From a virus (Duplodnaviria > Caudoviricetes): a stretch of DNA of 52,015 bases. Of the stretch, positions 1 to 52,015 are shown piece by piece. The position numbers were made by a program, and so were the translations under genes. A model generated the notes under the pieces. The model did no database searches, had not been told where the DNA came from, and saw only the letters and a list, made by a program, of their open reading frames with translations. The stretch covers positions 1 through 52,015 of IMG/VR virus record IMGVR_UViG_3300028920_000088. One strand, given 5' to 3'. Positions within the stretch are counted from its first letter, which is position 1. The number at the start of each line of letters is the position of its first letter.

Positions 1-74
1 TACGAAGCAGAGAGCCGACTCGTACGACAAGAGACGATATCCGTTCAGCCGATAGATGAGGAACTAGCTAGTCA

Positions 75-1211
75 ATGGCCGATGTGTTTGTACAATCTGG
101 GGATTCTACCAACGTAGGTATACCTGCTCCGTTTCTACAAGGAGTTTTTATTCCTGGAGTAGACCTCTCTACGAAAGTAGATGGCTTCGGGCAGGTTAAT
201 GTCTTGGGTGGGGGGCCCTCCGTAAGCAGGTACGACGGTTATGGAGTGCAGTCAGAACCAGCGGAAGCCTCCTCGGTAGCACTGGACGCCATGTATAGTA
301 CTATTAGTGGCATGGGCCAATCCAATATAACTTACAACTTCGAGGGCCTCCTAGGCCCGCAGGGGCCTCCAGGACCAGCAGGACCTCCAGGAATTGGCAT
401 CACTAATTATATTGGGGGTACGATACCTGTAGACACAAATACTATAGTAGCGGACGTGCCTCTTACGAATGGTATTGTGTTTAGTGACGGCGGTGGTGGA
501 GTTGTTACTTGGACTACCGGCACGTTAAGATATAAGGGGACCGACTATACCATAGCTGCGGAAGATACTGGAGATACTAATGCCTATATATATTGGGACT
601 TGAACTCCAACAATACCACCTTTAAGACTACTGCTACGTTGGCAGATGCTCTTGGAGCAGATAAGTGGGCAATGTGTTATAATGATGGTGGAACTCCTTA
701 TCCGGCATACTCCAACAAGATACTACATGGCGGATATATTGAGGCTTCCACCATTGATACGGTGAATTTGAATGCACTAAGCATAACTACCGAGAAGATC
801 AACAACTTGGACGTGACTACCGGAAAAATAGCTAATGAGGCTACCTCCATATCGGAGTCTGCTTCGACTGCTGCGGAATTGTCCTTGGACGCTGGGGCCG
901 ATACTATACAGACATTATCTGATGTGAACGCATTAGGCTACCCTATTACACTAACTGGCACATTCAACATGTATAATGCTAGCGTTACTACAAATAGAGC
1001 ATATGCAGTAGATTTTTATGAGGGGGCCAACTTGCTAGTAACTAGGTATACCCCTTTGGTACCACTAAGTGCTTGGAGTTCTTGCTCATTAAGTCATACA
1101 TATACTCCTACTACAGGAGATAAAACGTACTACCTTAAAGTCACTAGAGCTATGGCAGGAGATAAGGTAAGTAACCGTATACTTGCAGCTACCGTGGACA
1201 AGGGAAAATAA
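75..1211 (+). CDS. Tail fibre-like virion protein with a short collagen-like repeat
   Basis: 378 aa, rich in T/G/S/D. Contains a GPQGPPGPAGPPG (G-X-Y) stretch and ITTEKI/VTTGKIA-type fibre repeats. Lies among tail genes. Confidence 0.6.
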   Translation: MADVFVQSGDSTNVGIPAPFLQGVFIPGVDLSTKVDGFGQVNVLGGGPSVSRYDGYGVQSEPAEASSVALDAMYSTISGMGQSNITYNFEGLLGPQGPPGPAGPPGIGITNYIGGTIPVDTNTIVADVPLTNGIVFSDGGGGVVTWTTGTLRYKGTDYTIAAEDTGDTNAYIYWDLNSNNTTFKTTATLADALGADKWAMCYNDGGTPYPAYSNKILHGGYIEASTIDTVNLNALSITTEKINNLDVTTGKIANEATSISESASTAAELSLDAGADTIQTLSDVNALGYPITLTGTFNMYNASVTTNRAYAVDFYEGANLLVTRYTPLVPLSAWSSCSLSHTYTPTTGDKTYYLKVTRAMAGDKVSNRILAATVDKGK

Positions 1212-1406
1212 ATGAGTAAAGACCATTTTATTGTGTGCAGCGGCGATACTATCCTTAGACGTGGAGTATGTGGAAATGGGAAAGCTCTGGAAAAAACTAC
1301 TCTGCCTGGAGAATATATTATCTTGTTAGAAGGCCAACAGGTCTATGAGGATATCGAAAGGATGTATAAACTACAAAATAGAAAATTGGTAAAGAATAAT
1401 GGCTGA
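1212..1406 (+). CDS. Small hypothetical protein (possible tail fibre assembly factor)
   Basis: 64 aa, starts immediately after the upstream stop and overlaps the next start. Confidence 0.45.
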   Translation: MSKDHFIVCSGDTILRRGVCGNGKALEKTTLPGEYIILLEGQQVYEDIERMYKLQNRKLVKNNG

Positions 1407-4305
1407 AGATAGAATATACCTACATCAGAAGTATGAGTCCCCAAGGATGGATAGGTCGGTGCCGTACGAGCAGGTGAAGAAGGGCTCCTTAGGTAAGGTG
1501 TCAGGGGCCGACGGCAGATTCAATGGAGGGATTCGTAAGTTCTACGGGATGCGAGAAGTCCTCGATATCGACGACGTAACTAACATGGGGGGAATAGATG
1601 CCTATGACGGACCAAGCTACTTTAAGGCAGTAACGTTCCAGAAGAAGGATACGTCTACCGTGTATCGCGGCTTCGTCATTAGGTGGGATAGCCAAAATGA
1701 TAATACTGCCGAGCAGGTAGATCTTATTTATACAGCCAATAGTGGAACCTCTTGGTCGAGACACGCTATTTGGGGATGCCGATCTATAGCGTTCACGTCT
1801 GGGGGCACGACCGAAATCTCGATAGGAGATACAATTACTGGAGCTACTGGCGGGGCTACCGCGTATGTGGACTTCGTAGTATTGTCCTCCGGATCATGGG
1901 CTGGAGGAGATGCTGCCGGAACATTCTACGTTAGGAATCAATCAGGAACGTTCGAGAGTGAGAACCTAAATGTAGGAGCTTCCACGAACCTGGCTACTAT
2001 AGCTGGAGATACTACAAACAATTCGATTTCTAGTACTGCCGATATTGATTGTGCTGTGGATAGAGGGTTCCTAATAGTCGGGATAGAGGGTAGTGCGACG
2101 AAGACTACGTATTGGAATGGCTCCTCTATAGTTACTGTGTCCAGTGGTCCGGGAGACTTTGATACAGAGCTTACGGCTCCAACCCTGAATACATCCTCCG
2201 TAAATACTAGCTACCAACTGAAGGGTAATGGGACCTACCAAGTAGCATACCGATTTTACGACTCTACTCGTGGAATATACAGTGCGTTAAGTGCACCTCT
2301 TACGATACATCTGGATCGCATGAAGACGACATATGCTACTGGCACTATTACATTCAATAGCGGGGGAGATAACTCCGGCCTAATGCAGTCTGGTGATATC
2401 TTTACAATCAATAGTAGGACCTACGAGTATATATCTGACTCCGGGTCGGACGTGATTATTAGTGCAGCATCAGCTGCTGATATAGAATCACACGCTGAGG
2501 CATTGGCAGATGCAATCAATGGGGACAGCTCAGCTGAGGTGACAGCTACAGCCCAAGCAACGTCGGTGCTTATTACTGCCTCCACTAGGGGATCAGACGC
2601 TAACTCGTATGGATTGGTAGTAACTGTAGGGGGAAATGACTTCTCTGCATCAGGGAGCACCCTTTCTGGGGGCGGAGATGCTACATCGGAGCCAGAAGAT
2701 CAGTGTCGAGCTACGATTGACTTCCCTGCAAATACAGCGGTAGTGTCTGGGGAGGCTTACTCGGACTTTGCCGCCTTGTTCGATACAGTAGATATTTTCC
2801 GGACTGTGAATTTGGGAGAGACAGTATCGACGCAGGGAGCCATCTTCTATCTGGAAAGTACGATTGCTAAAACGGGAAATTGGGCTACGTCAGGAACGTG
2901 GGACTCCCTTACAGCATACATAGGTTCCAAGGTTGATGACGCATTGCCGTTCCAAATCATGTACGATCCGGAAAAGGATATTATACAGACGCCTCCGCAG
3001 AGTGGAACCATTGGTAGGTACGGCAGGCTAACCTTCATGGCTCAAGCGTCCAGCGTCGATGGGGGATACGATACCCTACATAGTAGTTACGAGCATACGA
3101 GTCCGGAATACTTCAGCACCTACAATAAGAGGAGAGGAGACCCGGAGGACGGTAGGCCTCTCAGATTTATCAGGGCTGGGGTCAGCCTGTTCCAACTATG
3201 TTATAACTCTATCGTGCATATATTTAAGTCGGGAGATACGAAGCCGCTTCAGTATACGAGGCTACATGAGAAGCGTGGTATCGTAGGGAAGGGAGCCGCC
3301 CACTCAAGCGGAAATAGTATATTCATGGTTAGTGGATTGGGGGTAGCAGCCCTGAATGCTACTGATGGAAGTATGGGGGGTATTTCAGCGGCGGACCGAG
3401 TAATCTTTGACGATTGGAAGTCCTATTTGTCTGAGATTGAATCATGCTACGACGCCCTGATGAATTGCAGCTTCTTTCTGTGTCCTTCACTCAGGCAAAT
3501 ACTATGCTTGTGGCACTCTAGCAGGACGGTATCTTTCCTGGAGGGGGCAAACTTCGTGGGGGCCTCCGGCGGACCCAACGTTAGTGGGACAAATGACAGG
3601 GCGTTCTTCATAACGGCTACTGGCCTGATTGTTTCCCCCGACGTACTGGAGGCAGGGAGCGGTACGATGTGGGACCTAGCTAGTACATATACCTTGGACA
3701 GTACGGTTACTACCGGGGGAACAACATTGACGGATACGGAGGCTACCTTCCATGCCGACATGGTTGGGGCGAGACTTTACATTACGAATGGGACAAACGC
3801 AGGATACGACAGAGAAATAGCTAGTGTGAACACCAGTACGAAGGTACTGACGTTTACTGAAAATTTCCCCTACGATATAGGGGCTACTGACCGATACAGT
3901 ATTAGTCCTGTCCCCTTTATCGTCCGTACTTGGCCGCTGGCACAAGAGGAATTGTCCCCCTTCGTGAGACGTATACTGATGGGGGTGGCTGTGAAGGCCA
4001 GCGATCAGTCTGGATTTGAGGAAAATACCAATAAGTACTGGAGGGTCTCGGCGTATCGGGACAGGGAGCCTACACCTGAGCAACAGATGGTTTATATATC
4101 GATGGATTATGGGCCTGGCGTTTCCTGCGGAGGCCTTAATATAGATGGGGTGAATGTTACTCCTTACATTGAGCAGATATCTACTGGAACTATGTTTGAA
4201 TTAACTGACGCCGAATTCGCCATGACTCCAACTGACAGCAGGATGACCGGGGACGAGTACGCATACGGAGATGGTGACTACGGATCGGGAAGGTACGGTT
4301 ACTAA
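1399..4305 (+). CDS. Large tail structural protein (tail nozzle/stabilisation protein-like, with inserted beta-rich domains)
   Basis: 968 aa, beta-rich T/S/G composition, YQVAYRFYD motif. Sits upstream of the tailspike and putative ejection proteins, as in podoviruses. Confidence 0.55.
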   Translation: MAEDRIYLHQKYESPRMDRSVPYEQVKKGSLGKVSGADGRFNGGIRKFYGMREVLDIDDVTNMGGIDAYDGPSYFKAVTFQKKDTSTVYRGFVIRWDSQNDNTAEQVDLIYTANSGTSWSRHAIWGCRSIAFTSGGTTEISIGDTITGATGGATAYVDFVVLSSGSWAGGDAAGTFYVRNQSGTFESENLNVGASTNLATIAGDTTNNSISSTADIDCAVDRGFLIVGIEGSATKTTYWNGSSIVTVSSGPGDFDTELTAPTLNTSSVNTSYQLKGNGTYQVAYRFYDSTRGIYSALSAPLTIHLDRMKTTYATGTITFNSGGDNSGLMQSGDIFTINSRTYEYISDSGSDVIISAASAADIESHAEALADAINGDSSAEVTATAQATSVLITASTRGSDANSYGLVVTVGGNDFSASGSTLSGGGDATSEPEDQCRATIDFPANTAVVSGEAYSDFAALFDTVDIFRTVNLGETVSTQGAIFYLESTIAKTGNWATSGTWDSLTAYIGSKVDDALPFQIMYDPEKDIIQTPPQSGTIGRYGRLTFMAQASSVDGGYDTLHSSYEHTSPEYFSTYNKRRGDPEDGRPLRFIRAGVSLFQLCYNSIVHIFKSGDTKPLQYTRLHEKRGIVGKGAAHSSGNSIFMVSGLGVAALNATDGSMGGISAADRVIFDDWKSYLSEIESCYDALMNCSFFLCPSLRQILCLWHSSRTVSFLEGANFVGASGGPNVSGTNDRAFFITATGLIVSPDVLEAGSGTMWDLASTYTLDSTVTTGGTTLTDTEATFHADMVGARLYITNGTNAGYDREIASVNTSTKVLTFTENFPYDIGATDRYSISPVPFIVRTWPLAQEELSPFVRRILMGVAVKASDQSGFEENTNKYWRVSAYRDREPTPEQQMVYISMDYGPGVSCGGLNIDGVNVTPYIEQISTGTMFELTDAEFAMTPTDSRMTGDEYAYGDGDYGSGRYGY

Positions 4306-5729
4306 TGGCTGAGACTTATCCACTTCCAACAGTAAATGACGATAGGGGTACTTGGGGGCCCAAGCTAAATAACTACCTGAACTCTATGAAACCGTTCTAT
4401 AGTGTCAAGACCTATGGAGCAAAGGGCGACGGCAGCACTGACGATACGGCGGCTATACAGGCGGCGATAGACGCAGCCCGTGCTATAAGGACTGCCGGTG
4501 AACTAGAGCCAGCAGTTTATATCCCCGGTTCTCAATACTCCTACATGGTGTCAAATCTGACGGTTTACAATGGGACCAAACTTATCGGTGACGGACCCCA
4601 TCATTCTCGGCTCAAGATGATTACCGGCTCCACAGGGGTGATGATAGGTGATGATGGTAACGCTGTTGGGACTATTATTGCTGATTTGATGATACACGGT
4701 AATTCATGCACCGCTGACGGCATAGACTTGGGCCATAGTAGCTATCCACTGGGGACATTCGGCGGATGCTGGAATTTATATGTGAGCAACTTTACCGGAT
4801 GGGGAATTAAGATCCTCGGCAACGCTGCTCATCTTGAAACATGCGAAGTCACCAATTGTACCACTGGTGGAATCTATAATGATGGTTCTGGCAATCATCT
4901 CCGCAATTTGATGATAGGCGAAAGTGCCATAGGCATAGACGTCACAGCGGCTTTAACACACCTTCACGGCGTTCACTTTGAAGGGGAGCATTCCACTGCC
5001 TGTATCAGAGTTCAGGGCGACGGCGACAAGATTATACTGGAAAGCATAGATTGTTATATCGGGGCTGGTAACACAATAAACACCGTCGTGGAAATCGAGT
5101 CTGGGGCCGGACAAGTTATGATTCAGGGTCTTGTGGTTAGCAAGGCACCTACCGGCACATTGACCAAGGGAATGATATATGACCAGACGTTAGCCTATGA
5201 CCGTGTCGTAGTTGATACCAGCAATTATTCAGTGGAGTCTTATACATCGGGCTTGGGATATGTTAGTCGAAACGGCAGAGCTAATTCCCCGCCGACAGAG
5301 GGAACGTGGGTTTACGGAGACGTTTTCCTAAATACTTCGGCGGGATATGGTGAATCTATTGGCTGGGTATGTACTGCACAGGGTTCGCCGGGCACGTGGG
5401 CATCTATGGGCACGTCTCCGGGCTATCAGGACAAGACGGCAACCTATTCCGTTCTTGCAGCGGACACCGGCAAGAGATTCAGTAATACAGGAGCAACAGA
5501 GGCCATTGAGTTCGACCTTCCAGCTGATGCCGAGAACCTTGAATATGAATTCGTTAAGACTACTGATGAAGCAGTAACAATAGACCCTAATGGTACAGAT
5601 ACTATTCAAGGTCTTGGTGCAGGAGTAGCTCTAACTTTGACAAATGTTGGTGATGCAGTGAAGGTCTCATGGCTGTCATCAGGTGTATGGCGTGCTCAAT
5701 ATTATGATGCGACACTTTATGTTCCGTAA
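4305..5729 (+). CDS. Tailspike/depolymerase, pectate-lyase-3-like right-handed beta-helix
   Basis: Signature SVKTYGAKGDGSTDDTAAIQAAIDAA followed by beta-helix repeats. N-terminal WGxKLN particle-binding motif and C-terminal GWVCT..G.PGTW motif. Confidence 0.8.
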   Translation: MAETYPLPTVNDDRGTWGPKLNNYLNSMKPFYSVKTYGAKGDGSTDDTAAIQAAIDAARAIRTAGELEPAVYIPGSQYSYMVSNLTVYNGTKLIGDGPHHSRLKMITGSTGVMIGDDGNAVGTIIADLMIHGNSCTADGIDLGHSSYPLGTFGGCWNLYVSNFTGWGIKILGNAAHLETCEVTNCTTGGIYNDGSGNHLRNLMIGESAIGIDVTAALTHLHGVHFEGEHSTACIRVQGDGDKIILESIDCYIGAGNTINTVVEIESGAGQVMIQGLVVSKAPTGTLTKGMIYDQTLAYDRVVVDTSNYSVESYTSGLGYVSRNGRANSPPTEGTWVYGDVFLNTSAGYGESIGWVCTAQGSPGTWASMGTSPGYQDKTATYSVLAADTGKRFSNTGATEAIEFDLPADAENLEYEFVKTTDEAVTIDPNGTDTIQGLGAGVALTLTNVGDAVKVSWLSSGVWRAQYYDATLYVP

Positions 5730-5737
5730 GAAAGTAG

Positions 5738-5766
5738 TTGACAGTAATGGGATACCCTATTATAAT
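5738..5766 (+). promoter_or_regulatory. Perfect sigma70 consensus promoter
   Basis: TTGACA (5738-5743), 17 bp spacer, TATAAT (5761-5766). Followed by SD GAGGTG and the ATG at 5791. Confidence 0.85.
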
Positions 5767-5771
5767 AGGGT
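5754..5771. promoter_or_regulatory. 18-bp perfect palindrome over the -10 box (candidate operator)
   Basis: ACCCTATTATAATAGGGT is its own reverse complement. Confidence 0.55.
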
Positions 5772-5790
5772 TTAGAAAGAGGTGGATTAA

Positions 5791-6963
5791 ATGGCAATGG
5801 AAATGGATTATACTAAGTTTCTGAAGGCCGATGCAACTGGTGGGGACCCGTTCAACTACGAGGCGTTCCGGAAAACGATAGGTGATTTGGCTAGTCAGAC
5901 TCGTGAGGTTAGTGGAACGGAAGGATACCAAGCGGCAGTCCCCCTTTATGAGTCGATCAAATCTAGTGGATGGTCTCCAGGATCGTCGGGCTCCCTATCT
6001 TCGTATCTTAGTTCAGGGTCTAAAGTTGCGGCAAAAGCCCAAGCTGAAGCTGGAATGGCTAAGGCAAGAGGGGATATCCAATCGTTGCAGGGGCAAGCAG
6101 ACAAGGCCTCCGCAGGACTCGAAGTTATGGGAGCTGGAATGGAGGCCTACATGAAGAGGCTTCAGTCGGCCCAGGACTTCGCCGCTACATCCTATCAGTC
6201 TGCCGCCGAGGGTTGGGGGGCCGCTGCGGAGAAAGCAGACGAGTACGTGCAGGCGTCGAGGGCCCGAGTAGCAGAAGTCCTAAGCACGTTAGATGAAACA
6301 CATCAACAGATTGGTAGGGATCGGGACTTCGCTCGTGCACATGCCATGCAGGCTGGGGTACAGGCTACGCTAGGGTCCATGAAGGCCGAAGAGCGTAATA
6401 TCCTACAGAATTATGGTGCTGACTCTGCTGAGTATAACCAGTTCGTCCAAAGTAAAGGGACTGCCTTGGCTACGATGGCCAGTAATATCCATACGAACTA
6501 CCAGCAGTTGGCGGAGACGGCTAGTGTCCAACATATGATGGCCACCAACGAGGCTATGTGGAAGCAGAATATGTATACTAGCTTTCAGGAGCAGCAGCAT
6601 GTCGAGATGCTAAAGTTCCTGGAGTCCTCGAAGTACCAGTATGCTATGGAGAAAGCCAAATTCGATGTGGAAGTTGAACAACTACGGATGGCTGGTATGG
6701 AAAATGTTGCTAGCTGGTTTTATAATACACCTAACTTCATGTATGATGCTATGCCTATAGTTGACGTACTGGCCGAGGTAGCTAACTCGATGAGTGTTAA
6801 TCGGCAGCTCGCAAATATGATGTCGAGTCAGCGGGGCGGATTCAGTATTAGTCCTCTATACTCATCTGCATCTAGTATTCCAGCCCCGTCTTCTAGTACA
6901 CCAACAAGCAAAAAATCCTCCGTAAAACCCGATGGAAAGGCTTCTGAAAGAGTCTCAAGCTAG
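5791..6963 (+). CDS. Putative internal virion (ejection) protein
   Basis: 390 aa, A/Q/M-rich and predicted helical. Position after the tail genes is typical of podovirus DNA-ejection proteins. Confidence 0.5.
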   Translation: MAMEMDYTKFLKADATGGDPFNYEAFRKTIGDLASQTREVSGTEGYQAAVPLYESIKSSGWSPGSSGSLSSYLSSGSKVAAKAQAEAGMAKARGDIQSLQGQADKASAGLEVMGAGMEAYMKRLQSAQDFAATSYQSAAEGWGAAAEKADEYVQASRARVAEVLSTLDETHQQIGRDRDFARAHAMQAGVQATLGSMKAEERNILQNYGADSAEYNQFVQSKGTALATMASNIHTNYQQLAETASVQHMMATNEAMWKQNMYTSFQEQQHVEMLKFLESSKYQYAMEKAKFDVEVEQLRMAGMENVASWFYNTPNFMYDAMPIVDVLAEVANSMSVNRQLANMMSSQRGGFSISPLYSSASSIPAPSSSTPTSKKSSVKPDGKASERVSS

Positions 6964-6975
6964 AAAGGTTAAATA

Positions 6976-8271
6976 ATGGCTAATGGAAATATAGTTACAG
7001 GCGGTGCTGTCAACCCGTCGGTAGTAGCAAGTATGGCACAGAATAAGCAGGCTCGGGAGAATCGTGTCCTCCAAGCCATGCAGAGTGAGACTGCCCTCAA
7101 GCAGACCGCAATGCAGGAAGAGGGGTCATATGCTAGGCAGAACCAAGTACTGGCCGCACAGTCGGCAGAGAGAGGAGCAGATAGAGCTGCCGAAATACGA
7201 GGTAGGATAGAGGATAGAAGATGGAGAACAGATGAGGCCGCACTAGATAGGGAACTAGAAAAGGACATTCAGGACTCTCTTTTCAAGCACGAGACTGGGC
7301 TAAGAAATCAATCTATCGAACTCATGAGAGAGGGAATGCACGATACTAAAATGTACCGAGCGAAGCAAATGCTTGTAGACATCGTTAGAAATCTTGATAA
7401 TGCTAGGACCCTAAGGGCACTAGGAGAAAGAGCTAACGAGGCTGAGACTTCTTACCAAGTTACCCTCGATAATATAATGAGAAAGACAGAAGAGGCTAAA
7501 GCATTACGGGAGTACTCTGTAGGGGTAGTAGGTCGTGTCTCAGATGCTCTAGCCCGAGAACCGAGGTTCGGTCTTTCAGCCATAAGAGAGTGGGGTCCCA
7601 AATTAGGTACGGAGTCTATGATGGTCGCCCTAAACAACTCCCTAAGCGGAGAGAGTACTTCGCTGAATATCCACGAGAAGGCCCCGTTCTTTGTACTAGG
7701 AGCTACGGAGGACGAAGTAATTAAAGGGATCGCCGAGGGAAAGTACGTAGCAGAAGATTTCATTAAGGTAGCAGGGGTATTGGATGGCGGAATAAAAGCT
7801 CTAGAGACTGAAGCTAAACGTAAAGATATTGGGAAAATTCACCGAGTCGAAGCCGAGACTCTGGAGTCTCTGAAGTCTGCATTAGCAGTAAGGCGTGGCC
7901 TGCTGGACAAATGGATTACCGACAAAACTCCAATGAAGGACCAATCCTTTGGAGAGACCGTTGGTGACTACATGAGATATATTATCAGCAGGATAAATAA
8001 TAGTAGTTGGGGGGGTACGTGGCAGAGGGCTGCCGAGGCTGCTGGGCCTGGAATGAAGATGGGGGACCTCTTAAATGCGGCAGGAAATTCCCAAGCTTCA
8101 TTCATTGATGCTCTAGGAATGATTGATATCGGGGAAGATGACCCAGACTTCCAAGAATTATATAACTGGTCAGCTGGTCGAGACTCACATAGACAGAAGT
8201 ACTTTAACGGAGAGAAAATTGAGACCAATACTGACGACCTAATAATTAAAGACAACGTAATAATTAAATAG
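6976..8271 (+). CDS. Putative internal virion (ejection) protein
   Basis: 431 aa with a coiled-coil-like Q/E/R/A N-terminus; same gene cluster. Confidence 0.45.
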   Translation: MANGNIVTGGAVNPSVVASMAQNKQARENRVLQAMQSETALKQTAMQEEGSYARQNQVLAAQSAERGADRAAEIRGRIEDRRWRTDEAALDRELEKDIQDSLFKHETGLRNQSIELMREGMHDTKMYRAKQMLVDIVRNLDNARTLRALGERANEAETSYQVTLDNIMRKTEEAKALREYSVGVVGRVSDALAREPRFGLSAIREWGPKLGTESMMVALNNSLSGESTSLNIHEKAPFFVLGATEDEVIKGIAEGKYVAEDFIKVAGVLDGGIKALETEAKRKDIGKIHRVEAETLESLKSALAVRRGLLDKWITDKTPMKDQSFGETVGDYMRYIISRINNSSWGGTWQRAAEAAGPGMKMGDLLNAAGNSQASFIDALGMIDIGEDDPDFQELYNWSAGRDSHRQKYFNGEKIETNTDDLIIKDNVIIK

Positions 8272-8281
8272 GGGGTATATT

Positions 8282-8683
8282 ATGACACCTGCCGAATGGG
8301 TAGCACTAATAGGGTTAATGATAGCAGGTTACAAAGCTATGGACCTTGGGTATAAGAGAGGAGAGAGGAAAAAGGACGCCGCCCTTCAAGAGAAGCAGCT
8401 GGCTTCTGAGGAACGGATGGCAACTGCCGAGCGTAAGGGGGCAAAGAAGTCCTTGAAGGAGACCCGCTCACGTGAAGATGAGTACATGAAGATGCTGATG
8501 AGCATGAATGAAATGGCTAGGGGGGAAAAACGCGAGAGCCGGAGCTTTTCGGCTATGCAAGCTAGCAAGGACAGGCAGGCTATGATGATGATGCAAATGA
8601 TGTCTGCTCTAATGGCTAACAAGCAGGAGGCTCCAAGCGGAGTTGTCCCGCCCTCGTCTGGAATGCTTTCCCTACTGAGATAG
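8282..8683 (+). CDS. Putative small ejection/DNA-transfer protein
   Basis: 133 aa, hydrophobic N-terminal segment followed by a Met-rich coiled coil. Confidence 0.45.
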   Translation: MTPAEWVALIGLMIAGYKAMDLGYKRGERKKDAALQEKQLASEERMATAERKGAKKSLKETRSREDEYMKMLMSMNEMARGEKRESRSFSAMQASKDRQAMMMMQMMSALMANKQEAPSGVVPPSSGMLSLLR

Positions 8684-8696
8684 AGAGGTTATAAGA

Positions 8697-9359
8697 ATGG
8701 CTAAACTACCAACTAAGCATAATGCCGAGACAATGGAATGGTTCGTCAGAGCTATAACGGAAGGTCGCTCGGGCGGGAAGCCGAAGGACATGAAGAACTT
8801 CTTTCCTGGGATGGGGGCTGTTGATAAATCGGTCGGAAAGGTTCCGAGCGTGGAGGCTTCCAAGGCTAAGAGGCTACAGAAGATGCTGGCCGAGGGGAAG
8901 TTTAATCCTTCCGCAGCTAAGGCCTCCGCAGGGAAGGAGGCAGCTAAGAAGGCGGCTAGGTCCGGAGGCAAGTTCACTAAAGCAGCCGGAGAAACTATTA
9001 GCAAGACAGATGACATGACTTGGTTGGGGAAGTTCTTTGGTAAGGGCGGGGGGATGTCAAAAGTCGGCAAGTTCATGTCCGGCAAATCTGGAGTAGCCCT
9101 CGACGCAGTCCTATTCGGACTGTACCTGATGAACATGCAAGAGAAGCTGATGGAGTCTGGGTTCGCTCGCCAAGCTGAGGAGAACGTGATAGAATCACGG
9201 GAGGATGTTCTTACTCCACAGCACTTCTATCTACAGTCGGCGTTGCCCGAGGCACAGGAGCGGGAGCGTGGATTGCGACAAGCTGTCGTAGGCAGACTAG
9301 CTACAGGCGGAGTTCTCGGACCTTCACTGGCACGCGGCGAAACCATGATAGGGAGCTAA
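8697..9359 (+). CDS. Hypothetical virion-associated protein
   Basis: 220 aa, G/K/A-rich, with SD GAGAGG; in the ejection-protein cluster. Confidence 0.5.
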   Translation: MAKLPTKHNAETMEWFVRAITEGRSGGKPKDMKNFFPGMGAVDKSVGKVPSVEASKAKRLQKMLAEGKFNPSAAKASAGKEAAKKAARSGGKFTKAAGETISKTDDMTWLGKFFGKGGGMSKVGKFMSGKSGVALDAVLFGLYLMNMQEKLMESGFARQAEENVIESREDVLTPQHFYLQSALPEAQERERGLRQAVVGRLATGGVLGPSLARGETMIGS

Positions 9360-9360
9360 C

Positions 9361-12300
9361 TTGGACATCTTGGACAGATACGATCCTGAGACGGACGTTC
9401 CCCGCTATGGGCTGGGAAGCATAGAGTTCCCTACTACAGTATATGATCGAGGTTCCTTGGCATTCTCCAATGTCTTGAGGGGGGACCTCGACGCTGCCAG
9501 TAGGTCCATACTATCTCCACAGGACCTCTCCCCTGCGGAGGCCCAAACGCTGACCAACAAGCTGCTGGGGGACAACCCTAATCCATTGCTAAAGACGCTG
9601 GTCGATGTGGCTACTAATCCACTGGTGGTGGCAGGGTTACTGGCAGGGGTAGTGTTTTGGCCGCTGGGTACGACTGCTCCTCTTACCATGCTGGCTAAGG
9701 GGTTGGGGCCGAAGGCCAAACATATAGGCAGGCTCATGCGGTATCCTAGTGGTGCCATGTCCTACATGAAGGGGGTAGGTAAGACTGTTGGAAAGGAGTG
9801 GGTAGGTTTATGGGAGAAGTATTCTGCCGTACTTAAACAGCAGTCTGACTGGCTAAGCAAGTACAATCAGGGGTTGGATAAGATATACAAAGCTAACATC
9901 GCTAAGTATGGAACTAAGCTGACCCCCGACGATGTGAGGGTAGCTGGTATGATTGCCGACACGGAACGAGGGGGTGTCAACCTGGTAGGTAGGGCCTTTG
10001 ATGTAACTAAGGCTGGTCCTCGTAATCCAGAGATGTATAACTATTTCAAGGGGTTGGGACTCAAGAAGGGGGACTCCTTTACGAAGGTTTTCAAGAATCA
10101 CCCGAAGTACAAGCAGCTAAAGGAGCTGGCTGATAACGTACGTAGATTACAGGATAAACAATGGAGTTACTTACCTAAGGACAAGAAGACCTTGCTACAG
10201 TTGAGACAGAGAGCTGGAGCTAAGGGTGAAGTGAGTCTGTTCCAGCCGGGGTATGGACTGCCCCACTACGCAACGATGGATAGGTATACACATAGGTCTC
10301 TATTCCAGCGTATGAACAAGAAGAACTTCTCGGCGTGGGCCACAGAAGCTAAGGAGAAGATGGCTAAGGTATTCTATCAGGATAAAGCCCAATCCATCAT
10401 AGACCCTGACGCCCTACTGGCTGCTGAAAGAGGGGGATGGTTGCCAGCTGGTGCTGCTAAGGCGGTACGGGCTGACTACGCTAGGGCCTCCGCAGAGGCG
10501 ACGCAGCAGGTGGCTAAGATATGGGAGCGAGCTATCACTAAGGGGGGAAATAAGGAGCAGGTAGTCAAGAAGTTCATTGACGACACGATCACGTGGTTCA
10601 AAGGGAGTGGCAAGACTACCTCGTTGGGTGCGAGGCTTAGTTCAGGGATTACACCGGAGACCGCGAAGGCTACCGCCGACAAGCTACGGATTGCTAACAA
10701 GAAGTTGATGGGGGACATGCTGGGGGAGATGGGCAACCAGTTGTATAAGGCTGGCAATCCCGTCGCACTACAGAACGAGTTGGAGGCTATAGGCAGGGTG
10801 ATTGGGTCACCGGCTCGGTATGATACACATCTACTTAAAGCGGCACAACGATACACACATAACATATCACAGGCAGTGCCATGGTATCATAAGAATGTAG
10901 CATTGAGGTCGGGGGAAGGACTGGACGATTTCGTAAGGGAAGTAGTTCTTGATCCTCCTGCGTGGGCGGAGAAGCCACCGGCCTTCCTGAAGAACCTGAT
11001 GGAGGAGACGCTGATCCCACAGCTCAAGGGGTACAAGACATGGCAGCAGGGGCAAAGGTCCCTAACTATATTTGAGACGAACCGTAAGTCGTATGACTTC
11101 GTGACCAAGAACCCCATGATGAAGGGCATAGCTCCGGAGGGGTCGGCATTAGGGGATTGGTTGCGAGCTACGTTCGGAGGAGGCCCCAAGTCACTGACTG
11201 CTGAGGGGGTAGAGCATGGTATCTCTAGCTGGATATATACATCGGCACTGGGAGCAAACGTGTCCCCCATATCCAAGAACTCGCTACAGACGTTGGCTAC
11301 CGTCATCAACATGCCAGGCATGGGGCCCTCCTCTATAGTTAGGGGGATCAAGGAGCTGAATCCCAGACTGTGGGGCGGCATGGCTCACATGTGGGACGAT
11401 GCTGCTGGTAAGATGGTTAAGGTAAAGGTAGACGGGGTCCTTCCCAACTGGATCAAGGGGATCAAGGAGGCCAAGCACCCTATTACTGGCGAGATAGTGT
11501 CTAACATGCAGGCTAACTTCCCTGAGTTCGTAGCCCACTTCGGAGAAGGGGAAGGAATGGTTGCTGCCATAGAGGCTGGTGACATGGGCATGGACATGAT
11601 GGGGGCTTCTTCCCTAGCCAAGAGCGGGCTAAAGAAGATGCAGGAGAAGCTGCTGTATGGGTTCGAGAAGTCCGAGATGTTCAACAGGCTCCTTGGTTTC
11701 TATGCAGGACAGCAACAGCATCTGCATCATTTGAAGGGCAGTATTGGTAAGGGCATGTCGGCTGCAAAGAAGATAGAACAAGCCAATACTGTGGGAGCTA
11801 ACGTGGTGCATGCCGGTCACTTCACGGGCGGACCACTCGGGACCCCGTCGGCTACGCTCAACTGGTCTGCCCCCCTGCGTCAGTTTACACACTTCCCACT
11901 CAGGATGGTAGACTTCCTTGGTGCCTCTACTCGATGGGGACTCGACCCATCCAAGTTGAACTTCGGCACCATTGGCAGGACGGCTGCCACGGCTGGAATC
12001 ACATACGAGGTAGGTAAGAACCTATTGGGGGTTGATCTTTCGCAGGCGATTGGGTCCGGCACGATTCCCGCACCCGCCTACGAGGGGGCCCCCTTCTATC
12101 CGTTCCCATTGGTATCTCCATTGGTCAGTGCTGTTGGGTCAGCTGCTGCCGCCCTGTACGAGGGGGACATGGAGAAGCTCGGGGCTACAGCTGCATTGGC
12201 TGTGCCTGGTGGACTGGCTGGCCGAAGACTCTACAAGACGCTGGCTCCCAAGTATGCTGACTACCAGAACAGAACTCCGGATGGACGTATCCCTGTATAC

Positions 12301-12732
12301 AACGATGACCATGCCCTGATAGGTACGTATACTCCAATGCAGATGGTGATGCGGGCGATGGGTATCAAGGTAATGAACCAGTCTGAAGAGCAGGGAGCCA
12401 TGAAATGGTTGCTGTCGCAGCGAGATAAACTTCGTGAATACAGGCGAGAATACCTTCAGGCACTCTTCAAAAACGACTACTCCCGTGCGGAGGCCATACA
12501 GAAAGAGTATCAGGAGCAGTACCCTGAGCTGGGTCCGTTACAGGTGAAGAAGACAGACATCACAGCCCTGAAGAACCGAAGGAATGTAAGCAGAATCAAT
12601 AGGGTCTTGAAAGGATTCCCGAAGGAAGCTCGTCCTGTATTCCAGCAAGTGCTGGGGGACGCCGCGTTGCGTACCATGTACCAGGATGTGGAGACGAACC
12701 CCGCCTCATTTGACATCTACTTCCCACAGTAG
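9361..12732 (+). CDS. Large internal virion (ejection) protein
   Basis: 1123 aa, TTG start right after the upstream stop. Helical and G/A/K-rich; last gene of the structural block, in a T7 gp16/P22 gp16-like position. Confidence 0.55.
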   Translation: MDILDRYDPETDVPRYGLGSIEFPTTVYDRGSLAFSNVLRGDLDAASRSILSPQDLSPAEAQTLTNKLLGDNPNPLLKTLVDVATNPLVVAGLLAGVVFWPLGTTAPLTMLAKGLGPKAKHIGRLMRYPSGAMSYMKGVGKTVGKEWVGLWEKYSAVLKQQSDWLSKYNQGLDKIYKANIAKYGTKLTPDDVRVAGMIADTERGGVNLVGRAFDVTKAGPRNPEMYNYFKGLGLKKGDSFTKVFKNHPKYKQLKELADNVRRLQDKQWSYLPKDKKTLLQLRQRAGAKGEVSLFQPGYGLPHYATMDRYTHRSLFQRMNKKNFSAWATEAKEKMAKVFYQDKAQSIIDPDALLAAERGGWLPAGAAKAVRADYARASAEATQQVAKIWERAITKGGNKEQVVKKFIDDTITWFKGSGKTTSLGARLSSGITPETAKATADKLRIANKKLMGDMLGEMGNQLYKAGNPVALQNELEAIGRVIGSPARYDTHLLKAAQRYTHNISQAVPWYHKNVALRSGEGLDDFVREVVLDPPAWAEKPPAFLKNLMEETLIPQLKGYKTWQQGQRSLTIFETNRKSYDFVTKNPMMKGIAPEGSALGDWLRATFGGGPKSLTAEGVEHGISSWIYTSALGANVSPISKNSLQTLATVINMPGMGPSSIVRGIKELNPRLWGGMAHMWDDAAGKMVKVKVDGVLPNWIKGIKEAKHPITGEIVSNMQANFPEFVAHFGEGEGMVAAIEAGDMGMDMMGASSLAKSGLKKMQEKLLYGFEKSEMFNRLLGFYAGQQQHLHHLKGSIGKGMSAAKKIEQANTVGANVVHAGHFTGGPLGTPSATLNWSAPLRQFTHFPLRMVDFLGASTRWGLDPSKLNFGTIGRTAATAGITYEVGKNLLGVDLSQAIGSGTIPAPAYEGAPFYPFPLVSPLVSAVGSAAAALYEGDMEKLGATAALAVPGGLAGRRLYKTLAPKYADYQNRTPDGRIPVYNDDHALIGTYTPMQMVMRAMGIKVMNQSEEQGAMKWLLSQRDKLREYRREYLQALFKNDYSRAEAIQKEYQEQYPELGPLQVKKTDITALKNRRNVSRINRVLKGFPKEARPVFQQVLGDAALRTMYQDVETNPASFDIYFPQ

Positions 12733-12740
12733 TATTATAA

Positions 12741-12775
12741 CCCCTCGCTTATGGGGGGGGCGGCGAAATTTTTTT
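12741..12775 (+). terminator. Possible intrinsic terminator ending the structural operon
   Basis: CCCCTC...GGGGGG stem followed within about 8 nt by a T7 tract. Confidence 0.35.
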
Positions 12776-12833
12776 GAATTTTTTTGAAATTTTTTGATTT
12801 TTTTGTTGACGGCGTTGCGAAATCGGTTATCAT
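12765..12833 (+). promoter_or_regulatory. Sigma70-type promoter of the replication module with upstream phased T-tracts
   Basis: Four T6-7 tracts at about 10 bp period (12765-12805), then TTGACG (12806-12811), 16 bp, TATCAT (12828-12833). The ATG at 12843 has no SD, so the transcript may be leaderless. Confidence 0.6.
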
Positions 12834-12842
12834 AGCGGCGGC

Positions 12843-15479
12843 ATGGCAACGAAAAACGCAAAAAATTCGATTGAATTTCCGACACACAGTAGATGTCAGG
12901 ACTGTCCCCTATATGAGGGAGCTATTAATCCTGGACTACCAACTAGGAAGCTCTCCTTCAGAGGGGAGGAATGCGACGACAGGGTATGGAAGGATCGTGC
13001 TATCCTGTTCGTAGGGCAGGCCCCAGGACTTAACGAAGACCTTGCAGGAAGGACCTGGATAGGTTTTGCTGGGGGGCTCCTGGAACGGTTCGTGACCTTG
13101 GCCAAGATACGCGAACTAGCTGACATCTACGTGTCCAATGCTGTCCGATGTAAGCCTCCGCAGGGAGCGGTACCGACTGACGGTCAGGTTGCCATATGTC
13201 GACAGCATATTGAAAAGGACTTAGAGCTGCTTAGCTCCAACTACAAGGAGGTAGTATTGGTAGCTTGCGGAGCTAAGGCAGCCAAGTCCATAGCCAGGCA
13301 ACGGTCGTTGGGGCACGGGCTACGCAAGCAGGGACAACAAGGGGTTTGGCCTGACTACTCCTGTTTCTATACAAACAACCCTGCTATCCTGCATACAAAG
13401 AGGAGCCCATCGCTAGCTAAATCAGTTGAGGACCATTTCCGACTAATAGTGCGATACCTCAGGGGCGAGTTCATCCCCAACGACCTTTCGATTGTTCCTA
13501 TGCTAGGGGCCCCAGTGCCACCTAGGATTCATAATAATCTCGTAGCTTTCGACGTTGAGACGTACGGCATACTAGCAGGAAACTCTCAGACTGTGTTCAC
13601 CCCTCGAAAGTCCTTCTATGTGGACGGTTATCCATACCGGGAGCAAGTAGTAACTTGTGCGTTCGCATGGAGGGACATAGAGGGGGTCCTAAGGACTGCG
13701 GTATACTGTATGAAGTGGGAGGGGCACCGAGAGATAGTGCGACAGTGGTTCAAGAGGATGGTCGACTCAGGCATCACAGCGTTGGGACAGAATACTAAGT
13801 TCGACCTGCAATATTTAAGAGCAGCCGACCCATCACTGAGGCAGTGGGTTAATCCCTCCAAGCTGATCGTCGATGATACTATGTTGATGAGCTTCTTGGA
13901 ATACGAGCAGCGACCAGAGAGAGGCTTGAAGGAGCAGGCTTTGCTGTTCGGCATAGCTGACTACAGTAGTTCAGGTGTTACAGGCAAGGAAGGGAACGCC
14001 ACGGGGTACGGAGACCCCGAGCTACTGGAGTACAACTGCCTTGATGCTGCGGTCACCTACCTCCTGTATGAGGAGATGGACAGACGTATCAAGTCTATCT
14101 ATGGCGACAGTAGCCGCAAGAACTCTGAGTTCTGTAAGGCTATGAGAAATATGACGGTCTGGTGTGTGACAGACCTGGAGCGTAACGGCAGTACATTGTG
14201 GTTGCCTAAACTAAAGGAAGTACATGATGAATACGAAGCAAGAAAAGACGCCGCTTGCCACAGAGCGGAACATGACCACGGTATCAAATTGCACGGGATC
14301 GGTTCTGACGCTCCACTGCGAGAACTCTTCCTCAGATTGGCCTTCGGAGCAGGTCTTATCGATGACCCCAGACTTGAGTGGAGTGAAAAAACTGGAGCTA
14401 TTTCCATTGGAGTCGGCAACTCTAATCTCCTCCTCAAATATCTCGGTGACACTGACGGAGGACGGGATATCCTAGAGTTATTCCAGGAGTATAAAGACTG
14501 TGCGAAAATTACTAACACGTATACGCGGCCTCTGCTCACGAACAAGAAGAGAGGGGTCGTCCACACCAAAGGTAACGTTGGATATGTATACCCATCCTGG
14601 TTTCCTATACCTTCGTATTCCAATCGCGGAGCTGCACAGGATGATCGAGCAATGGGACAAATACAAGGGCGTTTTTCCGCTTCGGGGCCTGCGAGACTCA
14701 CAGAGCCTAAGACTATCCGTAACTGTAGTTGCTCCAGATTCGACGGAGGAAAGCTCTGGGAGTACGACATGTCCCAAGACCACCTCCGAATGGCAGCCTT
14801 ACTATCTAACGACCCCGTCCTCTACTCAGCCTACACCTCCGACGGAGCAAGTCTACATACCATGACGGCACAGGATATATTTCCTGAGGCTGACCCGGCC
14901 TCCGCAGGATGGAAGGAGTCTAAGGAGTACAAGCTGGGTAAGACTCTCAACTTCCTTATCTTGTTCCGTGGCGGAGCTGATACTTACGTGCAGACTGCCA
15001 GAAGAGACGTCGGAGTTGAAATAGATTTGGAGTTTGCAGACAGAGCTATTCGTACATGGTACGACGTACACCCTGTGTTCCATCAGTGGCAGGACTCCCT
15101 TATTAGGGAGGTAATGAGGAAGGGATATTACGAGACCATTACCGGGTGGAGCAGGACGTTCGGCAAGGGGGCAGAGGGTGTAGCTAGTTCGATCAACGAG
15201 ATATGTAATTGTGCAATCCAAACACCTTGTGCTCAATGTACTCAGTCTGCACAGTTCGAGATCATAAAGGAGTTTGAGCTGAGGGAGATGAACAGCTTGA
15301 TCTGCCTACAGATTTACGACTCCGTATTCGTGGATGTGTATCCAGGTGAGGAGAAGTTGGTTGACGAGATCGTGCCTCGACACCTAGAACACCCCCCCGT
15401 GCTGCGGGAGCTAGAGAAACAGTTGGGCAGAACAATTCCATTTGTGTGTGAGAAGAAGGAGTATGAGTCATATGGGTAG
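12843..15479 (+). CDS. polA: Family A DNA polymerase with an N-terminal family-4 UDG-like domain and a 3'-5' exonuclease
   Basis: UDG-like: CxDCPL, FVGQAPGLNED, SNAVRCKPP. Exonuclease: FDVETYG (I), GQNTKFDL (II), YNCLDA (III). Polymerase: DMSQDHLR (A), KLGKTLNF (B), QIYDS (C). Confidence 0.9.
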   Translation: MATKNAKNSIEFPTHSRCQDCPLYEGAINPGLPTRKLSFRGEECDDRVWKDRAILFVGQAPGLNEDLAGRTWIGFAGGLLERFVTLAKIRELADIYVSNAVRCKPPQGAVPTDGQVAICRQHIEKDLELLSSNYKEVVLVACGAKAAKSIARQRSLGHGLRKQGQQGVWPDYSCFYTNNPAILHTKRSPSLAKSVEDHFRLIVRYLRGEFIPNDLSIVPMLGAPVPPRIHNNLVAFDVETYGILAGNSQTVFTPRKSFYVDGYPYREQVVTCAFAWRDIEGVLRTAVYCMKWEGHREIVRQWFKRMVDSGITALGQNTKFDLQYLRAADPSLRQWVNPSKLIVDDTMLMSFLEYEQRPERGLKEQALLFGIADYSSSGVTGKEGNATGYGDPELLEYNCLDAAVTYLLYEEMDRRIKSIYGDSSRKNSEFCKAMRNMTVWCVTDLERNGSTLWLPKLKEVHDEYEARKDAACHRAEHDHGIKLHGIGSDAPLRELFLRLAFGAGLIDDPRLEWSEKTGAISIGVGNSNLLLKYLGDTDGGRDILELFQEYKDCAKITNTYTRPLLTNKKRGVVHTKGNVGYVYPSWFPIPSYSNRGAAQDDRAMGQIQGRFSASGPARLTEPKTIRNCSCSRFDGGKLWEYDMSQDHLRMAALLSNDPVLYSAYTSDGASLHTMTAQDIFPEADPASAGWKESKEYKLGKTLNFLILFRGGADTYVQTARRDVGVEIDLEFADRAIRTWYDVHPVFHQWQDSLIREVMRKGYYETITGWSRTFGKGAEGVASSINEICNCAIQTPCAQCTQSAQFEIIKEFELREMNSLICLQIYDSVFVDVYPGEEKLVDEIVPRHLEHPPVLRELEKQLGRTIPFVCEKKEYESYG

Positions 15480-16068
15480 TGGCGGTCACTATGGATACCG
15501 GACCCACACTCCATTGGAGAAAGTATCAGAGGATTTGAAGAGACGGTACTGTGAGGCTGCTCCCATTGCAGCTGGACGTATCCTGCGGAGGCCAAGGGTT
15601 GCTGATATAAAGCTATGGGAGAAGGATGATCTGATTAATGAGGCTTTCTTGCATGGAAACTGGTGGAAGTACGAAGATCGTGACGACGACTACCTGTCTT
15701 ACATAATATACTGGGACATGTTGAAGTGCGTAGCTGTATTGGAGAAAGACCCATTGGTCCGTGGTTACAGTGCTGGGGATGAGAAATTAAGACTGAAAAA
15801 GAAAGAAGATTTTTGTACTCGTGTGGATAACCTACGCGTGGATGATAATTTAGACGAGGTAGAGAATAGGGACTTCCGGGATTACTGGAGAAATAACAGC
15901 AAGCTAAATGACAGTCAGCTATGGTTGTTCGACCAACTGTATGTGTACGGTAGAAGTGCTAAGGATATAGCAGAAGAGATAGGCGTTAGTAAACAGTCAA
16001 TATATTTGCGTAGGAAAAGATTAATAGAAAAGATTCAATACGCTAGGAGATGCCATGGAACACAGTGA
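15472..16068 (+). CDS. Sigma70 region-4-like HTH protein
   Basis: C-terminal LNDSQ...GRSAKDIAEEIGVSKQSIYLRRKRLIEKI and an N-terminal DDLINEAFL (region-2-like). Start uncertain; the ORF track begins at 15442. Confidence 0.7.
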   Translation: MGSGGHYGYRTHTPLEKVSEDLKRRYCEAAPIAAGRILRRPRVADIKLWEKDDLINEAFLHGNWWKYEDRDDDYLSYIIYWDMLKCVAVLEKDPLVRGYSAGDEKLRLKKKEDFCTRVDNLRVDDNLDEVENRDFRDYWRNNSKLNDSQLWLFDQLYVYGRSAKDIAEEIGVSKQSIYLRRKRLIEKIQYARRCHGTQ

Positions 16069-16678
16069 TCTAAATGTAGAGCAGTTAGCTAAGTTTTCAA
16101 AGCTGGCTAGGTCTGAGGCCCGTAAGTTAGTGAATAAATTAGGGAAAGCCCTAAAGTTTTATGAAGAGGATGACTTCGTAAACTGGGCTTACGTAAGTAA
16201 GTACTGGATGAATTATCTTGATGACGGGGATGAGCATATCATGAGGATAGCGTTGCGGTTCGCCATGATACGGGCGATGTCCGAGTCACGAGGTAGTCAA
16301 GGAAAGAAGTTTTATAGCTGGAGTTTTGATCAAGGCATACCCTATAGGGTACTGAAAAGGTATGGATTGATCGACAAGAACCTACCAGATTCAAACGCTA
16401 AGTTTAAGCCTATTGAATCTCCCGACGAATTAGAAAGTATGAAGGCTGAAGACCCTATAGATGTATTGATTAGACAGGAACTGTATGATACATTAAGAGT
16501 CTTGACGGGATGCCTGCCGGACAAACAAAAAGAAGCTATAGAGAAGAGGGTAAACTCCGGGGCTACGTTCAAGGAGATAGGGAAAGAAATGGGAGGAATT
16601 AGTAGTCAAGCTGTAAATAACTTGTACAATAGAGGAGTGACCAAAATTAGAAAGGAACTGAATCATGGAAATTACTGA
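16055..16678 (+). CDS. Sigma70-family (region 4) protein
   Basis: LPDKQKEAI...TFKEIGKEMGGISSQAVNNLYNRGVTKIRK is a typical sigma70 r4 HTH. Confidence 0.75.
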   Translation: MEHSDLNVEQLAKFSKLARSEARKLVNKLGKALKFYEEDDFVNWAYVSKYWMNYLDDGDEHIMRIALRFAMIRAMSESRGSQGKKFYSWSFDQGIPYRVLKRYGLIDKNLPDSNAKFKPIESPDELESMKAEDPIDVLIRQELYDTLRVLTGCLPDKQKEAIEKRVNSGATFKEIGKEMGGISSQAVNNLYNRGVTKIRKELNHGNY

Positions 16679-16705
16679 TGGCACATCCAAAAAAGGAGTC
16701 TCCTG

Positions 16706-17287
16706 ATGTCCAAGATTAACGATGCAATCTACAAACGGTACGAGGTACCTAAGAAGGTCACGGTCTTGGTTGATACGAGGGAGAAGTACCCGATGATATT
16801 CCCTGATGTAGTACATGTTGCTCACCCGTTCTTGAACTACAGTAGCCTTGCGATACAGGTAGAGACCAAGAAACAGAAGCTGGATGTGGGGGACTATATG
16901 TTAGGGGAGTACCCTGATGTCTGTATCATAGAGAGGAAGGCATCACAGCTAGAGTTGTATAAGAATCTGATGGAGAGTCGTGACTCAATCAGACAGGCTA
17001 AAGCCTTCCGTAAGTTAGCAGCTACTGCGGAGTATCCTGTACTTTTGGTGGAGGCTTCCCCGACTGAGCTACTGAGAAAGAGAACCAAGAAGCCGTGGAT
17101 TAAGAACCCGGAGATTATAGTTAGCAAGTTGTCACTGGCGGTAGCTAAGTACGGGTTCAACGTAGTGTTCATACCGTGGAAAGCAAGAAACTACCAGACA
17201 CGAAGAAAGGTGTGGACACTACTGGTACATATGATGGTAGCTTATGCAGTTTACCCTCATTTTGAGGTCGTGCCGAATCCCCTCTAA
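16706..17287 (+). CDS. ERCC4/XPF-family nuclease (candidate resolvase)
   Basis: VDTREK, LDVGDY and IIERKA motifs of ERCC4 domains. Confidence 0.85.
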   Translation: MSKINDAIYKRYEVPKKVTVLVDTREKYPMIFPDVVHVAHPFLNYSSLAIQVETKKQKLDVGDYMLGEYPDVCIIERKASQLELYKNLMESRDSIRQAKAFRKLAATAEYPVLLVEASPTELLRKRTKKPWIKNPEIIVSKLSLAVAKYGFNVVFIPWKARNYQTRRKVWTLLVHMMVAYAVYPHFEVVPNPL

Positions 17288-17386
17288 AATTTTTAATGCC
17301 CATCGTGTAAGTTTCCTTGACAAGGAGTTTCCTAAGTTAAGTAACTATAAACATGCGGAAGTCAAGTACATTTTACCCTACATGGG

Positions 17387-17415
17387 TTGACTTATGAGGT
17401 ATTGTATGGTAATAT
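17387..17415 (+). promoter_or_regulatory. Candidate sigma70 promoter
   Basis: TTGACT, 17 bp, (TG-G)TAATAT in an AT-rich intergenic gap; a TATAAT also lies at 17415-17420. Confidence 0.45.
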
Positions 17416-17463
17416 ATAATTATGGGAAGGCAAAGAAGTTAGCCCATTTAATTTGGCCTCCGC

Positions 17464-17511
17464 AGGGATGGGGGTGTGTAGTGGACTCCACTACCGCCCC
17501 TGCCCGTTTTT
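17464..17511 (+). terminator. Stem-loop with T-tract (terminator/attenuator-like)
   Basis: GTAGTGG-act-CCACTAC inner stem, extended by G-rich/C-rich arms and followed by TTTTT. Overlaps the end of a GGCCTCCGCAGG motif. Confidence 0.45.
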
Positions 17512-17527
17512 CAAATTGGAGGCCACT

Positions 17528-17821
17528 ATGATAGTCAACGATCCAAATAAGAACACATCTGAATCTTGCCTTGCGGAAGCAGAGAGTAGAGCCTACGAGA
17601 ATCTTAGGACCCAGGTAGCAGAAGACCTGATTAGACTAGCTGCTGAGCACGATATGTCCACAGAATACATGGCTGAGAAGCTAGACTTGAGTCCTATTGG
17701 CTATAAGTTCCTGATATGGGACAAGGAGATGAGCCTACGGGAACTGAATGAGGTTGCCAGTGTATTTAGTTATGAGCCGGTCATTCTATTCCGTAGGAGG
17801 TGGCCTGCCACCCACAATTAG
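17528..17821 (+). CDS. XRE-like HTH DNA-binding protein
   Basis: SD GGAGG before ATG 17528. MSTEYMAEKLDLS...MSLRELNEVASVF resembles a Cro/XRE HTH. Confidence 0.55.
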   Translation: MIVNDPNKNTSESCLAEAESRAYENLRTQVAEDLIRLAAEHDMSTEYMAEKLDLSPIGYKFLIWDKEMSLRELNEVASVFSYEPVILFRRRWPATHN

Positions 17822-17843
17822 AAACAATTAGAAAGGAAAGAAA

Positions 17844-18116
17844 ATGATGGAATTTAGTGTGGTTAAATACTCGGAAATAGACCCCTTCATACCAGAAGTA
17901 ACAGTGGAGCGGGACGACAAACTTAGATGCTTCACGTTTGTTGGAGATAAGATCGGCTATTTTTATCATGTATCTTATAACAGGTGCGATACTCCATCAA
18001 AAATACTTGGGTGGTGCGATCATCTAAAAAGAAAAACATGGTTCGACACGTACCTCTTAGACAGCTTCATACAGCTTGCATTCGAGAGGATCGGAGTCAG
18101 AAAGGAGTACCCGTGA
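17844..18116 (+). CDS. Hypothetical protein
   Basis: 90 aa with SD AAAGGA; stop overlaps the next GTG start. Confidence 0.6.
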   Translation: MMEFSVVKYSEIDPFIPEVTVERDDKLRCFTFVGDKIGYFYHVSYNRCDTPSKILGWCDHLKRKTWFDTYLLDSFIQLAFERIGVRKEYP

Positions 18117-19120
18117 ACGAATTCATTAAGGAAAGAAAGAGTTACGATGCATACCCCCTCAGTCAATCGAGCATAGCTTGTGCGTTGGGGTGTGAGAGGA
18201 ACTGGTTCTTCCGGTACCGATGGCACCTCAAGCCGAAAGATAGGGAGTTCAGGAAGGCGGCAGACCTCGGTACGATCTACCACCTGATGATGAAGAAGGG
18301 CCCGACCAAATTGGAGGAAGTCTTGAAATGGGTCAAGGATAGACAGGCTGTCCTCATGGAAGAGGTTGATGAGTTCGGGGGGTACAGCGACGAGGTTGTC
18401 AAGCATGTGAACGACCTTACCGACATGTATAATCGTGCGAAATGTATGGCAGAACTGTTCTGGGAAAAGTTCCCCCGTGGGGAGGATAGAGAGACCCTGT
18501 TCCGAGAGCAGTACTTGGAGATGGACGATCTGTGTGGGACTATCGATGAAGTAGAACACAAAATCAGCACAAACACCATCAGCATCAGGGATACTAAGAC
18601 TACGACGCGAGAGCTGAAGGCTGTCGTTACAGGATATCGGTTCGGGATTCAAGCTAGATTGTACCGCCTGCTGGTCGATGACTGGGCCGCAAAGAATGGG
18701 CATAAGAGCCCCTCCGGATTCATACTGGATGTGGTACGGATGCCCAATATTAAACTGTGTGGCACAGACGTAAAGAAAGCCAACAAACTTCACATCACTC
18801 CTGCGGAGGCCTATAAGATGAGGGTCCTTGAATGGTACGAGGACAACGGGATAGCAGCTATGAACTGTGTAGCTATGCCGTTTGAGGAGCCTATCATGAC
18901 CGACGAGTTGGATAGGGTGCTGGAAACCGTGCGAGACATGGCTAATCGTGAGCCTGATCCAAGAAACTATAGTAGGGACATGAGCCGACGTTGTTGCTAT
19001 AAATTTAATAAGCAGTGTCCCTTTCATAGTCTTTGTGATATGGATATTAGCTTATGGCCAGCCGAGCTGCATCGTGAATACACAACATATGAAAAGGTGG
19101 AGAAAGGAGTGCTTTCATGA
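18113..19120 (+). CDS. PD-(D/E)XK (RecB/Cas4-like) exonuclease
   Basis: GTG start after AAAGGAG. Motifs LSQSSI..C, GTIYH, GTIDEV, IRDTKTT, QARLY and a C-terminal CCYKFNKQCPFHSLC (Fe-S-type Cys cluster). Confidence 0.85.
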   Translation: MNEFIKERKSYDAYPLSQSSIACALGCERNWFFRYRWHLKPKDREFRKAADLGTIYHLMMKKGPTKLEEVLKWVKDRQAVLMEEVDEFGGYSDEVVKHVNDLTDMYNRAKCMAELFWEKFPRGEDRETLFREQYLEMDDLCGTIDEVEHKISTNTISIRDTKTTTRELKAVVTGYRFGIQARLYRLLVDDWAAKNGHKSPSGFILDVVRMPNIKLCGTDVKKANKLHITPAEAYKMRVLEWYEDNGIAAMNCVAMPFEEPIMTDELDRVLETVRDMANREPDPRNYSRDMSRRCCYKFNKQCPFHSLCDMDISLWPAELHREYTTYEKVEKGVLS

Positions 19121-19200
19121 TATATACGTAAATGGGGCTAAAATTTTTAATTCAGCGTTTTCGGCAATGTTAATTAACTGTCTAACTAAAGGAGGTGATT

Positions 19201-19353
19201 ATGGCAGATGACCTGAAGTGGGTGGACGAAGATTTTTCTAACGTGTATTCAGAGCTATCAGATCTATATGATATGTTTAACTCCTTATTGGAGAGAGTAG
19301 AGAAATTAGAAAGGTTACATGATGAAAAATTGGAATGTAAGTCGAGCGACTAA
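19201..19353 (+). CDS. Small acidic coiled-coil protein (50 aa, not in the ORF track)
   Basis: Strong SD AAAGGAGGTG, then MADDLKWVDEDFSNVYSELSDLYDMFNSLLERVEKLERLHDEKLECKSSD*. Confidence 0.6.
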   Translation: MADDLKWVDEDFSNVYSELSDLYDMFNSLLERVEKLERLHDEKLECKSSD

Positions 19354-19882
19354 ACTGAAATATGTAGTTATAGGGGCTATCGCCGGTTCCTTATTGACAC
19401 TGATGGGCCTGGCCTTCGTGGGGTGTGAGTCCTACAATCCGGCAGATGTCCGCTTCAATCAAGGTACCGCCACCCAGATGCAGGGAGTAGTCGAGAAGAT
19501 CGACGAAGAGTATAATAGGACGATGCCTGACGTGAAGGCGGTAGTAGATGAGGTTGCCTCGGAACAATACTCCGAGAACGAGGATGAAGGCCTGAATAAC
19601 CTGATACAAGCCATAAGGGCTGGTAATAGAGCTTCGGCTCCGTGGAATCCTTATGCCCCGGTGATAGAGGTCGTTATGCTGGCCGCGTCGTCGTTTGCTG
19701 CCTTGTTCTTCAGGAAGAAAGCATCGGTAGCTGAGACGAAGTATACAGCCCATAAGGTGGGAGTAGAGAAGTTCCGCAACCAGTTGGAGGCTGTGCCGCC
19801 TACTGAGACTACCTCGCTTGCTGCGGTCCGATCAGACCTGTATAAGGCTATAGGCGACGAGAGAACAGCCAGAGGCATCTAA
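19319..19882 (+). CDS. Putative lipoprotein/membrane protein
   Basis: Hydrophobic signal ending LAFVG-C (lipobox-like) and a second TM segment VIEVVMLAASSFAALFF. Confidence 0.55.
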   Translation: MMKNWNVSRATKLKYVVIGAIAGSLLTLMGLAFVGCESYNPADVRFNQGTATQMQGVVEKIDEEYNRTMPDVKAVVDEVASEQYSENEDEGLNNLIQAIRAGNRASAPWNPYAPVIEVVMLAASSFAALFFRKKASVAETKYTAHKVGVEKFRNQLEAVPPTETTSLAAVRSDLYKAIGDERTARGI

Positions 19883-19912
19883 GTACTTATTGCGTTGAAA
19901 GGAGATTACCAC

Positions 19913-20800
19913 ATGCCCCCCATTACTACATTACAGCCCAATAGCTTGCCAGCCGACTGGAAGAAGCTCGGTGCAGAGACCGGGTACCATCCAAAAGAGG
20001 CTAAGGACTTGCGGCTATGGGTAGCCGGGCTGACCGGGGAAGGAAAAAGTACGTTCACTAGGTCGATACCGGACACCTTGACGTTGGACTTCGGAGACGA
20101 GACTGGAGGTGTGTTTGAGCCTAGAGGTCCCCGTATCAACATAGAGAACTACAAACATTTTGAAGATGTCATAGAGAAACTGGTTACAGACGGGTCCAAC
20201 GGAAAACATTGGATGCACCGCGTTGTGTTCGACAATGTAGACGACTGGGCAAATATGATTATTAACGTGCTTGAAATAGAGAAAGGAGTGGAAGATATAA
20301 CAGACTTCGGCCACAAGGGCAAGGGTTACTCCCTGATCCGTAACAGATGTTGGGGCTCAATCCAGAGACTGTCAGAGGCTGGGTACATATGGTCATGTAC
20401 TGCCAACCTTATTGAGAAGCAGCAGGCTATGGGTAAGACCACTACTACTGTCATCCGTCCTGTTGTATTCCCTGGGTTTGCTTCCATGTTTGGAAGACGG
20501 GCAGACTACAAGCTGGCCATCTACTCCACCCCCAAGGTGATTAAGAAGACCAAAAAAGTAAAGCTGCCTAACGGGATGGAGATCGACCAGACTATAGGGG
20601 AAGAGACTACGACCATCTATTACTGTAACTGCCGATCAACTAATCTCCGTGAAGCCAAGTCCAGAGGAGTTCCTGGGATGCAGGAGACGTTCGAGTTGCC
20701 CTTGGTTGATGGATGGAAAGTATTCGAGAAGTTCTACAATGAGGCTAGGGACGCGGCCCTCGCCAACGGTAATAGTAATGCAAGTACAAAGGAGAATTAA
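19913..20800 (+). CDS. AAA_24/Sak4-like recombination ATPase
   Basis: Walker A GLTGEGKST and Walker B-like VVFDNVD. Lies between the exonuclease and an SSB-like gene. Confidence 0.75.
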   Translation: MPPITTLQPNSLPADWKKLGAETGYHPKEAKDLRLWVAGLTGEGKSTFTRSIPDTLTLDFGDETGGVFEPRGPRINIENYKHFEDVIEKLVTDGSNGKHWMHRVVFDNVDDWANMIINVLEIEKGVEDITDFGHKGKGYSLIRNRCWGSIQRLSEAGYIWSCTANLIEKQQAMGKTTTTVIRPVVFPGFASMFGRRADYKLAIYSTPKVIKKTKKVKLPNGMEIDQTIGEETTTIYYCNCRSTNLREAKSRGVPGMQETFELPLVDGWKVFEKFYNEARDAALANGNSNASTKEN

Positions 20801-20801
20801 T

Positions 20802-21287
20802 ATGGCAGAGAAAGAAAACCCGATGGAATTTATATCGGCATTGGCAGCATACCAGGAGGAGTTCGATCAAGCAGAGGTGTTTGATAATTGGTACCCTCCT
20901 GACAATAATTATACTGTCTCCATCACAGGCGTAAAGAAGGGCGTCACTGAGAAGGACGGAGAGCCTTTCGTGTGGTGGAAAGTAATGGCTGTAGCCCATG
21001 CCGACGATCCCGAAGTAAACAACAGGGATTTCCAAATGGCATTCTTCAGTCGAAAGACCTTCGGCATGATGAAGGGCTTCGTCCACCAGATTACTCAGAA
21101 TACCGAGAAGCGACCAATCGAAGAGTATGATAGGGACTTGGAGAATAGTGTCGGTACGATCTGCGAAGTTCGTGTTCACAGGGAGAAGAGCACGAAGACA
21201 GGTAAGATGTTTACAGCAGTAGACCTCGTCAAGGTCATCAAGATGCCTGGAGACGAGACCCCTACTACTGAGGAAGCTGCTGCGTAA
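20802..21287 (+). CDS. Single-stranded DNA-binding protein-like (DUF669-type)
   Basis: ATG after AAAGGAG. PPDNNYTVSITGV...G...V pattern with an acidic C-tail; adjacent to the Sak4-like ATPase. Confidence 0.6.
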   Translation: MAEKENPMEFISALAAYQEEFDQAEVFDNWYPPDNNYTVSITGVKKGVTEKDGEPFVWWKVMAVAHADDPEVNNRDFQMAFFSRKTFGMMKGFVHQITQNTEKRPIEEYDRDLENSVGTICEVRVHREKSTKTGKMFTAVDLVKVIKMPGDETPTTEEAAA

Positions 21288-21314
21288 CGATACATGTTAA
21301 TGGTTTTTGGGTGA

Positions 21315-21335
21315 GGGGGAGTTATGGGCTCCCCC
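21315..21335 (+). terminator. Stem-loop after the SSB-like gene
   Basis: GGGGGAG-ttatggg-CTCCCCC; no strong downstream T-tract. Confidence 0.35.
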
Positions 21336-21354
21336 CATCCGGCTAGGAGTAAGC

Positions 21355-21816
21355 ATGAGAAACTTGATATTAGTGATAGCTATATGTTTTCTTAGTGGAT
21401 GTGCAATAGGAAAAGTTGAGGGGATTTCGGCCTCCGCAGGGAGTTTTGAAAGAGGGTTGTGGTTCGATCATGATAAGCAGCAGTACCAGCCTCATGGATG
21501 GGGTATCAAGTGTGATATTGTAGCAGGACATATGATTAGACCGGTGCCTAAGTTTTGGAAGAAAGATCAGAATCCGTGGAAAGGAGATGAACCGTGGTTT
21601 GTTATCAGACTACCTATGTGTGGTCCGTTTGTAAGTGTTGCAGCAGGCCGTATTGGCGTCTATGCGGGATTGAAGACGTTTCGGGTGGAAGACCGACATC
21701 GAGTACCGGAGCGGTACGGACTCTGGATGCGAGAGAAAGAATTCCCGCCGTCACCGGAGGATACTATGTGTTACCTGCAACTGAGCGGGTCGATTAGACG
21801 GACGAGGTGGAAATGA
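21355..21816 (+). CDS. Putative lipoprotein
   Basis: MRNLILVIAICFLSG-C lipobox, with SD AGGAG. Confidence 0.6.
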   Translation: MRNLILVIAICFLSGCAIGKVEGISASAGSFERGLWFDHDKQQYQPHGWGIKCDIVAGHMIRPVPKFWKKDQNPWKGDEPWFVIRLPMCGPFVSVAAGRIGVYAGLKTFRVEDRHRVPERYGLWMREKEFPPSPEDTMCYLQLSGSIRRTRWK

Positions 21817-22250
21817 TCGATTGTAAAGTGTGGGATCATGTTTATGGTGGAGGTAAGTATTATAGGATGTATCGAGTTTTCGGACGGGGAAGAAGTGTAA
21901 ACGTACAGAAGATTCAATTTGCAGGTCTCGTAGGAGACCCCCCTCGGCCAGTATTGACATTTGGGAGGCCCAAGGACATAGATACGGTACTGGCTATAGA
22001 TTTACTGAAAACGACTATCGCAGGAGAGCGTGTCAAGTGGCTGGATGCAGTCAAGGCCTATAGGCTCGGGACTGGTATGAAATACTATATTCCTGGCAGC
22101 TTGATACCCTTCATTGGGGAACCTCCGAAGTACGCATACTTGTGTATGGTACAAACCTGCATTGGAGCAGTAGGGTTGCCCTCGTTAGTCCTCGATACAG
22201 AAGGGAAATACCCTCTATCATGGAAAAAATCTCCCCCCTCAAAACTGTAA
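21813..22250 (+). CDS. Hypothetical protein
   Basis: ATGA overlap with the upstream stop; SD GAGGTG. Confidence 0.55.
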   Translation: MIDCKVWDHVYGGGKYYRMYRVFGRGRSVNVQKIQFAGLVGDPPRPVLTFGRPKDIDTVLAIDLLKTTIAGERVKWLDAVKAYRLGTGMKYYIPGSLIPFIGEPPKYAYLCMVQTCIGAVGLPSLVLDTEGKYPLSWKKSPPSKL

Positions 22251-23413
22251 AGAATAAGTTCCAAGACATCCTTCAATTCACCGACGATGATAAGTGGCTA
22301 TTTGACATTGTGCCAAGTATCATGTTGGCTACTATGCACGAGAATATGATGTCCCCCATCTGGATGTATATTATAGGGCCTCCAGGAAGTGGAAAAACAG
22401 AATCAATCTCCCCTTATAGTGTGCTACCTAATACCATGTTTGTCAGTACTATGACCGAGAATACATTGGCTAGTGGGTATAGGGACGATAAAAAGAAAGA
22501 AGACCCCTCTTTACTGCTCAAACTAGACAAAAAAGTCTTGGTTGTAAAAGATATTAGCTGTCTTATCAATGACAGTAAGGAGAAGGTTACGAAAATCTGG
22601 GGCGACCTTCGAGATGCCTACGACGGATGTTTCTCTAAAAGTTCTGGCACCCAAGGTCTTGTAGAATATAAAGCCCGATTCGGATGTATCATGTGTGCAA
22701 CTGGCTCAATAGATACCTTCAATGAGTCACACCAGCAGTTGGGTGAACGGTTCCTTGCGTTCCGTATACATCGTAGGATTATGACTGTAAGAGAAGCATC
22801 AAAGTATGCTCATCGAATATTCAAATCCATAAAGAACAAAGCTGCTTGGAGAAAGGAACTTGAAACAGTCGTCTATGACCAGGTAATTAACGCATATAAC
22901 TGGCTCAAGAAGAATCCTGGACTACCGGACGTAGCAACTAAGTATGAGAACGAAATTTGCGACCTTTCAGCTATAGTAGCCATACTTAGGACCTCGCCTA
23001 TAGGCTTTAAGGCAGAGCAACCGGAACTACCTTCACGACTAATGTTGCAACTAACTGGATTGGGGCAGGCCCATGCCCTTATCGATGGAAGAACAGAATG
23101 GAACGATGAGGATACTGCCCTTATCAAGAGAGTGGCTTTGGATACCTTCCCTATCGACAAACGTAGACTTCTGCAAGTACTGTACAGACGCGGGAAGAAT
23201 CGACCATTTTCCAATCTCAGATACCTGACAACTTCGAGTAAGATGGACGATACTAATGTCTCCAAGACTCTAATGCAGTGGGATTACCTAAAGGCCGTTG
23301 AGCCTGACAAGAACGAGGAGGGAAAGGTTGTAGGTTACAAGTTAAGCAAAGAAATGTATGATATCCTAGATGAAATACAGTTTTTCACAGGGGATCATAT
23401 GCCACCCAAATAG
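22220..23413 (+). CDS. AAA+ ATPase, probable replicative helicase (MCM/SF3-like)
   Basis: Walker A IIGPPGSGKTE, Walker B-like VLVVKD, LRDAYDG and LGERF (arginine finger-like), with a C-terminal wHTH-like tail. Confidence 0.7.
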   Translation: MEKISPLKTVKNKFQDILQFTDDDKWLFDIVPSIMLATMHENMMSPIWMYIIGPPGSGKTESISPYSVLPNTMFVSTMTENTLASGYRDDKKKEDPSLLLKLDKKVLVVKDISCLINDSKEKVTKIWGDLRDAYDGCFSKSSGTQGLVEYKARFGCIMCATGSIDTFNESHQQLGERFLAFRIHRRIMTVREASKYAHRIFKSIKNKAAWRKELETVVYDQVINAYNWLKKNPGLPDVATKYENEICDLSAIVAILRTSPIGFKAEQPELPSRLMLQLTGLGQAHALIDGRTEWNDEDTALIKRVALDTFPIDKRRLLQVLYRRGKNRPFSNLRYLTTSSKMDDTNVSKTLMQWDYLKAVEPDKNEEGKVVGYKLSKEMYDILDEIQFFTGDHMPPK

Positions 23414-23429
23414 CAGAAAGGAAAGAAGA

Positions 23430-23897
23430 ATGATAGTGGACATCTCAAATCTGGTTAACAATTATGAACGTCAAGTAAGTAAGTTAATGGATCATAAACG
23501 AACGCAGGTGCCATTACATGTACTACATGCAGTATTGGCCCTTAATTCAGAGGCTGGAGAGCTAGCTAACGCCTACATAAGGCACCTCGGGTATAACGAG
23601 ATGCTCGACATAGACAACGTATATGAAGAGCTAGGAGACCTCCTATTCTTTATTACCTACTTAGCAAATTATTATGGAGGCTCTTTGGATCGTTTGATTG
23701 TTGCCAACTCTGCGAAGCTGAAGAAACGATACCCACACGGATATTGGACCCCTAAGGCCGCAAAGGAGCGTGCCGATAAGGCCTCCGCAGGGGGTGAGTC
23801 ATCGCCAGAGCCAGCCTCCGATTTAGACCATTTGATGTCCTTTGTTATTTCTGACCTGTTTCCGTCGATACGAAGGGAGATTGAAAATGGAAAGTAA
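23430..23897 (+). CDS. MazG-like NTP pyrophosphohydrolase
   Basis: LNSEAGELAN...EELGDLLFFI...N.AKLKKRYP.G signature. Confidence 0.85.
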   Translation: MIVDISNLVNNYERQVSKLMDHKRTQVPLHVLHAVLALNSEAGELANAYIRHLGYNEMLDIDNVYEELGDLLFFITYLANYYGGSLDRLIVANSAKLKKRYPHGYWTPKAAKERADKASAGGESSPEPASDLDHLMSFVISDLFPSIRREIENGK

Positions 23898-24531
23898 GAA
23901 GAAAGCGATTATTGCAACGTGGGGCGGGGGCAGTTTCGACTGCCTCAACCCTTCCCCCGACGACGTGGATATTGAGGACATAGCCAAATCGTTAAGTTGC
24001 ATCTGTCGCTATACTGGACACGTAAATGGATTCTACTCGGTGGCACAACATAGTGTACTGATGTCTAGGGTTCCGGAATTCGATAATAATGGGACATGTC
24101 TACAACGGCTCCTCCACGACTCTGCGGAGGCCTATATTGGGGATATCCATAGTCCACTAAAGAGTCACTTATGCCTGATTCATAACCATGGTACTCTTAT
24201 TCAGAGAACTAAGGCGTGGAGACAACCGTCGGTGGAAACGAAGATTTTGAAGGCTATCGGGGAAAAATTTGGAGTAGATATTGTAGGGGGGCTCGATGCC
24301 GTAAAGGAAGCGGACAACCGCATGATGGCTACCGAAGTACGGGACCTGATAAGTGAGAAGGGCCAAAAGTTATTCGGTCCGTGGTTGGAAGGGTTCCCCC
24401 CGTTGCCTCATCTTATAATCCAACCGTGGACGTGGCAAGAAAGTTACAGGGAATTTCTGTACACCTACAATATACTGAAAGGATTGGAAAATGAACACAA
24501 GCATAAGAATGAAGAAAGAGTTGTGGCCTAA
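23887..24531 (+). CDS. HD-domain 5'-deoxynucleotidase (YfbR/YfdR-like)
   Basis: IEDIAKSLSCICRYTGH, YSVAQHS, LLHDSAEAYIGDI and KEADNRM motifs. Confidence 0.85.
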   Translation: MESKKKAIIATWGGGSFDCLNPSPDDVDIEDIAKSLSCICRYTGHVNGFYSVAQHSVLMSRVPEFDNNGTCLQRLLHDSAEAYIGDIHSPLKSHLCLIHNHGTLIQRTKAWRQPSVETKILKAIGEKFGVDIVGGLDAVKEADNRMMATEVRDLISEKGQKLFGPWLEGFPPLPHLIIQPWTWQESYREFLYTYNILKGLENEHKHKNEERVVA

Positions 24532-24832
24532 ATTCGCTAAGGCCTGTGAATCGCAATGGAATTGTGGCGGAGATCGATATAGGCTGTCCGAGGACAAGGA
24601 GTTTACGGATTTAGTTTGCGAGGCAGCCGGAAATGAGTGGATCGCCGGGAACATAATCAAGTATGTTGGAGAGACCATTAATACGGAACCCAAGCCGGAA
24701 GTGAACTTCTTCAAGATAGCAGTGTATGCGTTCATCTGGTGGCTAAAAGAACAGGAGAACCTAACCCGAAGAGATAAAGGGGAGGAATATATCCATGCAG
24801 AAGCCGAAGAAGACAGTCCTAGCTGTAGGTGA
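24491..24832 (+). CDS. DUF3310-like nucleotide-metabolism protein
   Basis: GNIIKYV...FFKIAVYA resembles the DUF3310 (T7 gp1.7-like) pattern; located in the nucleotide cluster. Confidence 0.45.
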   Translation: MNTSIRMKKELWPKFAKACESQWNCGGDRYRLSEDKEFTDLVCEAAGNEWIAGNIIKYVGETINTEPKPEVNFFKIAVYAFIWWLKEQENLTRRDKGEEYIHAEAEEDSPSCR

Positions 24833-25490
24833 TATACATGCTCCAGTGGATCACCCGAAATATCTCAAGTTCTGTAAAGACCTGTATGATGAGTATGATT
24901 GTAATGAGGTAGTGTTGATTGGCGACGTGGTTGATTGGCACGCTATCTCCTTTCATACCAAGCATCCAGAATGTCCGGGGCCCAGAGATGAATATCTGCT
25001 TGCAAAAAAGAGAATACGAAAGTGGCATACTGCATTCCCAAAAGCTAAGGTTTGTATCGGGAACCACGACGCTCGACCAATGCGGCTCGCGGAACCCCAA
25101 GGAATACCAGAAGAGTTCCTCAAGGACTACAATACTCTTTGGGGGACTCCTGGTTGGGAATGGGACTATGAATTCATCATCGACGGTGTATACTATTTCC
25201 ATGGAACTGCCCGTGGTGGTGTACACCCAGCGTACAACGCTATGAAAGATATGCTGATGTCGGTGGTGATGGGACATGTCCATACGGCTGCTGGAATCAA
25301 GTGGTTGGCAAATCCACAACAAAGGACGTTCGGTATGGATGTCGGATGCGGTATTGATATTGAAGCCTTTCAGTTCGCATACGGCAAACATATGAGGAAG
25401 CGTCCAATTCTGGCGGCTGGTATAGTCAAGAAAGGTATTCCGTACCACGAGATAATGCCTATGTCTTTGGGGGAAAGGTATCACAAATGA
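24795..25490 (+). CDS. Calcineurin-like metallophosphoesterase
   Basis: GDIH, GDVVD, GNHD, FHG and GHVH motifs. Confidence 0.9.
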   Translation: MQKPKKTVLAVGDIHAPVDHPKYLKFCKDLYDEYDCNEVVLIGDVVDWHAISFHTKHPECPGPRDEYLLAKKRIRKWHTAFPKAKVCIGNHDARPMRLAEPQGIPEEFLKDYNTLWGTPGWEWDYEFIIDGVYYFHGTARGGVHPAYNAMKDMLMSVVMGHVHTAAGIKWLANPQQRTFGMDVGCGIDIEAFQFAYGKHMRKRPILAAGIVKKGIPYHEIMPMSLGERYHK

Positions 25491-25708
25491 TAGAAACAAT
25501 ATTTTCAATAGTGGGGACCCTCTCCCTCTTTACCGGATTGGCCCTGATAGCACATAAGAAAGCTGCTGGTCATGTATTCATGATGTTTACAGCGTCTACC
25601 TACTGTGGAATCATGATAGCGAACGACCTCCCGCTCCTAGCGGCTAAGGACGCAATCTGCGGGTTAATAGCCGTATATTCGTATTTCAAATGGAGCATAA
25701 TCGGCTAG
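25487..25708 (+). CDS. Small membrane protein (about 3 TM, PnuC-like fragment)
   Basis: 73 aa, highly hydrophobic, ending in YSYFKW. Confidence 0.55.
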   Translation: MIETIFSIVGTLSLFTGLALIAHKKAAGHVFMMFTASTYCGIMIANDLPLLAAKDAICGLIAVYSYFKWSIIG

Positions 25709-25736
25709 ATTAAATCGACGTTTAACCCTTTCTGGC

Positions 25737-25773
25737 ACCCTCGGTATGGGTAATTCCTGCCGGGGGTTTTTTT
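25737..25773 (+). terminator. Intrinsic terminator ending the replication module
   Basis: ACCCTCGGTA...TGCCGGGGGT stem followed by a T run. Confidence 0.7.
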
Positions 25774-25868
25774 ATTTCCTGCGGAGGCCAAGCGAGTGAA
25801 ATTTCAACCATTAGGCCCGAAAAATTTGGCTTGCGAGTTTGGCGTCACCACGGGGGGTCGTGACTCAA

Positions 25869-25929
25869 GAAAAAGTTTCAAAAAAATTCAAAAAAAATTC
25901 TCGACGTCTGGATCGCCTCGCGATACAAT
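25869..25929 (+). promoter_or_regulatory. Probable early promoter with phased A-tracts
   Basis: A5/A7/A8 tracts at 10-bp period, then TCGACG (25901-25906), 17 bp, TACAAT (25924-25929). Confidence 0.6.
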
Positions 25930-26004
25930 GCCATCGGCGAATCGCCCCTATGGGCTGGTGATAAGAGTCCAGGATATATATTATTTACAGAAAGGAAGAA
26001 GATT

Positions 26005-26337
26005 ATGTCCAATAAAGTCCAATCCATACAAGAAGCAGTACAAAAAGCCACACAGAAGGCACAGTATGCGGCACAGAAAGCATGGAATGCAGCATGGGAA
26101 GCACGGAAAGTCTCAGAGGAAGCATTGAAAGTATGTGAAGCCTTAGAGAAAGCATGGGAAGAATGGGAAGTTTCAGATGAAGTATGGAAAGAATGGGAAA
26201 TCACAGATGAAGTATGGGAAGCATGTGACGCCTTAGAAGAAGCACAGGAATCATGTGGAGACTTAGAGGAAGCATGGAAAGCGGTACGGACAGTAGCACA
26301 GAAAGTATGTGAAGTACATAAAGCAACAAACAACTAG
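26005..26337 (+). CDS. Acidic, Trp-rich repeat protein (first gene of the early unit)
   Basis: 110 aa, SD AAAGGA, roughly 10-aa repeats (KAWEEWEVSD/EVWKEWEITD/EVWEACDALE). Confidence 0.65.
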   Translation: MSNKVQSIQEAVQKATQKAQYAAQKAWNAAWEARKVSEEALKVCEALEKAWEEWEVSDEVWKEWEITDEVWEACDALEEAQESCGDLEEAWKAVRTVAQKVCEVHKATNN

Positions 26338-26361
26338 TTACAACTAATCAAGGTGGTGTCT

Positions 26362-26937
26362 ATGATAGCTCCAGTTAAGACAGTTAAGAAGAAAGTCAAG
26401 AAAAAGGTCAAGAAAGTTAAGAAAGTCAAGAAGAAAGTCCCAGCTAAGGAGTCAATCCCCAAAGAGTTATTGGCCGACCATCTGGTCCCAATGCCGGACT
26501 CTCTCCTGCGGATGGTGGAACTACATATCACGGCAATACACGACTTCCATGATTGGCAGGAGAAGAAGGATCCTGTTGGTCAGTGTGTATTGTTCCGGTC
26601 AATGGTGGCACTGCTCAACCTGATATCGTACTCTATTAGGTTCCACAATATTCCCCATGACCCGAAGGAGGAAGCCATAGTGGTTGGTAAATGTGCCTGT
26701 TATAGTCCCTTCCACAATCAGATATTAGGGTATTGCCTACGACCTTTCATCAGGCTTGGGAGTCTGAAGGGAGAAAAGAATATATGGAGATGTGCATGCT
26801 GTTATAGGGGGTATTCACGGAAGCCCACCAGAGATAAGATGCCTGTTACAGCTATGAAATATTCGGGTAAACCAGTTAGGGAGTGGTACGAGTCCCACAA
26901 GAATGAATGGTCGTTTCTGAATAAGATAAGGGGATAG
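26362..26937 (+). CDS. Hypothetical protein with a Lys-rich N-terminal repeat and Cys cluster
   Basis: VKKKVKKKVKKVKKVKKKV tract with CAC...C...CACC; SD AAGGTGG. Confidence 0.6.
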   Translation: MIAPVKTVKKKVKKKVKKVKKVKKKVPAKESIPKELLADHLVPMPDSLLRMVELHITAIHDFHDWQEKKDPVGQCVLFRSMVALLNLISYSIRFHNIPHDPKEEAIVVGKCACYSPFHNQILGYCLRPFIRLGSLKGEKNIWRCACCYRGYSRKPTRDKMPVTAMKYSGKPVREWYESHKNEWSFLNKIRG

Positions 26938-26941
26938 TATC

Positions 26942-27154
26942 ATGAGAACTAATCATATGATTAGAATTGTTGCTAGAGTCGGGAAGCCTGCTCCTAAGTT
27001 TGACTATCTCCATAAGGATAGTGGGTTCATGTATACGGCAGAGGAAGTCAAGGAACAGGGACCCAATAGCAAGGCAGTAGAGGAAATAGGAGCATTCAGG
27101 TCATGCTTCAACAAGAATTTGGTAGTAGAGGCTGATATACATAGAAAGAGATAA
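26942..27154 (+). CDS. Hypothetical protein
   Basis: 70 aa in a tightly packed + strand run. Confidence 0.55.
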   Translation: MRTNHMIRIVARVGKPAPKFDYLHKDSGFMYTAEEVKEQGPNSKAVEEIGAFRSCFNKNLVVEADIHRKR

Positions 27155-27180
27155 AGAAAGGGAAAAAGAAAGGGAAGATC

Positions 27181-27390
27181 ATGAGACATTTATGTGAAAT
27201 TACAACTGAGGATACTAGTATTCTGGTCATGGGCGATACAAGAGAGGCCACAGAAGATAGGGCCTATGCGATTTGTGAGTTTCTCCAACCTTTGTGTCAG
27301 TCAGAGGTTACCTTTTCTGGATCTAAAAGTACCTATTACAAGCTATATCCACAAGTAAAGAAAGGAGGTGTCAATAGTACGTCGAACTAA
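27181..27390 (+). CDS. Hypothetical protein
   Basis: 69 aa with a purine-rich SD. Confidence 0.55.
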   Translation: MRHLCEITTEDTSILVMGDTREATEDRAYAICEFLQPLCQSEVTFSGSKSTYYKLYPQVKKGGVNSTSN

Positions 27391-27721
27391 CGGGGACAGT
27401 ATGGGATTGACCCCCTTTTTGAGGACGTACAAGATGAGCATAAATGTGTTAGGGGTATTGTGTAGTTTCCTATGTCAAGAACCTGACTCATACAAGACTA
27501 TCAGGACTGATGGAAGAGTCTTAGTCAGTAATGGGGCCCAAATAGGAGAGTGGAGAATTGGAGAAGCAAGGCCTGTAGTTGTAGAGACTATAAAGAAACG
27601 TAGAATAAAGACAACTTGGCCTTCTGATCCAGCTCTTGGTTACTCTCAGGCAGAACGACATAGGAAAATGGTGTTACAGCTTATACAGTGTAATATCCAG
27701 AACAAAATGAATTTGAATTGA
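27368..27721 (+). CDS. Hypothetical protein
   Basis: 117 aa ORF filling the gap before the Ubl gene; start uncertain. Confidence 0.45.
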   Translation: MSIVRRTNGDSMGLTPFLRTYKMSINVLGVLCSFLCQEPDSYKTIRTDGRVLVSNGAQIGEWRIGEARPVVVETIKKRRIKTTWPSDPALGYSQAERHRKMVLQLIQCNIQNKMNLN

Positions 27722-27759
27722 TTTTTGATTTAATCACAACAACAGAAAGGACGTGTTTC

Positions 27760-27984
27760 ATGAGAGTTTCTTTTTCAAACAATGAGAGTGGAGCTGCAAC
27801 CAAGAGGCTGGAGGTCCCCAATGGGACTACTGTCTCTCAATTAGTCAGACGGAATATGCCCCACTTCAACGGTGGTCGACATCAGGTACGGGTGAATAGG
27901 GAGATGGCAGCTCCTGAAGACATCCTGGAAGACGGCGATGCAGTAACTGTCCTTCCCAACAAGGTAGGAGGAGGTAACTGCTAA
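27760..27984 (+). CDS. Ubiquitin-like beta-grasp protein (ThiS/MoaD/Ubl family)
   Basis: 74 aa from ATG 27760 (SD GAAAGGA): ...LEVPNGTTVSQL...VRVNRE...ILEDGDAVTVLPNKVGGGNC. This is a beta-grasp pattern with a near-terminal Gly-Gly. Confidence 0.88.
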   Translation: MRVSFSNNESGAATKRLEVPNGTTVSQLVRRNMPHFNGGRHQVRVNREMAAPEDILEDGDAVTVLPNKVGGGNC

Positions 27985-27999
27985 GTAACTGCATAAAAC

Positions 28000-28060
28000 C
28001 TATAGGGCCTCCGCAGGGATAGACTTGCCGGGTAGTTCCCGGTCCTGCGGAGGCCTATAG
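28000..28060. repeat. Inverted-repeat hairpin between the Ubl and E2 genes, built from two copies of the dispersed motif
   Basis: CTATAG-GGCCTCCGCAGG...CCTGCGGAGGCC-TATAG, with an inner CCGGG/CCCGG stem. Confidence 0.8.
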
Positions 28061-28080
28061 AATGTGAAAGGGGTCTAATT

Positions 28081-29442
28081 ATGATAAGAGAGAACAAGAA
28101 ACAAAAAGGACCTACCAAGTTTAGCAGGCTCTCCAAGGTAAAGCAAAAAGAGCTTCTAGAAAAGTGGAAGGTATTAGCAAAGAAGGTCATAAATCGCTCT
28201 ACTGACGGGTATGAGAGGGTTATCAAAAGAGTTAGTAATCAGGATAGTATTCCGGCGGACGCTGGAATTCCACGTAAAGATGCTGCTATTCTCGGCACTT
28301 ATTCAGTAAGGGAACTGACCGAAATGGTTGTCGGGGAACGAGAATTCCCGGAGAAGTTAGAGAAGCAAATAAATAGGTACCGGCTGGGCAATTACCTGCA
28401 GCGAATCTTTTTACGGCGTAGCGACGACATGGCCTGGGTTGCTGGTATTGAGGATAAAGTTCTTGCCGCTACTAGGAATAAGTATGAACTGATTACTTCT
28501 GCTGTGGAAGACCTCCGTACCCTATACAATATATATGGCAAAGATTTGATTGTAGAGGGAGAAGGCCCTACTGGGGTTTATTTTCGTTTCGGCTTCCGTA
28601 CCAGGGCCATTTCATTTGGGAATAGAAGGTTCGGGAGATTCACTGTCGGATATAGAGACTTGAAGGAAGATAATTTTGCCTTTCCTAGGGCTATTGCAGA
28701 TACCCCAAACTATGCAGCTCCTACGAGACACATAGAGACACGATCTCTTACTCATCCCCATGTTAAAAACGGCTACTTATGTACAGGAGATGTCAAGAAC
28801 TTATTGGTCAGTCACTTGACGTTAGGCCAGTTTCTTGATGCCGCTGAGCTACTGAGACTACTGATCACGACGTATGATCCAGACGGGGCCTTTAAGCTAC
28901 TGGATGATTGGAAAAATTCAATGGGATTGAAGGTAGTTACTTGCCATACATGTAATGAGAGGGTAGCTCATCACCGCTGTTATACGTGTATTGGATGTAT
29001 TGAAAAGGGACTCACCAAGTACATATGTAAGGAATGTTGGGCGGACCCCAAAAAGAGTTTTACATGTCCTACTTGTGGAGGCGTATCATGTAGGACGGAT
29101 TTGAGGGAAGACGGGACAGCATCGTGTTTGCATAAGTGCTATATTTGTGGAAAAGAGCGTTGTTCCCATTGTAGTGTATATATGTTTCCATCAGGACGGA
29201 ACGATGGTGGCCGAATCTATATCTGTAGACCTTGTTTAACAAGTCGTAACGGTATCGGCATCCTTCTAGATCTTATCCGTCTTGGGACTCCTTTCGCTAT
29301 CCCAGCCATGCCGCAAAATGACTGCACAAGAAATACGGCGTGGTTGTCGAAGTTATTGGATAAAACAGAGAAACTTATTAGGCCTATAAATCGGGAATAT
29401 GAAGAATTGAAGGAAATAGTCAATAAATTGAAATTGAAATAG
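28081..29442 (+). CDS. Prokaryotic E2-like (UBC-fold) protein fused to a Cys-rich zinc-finger array
   Basis: THPHVKNGYLCTG matches the E2 HPN/HPH...G.xC active-site pattern (Cys codon 28780). About seven CxxC pairs follow (28942-29235). Confidence 0.72.
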   Translation: MIRENKKQKGPTKFSRLSKVKQKELLEKWKVLAKKVINRSTDGYERVIKRVSNQDSIPADAGIPRKDAAILGTYSVRELTEMVVGEREFPEKLEKQINRYRLGNYLQRIFLRRSDDMAWVAGIEDKVLAATRNKYELITSAVEDLRTLYNIYGKDLIVEGEGPTGVYFRFGFRTRAISFGNRRFGRFTVGYRDLKEDNFAFPRAIADTPNYAAPTRHIETRSLTHPHVKNGYLCTGDVKNLLVSHLTLGQFLDAAELLRLLITTYDPDGAFKLLDDWKNSMGLKVVTCHTCNERVAHHRCYTCIGCIEKGLTKYICKECWADPKKSFTCPTCGGVSCRTDLREDGTASCLHKCYICGKERCSHCSVYMFPSGRNDGGRIYICRPCLTSRNGIGILLDLIRLGTPFAIPAMPQNDCTRNTAWLSKLLDKTEKLIRPINREYEELKEIVNKLKLK

Positions 29443-29463
29443 AAAGAAAGGTTGAATAAGATT

Positions 29464-30318
29464 ATGGTGAAGAAAACAAAAACTGAAGGGAACAACAAAA
29501 AACAGGTTGCAGATTGGAAAGATGTGAAGGGGGAAGAGGGAGACGTATTGCCAGAACTGCCTGATGAGGAGACCCCTAGTTTGGTATTGACCGGCTGGGT
29601 ATACCAGAAGCTAAGTTACTGGAGAAGACTTGCAGACGGTAACGAGATAAGTTGTTTTGGTATTTCTAGATCAGTTGATGATCCTCTGAGGGTCGTAGAG
29701 CTATATATGCCTAGACAAGAAGTCACGAGAGGTAGTACCGACATGACGGCAGAGGGCTTGGCTCAGATGTGGGATGACATGACGGGGGCAGGATTGGAGC
29801 CGGAACAGTTCAATCGAATATGGATACATACACATCCAGGAGATACTAATCCATCCAGGATTGACTTCGATACGTGCAAAGAGGTGTTTGGTCGATGCGA
29901 CTGGTTCATCATGATGATTATGGGCAAGGAAGATTTTGGCTGCTGGTTATACAAGATGGGTAGGATTCCTACCCGTACTATGCTCGAAGTCAAGGTGGAT
30001 TATTCCTCCCCAGGTCTCCCTCCAGACACCTTGAAGAAATGGGAAAATACAATAAGCAATATGGTGACTGTCGAGAAGCCTATCATGGTCATACGAGATT
30101 TCATGGGCAAAGGCATGGGAGATGACCCAAGGGTACTAGGAATCGTTGGGAAGATCAGAACCATAAGGGGCAAAATAGATGAACTAACAACCCGATGTTA
30201 TGAGTGTCGAAGGAAAAGAGATGTAAAAGAAGGAGACGCTATGACTGAATGTGCGATGTGCAATACCAGAAGAAGCCTAGTGGGTCTATACATGGAGCTT
30301 GACACCCTAAAAGGGTAA
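29464..30318 (+). CDS. JAB/JAMM (MPN+) metallopeptidase
   Basis: NEISCFG (catalytic Glu) and WIHTHPGDTNPSRID (HxH...S..D), with a C-terminal CYEC/CAMC zinc ribbon. Alternative TTG start at 29452. Confidence 0.88.
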   Translation: MVKKTKTEGNNKKQVADWKDVKGEEGDVLPELPDEETPSLVLTGWVYQKLSYWRRLADGNEISCFGISRSVDDPLRVVELYMPRQEVTRGSTDMTAEGLAQMWDDMTGAGLEPEQFNRIWIHTHPGDTNPSRIDFDTCKEVFGRCDWFIMMIMGKEDFGCWLYKMGRIPTRTMLEVKVDYSSPGLPPDTLKKWENTISNMVTVEKPIMVIRDFMGKGMGDDPRVLGIVGKIRTIRGKIDELTTRCYECRRKRDVKEGDAMTECAMCNTRRSLVGLYMELDTLKG

Positions 30319-30373
30319 TAACAAATCTTTATTCAAGCACTAACTGCCAACAACCAACAATAGGAGATTTAAC

Positions 30374-31495
30374 ATGGGTAAAACAACAAAAAAAGAAAAG
30401 CAAGAGTTCTCCCAGTCAGACGACATACTAGAGGTTGTAGAGTACCAGAAGGAAGAAATGGAGAAAGAAGAGGAGAGACTCAAAGCACAAGAGCAGGGAG
30501 AGGAACAAGAAGAGAAACAAGAAGAGGAACAAGAAGAGAAACAGGTAGTTCTCTTTGCGGATGAAATGGCGGATGACGAAGAGTCTATTCTTTGTAGGGG
30601 AGCATTATCGAATACCATATACATGAGAACCAGTTCTCTGCTACCTATGGGGGAGGTCAATAAGGATTCCGCCATAGTGGTTGGAGTCGGAGGTATAGGT
30701 CGACAAGTAGCATTGCAATTGACCTCTCTTGGCGTTGAGAATATTGCAATATGGGATGACGATATTGTGTCAGCTACAAATGTAGCCACACAAGGATATC
30801 CTATAGGCGATATAGGACAACATAAGGTTGACAGCCTAGACTTCTCCATGAACGAGATTATTGATGGCAACTTTAATCCCTACCCTTACAAGTTCCCGCC
30901 ATCCGACAAGTTCGAGGATTATTGGTCCAACGATCCCCAGATAGGAGTTGTATTCTTGTGTGTTGATCGTATTGACATACGAGAGTCCATATGGAAAGAC
31001 ATGCAGTTTGGTAGTGGAGTTAATCCGGCCAAATATCCCCTGGTTATTGATGGGAGAATGGCTGCTGAGACAGGACGAGTCATAACGGTAAATACAAGGT
31101 CAAAAGAGGACCTGAAATACTACGAGGCCACCTTGTTCCCACAAGAAGAGCAGACACCAATGCCTTGTACTGCTAAGGCCACCATTTATTGCGGCAACTT
31201 CATTGCAGCCATTATGGTAGCCCAATATACTAGGTACTTAAGGGCCTCCGCAGAGGAGAAAGCGAAAGGTAACGATGAGTATAGGGACCTTATGTTCTCC
31301 TTGAGGTCTTTTGAGATATTTCCATATGATGAGATGGCAAACACTGAGGATAAGGCGAAAGAGGCCCATACTGTTCCTTTACATACTCGTACCAACCCGA
31401 CAGGATTGGTGAAGATTGCATCTAGTACAGGTACAAAGAAGAAGAAAGGAGGTGGTAAGAAGAATAAGGCTACTAAAACTACGAAGAAGCAGTAA
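30374..31495 (+). CDS. E1-like ThiF/MoeB-family adenylating enzyme
   Basis: VVGVGGIG nucleotide-binding loop, WDDDIVSATNVATQ, KV, CVD and IDGRM motifs, and a candidate thioester Cys in PMPCTAK. Has an acidic N-extension and a Lys-rich C-tail. Confidence 0.92.
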   Translation: MGKTTKKEKQEFSQSDDILEVVEYQKEEMEKEEERLKAQEQGEEQEEKQEEEQEEKQVVLFADEMADDEESILCRGALSNTIYMRTSSLLPMGEVNKDSAIVVGVGGIGRQVALQLTSLGVENIAIWDDDIVSATNVATQGYPIGDIGQHKVDSLDFSMNEIIDGNFNPYPYKFPPSDKFEDYWSNDPQIGVVFLCVDRIDIRESIWKDMQFGSGVNPAKYPLVIDGRMAAETGRVITVNTRSKEDLKYYEATLFPQEEQTPMPCTAKATIYCGNFIAAIMVAQYTRYLRASAEEKAKGNDEYRDLMFSLRSFEIFPYDEMANTEDKAKEAHTVPLHTRTNPTGLVKIASSTGTKKKKGGGKKNKATKTTKKQ

Positions 31496-31536
31496 CAAAT
31501 AGTAAGAAACAGTAATAACAGTAATAACAGTAATAC
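31493..31536 (+). repeat. Short tandem repeats after the stop codon
   Basis: (ACAGTAATA)x3 plus degenerate AGTAA units. Confidence 0.7.
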
Positions 31537-31556
31537 CGAAAGAAAGGATTACCATT

Positions 31557-32069
31557 ATGGGTAATGCAATAACTGGAACAAAGGAAGGTGCTTTGGAGGT
31601 TATCAAGGATTTGGATAACGGCACTACAGGAGCATTCCTGGACGAGAGCCAGAGAGACTATGCCTTGAATAGGCTGAATGGTCTGGCAGAAGAGCAGTTC
31701 AGTACGTACTGTGACGACCATCCTGCTCCGTACAGCTATCGACCTGAATTGACCCTTGATGAAAAGGTGAAGCAGCTCAAGGACGGAAGAGCAAAGCTCA
31801 TCGACCTGGAGAAGGTCAAGAAGGCTGAGCAATTGCCTGGCGGAGAGGCCACTTATTGGGACTCGATATTCGAGTTCGAAGACACCGTAGAGCAGAAGGA
31901 GTATGCAGATTGGCAGGCTGACATCGACTCGATGGATATGGCCATTTGTGATGCACGAGATGCTGCTGTGGACGCGATCATGCTGGGTAGTGGCAGTGAT
32001 GCTGCTGCTATTCTGGCTAAGTTTGGCCCCAACGCGGATGATCCCAGGAACGTACCTGAGCCTGCATGA
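31557..32069 (+). CDS. Hypothetical acidic protein
   Basis: 170 aa with SD AAAGGA. Confidence 0.7.
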   Translation: MGNAITGTKEGALEVIKDLDNGTTGAFLDESQRDYALNRLNGLAEEQFSTYCDDHPAPYSYRPELTLDEKVKQLKDGRAKLIDLEKVKKAEQLPGGEATYWDSIFEFEDTVEQKEYADWQADIDSMDMAICDARDAAVDAIMLGSGSDAAAILAKFGPNADDPRNVPEPA

Positions 32070-32110
32070 CGTTGTTGACATTGTTGACGTTGTTGGCATT
32101 GTTGGTTGAC
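32067..32110 (+). repeat. 9-bp tandem repeats after the stop codon
   Basis: TGACGTTGT/TGACATTGT/TGACGTTGT/TGGCATTGT. Confidence 0.7.
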
Positions 32111-32115
32111 TGATT

Positions 32116-32147
32116 TGGGAGGGGACTTAATTGTTCCCTCCCATTTC
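32116..32147 (+). terminator. Stem-loop terminator
   Basis: TGGGAGGGGAC-ttaatt-GTTCCCTCCCA followed by TTTC. Confidence 0.55.
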
Positions 32148-32184
32148 TAAATATCCCATTAAGAATTAAGAAGGGAGCCGTATC

Positions 32185-32439
32185 ATGATAAAAGCCAAAA
32201 AGACTACAGATGAGGCTGGAGTAGAAAAACCCAAAATGTCGTTGTCAAGACCAAGCCTCCCTGGGGGGATACGCACTCAATACTGTTTGAAAGGAGATCT
32301 CGTTATTCCTATAGGAGACTGGAAACCCAGAAAGACAATGAGGCGTAAATCGACTATACCTAGTGATGTAAGCGTGCTCAATATCTTCAGTGATGCTCTT
32401 GCGGAAGGAAAGACAGATGAAAACACACCAGATTTCTAA
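32185..32439 (+). CDS. Hypothetical protein
   Basis: 84 aa with SD GGGAG. Confidence 0.55.
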   Translation: MIKAKKTTDEAGVEKPKMSLSRPSLPGGIRTQYCLKGDLVIPIGDWKPRKTMRRKSTIPSDVSVLNIFSDALAEGKTDENTPDF

Positions 32440-32836
32440 TAGAGAGGAGGGGAGGTGTCCTTTCTGTCATCATACCTTGAGGATTGGCGGTAAGTCCCAG
32501 TATTCCCCCACGTCCTATGACTGGTTAACTCATATGGAGCTGCTCAAATGTACTCGGGTATGTCATAGTTGTGGATGCACGTTCCTTGCTGCTTATGGGT
32601 ACAAATTCTACAACAGTAGGGTAATAGAGCCTGGGAGGGATTCTACGATACTGACGCAGGAAGAGGACAAAACTGAGACTACAATAGCTAAAGATATATC
32701 AGTAACAGTCAAGGAAGACACTATTGAGGAAAAGAAGGAAGAGAAAGAGGAGCCTATTCCTCCAGCTCCAGTGTCTGATGTACCAGTAGAGGATAAGATA
32801 GCCCTGACAATAACGAGTCCTTGGTTAGGGGGATGA
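32417..32836 (+). CDS. Zinc-ribbon protein with an acidic tail
   Basis: CPFC...CHSC; ATG 32417 after GGAAGGAAAG. Confidence 0.6.
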   Translation: MKTHQISNREEGRCPFCHHTLRIGGKSQYSPTSYDWLTHMELLKCTRVCHSCGCTFLAAYGYKFYNSRVIEPGRDSTILTQEEDKTETTIAKDISVTVKEDTIEEKKEEKEEPIPPAPVSDVPVEDKIALTITSPWLGG

Positions 32837-32839
32837 CAA

Positions 32840-33076
32840 ATGGCCGTGAAGATAACAGACTTGGAGAGGTGCTTGACTTATTCTAGGAGGATTTGTCCTT
32901 CCTGCGGAGGTGAAGCTAAATTCAGGTATAAAGCAAATGTCGAGTACCTAATGAATCCAGGCATGGAACTAGCAGCAAGAGAATGTACGATATGTGGGGC
33001 ACAATCTTATGAGGTATGGCAAAATGGAAAATACAATGGTCTACTGGTTCACCGCAAAGGTAAAGGAGAAGATTGA
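32840..33076 (+). CDS. Small zinc-ribbon protein
   Basis: CPSC...CTIC. Confidence 0.65.
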   Translation: MAVKITDLERCLTYSRRICPSCGGEAKFRYKANVEYLMNPGMELAARECTICGAQSYEVWQNGKYNGLLVHRKGKGED

Positions 33077-33077
33077 A

Positions 33078-33296
33078 ATGAATAAAGAATGGGCAGAACA
33101 TCAAGAACAGCAAGAACGATTCAGGAGAGAAATGTGGGAAGAATGGGATCTATTTCTCAATGAATTGCAGTATCCTACTCCCTGGTATACCAGGTTGTTG
33201 AGAAGTCCCAGACTCAAAGCAGTATTGATTGGGATTATTCAGTTGATTACAGGCATACTGATTGGATGGGCTGCAGTGTATTTCTACTTGAACTGA
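33078..33296 (+). CDS. Small membrane-anchored protein
   Basis: ATG 33078 after AAAGGAG; C-terminal TM helix AVLIGIIQLITGILIGWAAVYFYL. Confidence 0.6.
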   Translation: MNKEWAEHQEQQERFRREMWEEWDLFLNELQYPTPWYTRLLRSPRLKAVLIGIIQLITGILIGWAAVYFYLN

Positions 33297-33560
33297 TTGG
33301 GAAAAATGATGAGCCGATCATTAAGACTAGCTGTTGTACGAGGATGTAAACGTATGGCTGATAATGTTCACCGTGCAGTTAGGAAGAGAATCAAACAGAA
33401 ACTAGCCAAGATGGACTTGGACGATCCAGATGAGTTGACATTGTTGGATATAGAGGCTGACTGCAAAGCAATGGGGTTAGAAGACCATGGCTCCAAGATA
33501 TACTGGGAATTTGATGACTGCGAAGATGAGGAAATAAAAGACAAGTACAGACGAAAATAA
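33297..33560 (+). CDS. Hypothetical protein
   Basis: 87 aa, basic N-half and acidic C-half; the start may be the ATG at 33306. Confidence 0.55.
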   Translation: MGKMMSRSLRLAVVRGCKRMADNVHRAVRKRIKQKLAKMDLDDPDELTLLDIEADCKAMGLEDHGSKIYWEFDDCEDEEIKDKYRRK

Positions 33561-33572
33561 GGAGACAGAACA

Positions 33573-33752
33573 ATGAGCTTAGTATGTGATTGCGGATTCA
33601 AGTTTGCTGGTCCTGGAGAGTACAGGAATTGTGAGTCATTCATTACCGATAAGGGGTTGAGTGGGGTAATATGTCCTGAGTGCGACCAGGCCTATATTGA
33701 TGGGGTAAAGGTTGATATTGATAAGTGGAAAGAAAGAAGGGTTGGCCGATGA
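33573..33752 (+). CDS. Small zinc-finger protein (59 aa, not in the ORF track)
   Basis: SD AAGGAG, then MSLVCDCGF...VICPECDQ...VGR*; stop overlaps the next ATG. Confidence 0.65.
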   Translation: MSLVCDCGFKFAGPGEYRNCESFITDKGLSGVICPECDQAYIDGVKVDIDKWKERRVGR

Positions 33753-33994
33753 AGTGTCCAGCTTATATCCGTCATGGACCAGGTCACCAGAGTACCACCT
33801 ATTGTCACAAAACAGACGTGGGGCACAAAGTACATGAAACTTATTATGGATCACGACATGACTTTGCAATGTGGGAAGGCAAGAGCTGCTTTTCCGGGTT
33901 TTTTGACGAACCACCAATCTATAATCCTTCAATTCAGGATAGCAAGAGAATTAATTCAAGTATTTGTTGTAAGGAGAAAGAAAGAGAGGAGTAA
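33749..33994 (+). CDS. Small Cys/His-rich protein
   Basis: ATGA coupling; MKCPAY...C....GH..H. Confidence 0.55.
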   Translation: MKCPAYIRHGPGHQSTTYCHKTDVGHKVHETYYGSRHDFAMWEGKSCFSGFFDEPPIYNPSIQDSKRINSSICCKEKEREE

Positions 33995-33997
33995 CCG

Positions 33998-34234
33998 ATG
34001 CATATAATAGATGTTAGATCCACAAGGGCGAAGGAAATCGCCAGGCTCAAGAAAGAGAACGACAAACTCAAGGAGTTACTGAAAGTCGCCAAGTGTCCTA
34101 ACTGTGCGGGAGATGGAGTTGTGCCCGTAACAACCGGAGAAACGTGGGAAAGGGGTGATGGCGAAGTGTTTGTCGTTACAGAGCCTTCTCAGTGTCAATG
34201 GTGCTACGAAGTCAAGCAAGCTCTGAAGGAATAA
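33998..34234 (+). CDS. Coiled-coil plus zinc-finger protein
   Basis: EIARLKKENDKLKELL followed by CPNC.GDG...CQWC. Confidence 0.65.
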   Translation: MHIIDVRSTRAKEIARLKKENDKLKELLKVAKCPNCAGDGVVPVTTGETWERGDGEVFVVTEPSQCQWCYEVKQALKE

Positions 34235-34238
34235 AGAT

Positions 34239-34424
34239 ATGTTAGAGATGAAAGTCTGTAGTTGGTGTGGCCGTCCTAGGGCGATGTGTGAGGAAGGTAG
34301 TTTTGAGGTTGATCCTGTGGATGAAACAACAGAGATAGGCTGGGTTTGCGACCACTGTATTTACCGTTTTGATAATGAATGTTCATGCCCTCTTTGTTCT
34401 CGGTATTGTGAGGCGGCCAAATAG
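34239..34424 (+). CDS. Small zinc-finger protein
   Basis: CSWC...CDHC...CSCPLC. Confidence 0.6.
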   Translation: MLEMKVCSWCGRPRAMCEEGSFEVDPVDETTEIGWVCDHCIYRFDNECSCPLCSRYCEAAK

Positions 34425-34453
34425 CATTATAGCATTATAGCATTATAGCATTA
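34421..34453 (+). repeat. 8-bp tandem repeat including the stop codon
   Basis: (ATAGCATT)x4. Confidence 0.85.
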
Positions 34454-34478
34454 CATCATTTCGTCTCCCTTTCACTAC

Positions 34479-34522
34479 GGGTGGCACGGTATCCTTCCTG
34501 ACTCCTTCTTGCCGTGCCACCC
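34479..34522 (+). other. Stem-loop with a pyrimidine (anti-SD-like) loop; candidate ncRNA element
   Basis: GGGTGGCACGG/CCGTGCCACCC 11-bp stem with loop ATCCTTCCTGACTCCTTCTT. Confidence 0.45.
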
Positions 34523-34808
34523 TCCTCTTTTGTCCAGTTGGTATATAGGTGATATAAGGATAGATGATAAATGTTGATTATTGGGCTAAAAATCCATATG
34601 GCCTCCGCAGGGAGAAGCGAGTGATATTTCATCCATTCCAGGTGGAGGGGAGGTAGTGACATGAATGTAATTGGTAATCAGGTAGTGACTCAAGATAAAT
34701 ATTCAGGACAAAATAGGAATTTTATTGACTGCCGTTTCTTATGTCTTAGAATCAGTGCAAAACTTGCTATTTCACAAGTGAATATGAGATGCCCAAACCG
34801 GGCAAGAA

Positions 34809-35114
34809 ATGGAGACGAAAATGTCACAAATAGATTACAAGTATGATGAGAAGAAGGACACCATGACAATTACAGTTTCCCAGTTGACCAAAGCACCGTA
34901 CCTCACAAGGTTTAAGAAGGCCGACGTTGCCGAACGTGCTGGATGCAATATAGGCGATCCAAAATCCTATATGCACGCTACGACAAGAGGTTTCCAGACG
35001 CTGGACGTGGAGCATCGGAAACGGCCGATCAAAGTGAGCCTGAATATCATGAGCGAGATGTCAAAGAAGGATAGGCAGGCAGTGATCGAGAACGAAGAGA
35101 ACGACGATGAGTAG
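34809..35114 (+). CDS. Hypothetical protein
   Basis: 101 aa; the start may be ATG 34821 after GGAG. Confidence 0.6.
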   Translation: METKMSQIDYKYDEKKDTMTITVSQLTKAPYLTRFKKADVAERAGCNIGDPKSYMHATTRGFQTLDVEHRKRPIKVSLNIMSEMSKKDRQAVIENEENDDE

Positions 35115-35343
35115 AATGGAATCCCCGGAAGAACACGCCGTAGGGGCTCGTATAGGCTATTGTGGTCGATTGACAGCTTTCTTAGCTGAAGAGTTGAATC
35201 ACCAAAGTATGGTTTGTTTGGAGGAACCTCCAGATGCCCATATCTTAGAGGATATCAGACGGAAGCTTAGGATAATATGCAACGATCTGTACGACGTCAC
35301 AAAGCCTTACAAAGCACCTCTTGACGATGAGCAAGCAAAGTAG
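35107..35343 (+). CDS. Hypothetical protein
   Basis: 78 aa, overlapping the upstream stop. Confidence 0.55.
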   Translation: MSRMESPEEHAVGARIGYCGRLTAFLAEELNHQSMVCLEEPPDAHILEDIRRKLRIICNDLYDVTKPYKAPLDDEQAK

Positions 35344-35378
35344 CCAATAGTACCAAATCGCATAGAATAGCAAGTTTT

Positions 35379-35409
35379 AAGCCTCTGGAGTAGTCCAGGG
35401 GCTTTTTTT
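35379..35409 (+). terminator. Intrinsic terminator ending the early region
   Basis: AAGCCTCTGGA-gtag-TCCAGGGGCTT followed by a T run. Confidence 0.75.
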
Positions 35410-35735
35410 GTGTCTGGGGGTTTTATTATAATCAAATAGGTTCGACAGTTGTAGAAAGTGTGTCGATCTGGCGGGACATTAGGGTTTTCCCTAATAGTGA
35501 CATAAGGAAATTCGAAATCGCCCCTCAACGCCCCTCATCGTCCCTCAAAACGCCGGCGAAGCGTTCGCAGTTAGCATGATTGTGCGTCCGCAGTGCCGAT
35601 CTGAGCGGTTTTCTCGCATCCGGCGGCATTATGACCGCCTATCGTCGCGATCGTGCATTGTGAGCGATCCTCGTGCGTTCTATCGTGTGCCGCCGCCGCC
35701 GGATTACCTTCTGCCAATTCAATAACAAATCGCAA

Positions 35736-35826
35736 ACGTCACGCGTGACGTCACCGGTGACATCGACTGTCACGACGTAGTGACATAACATAATTTTTCA
35801 CCCCCCCGTCGGCCCCCCAAGTGACA
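35736..35826. repeat. Cluster of GTCAC/GTGAC palindromes in the non-coding region
   Basis: ACGTCACGCGTGACGT (35736-35751), GTCACCGGTGAC (35750-35761), TGTCAC-N6-GTGACA (35768-35785) and GTGACA (35821). Confidence 0.7.
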
Positions 35827-36065
35827 TTGTGATTGATTGAGGAAAGACCTCACAAGTTCTAATTCCATTTCCCTATATTTCCTTGACACCACACTTATGT
35901 TTCACCAAGTGGAATTTCATGTATCATAAAGGAGGATAAAGACTTACTAGACTTTTTAGACTTTTTAGACTTAATAAATTTAATGGTCCTTTCTTCGCAC
36001 GCGGGGGCTCTTCGGTACCCATGCCGGGGGGCCCCAATCTTTCCGATTTTCCTGCGGAGGCCTAA

Positions 36066-36554
36066 TTGAATGAAATGGAGGAACAAATGAAAAAGAAAAT
36101 GAAAAATAAAATGAAAAATAAAACTCCGGAATCCAGCTTCTGGCACATGGAAGTAACCCCATTCATGGAGAACCTGTATTGGAGCTTTGCCCCAACCTTC
36201 GACAAGTTTACAGCCCAATTCAAGAAATCCCTCCCCAAATTAATCGAACAGGGCATCGAGCCCTCTGGAAAAGGCATGGATCGTATAGGCAGCAGAGGGG
36301 TCTTCCAAGTATACATGGGGGAAAATTTTGTTGCTCCAATCATTTGGGTCAAAGCCGAAGGTCCTGAATCAGACGCCGACCTAATAACCGTTTTGACCCA
36401 CGAAATATTCCATTTCGTACACTGGCTCATGAGCCGCAAGGATATCCCTCTTTGTGACGAAACCGAGGAGGTTTACGCCTACCTTTTGGAATTTTTAATC
36501 GAGACCATCATGGCGAATAAGCCGGAGCGTCTCAAGGAAATGCCCACGCCATAG
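36066..36554 (+). CDS. HExxH zinc-metallopeptidase-like protein
   Basis: LTHEIFHFVH followed by EEVYAY; KMKN repeats at the N-terminus. Start uncertain. Confidence 0.65.
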   Translation: MNEMEEQMKKKMKNKMKNKTPESSFWHMEVTPFMENLYWSFAPTFDKFTAQFKKSLPKLIEQGIEPSGKGMDRIGSRGVFQVYMGENFVAPIIWVKAEGPESDADLITVLTHEIFHFVHWLMSRKDIPLCDETEEVYAYLLEFLIETIMANKPERLKEMPTP

Positions 36555-37018
36555 CCCCATTTGGTTCGATTTATCCAATACTACAATCCCTAACCGTTGG
36601 AACGCCCTCATTTTTAGCCCAAAAACGAAGCCCGCGAAAAATTTGGATTTTAGTATCGGCGTTTAACAGAACCATAATCCTACCCCGTTTCAAGGTAAAA
36701 ACGTGATTTTCAATTAAACCTCACGAACGAACCTCATTTTTAACTCAAAAACAAAGATTCTAAAAAACAAAAGGTAGTTAACCTCTAATACTTAATTATA
36801 GTTTTTTATAACTTATCCCTTAGCCCTACCCCCCCTAGACGACTTTACCCCCCCCCAAAATAAAAAAATACAAAAATTCGATTTTGCCAATTACATGTTC
36901 GCCGTTCAAAGGTAGTTAGAAGGTGTAGCCGTTGCGGCGAACCGCGACGCCGCCGACGGGCGAATTAAATTGAATTTAATGATCGCGTGCGTAATACTAT
37001 TTTAGGAAGGAAAGAAGA

Positions 37019-37870
37019 ATGGACAAGGAAAGCAAGGAAAAGGAAAAATCAACATTCACCATTGATGGGGTAGAGTTCGACAGGAGCTGGCCTGAGGCAG
37101 AGGATAAGGAGTACTCCGACTTGCAGACCCTTGAGGGATTTGCCGTATTTAATATGCGGCCCCCCAAGAGCTGGTTCGGGGACGTAGCCGACGGGGATAA
37201 GGAGTGTAAGCTCTGTGGCTGTAGATTCCCTGAGACAGACGAATACTTCCACGTGAGCCGAACATACGTCAGCAAGAAGACCGGGAAGGAAGAAACCTAC
37301 CTAAGCAGCTACTGCAAGGAATGTCACAAAGCTAAGAACAAGCTCAACAGGAAAAAGAAGGAGATAGAGCTGCATCAGGACAACGTAGAGTACGACCCTG
37401 CGTTACATGGGGAGGAGCCCCCCAAAGACAAGCTATTTGAACGTGCAACGAGTAAAACTCCTGTCCCTATCCCAGGCTGGCAGCAATGCAGTAAATGTAA
37501 GGAATGGCAGCCCAGGAACAGGGATCATTTTAAGTATAATAGAGGTCGTCCTGGTATCCAAGTCCCCCGCTTCTCAGGCACCTGTAAGGACTGCGACCGT
37601 GAAACACGTAGGACAGCCCGCCACCAGAAGATAATCAGGGAGGGCCTAAAAGGTGTACATGGAACAGAGGGCTGGACCTTGGATGATCCCGATAAGAAAA
37701 TAGCAGAGGCCGAGGCCTACCTCAATAGTCACAGTGAGGACGAGTTGAACGCCATGTATGGAGTTCTCCCTGCGGAGGCCCCTGAGGAAACCAAGGACAC
37801 TAATGTCGGATGTGCTAGTACAACTGAAGAATGTGGGTGCAGAGTGCTCCCAATTAGTAAAACAGCCTGA
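37019..37870 (+). CDS. Protein with two HNH-associated-type zinc-finger modules (putative DNA binding)
   Basis: CKLC...FH...SYCKEC and CSKC...F...GTCKDC; strong SD AGGAAGGA. Confidence 0.65.
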   Translation: MDKESKEKEKSTFTIDGVEFDRSWPEAEDKEYSDLQTLEGFAVFNMRPPKSWFGDVADGDKECKLCGCRFPETDEYFHVSRTYVSKKTGKEETYLSSYCKECHKAKNKLNRKKKEIELHQDNVEYDPALHGEEPPKDKLFERATSKTPVPIPGWQQCSKCKEWQPRNRDHFKYNRGRPGIQVPRFSGTCKDCDRETRRTARHQKIIREGLKGVHGTEGWTLDDPDKKIAEAEAYLNSHSEDELNAMYGVLPAEAPEETKDTNVGCASTTEECGCRVLPISKTA

Positions 37871-38546
37871 CCAGAGTCTCTCCTATCTGGAGGCATTCCT
37901 GGACCCAGCTGCCCTAGTCAACTCACTTAGCGAGAAGGGCATCACCCAGGAGTGGTTGCTGGAGCAGCTAATAGACGTAGCGGGCAATACAGAGAAGGAC
38001 TCGGTGCGTCTAGCCGCAATAAGAGAGATACGACGTATTATCAGTGAGGTTGCGGAACATGCTGGCCTCATAGCCAAAGTAACACAGACCCGTATAATGG
38101 AAGATGGCAGTACGCTCTCAGCAGAGCGTGTAGCTAATGTATTAGGCCCCAATCCCTCCCCAAGAAAGGAGATATTGAATGACGAAACTGACGAACCAGA
38201 AGACACAATCGAAACAATCGAAACCATCGAAACCGAGGAAGAAGAGGAAGAAGGAGACGAGGCCCAGGAAGAAAGCGAAGGTGCCCAGACCGAGGGACCC
38301 ACAGACGGGCAAGATAATCAGCCGAGAACAGCACGCCGAGAACCTGTTGGAGAACGCAATGACAGCGACAGCGGAAGTACAGGAAGCAGCGATAAAGGAG
38401 ATGAGGACCTCGACGGAGCTACAACCGACGAAGACGAGCGAAGAGGAGACCTCGACGACCATAAGCCTCCCCCTGCAGGAAACGAAAAACTCTTCCCCGG
38501 AGCAGCCCGACAAAAGTACAGACCCCCCGCAGGAAGTGGATTCTGA
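37803..38546 (+). CDS. Putative terminase small subunit with a long acidic tail
   Basis: GITQEWLLEQLIDVA...KDSVRLAAIREI resembles TerS oligomerisation helices; lies upstream of TerL. Confidence 0.45.
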   Translation: MSDVLVQLKNVGAECSQLVKQPDQSLSYLEAFLDPAALVNSLSEKGITQEWLLEQLIDVAGNTEKDSVRLAAIREIRRIISEVAEHAGLIAKVTQTRIMEDGSTLSAERVANVLGPNPSPRKEILNDETDEPEDTIETIETIETEEEEEEGDEAQEESEGAQTEGPTDGQDNQPRTARREPVGERNDSDSGSTGSSDKGDEDLDGATTDEDERRGDLDDHKPPPAGNEKLFPGAARQKYRPPAGSGF

Positions 38547-38925
38547 CTATACTGAATTTGCCTCATTCATGCTGAGAAATGTTAATGATTATCTAATATC
38601 GGCCCATCTGGTGGCCCTCACAGCCGACCCGCAAGTGATACCGAGGCTAGGTTTGTGGGATACAGGGGTACCGATCAATCTGGTAGACGTAATACGCTCC
38701 ATCATTTTCCAGCCAAATTACCTGAAGGCAATCTACCCCTCTTTGAAAATCGTGATGGGGAACAGTCTCTCAAACTTTAATTGGGCATCCACGGTGGTAA
38801 TTAGTATGGCATTCTTCGATGCAATCAAAGTATTACCACAAGCAATCCACTTGTATGTGGTCCAACAAAAGTCTGTAAAGTCTGTAAAGTCTGTAAAGGA
38901 AGAGGCCAAAAAAGGAGAAGTTTAA
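38179..38925 (+). CDS. Hypothetical protein (basic N-terminus, hydrophobic C-terminal domain)
   Basis: SD AAAGGAG before ATG 38179; overlaps the previous ORF by 368 nt; coupled to the next gene. Confidence 0.55.
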   Translation: MTKLTNQKTQSKQSKPSKPRKKRKKETRPRKKAKVPRPRDPQTGKIISREQHAENLLENAMTATAEVQEAAIKEMRTSTELQPTKTSEEETSTTISLPLQETKNSSPEQPDKSTDPPQEVDSDYTEFASFMLRNVNDYLISAHLVALTADPQVIPRLGLWDTGVPINLVDVIRSIIFQPNYLKAIYPSLKIVMGNSLSNFNWASTVVISMAFFDAIKVLPQAIHLYVVQQKSVKSVKSVKEEAKKGEV

Positions 38926-39146
38926 TGTCATATACAGAAATCTCAGGAAGTCATAACCCGGCGTTGGTCGAGATGATCGATATTATGCTGGATGACAAAG
39001 ATAGTCCCCTTACTCCAGGTGAAACCATGTGGGTCGAGGAGGTAGATCACATGTTCGCCCTTGGCAAATCGGTGTCTGTAGACGACGTAAACGGTATTCA
39101 AGGAATCTATCGCAAATACTATGGAAGATATCCCATACCGGAGTAG
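38925..39146 (+). CDS. Hypothetical protein
   Basis: 73 aa, TAATG coupling, SD AAAGGAG. Confidence 0.6.
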   Translation: MSYTEISGSHNPALVEMIDIMLDDKDSPLTPGETMWVEEVDHMFALGKSVSVDDVNGIQGIYRKYYGRYPIPE

Positions 39147-39155
39147 AGGAGTTCC

Positions 39156-39605
39156 ATGGGGCCGAAGAAATCAAAAATATGCACTAAGTGTGGGATAAAG
39201 AAGTACCGTCGTGATTTTGGCAAGCGAAAAGCAGCTAAAGATGGCCTTCGGCCCCAATGCAAAGAGTGTGACAAGAAATACAGGATAGCATACTGGAAAG
39301 CCCATCCCAATAGGCTAAAATCAAAAGACTATAAATCTAACAGAGAAAGTCGTTGGAGGAAATGGGGATTGACCTTTACATTAGAAGATTATAATACAAT
39401 GTTCGAGGCCCAAGGCGGTAAGTGTGCTATTTGTGGGATACATCAGAATACTCTATCGAAGAGACTGTGTGTAGATCATTGCCACGAGTCATTGGAAGTT
39501 AGAGGGCTGCTATGTACCAAATGCAATACGGCGATTGCTAGGTTTGAAAATGATATAATTTGGTTAGATAAGGCTATGGACTATTTGGGGAGGGGTAATG
39601 AGTAA
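39156..39605 (+). CDS. Endonuclease VII-like (HNH) protein
   Basis: QGGKCAICG...LCVDHCH...VRGLLCTKCNTAI with an N-terminal CTKC/CKEC finger. Confidence 0.88.
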   Translation: MGPKKSKICTKCGIKKYRRDFGKRKAAKDGLRPQCKECDKKYRIAYWKAHPNRLKSKDYKSNRESRWRKWGLTFTLEDYNTMFEAQGGKCAICGIHQNTLSKRLCVDHCHESLEVRGLLCTKCNTAIARFENDIIWLDKAMDYLGRGNE

Positions 39606-41460
39606 CCCTAATCCATATTATCCTCTTCCAGCAGATTATGCCCAACTCTCCAGGGATGGGCAGCGGGAAGCTAGAGTTGCAACTCTTAAAGATCACGACA
39701 CCCCTGATAAGCTGGTTGAGAGATGGAATCTGTTCAGAAGATTGTATCTGTGTACAGTAGGGGAGTCTTTCTATAAAGGGGGCTATCAAGAGTCCCCCCC
39801 CTTTCATTATCAAATGGTCCGGGACTTGGCTACCTATGGTAGAAATGCTGTTGGGGCCCCCAGGGGCTCAGCCAAGTCAATGGTGATAGGCACCGAAATT
39901 CCTATGTTCTTTGCCCTTACCCGCCCCTATTACGAGATCATGTTGTGCCTGGCGACGGATAGACTGGTGGAGGAGAGGTTCGACAAGATCATTACCCAGC
40001 TGACTGAAAACCAATATATAATGGACGACTTCGGTCCTATCAAACCCACAAGGGGAAGGGCGATCTGGAATCGCCACCATCTGCATTGTGTGAATGGGGC
40101 AGTAATCAAGGGAATCAGCGTACTGGGTAAGAAGCGTGGCGGAAGACCCCAACTATTCATATTGGATGACCCTGAAAATGACCCGGATTCTGATTCGCAA
40201 GAGAGTAGCCAGATGTTACTGGAGAAATTTGAGAGAATACTGTTCAGGCAAGTTATACCGATGCTTGAGCCTGGGTCAGGTATTTTCTGGATTGGTACTC
40301 TTATCAATCGTCGCAGCTTTCTGTATCATGCTACCAGTATGGACGATTCTCGATTCAACCAGTGGAACCGTCGTGTATACAAGGCCATTACCTACGATGC
40401 AGATACGGGACCCTCGAAGGTCAAGGTTCTGTGGGAATCCAAGTGGTCAGCTGATGTGCTTGAAGCCAGAAGAGAGGAGATTGGAGACGCGGCATTCCAC
40501 GCGGAATACCTTAATGACCCCGTATCCGACACCGAACGTGTATTGGTCGTCGACCCGAGACGTAACGAGTATTTCGTCCACGACCATGAAACAATGGACA
40601 TGCTTAACCCCCTCTCGGCTACAAACGAGGTCATGTGGTTCGACAGAGTGGTCAAGAAGGGGGAGGAGACTAAGCCTACATTCGTTGAGCAGAAGGAGAG
40701 TTTTTCCAAGCTAGTCCAGCCAATGTTCCGCATAAGTACCTTCGACTACGCTCAGGGCCTCAACAAGTTCAACGACTACAGTTGTCTCGGGGTATTTGGA
40801 TTCGACCACAACAACACACTATGGATACTGGACATGTGGATGGGGCGTGCCAAAGAATCAACCCTCCTAAAAATCATCTATGAGAAGAGCAGAATATGGC
40901 AAGTCAGGATAATAGGGATAGAGACCGCAAGTGTTCAGGTGTCCTTCAAGGAGGCTGTAGACGAGTATGTACAGCAGCAGATCGATCAGACGGGGGACAG
41001 CTGGCGTGCCCATGTTTTTCCGGTGAAGTATCCGTCGAATACATCGAAGAGCCAGCGAATAGCGGGGCTAGAGTGGAGATTTCGCCCTGGCCGTATAAAG
41101 TATCCGGGACACCTCTCAAGTACGTACCCTATCAACCATCTATACAGACAGACCGCCGACTTCACCCCGGACCTCGCCCTCCTGGTAAAAGACGATGCAA
41201 TCGACACGGTTGCCATGACCCAGTATGTGATCAAGACGAAGGGCACCCGCACCAACATAGTGGAGGAAACACCTCCCCTGCGGAGGCGTCTTGCCGAGGG
41301 AGTGCCTATTGTACGGGGGATGCCGGTCCTAAGCGGGGTCTCCCCTAATCAGTTAGATGCACAGGATATTGAAATGCTTATTGACAGAAAACTAAAATCT
41401 GCTATGATAGAGAATAGTAGGGGAAGGTACGACCTGAGACGTCCACAGATAATCTACTAA
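39598..41460 (+). CDS. terL: Terminase large subunit
   Basis: Walker A APRGSAKS, Walker B FILDDPEND, IGT coupling motif, F.AEYLNDP, and RNase H-like FDYA/NDYS/DDAID. Confidence 0.9.
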   Translation: MSNPNPYYPLPADYAQLSRDGQREARVATLKDHDTPDKLVERWNLFRRLYLCTVGESFYKGGYQESPPFHYQMVRDLATYGRNAVGAPRGSAKSMVIGTEIPMFFALTRPYYEIMLCLATDRLVEERFDKIITQLTENQYIMDDFGPIKPTRGRAIWNRHHLHCVNGAVIKGISVLGKKRGGRPQLFILDDPENDPDSDSQESSQMLLEKFERILFRQVIPMLEPGSGIFWIGTLINRRSFLYHATSMDDSRFNQWNRRVYKAITYDADTGPSKVKVLWESKWSADVLEARREEIGDAAFHAEYLNDPVSDTERVLVVDPRRNEYFVHDHETMDMLNPLSATNEVMWFDRVVKKGEETKPTFVEQKESFSKLVQPMFRISTFDYAQGLNKFNDYSCLGVFGFDHNNTLWILDMWMGRAKESTLLKIIYEKSRIWQVRIIGIETASVQVSFKEAVDEYVQQQIDQTGDSWRAHVFPVKYPSNTSKSQRIAGLEWRFRPGRIKYPGHLSSTYPINHLYRQTADFTPDLALLVKDDAIDTVAMTQYVIKTKGTRTNIVEETPPLRRRLAEGVPIVRGMPVLSGVSPNQLDAQDIEMLIDRKLKSAMIENSRGRYDLRRPQIIY

Positions 41461-41478
41461 GTCGTAAGGAGAGAGACA

Positions 41479-41775
41479 ATGGAGAATTCTGACCTTTTAT
41501 TGATTTGGATGACGGTAATACTTGGCCTTATGGTCCTAATGTTTTGGGTATTGGCCACGGCCTTCCGTGCATTATTGAGACATAATAGTGATCTTACTAT
41601 GCTGCTATCTGCTAGGAACGAGGCCAATAAGGGTACCGAGTATGGGAGAGCCCATGTGGCAGCTATCAAGGAACTCAAGAAAAAGGCTGATAAAGTCGCA
41701 TCGGGGGTTCCATCTAGACCCTCTAAGCCAATTGGAAAGGCAAAACCGTTCACGTTTAAGCAGGTAACCCCCTAA
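41479..41775 (+). CDS. Membrane-anchored protein
   Basis: N-terminal TM helix and a basic C-terminus; between TerL and portal. Confidence 0.6.
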   Translation: MENSDLLLIWMTVILGLMVLMFWVLATAFRALLRHNSDLTMLLSARNEANKGTEYGRAHVAAIKELKKKADKVASGVPSRPSKPIGKAKPFTFKQVTP

Positions 41776-41783
41776 GGACCATT

Positions 41784-43799
41784 ATGGCATACAATCTAGT
41801 AATCCCAAAAGAGACAAAAGAAGCGGAAGCTGTCATTTCCCGACTGGTAAAGGAAGGAAAATCCCGCCGTAATCCCCAAGCCGTCCGCTGGTGGATCAAC
41901 CACTGGTATATGAGGGGGGCCCGCCACTTCAGCCAACTGGACTACAGTTCTGGTACAGTCAACATAGGATATACGGATTCCTCCGGGGTCCTGAAATTCC
42001 AGTTCGAGGGCATCATAGCTCAATACGCCAGCCAGCTAGGCAGGCTTATGGCCATTAATTTGGACCCCATCGTACGTAAAAGGGGCATCTCTCTGGATGG
42101 CCTCCGCAAGGCAGGTATAGGGCAGACCGTCCTGAATTCAGCATTCCCATCCCGTAAGGTTGAGCAGTTGAAGATGGATTTATTCCCGGCCCTCCTGATG
42201 TATGGCACAGCTGGAGTTGTTTTGTGGGTAGAGAACCAGGACTCCATGGGACTGGAAGTCGTGATGCCATGGGAGTTGGTGCCGATCCCAATCTCGATGG
42301 CTAGTCCGGCAGGCACCAGAGGCCTCATGAGACGTCGTATGGTACCGAAGGAATGGGTCAAAAAACTAGCGACAACTATCGGAGAAAGGTCAAAGAAATA
42401 TGAGGAAATGGTCTCGTATAACATACCGATTGGGGATATGCCAGATGAGACGGCTTCTCGGTTTACGTCCGACACTACAGCCCTCGGATTTTCTGCGGCC
42501 TCGAATGCGATCCGGGATACGTCCAATAAGCAGTCGTTCTCAGGGGGTCCGAAGAAGAAGGACAAGACTAAGATCGATGTGGTAGAGTTGGTCGAGGTCT
42601 GGATGCTGACCCCCGATGGTTACCTCGACGAGTACCTCGTACATGCAGGGGAAAAGCAACTGTTGCGGAACAAGATGACAAAGCCTACGCACCCGCCAAT
42701 AGCCATAGCTCGTGATACACCGGTAGGCGGATTCTGGGGTAGATCATACATTGAGACCCTTATCCCTCTTAATACGGAGATTGAGTTTGCGTTGGCTGGT
42801 ACGTTTCAGGCACTACAGGACTTTGACACTTATGGTATCACTATGTGGCCAGCCTCCGCAGGGACCCCGGCCTTAGCAGACAGGGCTTCTGACGGTCTCC
42901 GCAAAATGATATATGAGGTGGACTATACAGTACCAGACCAGAAACCCTTCAACGTGCAGCCAGCCAAGATGACTCCGTTCCACATGCAGGCGGTAGAGAT
43001 GGCTGCCACATTGAATGAGAAGATTGCAAACCAGCCCCAAGCCCTTATGCAGGGCGATGCTCCCGGACGTGTGGACTCGTCACAAGGGCTTGGGCTGCTG
43101 TTTGAGTTGTCGAGCGTGCCGCTAGCCCCTGTAGCTCGCAGCATCAGTGAGGCGGTAAGCCAAATATATAGGGCAGCCTTGGAAGTCACAAGGGATACAT
43201 GGAGTGGGTCACAGGTAGTCGATCTCAATACGCTAGACGATGGGGTGGCTGGCGTGAAGCTAGATACCGAGACCGGCACCATGAGCTTGGAGGACAACAA
43301 TATACCCCATCCTGACGAGGTGAATATAACAGTGTCTTCAGCGGTCCCAATATCGGACGAGCAGAAGAAGGCCGAACTGAAGGAGGCTTTGGCCCAACAG
43401 CGGATCACGCTTCGAGAGTACCAATTCAAGGTGAGGGAAGAGGGCCTCGATCTGCCGGTGGGTAATGAACAAGAGTGGCAAAACTACAGGCGGGCCAAGA
43501 TGGAGAATATACTTTTGTTCGGGGATGGTGAGGCCCCCGGCAAAATTATCCCGTCTGACCGTGACAACCATATGGTCCACTTGGAGGTGCTTGATGCGTT
43601 CATGGCTAAGCCGGAATTCCATCTGGCAAATCAGGCAGTCCGTAATGCCTTCGTAGAGCACCATGAGTTCCATACTGTAGGACTGGGACAACTACCTATC
43701 GGCATGGGGTCCCCTGAGGATGAGGCCGAGATGGCAGCGATGAAGCAGGGGACAATGGCTCAGATGCCCCCACAACTGCCTCCGCAGGGGATGATGTAA
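41784..43799 (+). CDS. Portal protein
   Basis: 671 aa after TerL, with FWGRSYIETLIPLN.EI, QGDAPGRVDS and D.H..HLE motifs and a Q/M/P-rich tail. Confidence 0.8.
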   Translation: MAYNLVIPKETKEAEAVISRLVKEGKSRRNPQAVRWWINHWYMRGARHFSQLDYSSGTVNIGYTDSSGVLKFQFEGIIAQYASQLGRLMAINLDPIVRKRGISLDGLRKAGIGQTVLNSAFPSRKVEQLKMDLFPALLMYGTAGVVLWVENQDSMGLEVVMPWELVPIPISMASPAGTRGLMRRRMVPKEWVKKLATTIGERSKKYEEMVSYNIPIGDMPDETASRFTSDTTALGFSAASNAIRDTSNKQSFSGGPKKKDKTKIDVVELVEVWMLTPDGYLDEYLVHAGEKQLLRNKMTKPTHPPIAIARDTPVGGFWGRSYIETLIPLNTEIEFALAGTFQALQDFDTYGITMWPASAGTPALADRASDGLRKMIYEVDYTVPDQKPFNVQPAKMTPFHMQAVEMAATLNEKIANQPQALMQGDAPGRVDSSQGLGLLFELSSVPLAPVARSISEAVSQIYRAALEVTRDTWSGSQVVDLNTLDDGVAGVKLDTETGTMSLEDNNIPHPDEVNITVSSAVPISDEQKKAELKEALAQQRITLREYQFKVREEGLDLPVGNEQEWQNYRRAKMENILLFGDGEAPGKIIPSDRDNHMVHLEVLDAFMAKPEFHLANQAVRNAFVEHHEFHTVGLGQLPIGMGSPEDEAEMAAMKQGTMAQMPPQLPPQGMM

Positions 43800-43947
43800 T
43801 GTATACGAAACGTAGAAGGAGATGGCGATGTTGGTTGGGATTTCATAGGTGGCACAAAGCGAGGATAAAGACCTGCTACAACGGGCATACGATACGGATA
43901 GTGGCCTGTAAAGATTGTGGTTGCTTCCAACTTTTATAGGAGGTAAG

Positions 43948-44202
43948 GTGAGAAGGTATAAGAGGAACCGAAGGTTGGAGGTATTTTGGTACGATATCGT
44001 ACAGGACCCTAAGTGGTTACCGGAGACCGAGATGAATAGGGAGCCAGATTGCCTGTGTGCTACATTGGGGTACTATCATCATCATGACAAACAATTCCTG
44101 TATTTGAGTCATACAATCAGCTCGAAGGAACGAGACAAAACAACAATCCCCCTAGGATGTATAAAGAAGGTAATAGCAATCAAGGATAAGGAGTTAATAT
44201 GA
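43948..44202 (+). CDS. Hypothetical phage protein
   Basis: GTG after AGGAGGT; LEVFWYDI...TLGY...IPLGCI.KV is a common phage pattern. Confidence 0.6.
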   Translation: MRRYKRNRRLEVFWYDIVQDPKWLPETEMNREPDCLCATLGYYHHHDKQFLYLSHTISSKERDKTTIPLGCIKKVIAIKDKELI

Positions 44203-45095
44203 AACGCAGTATGATGCCCGAATCGTGGAAGAACGGAATCAAAGCAGCACAAACAATTGACGAACCGGATCCGGAGCCCACACCGGAACCCAAGCCCGAC
44301 CCCGAACCTAAACCCACTCCTCCTGCGGAGGCCCTAGAGGTGACCGTCAACGGGGAGAAGAAGGTGTATACGAAGGAGGAGGCTATTGAGGCCCTATCGA
44401 AGGTCAGAGGGGCTGACGCCAAGTTCAGGGAGGCTGCGGAAATCCGTAAGAAGGCCGAACGAGGCATGAGGATCGACTCCCTGTTTGCCCGGATCAAGGG
44501 CGGGGAGGCCGAGGAAGAGGAGGTGAACGAGTTGGTAGGACTTTTGGGGATTGATCCTGCTGCATTCGCAGAAGTAAGTGTGGGGCCGAATGGAACGAAG
44601 CCCGAACCGAAGCAGAAGGTAACCCTTGATGATTTGGACCCCTCCCTGAAGCAGCAGTTGCAGTTTGATGCTCAGCAGAATATTAAGAGGGCGGAGGAAC
44701 AAATTCGCAATGATGTGAAAAAAAGGGTTGACAAAGATGAGATACTTGGTAAAATGAATAGTGTAGCGGTAGAGGTAGGTAATGAGGATTTTATCGACGC
44801 CGTTACAAAGATGGTCCATGAGGATGTTCTTAGGAAGATTCGGAATGGTGAGTCGTACGGGACCGGAATGGTCGATAACTCTATTCAAGTGACTAGGGCT
44901 CGACTCAAACAATTCGGTATCCCGGACAAGGTATCCAAGCCTAAAACCTTAATTGTTGGGGCTGGGGCACCGGGTGGCGAGCCGTTGGAAATCCAACCCG
45001 ACGAGCCGGAAAAGAGAGTTGACACGAATGATGCGGGGTACTCCGACAATCTGGTAAAAAGAGTATTCCAGAGGTTACAGAAAGGGGCCTCGTAG
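44199..45095 (+). CDS. Capsid scaffolding protein
   Basis: PE-repeat N-terminus, VTVNGEKKVYT.EE motif and coiled coil; directly upstream of the major capsid gene. Confidence 0.75.
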   Translation: MKRSMMPESWKNGIKAAQTIDEPDPEPTPEPKPDPEPKPTPPAEALEVTVNGEKKVYTKEEAIEALSKVRGADAKFREAAEIRKKAERGMRIDSLFARIKGGEAEEEEVNELVGLLGIDPAAFAEVSVGPNGTKPEPKQKVTLDDLDPSLKQQLQFDAQQNIKRAEEQIRNDVKKRVDKDEILGKMNSVAVEVGNEDFIDAVTKMVHEDVLRKIRNGESYGTGMVDNSIQVTRARLKQFGIPDKVSKPKTLIVGAGAPGGEPLEIQPDEPEKRVDTNDAGYSDNLVKRVFQRLQKGAS

Positions 45096-45197
45096 CATCT
45101 AACTCGTAAATCTCTTGGCGACGGTAATCCCGACCTTGGTGATTGACGCAATCGGTGCGTCGACACACTGTTATTAACCTTGGTTAGGGAATTAAAA

Positions 45198-46796
45198 ATG
45201 GCTCAAGCAACCACAGGTATAGGGGTTCTAAACCAAATCATTCGGGAGGAGATTGATTTCACACTCCGTGAGTCTCTCCCGGCAATCGCCCCTATATTCG
45301 ATAAGATTGAGAATTCCGCTGTCAGTGTCCAGCGTGATAAGGGCATAGGCAGGGGATGGAAAGTATTGCATACATATGCCGCCGGTGATGTTGCTGGTCT
45401 CATTGAGACCTCATCTCCGACCGGCCCAACCTTCAGCTCCATGATAGGCGGGGACGCCGACTACGCTCAGGCACACATGCTTGATATTAGTTCGGATCAA
45501 AATGGTCTGGATATATTCCCGACCGCGTCTCACTCTCCCCATACCGCCGAGATTCAGCGTGAGCTTTCTCTCCATAAGTCGGTTGGTAACTACTCGCTGC
45601 CGGTCCACTGGTTGCAGGCTGACGCTTTGTCGGCTACGGTGGTCAAGAAGGTGGCCCGCGACATTCAGGGTATAGGTAAGAACAAGGCTATCCAGGAGGC
45701 TTCCAGCTTCTTCAGCTATTGTGTTACCAACTCTAGCGGGTACCAGAATCAGGTTCTGGGTAGACTAGCTGCAAATGCTTCTGACAACTCTGGAACTACC
45801 GGTATGATCGACATCACGATTGATGAGGCATACGGTCGTATTTCTAACTTCCGGCAGGGTATGGTAATTGACATACATAAGGACTCGTCAGGAACTTTCC
45901 AAGAGGGTACCGATCTTGACTTGAACGATAGGAAGAATGTTGATGCTAGCGGTTACATACTAAAGTGTATCGTAACGGACGTCGACTTCTTGGCTAAGAG
46001 AGTAACCTTTATGCCTATCGACACTTCCGATGGTACTATGCCAGCTTTTGCTGATGGGTATTATGGGAGTGTTGCAGGAAGTGCTGCTTTCCTTGAGGAC
46101 GATTGGATAGTTATTGCTAATACAGGCACCTACGCCGCTGGGTCGAGACCTCAGTACAGTTGGGGTCTTAATGACTGGCTCAAGAGTTCTGGCCAACTGA
46201 TGGGTGGAGCTGCTGGGTCAGGTGCATTGGACCTGACGTACTACAGTCAGTTTAAGAGTCAGGTTGTGGCTGTTAATAGTCCGCTTACCGACGATGTCCT
46301 GAACCGGTACATTGCTGGTTACCTGGATGCTTATCCCGGCATGACTATCGACACGCTCATCACCACGCAGGGCGTCAACCAGAAGTGGTTGCAGCAGCCG
46401 CAGCTTGGTGCAGGACGCTTCATGTACGACAGGACCGGTAAGTCCCTTAAGATGAAGGGCGGTTGGTCTGAGGTCACATACGAGTGGGGCGGCCGTACGT
46501 TTAGCTACGTGGTCAGTCCGATGTGTCTCTCGAACACGCTGTACGGCCTGAACTTCAGTGGTGGGAACATCACGAGGTACGTGCCTCCGGCGGTTGGTGG
46601 GTCCAGCTCACAGGTTGGCGGGGTTGAGTTCCTCGCTCCTCTGGGCGGCCATAGTGGCATCTTCAAGATTGCCCATAGCTCGGGTGGTGCTTCGCAGGAC
46701 CTCGTTGAGGCTCCGTTCTGGATGTACCAGCTGATAGCTCCGACCGATCCGAAGGGCATTAAGCTCACTGGCCTGACGGAAGCTACGATGACGTAA
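45198..46796 (+). CDS. Major capsid protein
   Basis: 532 aa after the scaffold gene, with biased codon use, a WGLNDW segment, LITTQGV and a typical C-terminal G.KLTGL. Confidence 0.75.
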   Translation: MAQATTGIGVLNQIIREEIDFTLRESLPAIAPIFDKIENSAVSVQRDKGIGRGWKVLHTYAAGDVAGLIETSSPTGPTFSSMIGGDADYAQAHMLDISSDQNGLDIFPTASHSPHTAEIQRELSLHKSVGNYSLPVHWLQADALSATVVKKVARDIQGIGKNKAIQEASSFFSYCVTNSSGYQNQVLGRLAANASDNSGTTGMIDITIDEAYGRISNFRQGMVIDIHKDSSGTFQEGTDLDLNDRKNVDASGYILKCIVTDVDFLAKRVTFMPIDTSDGTMPAFADGYYGSVAGSAAFLEDDWIVIANTGTYAAGSRPQYSWGLNDWLKSSGQLMGGAAGSGALDLTYYSQFKSQVVAVNSPLTDDVLNRYIAGYLDAYPGMTIDTLITTQGVNQKWLQQPQLGAGRFMYDRTGKSLKMKGGWSEVTYEWGGRTFSYVVSPMCLSNTLYGLNFSGGNITRYVPPAVGGSSSQVGGVEFLAPLGGHSGIFKIAHSSGGASQDLVEAPFWMYQLIAPTDPKGIKLTGLTEATMT

Positions 46797-46821
46797 GAGT
46801 GGTTTGACAATTGAATAGAGA

Positions 46822-46907
46822 CCCCAGGCTCGGGTGGATTCATACGATAATATGTTCATATGTTTCTTTCCTTCCTTCTTCGGGTAGCCCGGCCTGGGGG
46901 CCTTTTT
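46822..46907 (+). terminator. Large-loop stem plus T-tract after the capsid gene
   Basis: CCCCAGGCTCGGGT...GCCCGGCCTGGGG followed by CCTTTTT; the loop contains TTTCTTTCCTTCCTTCTT. Confidence 0.5.
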
Positions 46908-46942
46908 CCATCAATAGAAAGTTTAGTATAGGAGTATAGAAA

Positions 46943-47920
46943 ATGGCATCAACAAATCCAATGTTGACCTCCGACTTGATCGCCAAGTACGGATGGCAAG
47001 TAATGCCCTACCTGTCCAACCTCGGAGTCAATCTCCTTGCGGAGGCCGCTCTTCTGTTTGTCGATAGTGGAGCTACGAATGCCCTCGACGCGGACGATGG
47101 TATACATGGGCATAGTTTCCAGTATCCTTTCGCAACAGCCAACTTCGCAAATTACATGGCAACTGCCAGCCAAGGAGATGTTATTCTTCTGGCCCCAGGA
47201 CACGCTGAGACTATCAACGATGGTGGTACAGCTAGTTCCACTGCCACAGACGAACTGGTCATGGATAAAATTGGCGTGACCATGCTTGGTATCGGCACCG
47301 GCACTTTGCGACCCACGTTCACTATGGGGAGTGACGATACTACTGCAACCATCAATATTACAGCGGCCAACTGTAGGCTGTCTAACGTTCGAGTTATCTC
47401 GGGCCTGGCTGACTTGGCAATAGGTATTACGGTAGCGGCTACAGCCGACGGAACAGTTATAGACAACTGTGACATTCGAGACGGCAATGCCGCAAATAAG
47501 GAAATGGTGATCGGCATCAATGTTGCAGCCAACGCGGATGAGGTGACTATCAAGGACTGCGTGTTCGAGACAGTGGCAAGCGGTGGATGTGCTAATGCTA
47601 TCGTTCTGGCTGGTGGGTGTGACCGTGGTCAGTTGGTAGGAAACGTAGCATACGGTACGTATTCAGCCGGGACAGTTCTTGCCTCTGCGGCAGCCAGTAC
47701 CGGACTCATCATTACCGACAACATATTCGTCAACGAGGGTGCGGTAGCATTGGCACTTAATGCGTCTACTACAGGACTGGTGGCTAGGAACTTCCTTGGA
47801 GGAACCACTAGCATGGCGGCTGCCTTAACAGGTGATACAGCTGTATGGTGCTTCGAGAACTATATTTCTGGTGCTGCGGGTGCAAGTGGCGTTATCAATC
47901 CGGCTGTTGACTCTGAGTAG
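46943..47920 (+). CDS. Right-handed beta-helix virion protein (head fibre/decoration-like)
   Basis: GDVILLAPGHAETI and G.GTLRPTFT with beta-helix repeats. Confidence 0.65.
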   Translation: MASTNPMLTSDLIAKYGWQVMPYLSNLGVNLLAEAALLFVDSGATNALDADDGIHGHSFQYPFATANFANYMATASQGDVILLAPGHAETINDGGTASSTATDELVMDKIGVTMLGIGTGTLRPTFTMGSDDTTATINITAANCRLSNVRVISGLADLAIGITVAATADGTVIDNCDIRDGNAANKEMVIGINVAANADEVTIKDCVFETVASGGCANAIVLAGGCDRGQLVGNVAYGTYSAGTVLASAAASTGLIITDNIFVNEGAVALALNASTTGLVARNFLGGTTSMAAALTGDTAVWCFENYISGAAGASGVINPAVDSE

Positions 47921-47958
47921 TCCGATAGTTTAGTTTAGCATAGTATAGGAGATAAAAA

Positions 47959-49353
47959 ATGAATAAGTATGATGTTACTGGACAATACGGGTTCGATGGG
48001 TTTCCTACAGGAGCTGGGACGGCTACAGCCGTAGGTACGTCCAGCGGTAAAACCTTATATGTGGACTCAAACGCTGCCAATGCTGCGAACTCAGGTGCCT
48101 CAGGACAAGGGGAGAGCTGGCTCAATCCGTACGCTACGGTGAACTATGCTATCAGCCAGTGCTCCAACGAGGGTAAAGACGTTATCTTGGTGGCCGGAAA
48201 TCATGCAGAAACTATTACCGACACCAGTACTACCAACTCTAGCGGTTCGACTACGGGCGTATTCTGTGTAGATAAGGCTGGGGTCACTATCATAGGTATG
48301 GGGAGGGGGACCGGACGGCCAACCTTTACGCTTGGTACTGCGACAGACGCCACTCTTGAGATCCGTGCAGCCGATGTTACCATAAAGAATCTGTTGGTCG
48401 TATCTGCCTTGGCGGATGTGGCTGCTGGGATCACGGTATCCAACGCCTGTGATGGAGCTACGATTGAAAGTTGTACGTTGAGAGACGGCTCAGCTACTTT
48501 GGAATTGGTATTGGGCATAAGTATATCGGCAAGTTCCGACGACGTGACTATTAGGGACTGTGAGTTTATTACTACGGCTGCTGGCTCCGGAACACTGTCT
48601 GCTATCAAGACTGTTGGTGTTGCTTCCAGGCTCCGAATTTACGACAACGTCTTCATGGGTGACTGGAACGCTCAGGTGATGGACTTGGACGCGGCCAAGA
48701 TAACAGACTTGTTGATACGCGACAATATTATCAATAGTCTGGATTCTGGCGGTGTGGCAATTGATACCCACTCTACCTCTACGGGCGTGATTACTGGAAA
48801 TACTATTCATGTTGGGTCTGCTGTTGACTTCGCTATTATCGCGGCTGCTTGTGCGGTCACCGATAATATCGTGATAGTTGCTGAGGGGTCAAATGGATTC
48901 TTGTCAGCCTCTACCCCAGCTGTTGGGTATGCTCAGAAGTCCTATTCTACCGCTACGGCTGCAAAGCATAGTTTGTTTACCGTGGCTGGGGGTCCTGTGA
49001 AGATGACAGGATTTTATGGTCTGGTTACTACCGATGTGGAAGATGCTTCCGTTGACATTAGTATCCAGCATACTACTACTACTCCTGCTGGAGCGGTAGA
49101 ATTGGCGTCCGATCTCGTATGTGACGATGATGCTGCTGGTACGATTTACAACCTACCGGCTACACTCGGCGATCCATTGGAGGCGGTAACCGCCGGTACC
49201 CATGCGAATATCGAGGCAGACACCATATTGCCTATCGGCACTCTCAGCTTTACGCTAGAGGACGCAGCAGATACGGAGGGGGCTTATACTTGGTATATGA
49301 GGTATGAGCCTCTAGCCGCAGGTGCATACGTGGTACCAGCTACAACCGACTAA
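47959..49353 (+). CDS. Right-handed beta-helix virion protein, paralog of the upstream gene
   Basis: YVDSN...G.SWLNPYATVNYA, DVILVAGNHAETI and GMGRGTGRPTFT. Confidence 0.7.
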   Translation: MNKYDVTGQYGFDGFPTGAGTATAVGTSSGKTLYVDSNAANAANSGASGQGESWLNPYATVNYAISQCSNEGKDVILVAGNHAETITDTSTTNSSGSTTGVFCVDKAGVTIIGMGRGTGRPTFTLGTATDATLEIRAADVTIKNLLVVSALADVAAGITVSNACDGATIESCTLRDGSATLELVLGISISASSDDVTIRDCEFITTAAGSGTLSAIKTVGVASRLRIYDNVFMGDWNAQVMDLDAAKITDLLIRDNIINSLDSGGVAIDTHSTSTGVITGNTIHVGSAVDFAIIAAACAVTDNIVIVAEGSNGFLSASTPAVGYAQKSYSTATAAKHSLFTVAGGPVKMTGFYGLVTTDVEDASVDISIQHTTTTPAGAVELASDLVCDDDAAGTIYNLPATLGDPLEAVTAGTHANIEADTILPIGTLSFTLEDAADTEGAYTWYMRYEPLAAGAYVVPATTD

Positions 49354-49360
49354 CATCCCC

Positions 49361-49406
49361 TAGGGTCTCGGGTCCCCCTACCGTGGGGGGCTCGACCCTA
49401 TTTTTT
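49361..49406 (+). terminator. Intrinsic terminator
   Basis: TAGGGTC..CGGGTCCCCC-loop-GGGGGGCTCGACCCTA followed by TTTTTT. Confidence 0.65.
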
Positions 49407-49417
49407 AGGAGTTTATC

Positions 49418-50530
49418 ATGTCTGTAGAAACCAGACCTATGAAATGCGGACCGAATTGGCCTATCACACATTTGAATGGGAACGCTGCTAGGTCTACTAC
49501 ACTACTGAATGCCCCAGGGAGTGCCCTTAGTCATTGGATTACAGGATACGTTCTGGATGGACTGACCGACGATGACGGATTCCACCTCCTCCGCAGAAGT
49601 TGTGTCCAGTTCACAACTACCGACACCTATACAATAACAGATACAGGGACGACGTTCGATACCGGAACAGAAGCAGCCAGTGGGCACATGACAATAGAGA
49701 TGTGGGTATATGTACCTACTGCCACCGGAGCCCACGCTACGTTACTGAAGAGAGGCGACCCTGCTGCGGACGGTTGGCTACTTGAACTTACCTCAGCAGG
49801 TATTCCAAAGTTTACTATCCATGATAGTTCCGCAGCTGTTACACAGACAGCCACCCACTCTGTATTCGATAAGTGGGCCCTCATTACTGTTGTCTTTGAA
49901 CGAAACTCTACTACAGGACTGAAGATATATATTGACGGCAAAGTGGAAGCCGCCTCCGCTGGATCAGCTGATACTACGGCCTTAAATCTCACATGTGACG
50001 GTGGAACCACGATAGTATGCACTGGGGTGTCAAACAAAAAGCACTATCTCGGACCCCTTGGAATATATATTGGTTCTAGTGCTGCCCTATCTGCCGCTAC
50101 TATCCTCTCCAACTACAATGGTGGATATGGCAGAAAGTATGACGGCTCGGAGACCGGCTTGGTTGCTGGCTTCAACAACGACGAGGGTACGGGTACGGCG
50201 TGTTATAACATATTGTCCCCCACTACCGGGTTGGTTGCCCTAAGTGGTACCGAGTGGGCCCCATACAAACAGGACGGGTCTACCGCAGCAGTGACTATCA
50301 TGGGTCCCCCGTTCGAGTCTTTGGAAGAGAAGTCTATTCATTCCGACGGGGAGCAACTCCCTGCGGTAGGGAAGTTCGGCACCGGTAAGCTAAGTACTAA
50401 CGGCATCTGGAGTCCTGTCGTAGCGACGTTCCCGCAAGCTATCAAGATTGGGAGAGATAATCCTGTCCGCATCTTGGAGACCAACGGAGCGTTCACTCTC
50501 AAGCTGTTTGGATTTACTGATGGTTATTAA
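49418..50530 (+). CDS. LamG/concanavalin A-like lectin-domain virion protein
   Basis: MTIEMWVY, DKWALITVVF, LKIYIDGK, ALSAATI and LVAGFNNDEGTG are LamG-like motifs. Confidence 0.75.
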   Translation: MSVETRPMKCGPNWPITHLNGNAARSTTLLNAPGSALSHWITGYVLDGLTDDDGFHLLRRSCVQFTTTDTYTITDTGTTFDTGTEAASGHMTIEMWVYVPTATGAHATLLKRGDPAADGWLLELTSAGIPKFTIHDSSAAVTQTATHSVFDKWALITVVFERNSTTGLKIYIDGKVEAASAGSADTTALNLTCDGGTTIVCTGVSNKKHYLGPLGIYIGSSAALSAATILSNYNGGYGRKYDGSETGLVAGFNNDEGTGTACYNILSPTTGLVALSGTEWAPYKQDGSTAAVTIMGPPFESLEEKSIHSDGEQLPAVGKFGTGKLSTNGIWSPVVATFPQAIKIGRDNPVRILETNGAFTLKLFGFTDGY

Positions 50531-50533
50531 CCT

Positions 50534-51403
50534 ATGGACCTAGGCGTACGTGAAATCTTGAAAACTGGCAAGGAGCTGATGGCTCCGACGAACCAGTATA
50601 TGCGGGACGAGTCCAACAAGATGATACGGGGCGGGAAATACTTCCTGCCCTACGCTTTATCGAAGGCAATCGCTCCTACCGCATGGGTAATCCCAGGCGT
50701 GACAGCCAAAGAGATTAATAAGAAATTGGATAGGGACTTCGCGGACAAGGTGGGGGGATTTGGTAAGCCCCTCGCCAACGTCTCTGCGGAGGCCCTGGTG
50801 TCTGCCACTATAGGAAAAGGGCTGCGTATGAAGAAGCCTACTGTTACTACGAAGGCCCGTAAGATGGCTGGTATGAAATTGTCTGCCGGTCTGAACAAGG
50901 GGGCGGCCTCCGCAGGAAGTGCTATGGATAAGGCCCACTCGAATTTCTTGCTTAGGGCGGAGAAGGGTATATCGATGAGTGACTTGGTTGAGAAGGAGAT
51001 TGCTAAGGGCACTCCCGTAGGAACCGTTCAGAAATGGTACAGACAGGCGATGCAACTTAGAGAGGAGGCCGCCAAGATAGCAGCATACCAATCGAAACTA
51101 TCCTCCGGGGCTAAGGCGACTGGCAGTGCAGCAGAGGGGGTTACTAAGTATAAAAAGTTACCGTCGGATAGTCTTAGGTTTGCTTGGAAGGCCGCCAATA
51201 AAAGGTATGCTGAAGTTGCAGCTAAGGCTATGGGTCTCAAACCAGAAGAGCTTGAGGTTATGCACAAGGCGACGAAAGGTTACGATATCGGCAACGTGCC
51301 CGCTAGGAAAGGAGCCGAGGCTGTTTCAAAATTTATGGCAGACTCTCGTTGGCAAGTGGAGGCGAATAGGTGGTTAGACACGATACTAGGTATGAAAAAT
51401 TAA
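50534..51403 (+). CDS. Hypothetical basic A/K-rich protein
   Basis: 289 aa ORF in the structural block. Confidence 0.55.
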   Translation: MDLGVREILKTGKELMAPTNQYMRDESNKMIRGGKYFLPYALSKAIAPTAWVIPGVTAKEINKKLDRDFADKVGGFGKPLANVSAEALVSATIGKGLRMKKPTVTTKARKMAGMKLSAGLNKGAASAGSAMDKAHSNFLLRAEKGISMSDLVEKEIAKGTPVGTVQKWYRQAMQLREEAAKIAAYQSKLSSGAKATGSAAEGVTKYKKLPSDSLRFAWKAANKRYAEVAAKAMGLKPEELEVMHKATKGYDIGNVPARKGAEAVSKFMADSRWQVEANRWLDTILGMKN

Positions 51404-51418
51404 GACGGAAGGAAAGAC

Positions 51419-51817
51419 ATGTTCGGAGACGCATATCCCTATCGCGAAGGGGAGATTAAGATACTGCCTGAGAACGATACGTTGAAAGGCATGAAAGAGC
51501 GAGTGAAGGGAAAGGAGCCTTTGCTCGCTAAAAATTTGTTCTGGTATTACCATCCGAAGCACGATAACTATGTGATAGCAGAGTGGATCGGACGACCAAA
51601 GCTCTACTATATCGACAAGATTAATTTGGGGCCCAAAGGTATTCAGGGGCTGACACGGGAGAAGTACGATACTTTCCTGCGGAGGTCCCTTGAGCCTATG
51701 ACGGCACAGGAAGTCATGCAAATGCAGGTTGAAGAGGAATATAAATTTCACGTAATGTTACAAGAACATCAGGCCGAGGAGAGAGAGCGGCTAGAGAAGA
51801 GAGCTAGAGGAGAATAA
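51419..51817 (+). CDS. Hypothetical protein
   Basis: 132 aa with SD GGAAGGAAAG. Confidence 0.6.
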   Translation: MFGDAYPYREGEIKILPENDTLKGMKERVKGKEPLLAKNLFWYYHPKHDNYVIAEWIGRPKLYYIDKINLGPKGIQGLTREKYDTFLRRSLEPMTAQEVMQMQVEEEYKFHVMLQEHQAEERERLEKRARGE

Positions 51818-51818
51818 C

Positions 51819-52015
51819 ATGTTAGACGAAGGCGACAAAGCTCAATGTATGGAGATAGCGAGGGAGATTGTGGAGAAGGTGATGGCTGGTCATATAGCAT
51901 CCTGTCCCCATGGGCAACTGATGAGGCGGTCCAAGGCGTGGCTCCTTGGTTGTTCGGTGGGGGTGGGATTAGGTAGTGGCACTATCGCAGTGGCACTTAC
52001 AAAAATATTTGGTGG
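51819..52015 (+). CDS. Partial membrane protein (holin-like), truncated by the window end
   Basis: SD GAGGAG, then MLDEGDKAQCMEIAREIV...HIASCPHG...AWLLGCSVGVGLGSGTIAVALTKIFG. Confidence 0.45.
   Translation, partial: MLDEGDKAQCMEIAREIVEKVMAGHIASCPHGQLMRRSKAWLLGCSVGVGLGSGTIAVALTKIFG

Follow-up and report, generated by a model that had tools for sequence, protein, structure and literature searches.

Why a phage genome should carry one short word again and again on both strands, and whether that word belongs to the DNA or to the proteins encoded across it, is the question raised by the 52,015-nucleotide stretch analysed here (the window). An exact-match count over the whole window found 24 copies of the 10-mer CCTCCGCAGG, 12+/12−, spanning 4124 to 51685, which bears out the hand count of at least 24 copies (12 + 12) in an earlier note on this DNA; 100 dinucleotide-preserving shuffles gave a mean of 0.10 and a maximum of 1, in line with the chance expectation of about 0.1 given there. 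The 12-mer GGCCTCCGCAGG occurred 18 times exactly (9+/9−) and another 12 times with one mismatch, and its reversed-pattern control gave 0 exact and 0 one-mismatch copies. The best-defined core is CCTCCGCA, the commonest 8-mer of the genome, with 33 copies in the window (17+/16−), a count that places nine sites beyond the 24 rather than the 'about 8' near-matches first noticed. The consensus of the 33 sites is W-N-GGCCTCCGCAGG-R (~22 bits), a word of ~12-13 nt that is not a palindrome; a purine directly follows GGCCTCCGCAGG in 33/33 sites, and one base further a purine is also found in 26/33.

The phage is uncultured and comes from marine sediment, and the window record is 96% complete. Logan contigs of run X1 match 27001-36530 with 0 differences; since the run is possibly the source sample itself, the match represents a second assembly and not second data. 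An assembly or adapter artefact, which the earlier note had raised as a possible refutation, is ruled out by the sites lying in frame in genes and by related words in contigs of other assemblies.

The word within and between genes

Coding DNA holds 27 of the 33 sites and six lie between gene calls, compared with 8.3% of the genome being intergenic (binomial P = 0.05). Synonymous codons were permuted within each gene 300 times, preserving amino acids and codon usage; under this null, the coding copies of the 10-mer numbered 0.48 (s.d. 0.69, maximum 4) against 18 observed, those of the 8-mer core 2.47 against 27, and those of the 12-mer 0.16 against 13. The other refutation that had been envisaged, a loss of enrichment under a codon-preserving shuffle, is therefore contradicted, and the proposal that protein sequence does not drive the word holds. 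The sites were also said to be read in varied frames; the frames do differ, but their use is uneven, with ASA(G/E) at 10/15, PPQ at 3/15 and LR(K/R) at 2/15 of the coding + sites, and xAEA at 8/12, LRR at 3/12 and CGG at 1/12 of the coding − sites.

Exact 12-mers on the + strand encode KASAG at 6105-6116, 8921-8932 and 23780-23791, PASAG at 14897-14908, SASAG at 21429-21440 and AASAG at 50905-50916. On the − strand they are read as PAEA at 9532-9543, 18800-18811, 37769-37780 (within the zinc-ribbon gene described below) and 44322-44333 and as LRR at 15582-15593, with a further copy at 4124-4135. Exact 10-mers were located at 13153-13164 (+; AGCC..), 43777-43788 (+), 51676-51687 (−; LRR), 42851-42862 (+), 41277-41288 (−; within TerL) and 32901-32912 (−; intergenic by our gene calls). 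One mismatch is present at 10485-10496 (+; ..CAGA), 12484-12495 (−; ..CACG), 24121-24132 and 50783-50794 (both −; SAEA), 31243-31254 (+; RASAE), 42099-42110 (+; portal gene) and 47036-47047 (−; LAEA), and only the core is retained at 2990-3001 (+; CCTCCGCA; gcCCTCCGCAga) and 49586-49597 (+; ctCCTCCGCAga). Intergenic 12-mers lie at 34600-34611 (+), at 36051-36062 (−), at 25778-25789 (−), where the GGAGG of the site stands 8 nt ahead of a GTG at 25796, and at 28006-28017 (+) and 28044-28055 (−), the left and right arms, 26 nt apart, of the sole close convergent pair; another opposed pair is ~110 nt apart. The existence of intergenic copies is thus upheld, except that the copy at 17455-17466 (+), listed in the note under 17457, is intergenic only if its gene starts at 17528.

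Comparison of the window with its relatives showed how such sites come about. At 42851, both the window and relative L134 encode PASAGT, with five nucleotide differences inside the word, all synonymous; at 42099 both encode GLRK, L134 with other codons; and the place in L134 and L136 that corresponds to the TerL site lacks the word. Sites are not kept in place between relatives; they arise through clustered synonymous changes, and new copies appear by point changes at near-matches. Because the codon-preserving shuffle abolishes the enrichment and, at alignable sites, every change that makes up the word is synonymous, protein sequence does not account for the word: it is a lineage-specific signal under DNA-level selection, as had been supposed, put into genes via synonymous changes.

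Spacing and orientation on the two strands

Each strand of the window carries its own evenly spaced set of words, with a copy every ~3 kb on either strand and every ~1.5 kb overall, and both orientations of the 33 sites are interleaved along the whole genome. The coefficient of variation (CV) of the spacing was 0.59 for all sites together and 0.40 for the − set (each as low in 0/5000 random placements), and 0.57 for the + set (P = 0.017). The largest gap between words was 3508 bp, and early, replication and structural genes were all covered. Orientation switched at 23 of 32 steps (P = 0.016), so that alternation exceeds chance. When the window was pooled with eight relatives, 78 of 116 steps were switches compared with 61.6 expected (P ~0.001), 14 of 15 per-strand sets fell below the null CV, and the pooled CV sum was reached in 0/2000 simulations, likewise with the relatives alone.

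All called genes (66/66) lie on the + strand, and a word signal that runs in two directions is therefore not transcriptional. Stoperators of Cluster A mycobacteriophages resemble the phage word in that more than 20 asymmetric 13-mers are spread over a ~50-kb genome with related spellings in related phages. They are, however, located in the short gaps between genes and oriented along the direction of transcription, and they no longer function when reversed (PMC9283540), whereas 27/33 sites here are coding and 16/33 run against the sole direction of transcription; the stoperator-like option of the earlier note fails on this orientation. What binds stoperators is the immunity repressor of a temperate phage; PHROGs, Pfam and NCBIfam scans of the window gave neither an integrase nor a named repressor. 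Polar words of the KOPS/SRS type, which are skewed to one strand along a replichore, likewise differ from a word whose orientations are balanced and interleaved genome-wide.

Related words in a clade of uncultured phages

Related words, CCTCTGCAG, GCCCCGCAGG, GTCCCCTGTAG, CCCCGACAG and GTGGTCCCAGG, were found in relatives with 34-82% TerL identity, and their spellings track the TerL tree across a clade of uncultured phages. The words of the window and its relatives have 9-16 fixed positions per phage and a G-rich complement strand (CTGCGGAGG, CTGCAGAGG, CTACAGGGG and CTGTCGGGG), and the same tiling rule holds clade-wide. The strand-wise even tiling, the alternation of orientation and the clade-wide dialects are new beyond the earlier note. 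Nothing similar was seen in the distant phages examined; the TerL, PolA, capsid candidate and ATPase of the window had no matches, or only ~21-24% identical ones, among 50,697 phage records. Helicase families are mosaic across the clade (AAA_25 in L139, L157 and L159; D5-like in L147 and L160; the window's type in L152), and L139, with a different helicase, has the window's core word.

The earlier note had also proposed looking for enrichment in candidate hosts. None of 406 sampled genomes, ~0.2% of the species in the collection, was enriched for GCCTCCGCAGG, and the highest count of this 11-mer (24) was similar to that of the reversed control. The matches listed for convergent word pairs in species genomes comprised only isolated hairpins and a Calothrix/Tolypothrix hairpin repeat with flanks other than those of the phage word.

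Possible functions of the word

Since transcription is one-way only here, the process that the word serves would be one of DNA metabolism and not of gene expression; we infer a reader that is sensitive to strand or to direction, works genome-wide both ways and is inherited with the phage lineage. As a tentative reading, to which we give well under an even chance, the words would serve, on both template strands, as the points where phage DNA synthesis begins. At such a site a so far unrecognised primase or replisome loader would begin a strand from the purine immediately 3′ of the word or, alternatively, a one-strand nick at the word would hand the strand-displacing PolA a 3′-OH. Displaced strands and branches would then be processed by the Sak4 annealase, PD-(D/E)XK exonuclease, ERCC4 nuclease and endonuclease VII, and the long private word would confine such synthesis to phage DNA.

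The enrichment, DNA-level selection, strand rule and genome-wide tiling count for start sites, as does a word that follows the TerL tree with no enriched cellular genome seen. The purines at the two positions after the word are as expected for initiating nucleotides and thus support this reading; the purine rule may also be no more than one feature of a binding site. Further support comes from a gene set that fits recombination-linked replication: a family A DNA polymerase with an N-terminal family-4 UDG-like domain (12843-15479, +), the only polymerase found, is accompanied by the PD-(D/E)XK exonuclease, Sak4, ERCC4, EndoVII, a weak SSB-like match and an SF3-like ATPase. The word of the NrS-1 primase-polymerase, 5′-TTTGGTTA-3′, is strand-specific and at least 8 nt long, like the phage word, and synthesis begins beside it, not on it (PMC8718748); the phage word obeys a strand rule and is followed by a purine at every site. 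The two cases differ in that no primase or primase-polymerase was detected in the window and in that the phage word is common to relatives with different helicases. PHROGs, Pfam and NCBIfam scans of the window ORFs found no primase, nor did six-frame searches for Prim-Pol (PF09250), Toprim_2 (PF13155) and DNA_primase_S (PF01896), which a very diverged enzyme could escape, and this argues against start sites. That L139 shares the core word speaks against a reader that belongs to the helicase/primase module. Bidirectional forks from a fixed origin would need just one orientation per side, and the orientations are mixed everywhere; nick-priming is opposed by the convergent pair at 28006-28055, where nicks would fall 26 nt apart on opposite strands.

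Known Chi sites are 5-8 nt long; their sequence is dictated by the host, whose chromosome is rich in them, with a skew that follows replication. A Chi-like role for the phage word, which we consider unlikely, would have a helicase-nuclease or exonuclease read it on one strand from a DNA end and switch from degradation to recombination, the reader being either a host RecBCD/AddAB-type enzyme or the phage PD-(D/E)XK exonuclease with Sak4; even tiling of both strands would limit the loss from any break, in either direction. The non-random orientation and the even spacing on each strand are indirectly consistent with orientation-dependent action, the density on either strand (~1 copy in 3 kb) is of the same order as that of Chi in E. 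coli, and the G-rich complement recalls known Chi words. Copies appear via point changes at near-matches, as lambda Chi mutations do, the phage is fully equipped for recombination, and no Gam-like inhibitor was found by name in scans of the window. The phage word, however, has 9-16 fixed positions, ~22 bits in the window, a length that selection could hardly keep at useful density in a host chromosome, and none of the 406 genomes was enriched. Its change along the phage tree sets it apart from a host-set word, although agreement with the structural-gene tree could equally reflect related hosts; two-component phage recombinases, for their part, are not known to use Chi.

The sites may instead be bound as duplex DNA by a protein of the late module, acting in packaging, condensation or protection or as a polar roadblock, a reading to which we assign a low probability. 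The most likely binder is a 283-aa protein with two CxxC...CxxC zinc-ribbon modules and no nuclease domain (37019-37870, +), a candidate already named in the earlier note that gains some support here. Tandem zinc-ribbon proteins of this type are encoded 2-3.4 kb upstream of TerL in 10 of the 20 clade sequences with enough upstream DNA (nine of them relatives). Divergence puts the protein beyond the reach of tblastn although TerL is 45-57% identical, as would fit a reader co-evolving with a changing word. An asymmetric site of 12-13 bp would suit a protein with two modules, and the word tracks the tree of structural and packaging genes while helicase types are mosaic. The module type occurs N-terminally in EndoVII/HNH homing nucleases, and matches with scores of ~0.91, which serve as a lead only, show it joined to EndoVII, HNH and LAGLIDADG homing nucleases. 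Against this binder, the protein was not seen in the other 10 of the 20 sequences, where it could be outside the DNA covered; L139, which has the window's core word, is one of them. Furthermore, simple duplex binding leaves each strand's own even spacing unexplained.

It is improbable that the words mark a covalent change of virion DNA, either constitutive site-specific nicks or sequence-specific base modification. The localized nick motifs described in one source, those of T5/BF23, phiKMV-like phages and Pseudomonas phage tf, are likewise short consensus words repeated along a genome (7-19 nt, 4-14 copies) that differ between related phages, and co-evolution of site and enzyme has been proposed for them; all the sites described are on one strand and unevenly placed (PMC3517423), in contrast to the 17+/16− of the phage word, and the nicking-site option raised earlier is in this one-strand form unsupported. 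Nucleases of the EndoVII/HNH type that carry the same zinc module are located by the terminase gene; in the window an endonuclease VII with an N-terminal zinc ribbon adjoins it (39156-39605, +) and would be a possible nuclease partner, and L139 and L157 encode DNA methyltransferases, but annotation scans found no methyltransferase in the window and nicks at opposed sites 26 nt and ~110 nt apart would risk breaks.

Least probable is a host-driven word, an uptake sequence or HIP1-like motif copied via drive or a shared mutation or repair bias, as the earlier note had also suggested. The DUS of Neisseriaceae and USS of Pasteurellaceae occupy chromosomes of competent hosts in hundreds to thousands of copies and are orientation-blind. 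The phage word recalls them in its ~12 nt, dialects, balanced orientations, frame bias towards tolerated peptides, spacing evener than chance and one intergenic inverted pair, but its orientations alternate, for which an orientation-blind duplex receptor gives no reason, its carrier looks like a lytic phage (annotation scans of the window found no integrase or other lysogeny gene), the host search gave no enriched genome among the 406 sampled and nothing beyond hairpins among the matches listed, and HIP1 itself, a palindromic octamer at ~1 per kb (GCGATCGC), has 0 copies in the window.

We suggest, again with considerable reservation, that strand-tiling words may form an undescribed class of phage cis-signal, in which each lineage would keep its own 10-16-nt word, repeated at intervals of a few kb along both strands, and a fast-evolving phage-encoded reader, perhaps the tandem zinc-ribbon protein, would read it and so mark the phage's own DNA for a replication, recombination or packaging step. 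With ~33 sites, many in essential genes, selection is strong enough to rewrite synonymous codons, and sites are rebuilt at new places while old ones decay. Some basic DNA-handling step of this clade thus appears to depend on a private, strand-specific address that current annotation misses. Synthesis starts or a private Chi, if that is what the words are, would reveal a way for a phage to tell its own DNA from that of its host without base modification. As markers of lineage, the words may also help in binning and in connecting metagenomic contigs that belong to one phage group.

A short word selected at the DNA level

The enrichment of a short motif, claimed in an earlier note, was borne out in every count made. 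The 10-mer CCTCCGCAGG occurs in 24 copies, 12 per strand, relative to 0.10 expected, and the 12-mer GGCCTCCGCAGG in 18 exact copies and 12 more with one mismatch. The word is defined most sharply by its 8-mer core CCTCCGCA, the commonest 8-mer of the genome (33 copies; 17 on the + strand and 16 on the − strand). Alignment of the sites on this core revealed G at position −2 in 26 of the 33 sites and at −1 and +1 in 30 each; G or A at +2 and a purine at +3 were invariant (33/33), a purine was found at +4 in 26/33, and position −4 showed a weak A/T preference. The word thus defined carries about 22 bits of information, and since the flanks of the sites have nothing further in common, the motif is the word itself and not a piece of a longer repeat. 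Single-strand folding of 80-nt segments at the sites gave −8.7 kcal/mol compared with −6.3 kcal/mol for random segments, a difference confounded by the word's own G+C content of 83%.

The proposal that protein sequence does not drive the word was evaluated by permuting synonymous codons within each gene over 300 rounds. The enrichment disappeared: 18 coding copies of the 10-mer were observed versus 0.48 after shuffling (maximum 4), and 27 coding copies of the core versus 2.47, demonstrating that the word is not a by-product of protein sequence. Comparison with the relatives alignable to the window (about 72% DNA identity; aligned stretch of 4 kb) showed how the word is built by synonymous differences. 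At 42851, the window and L134 share the peptide PASAGT, with five nucleotide differences within the word; the peptide GLRK is likewise common to the two at 42099; and the relatives L134 and L136 carry a word at a place where the window also encodes VSSAVP, in other codons. The positions of the sites themselves are not conserved: the aligned 4 kb contain no shared site. An origin of sites by 12-nt insertions was rejected, as the alignments show substitutions. The word had also been described as read in different frames; several frames are indeed used, albeit unevenly, with ASA(G/E) at 10 of the 15 coding sites on the + strand and xAEA at 8 of the 12 on the − strand, as expected for a word that arises where the resulting peptide is tolerated.

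Several other readings were discarded. A promoter is ruled out by the balanced orientation; a scan for sigma-70-like promoters over 25–37.5 kb found 20, with 21.3 expected. An RNA-level signal was dropped because half of the copies lie on the strand opposite to all transcripts, and one site per gene because long genes contain two to three. As a text string, the word matched only primers and unrelated sequences among the papers listed.

The phage and the dialects of its clade

The whole virus record of 52,015 bp, estimated to be 96% complete and without end repeats, contains about 66 genes, which all lie on the + strand and cover 92.7% of the sequence. The structural and packaging block extends from the gene for the large terminase (TerL; 39598) to the end of the window and from 75 to about 12.7 kb, and its products include a pectate-lyase-type tail fibre and long internal proteins rich in Ala, Gly and Met. 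An endonuclease VII gene lies at 39156–39605. The DNA-metabolism genes that come after this block encode a family A polymerase (PolA; 12843–15479) with an N-terminal family-4 uracil-DNA-glycosylase-like domain (residues ~50–185), an ERCC4 nuclease, a PD-(D/E)XK exonuclease, Sak4, a weak SSB-like match, MazG, an HD phosphatase and a metallophosphatase. Two adjacent paralogues of about 207 aa each (15442–16678) have only sigma-70 region 4 recognisable, and an ATPase (22220–23413) with the Walker A motif GPPGSGKT falls near viral SF3-type helicases in a protein atlas, which is a lead only. As a hint to the host, tRNA genes were sought in the window and none was found. The phage also carries a ubiquitin-like conjugation gene set (27718–31495), comprising a ThiS-like protein (27718–27984), a 453-aa protein whose C-terminus carries seven CxxC pairs (28081–29442), a 288-aa protein that faintly matches Cap3/JAB (E=0.01) and a ThiF/E1-like protein (30374–31495); relative L162 has homologues of this set in the same order at 27–39% identity.

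Other repeats lie in the same genome. In the gap that separates the last structural gene from PolA, an AT-rich tandem of four AATTTTTTTG units (12765–12805) is matched by an inverted copy 13 kb away (25870–25900; 31 nt, 94% complementary). The pair brackets the DNA-metabolism genes and may serve as an origin, a promoter or a boundary. Six arrays of 8–9-nt units with three to five copies each were found at 31484–31535, 32067–32104, 34421–34453, 35940–35973, 38205–38233 and 38868–38898, the last two of them inside the gene at 38179–38925, just upstream of the terminase genes; pac sites are often located just upstream of terminase genes. In a small gene, a W/E-rich peptide repeat is encoded by 6.4 in-frame copies of a 30-nt unit (26091–26281). 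The window showed no motif-like iteron cluster that could be a candidate origin.

By sequence comparison, this phage is distant from all cultured ones. TerL and PolA showed 21–27% identity to phage records; megablast with 20 kb of the window found nothing in 50,697 phage records, and neither did tblastn searches of phage records with a 538-aa capsid candidate and with the ATPase; IMG/VR protein searches with PolA and the capsid candidate found no relatives. Of the sequence words sampled from a 10-kb stretch, 97% were present in one run labelled as a marine sediment metagenome. In run X1, which holds the phage, 252 contigs aligned to window positions 27001–47000, 79 of them at 99% identity or more and 74 below 90%; as many are 80–99% identical, several related strains or phages coexist in that sample.

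A TerL profile search provided 80 metagenome loci and four viral contigs, in which relatives at 34–82% TerL identity each have their own dispersed word on both strands. These dialects are YCCTCCGCAGR in L134–L137; AACCTCCGCAGR in L139 (13–15 copies in 19.5 kb); RGCCCCGCAGG in L140 and L141 (13–15 copies in 21.8 kb of L141); MCCTCTGCAGR in L145 (14–16 copies in 20 kb); GCCTCTGCAGR in L162; GTGTCCCCTGTAG in L152 and L011; MCCCCGACAGA in L159 (20–23 copies in 21 kb); CCCCCGACAGR in L167; GTGGTCCCAGGT in L153 and L154; CCGTGGTTCCAGAT in L138; GGACCCCGGAAGGGTT in L157 (seven copies); AAGGTCCCGGACG in L149 and AACCTGTCCAAC in L143 (four copies each); and ACCTTCAACACCG in L160 (six copies). No clear word was seen in L151 or L165. 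In 12 control loci of at least 8 kb from distant phages (TerL identity 21–26%), the top-ranking 9-mers were either tandem, compositional or confined to one strand, mostly with three to five copies. The spellings go with the branches of the TerL tree, which was built without L162 (partial TerL): CCTCCGCAG is common to the window, L134, L135 and L139, from which the sisters L140/L141 and L145 differ at one position, and a second starred clade contains the GTCCCCTGTAG and GTGGTYCC groups. Words of the nearer subclade terminate in YAG followed by a purine, an ending not kept in deeper branches. L160 also contains nine tandem copies of AACCTTACCA (1751–2098), adjoining genes for a D5-like helicase and a DnaA-C-like HTH protein; this array looks like an iteron origin, and its unit shares its first five letters with the dispersed word of L160.

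Spacing and orientation of the sites

The sites are spaced far more evenly than random placements, with a coefficient of variation (CV) of 0.59 versus 0.95 and none of 5,000 random placements as low. The same holds on each strand taken alone (− set, CV 0.40, 0/5,000; + set, CV 0.57, P=0.017), and neighbouring sites switch orientation in 23 of 32 cases (P=0.016). When the window and eight relatives were pooled, with palindromic double counts removed, 14 of the 15 per-strand sets had a CV under their own null mean, and the summed CV was reached in 0 of 2,000 simulations, a result that was the same without the window. Orientation switches numbered 78 of 116 in the pooled set, compared with 61.6 expected (P about 0.001), which departs from the orientation-blind placement of uptake sequences. 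Among the 33 window sites, convergent neighbours (+ then −) are on average 981 bp apart (n=12) and divergent ones 1,702 bp (n=11), the means alone being compared. The literature searched gave no account of such tiling.

Other known systems also differ. Stoperators are intergenic and oriented with transcription (PMC9283540); the phage word lies mostly in coding DNA (27 of 33 sites) and in balanced orientation. The defining feature of HIP1 that was tested is absent from the word, and the polarity of KOPS-type words is not matched by its balanced orientation.

Candidate mechanisms

Ranked first, though tentatively and at well under even odds, is the reading that the words would act as start sites for DNA synthesis. 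It is favoured by the strand rule and kilobase spacing, by the invariant purine after the word, by genes that fit strand-displacing replication linked to recombination, and by the precedent of the NrS-1 primase, which has an 8-nt word and initiates beside it (PMC8718748). Against it, family scans of ORFs and six-frame searches detected no primase in the window, orientations are mixed throughout with no switch at an origin, and replication modules are mosaic: the replicative helicase is AAA_25 in L139, L157 and L159, D5-like in L147 and L160, and of the window's type in L152. Despite this mosaic, the word goes with the terminase tree, and the window's core is also found in L139, which is one clue to a reader encoded by the phage.

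Next in rank, at a low probability, is a Chi-like signal controlling end resection. It would account for the strand rule as well as start sites do, but all known Chi sites are much shorter than the word it requires.

Somewhat less probable again is that the words are binding sites for a late-module protein with one or two CxxC...[FY][FY]...CxxC zinc-ribbon modules, of the type at the N-terminus of EndoVII/HNH homing nucleases, encoded 2–3.4 kb upstream of TerL. Among sequences with at least 3.4 kb upstream of TerL it was present in 10 of 20 (the window, 37019–37870, and L138, L141, L143, L145, L149, L153, L154, L156 and L162) and not seen in L139, L147, L148, L152, L157, L159, L160, L164, L165 and L167; it is too diverged for tblastn, and a PDB sequence search and relaxed Pfam scan gave nothing informative. 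Such binding agrees with the phylogenetic pattern, whereas the per-strand spacing would be unexplained unless the bound protein acts directionally. This protein, a second clue to a phage-encoded reader, is a candidate for reading the word, nothing more.

Constitutive nicks or base marks are a weaker reading and rather improbable. Localized nick motifs lie on one strand only (PMC3517423), in contrast to the phage word on both strands. Unlike L139 (3262–5338) and L157 (7387–7929), in which DNA methyltransferase genes (C5 cytosine methylase and others) precede the terminase gene, the window contained no detectable DNA methyltransferase.

Weakest is a host-driven word, for which we see very little chance. 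A host reader finds no support in these thin tests: a word of ~22 bits would be costly to keep in a chromosome unless DNA uptake drives it, and no enrichment was seen among 406 genomes sampled (five genomes and 401 of one phylum, about 0.2% of species in the collection); the maximum for the 11-mer in any of them was 24 copies, similar to the reversed control. The convergent-pair pattern had no matches in viral contigs and at least 120 in species genomes, where those listed were GC-rich hairpins standing alone and a hairpin repeat of Calothrix/Tolypothrix (GCCTGCCTCCGCAGGCT...). The latter was rejected as a host signal, since a 4-kb stretch contains no copies other than those in its two arms. 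In nine such cyanobacterial loci (L045, L059, L066, L085, L020, L030, L074, L080 and L025), a long hairpin (..AAAGCCTGCCTCCGCAGGCT-loop-AGCCTGCGGAGGCAGGCTTT..) is repeated with the 10-mer in both arms by chance; kinship with the phage word was rejected because the flanks differ.

The probability left over belongs to a mechanism outside these five. Taken together, the word is a real, strongly selected and clade-wide cis-signal, whose unusual geometry is well supported; as transcription runs one way, a signal that is required in either direction would be part of DNA metabolism.
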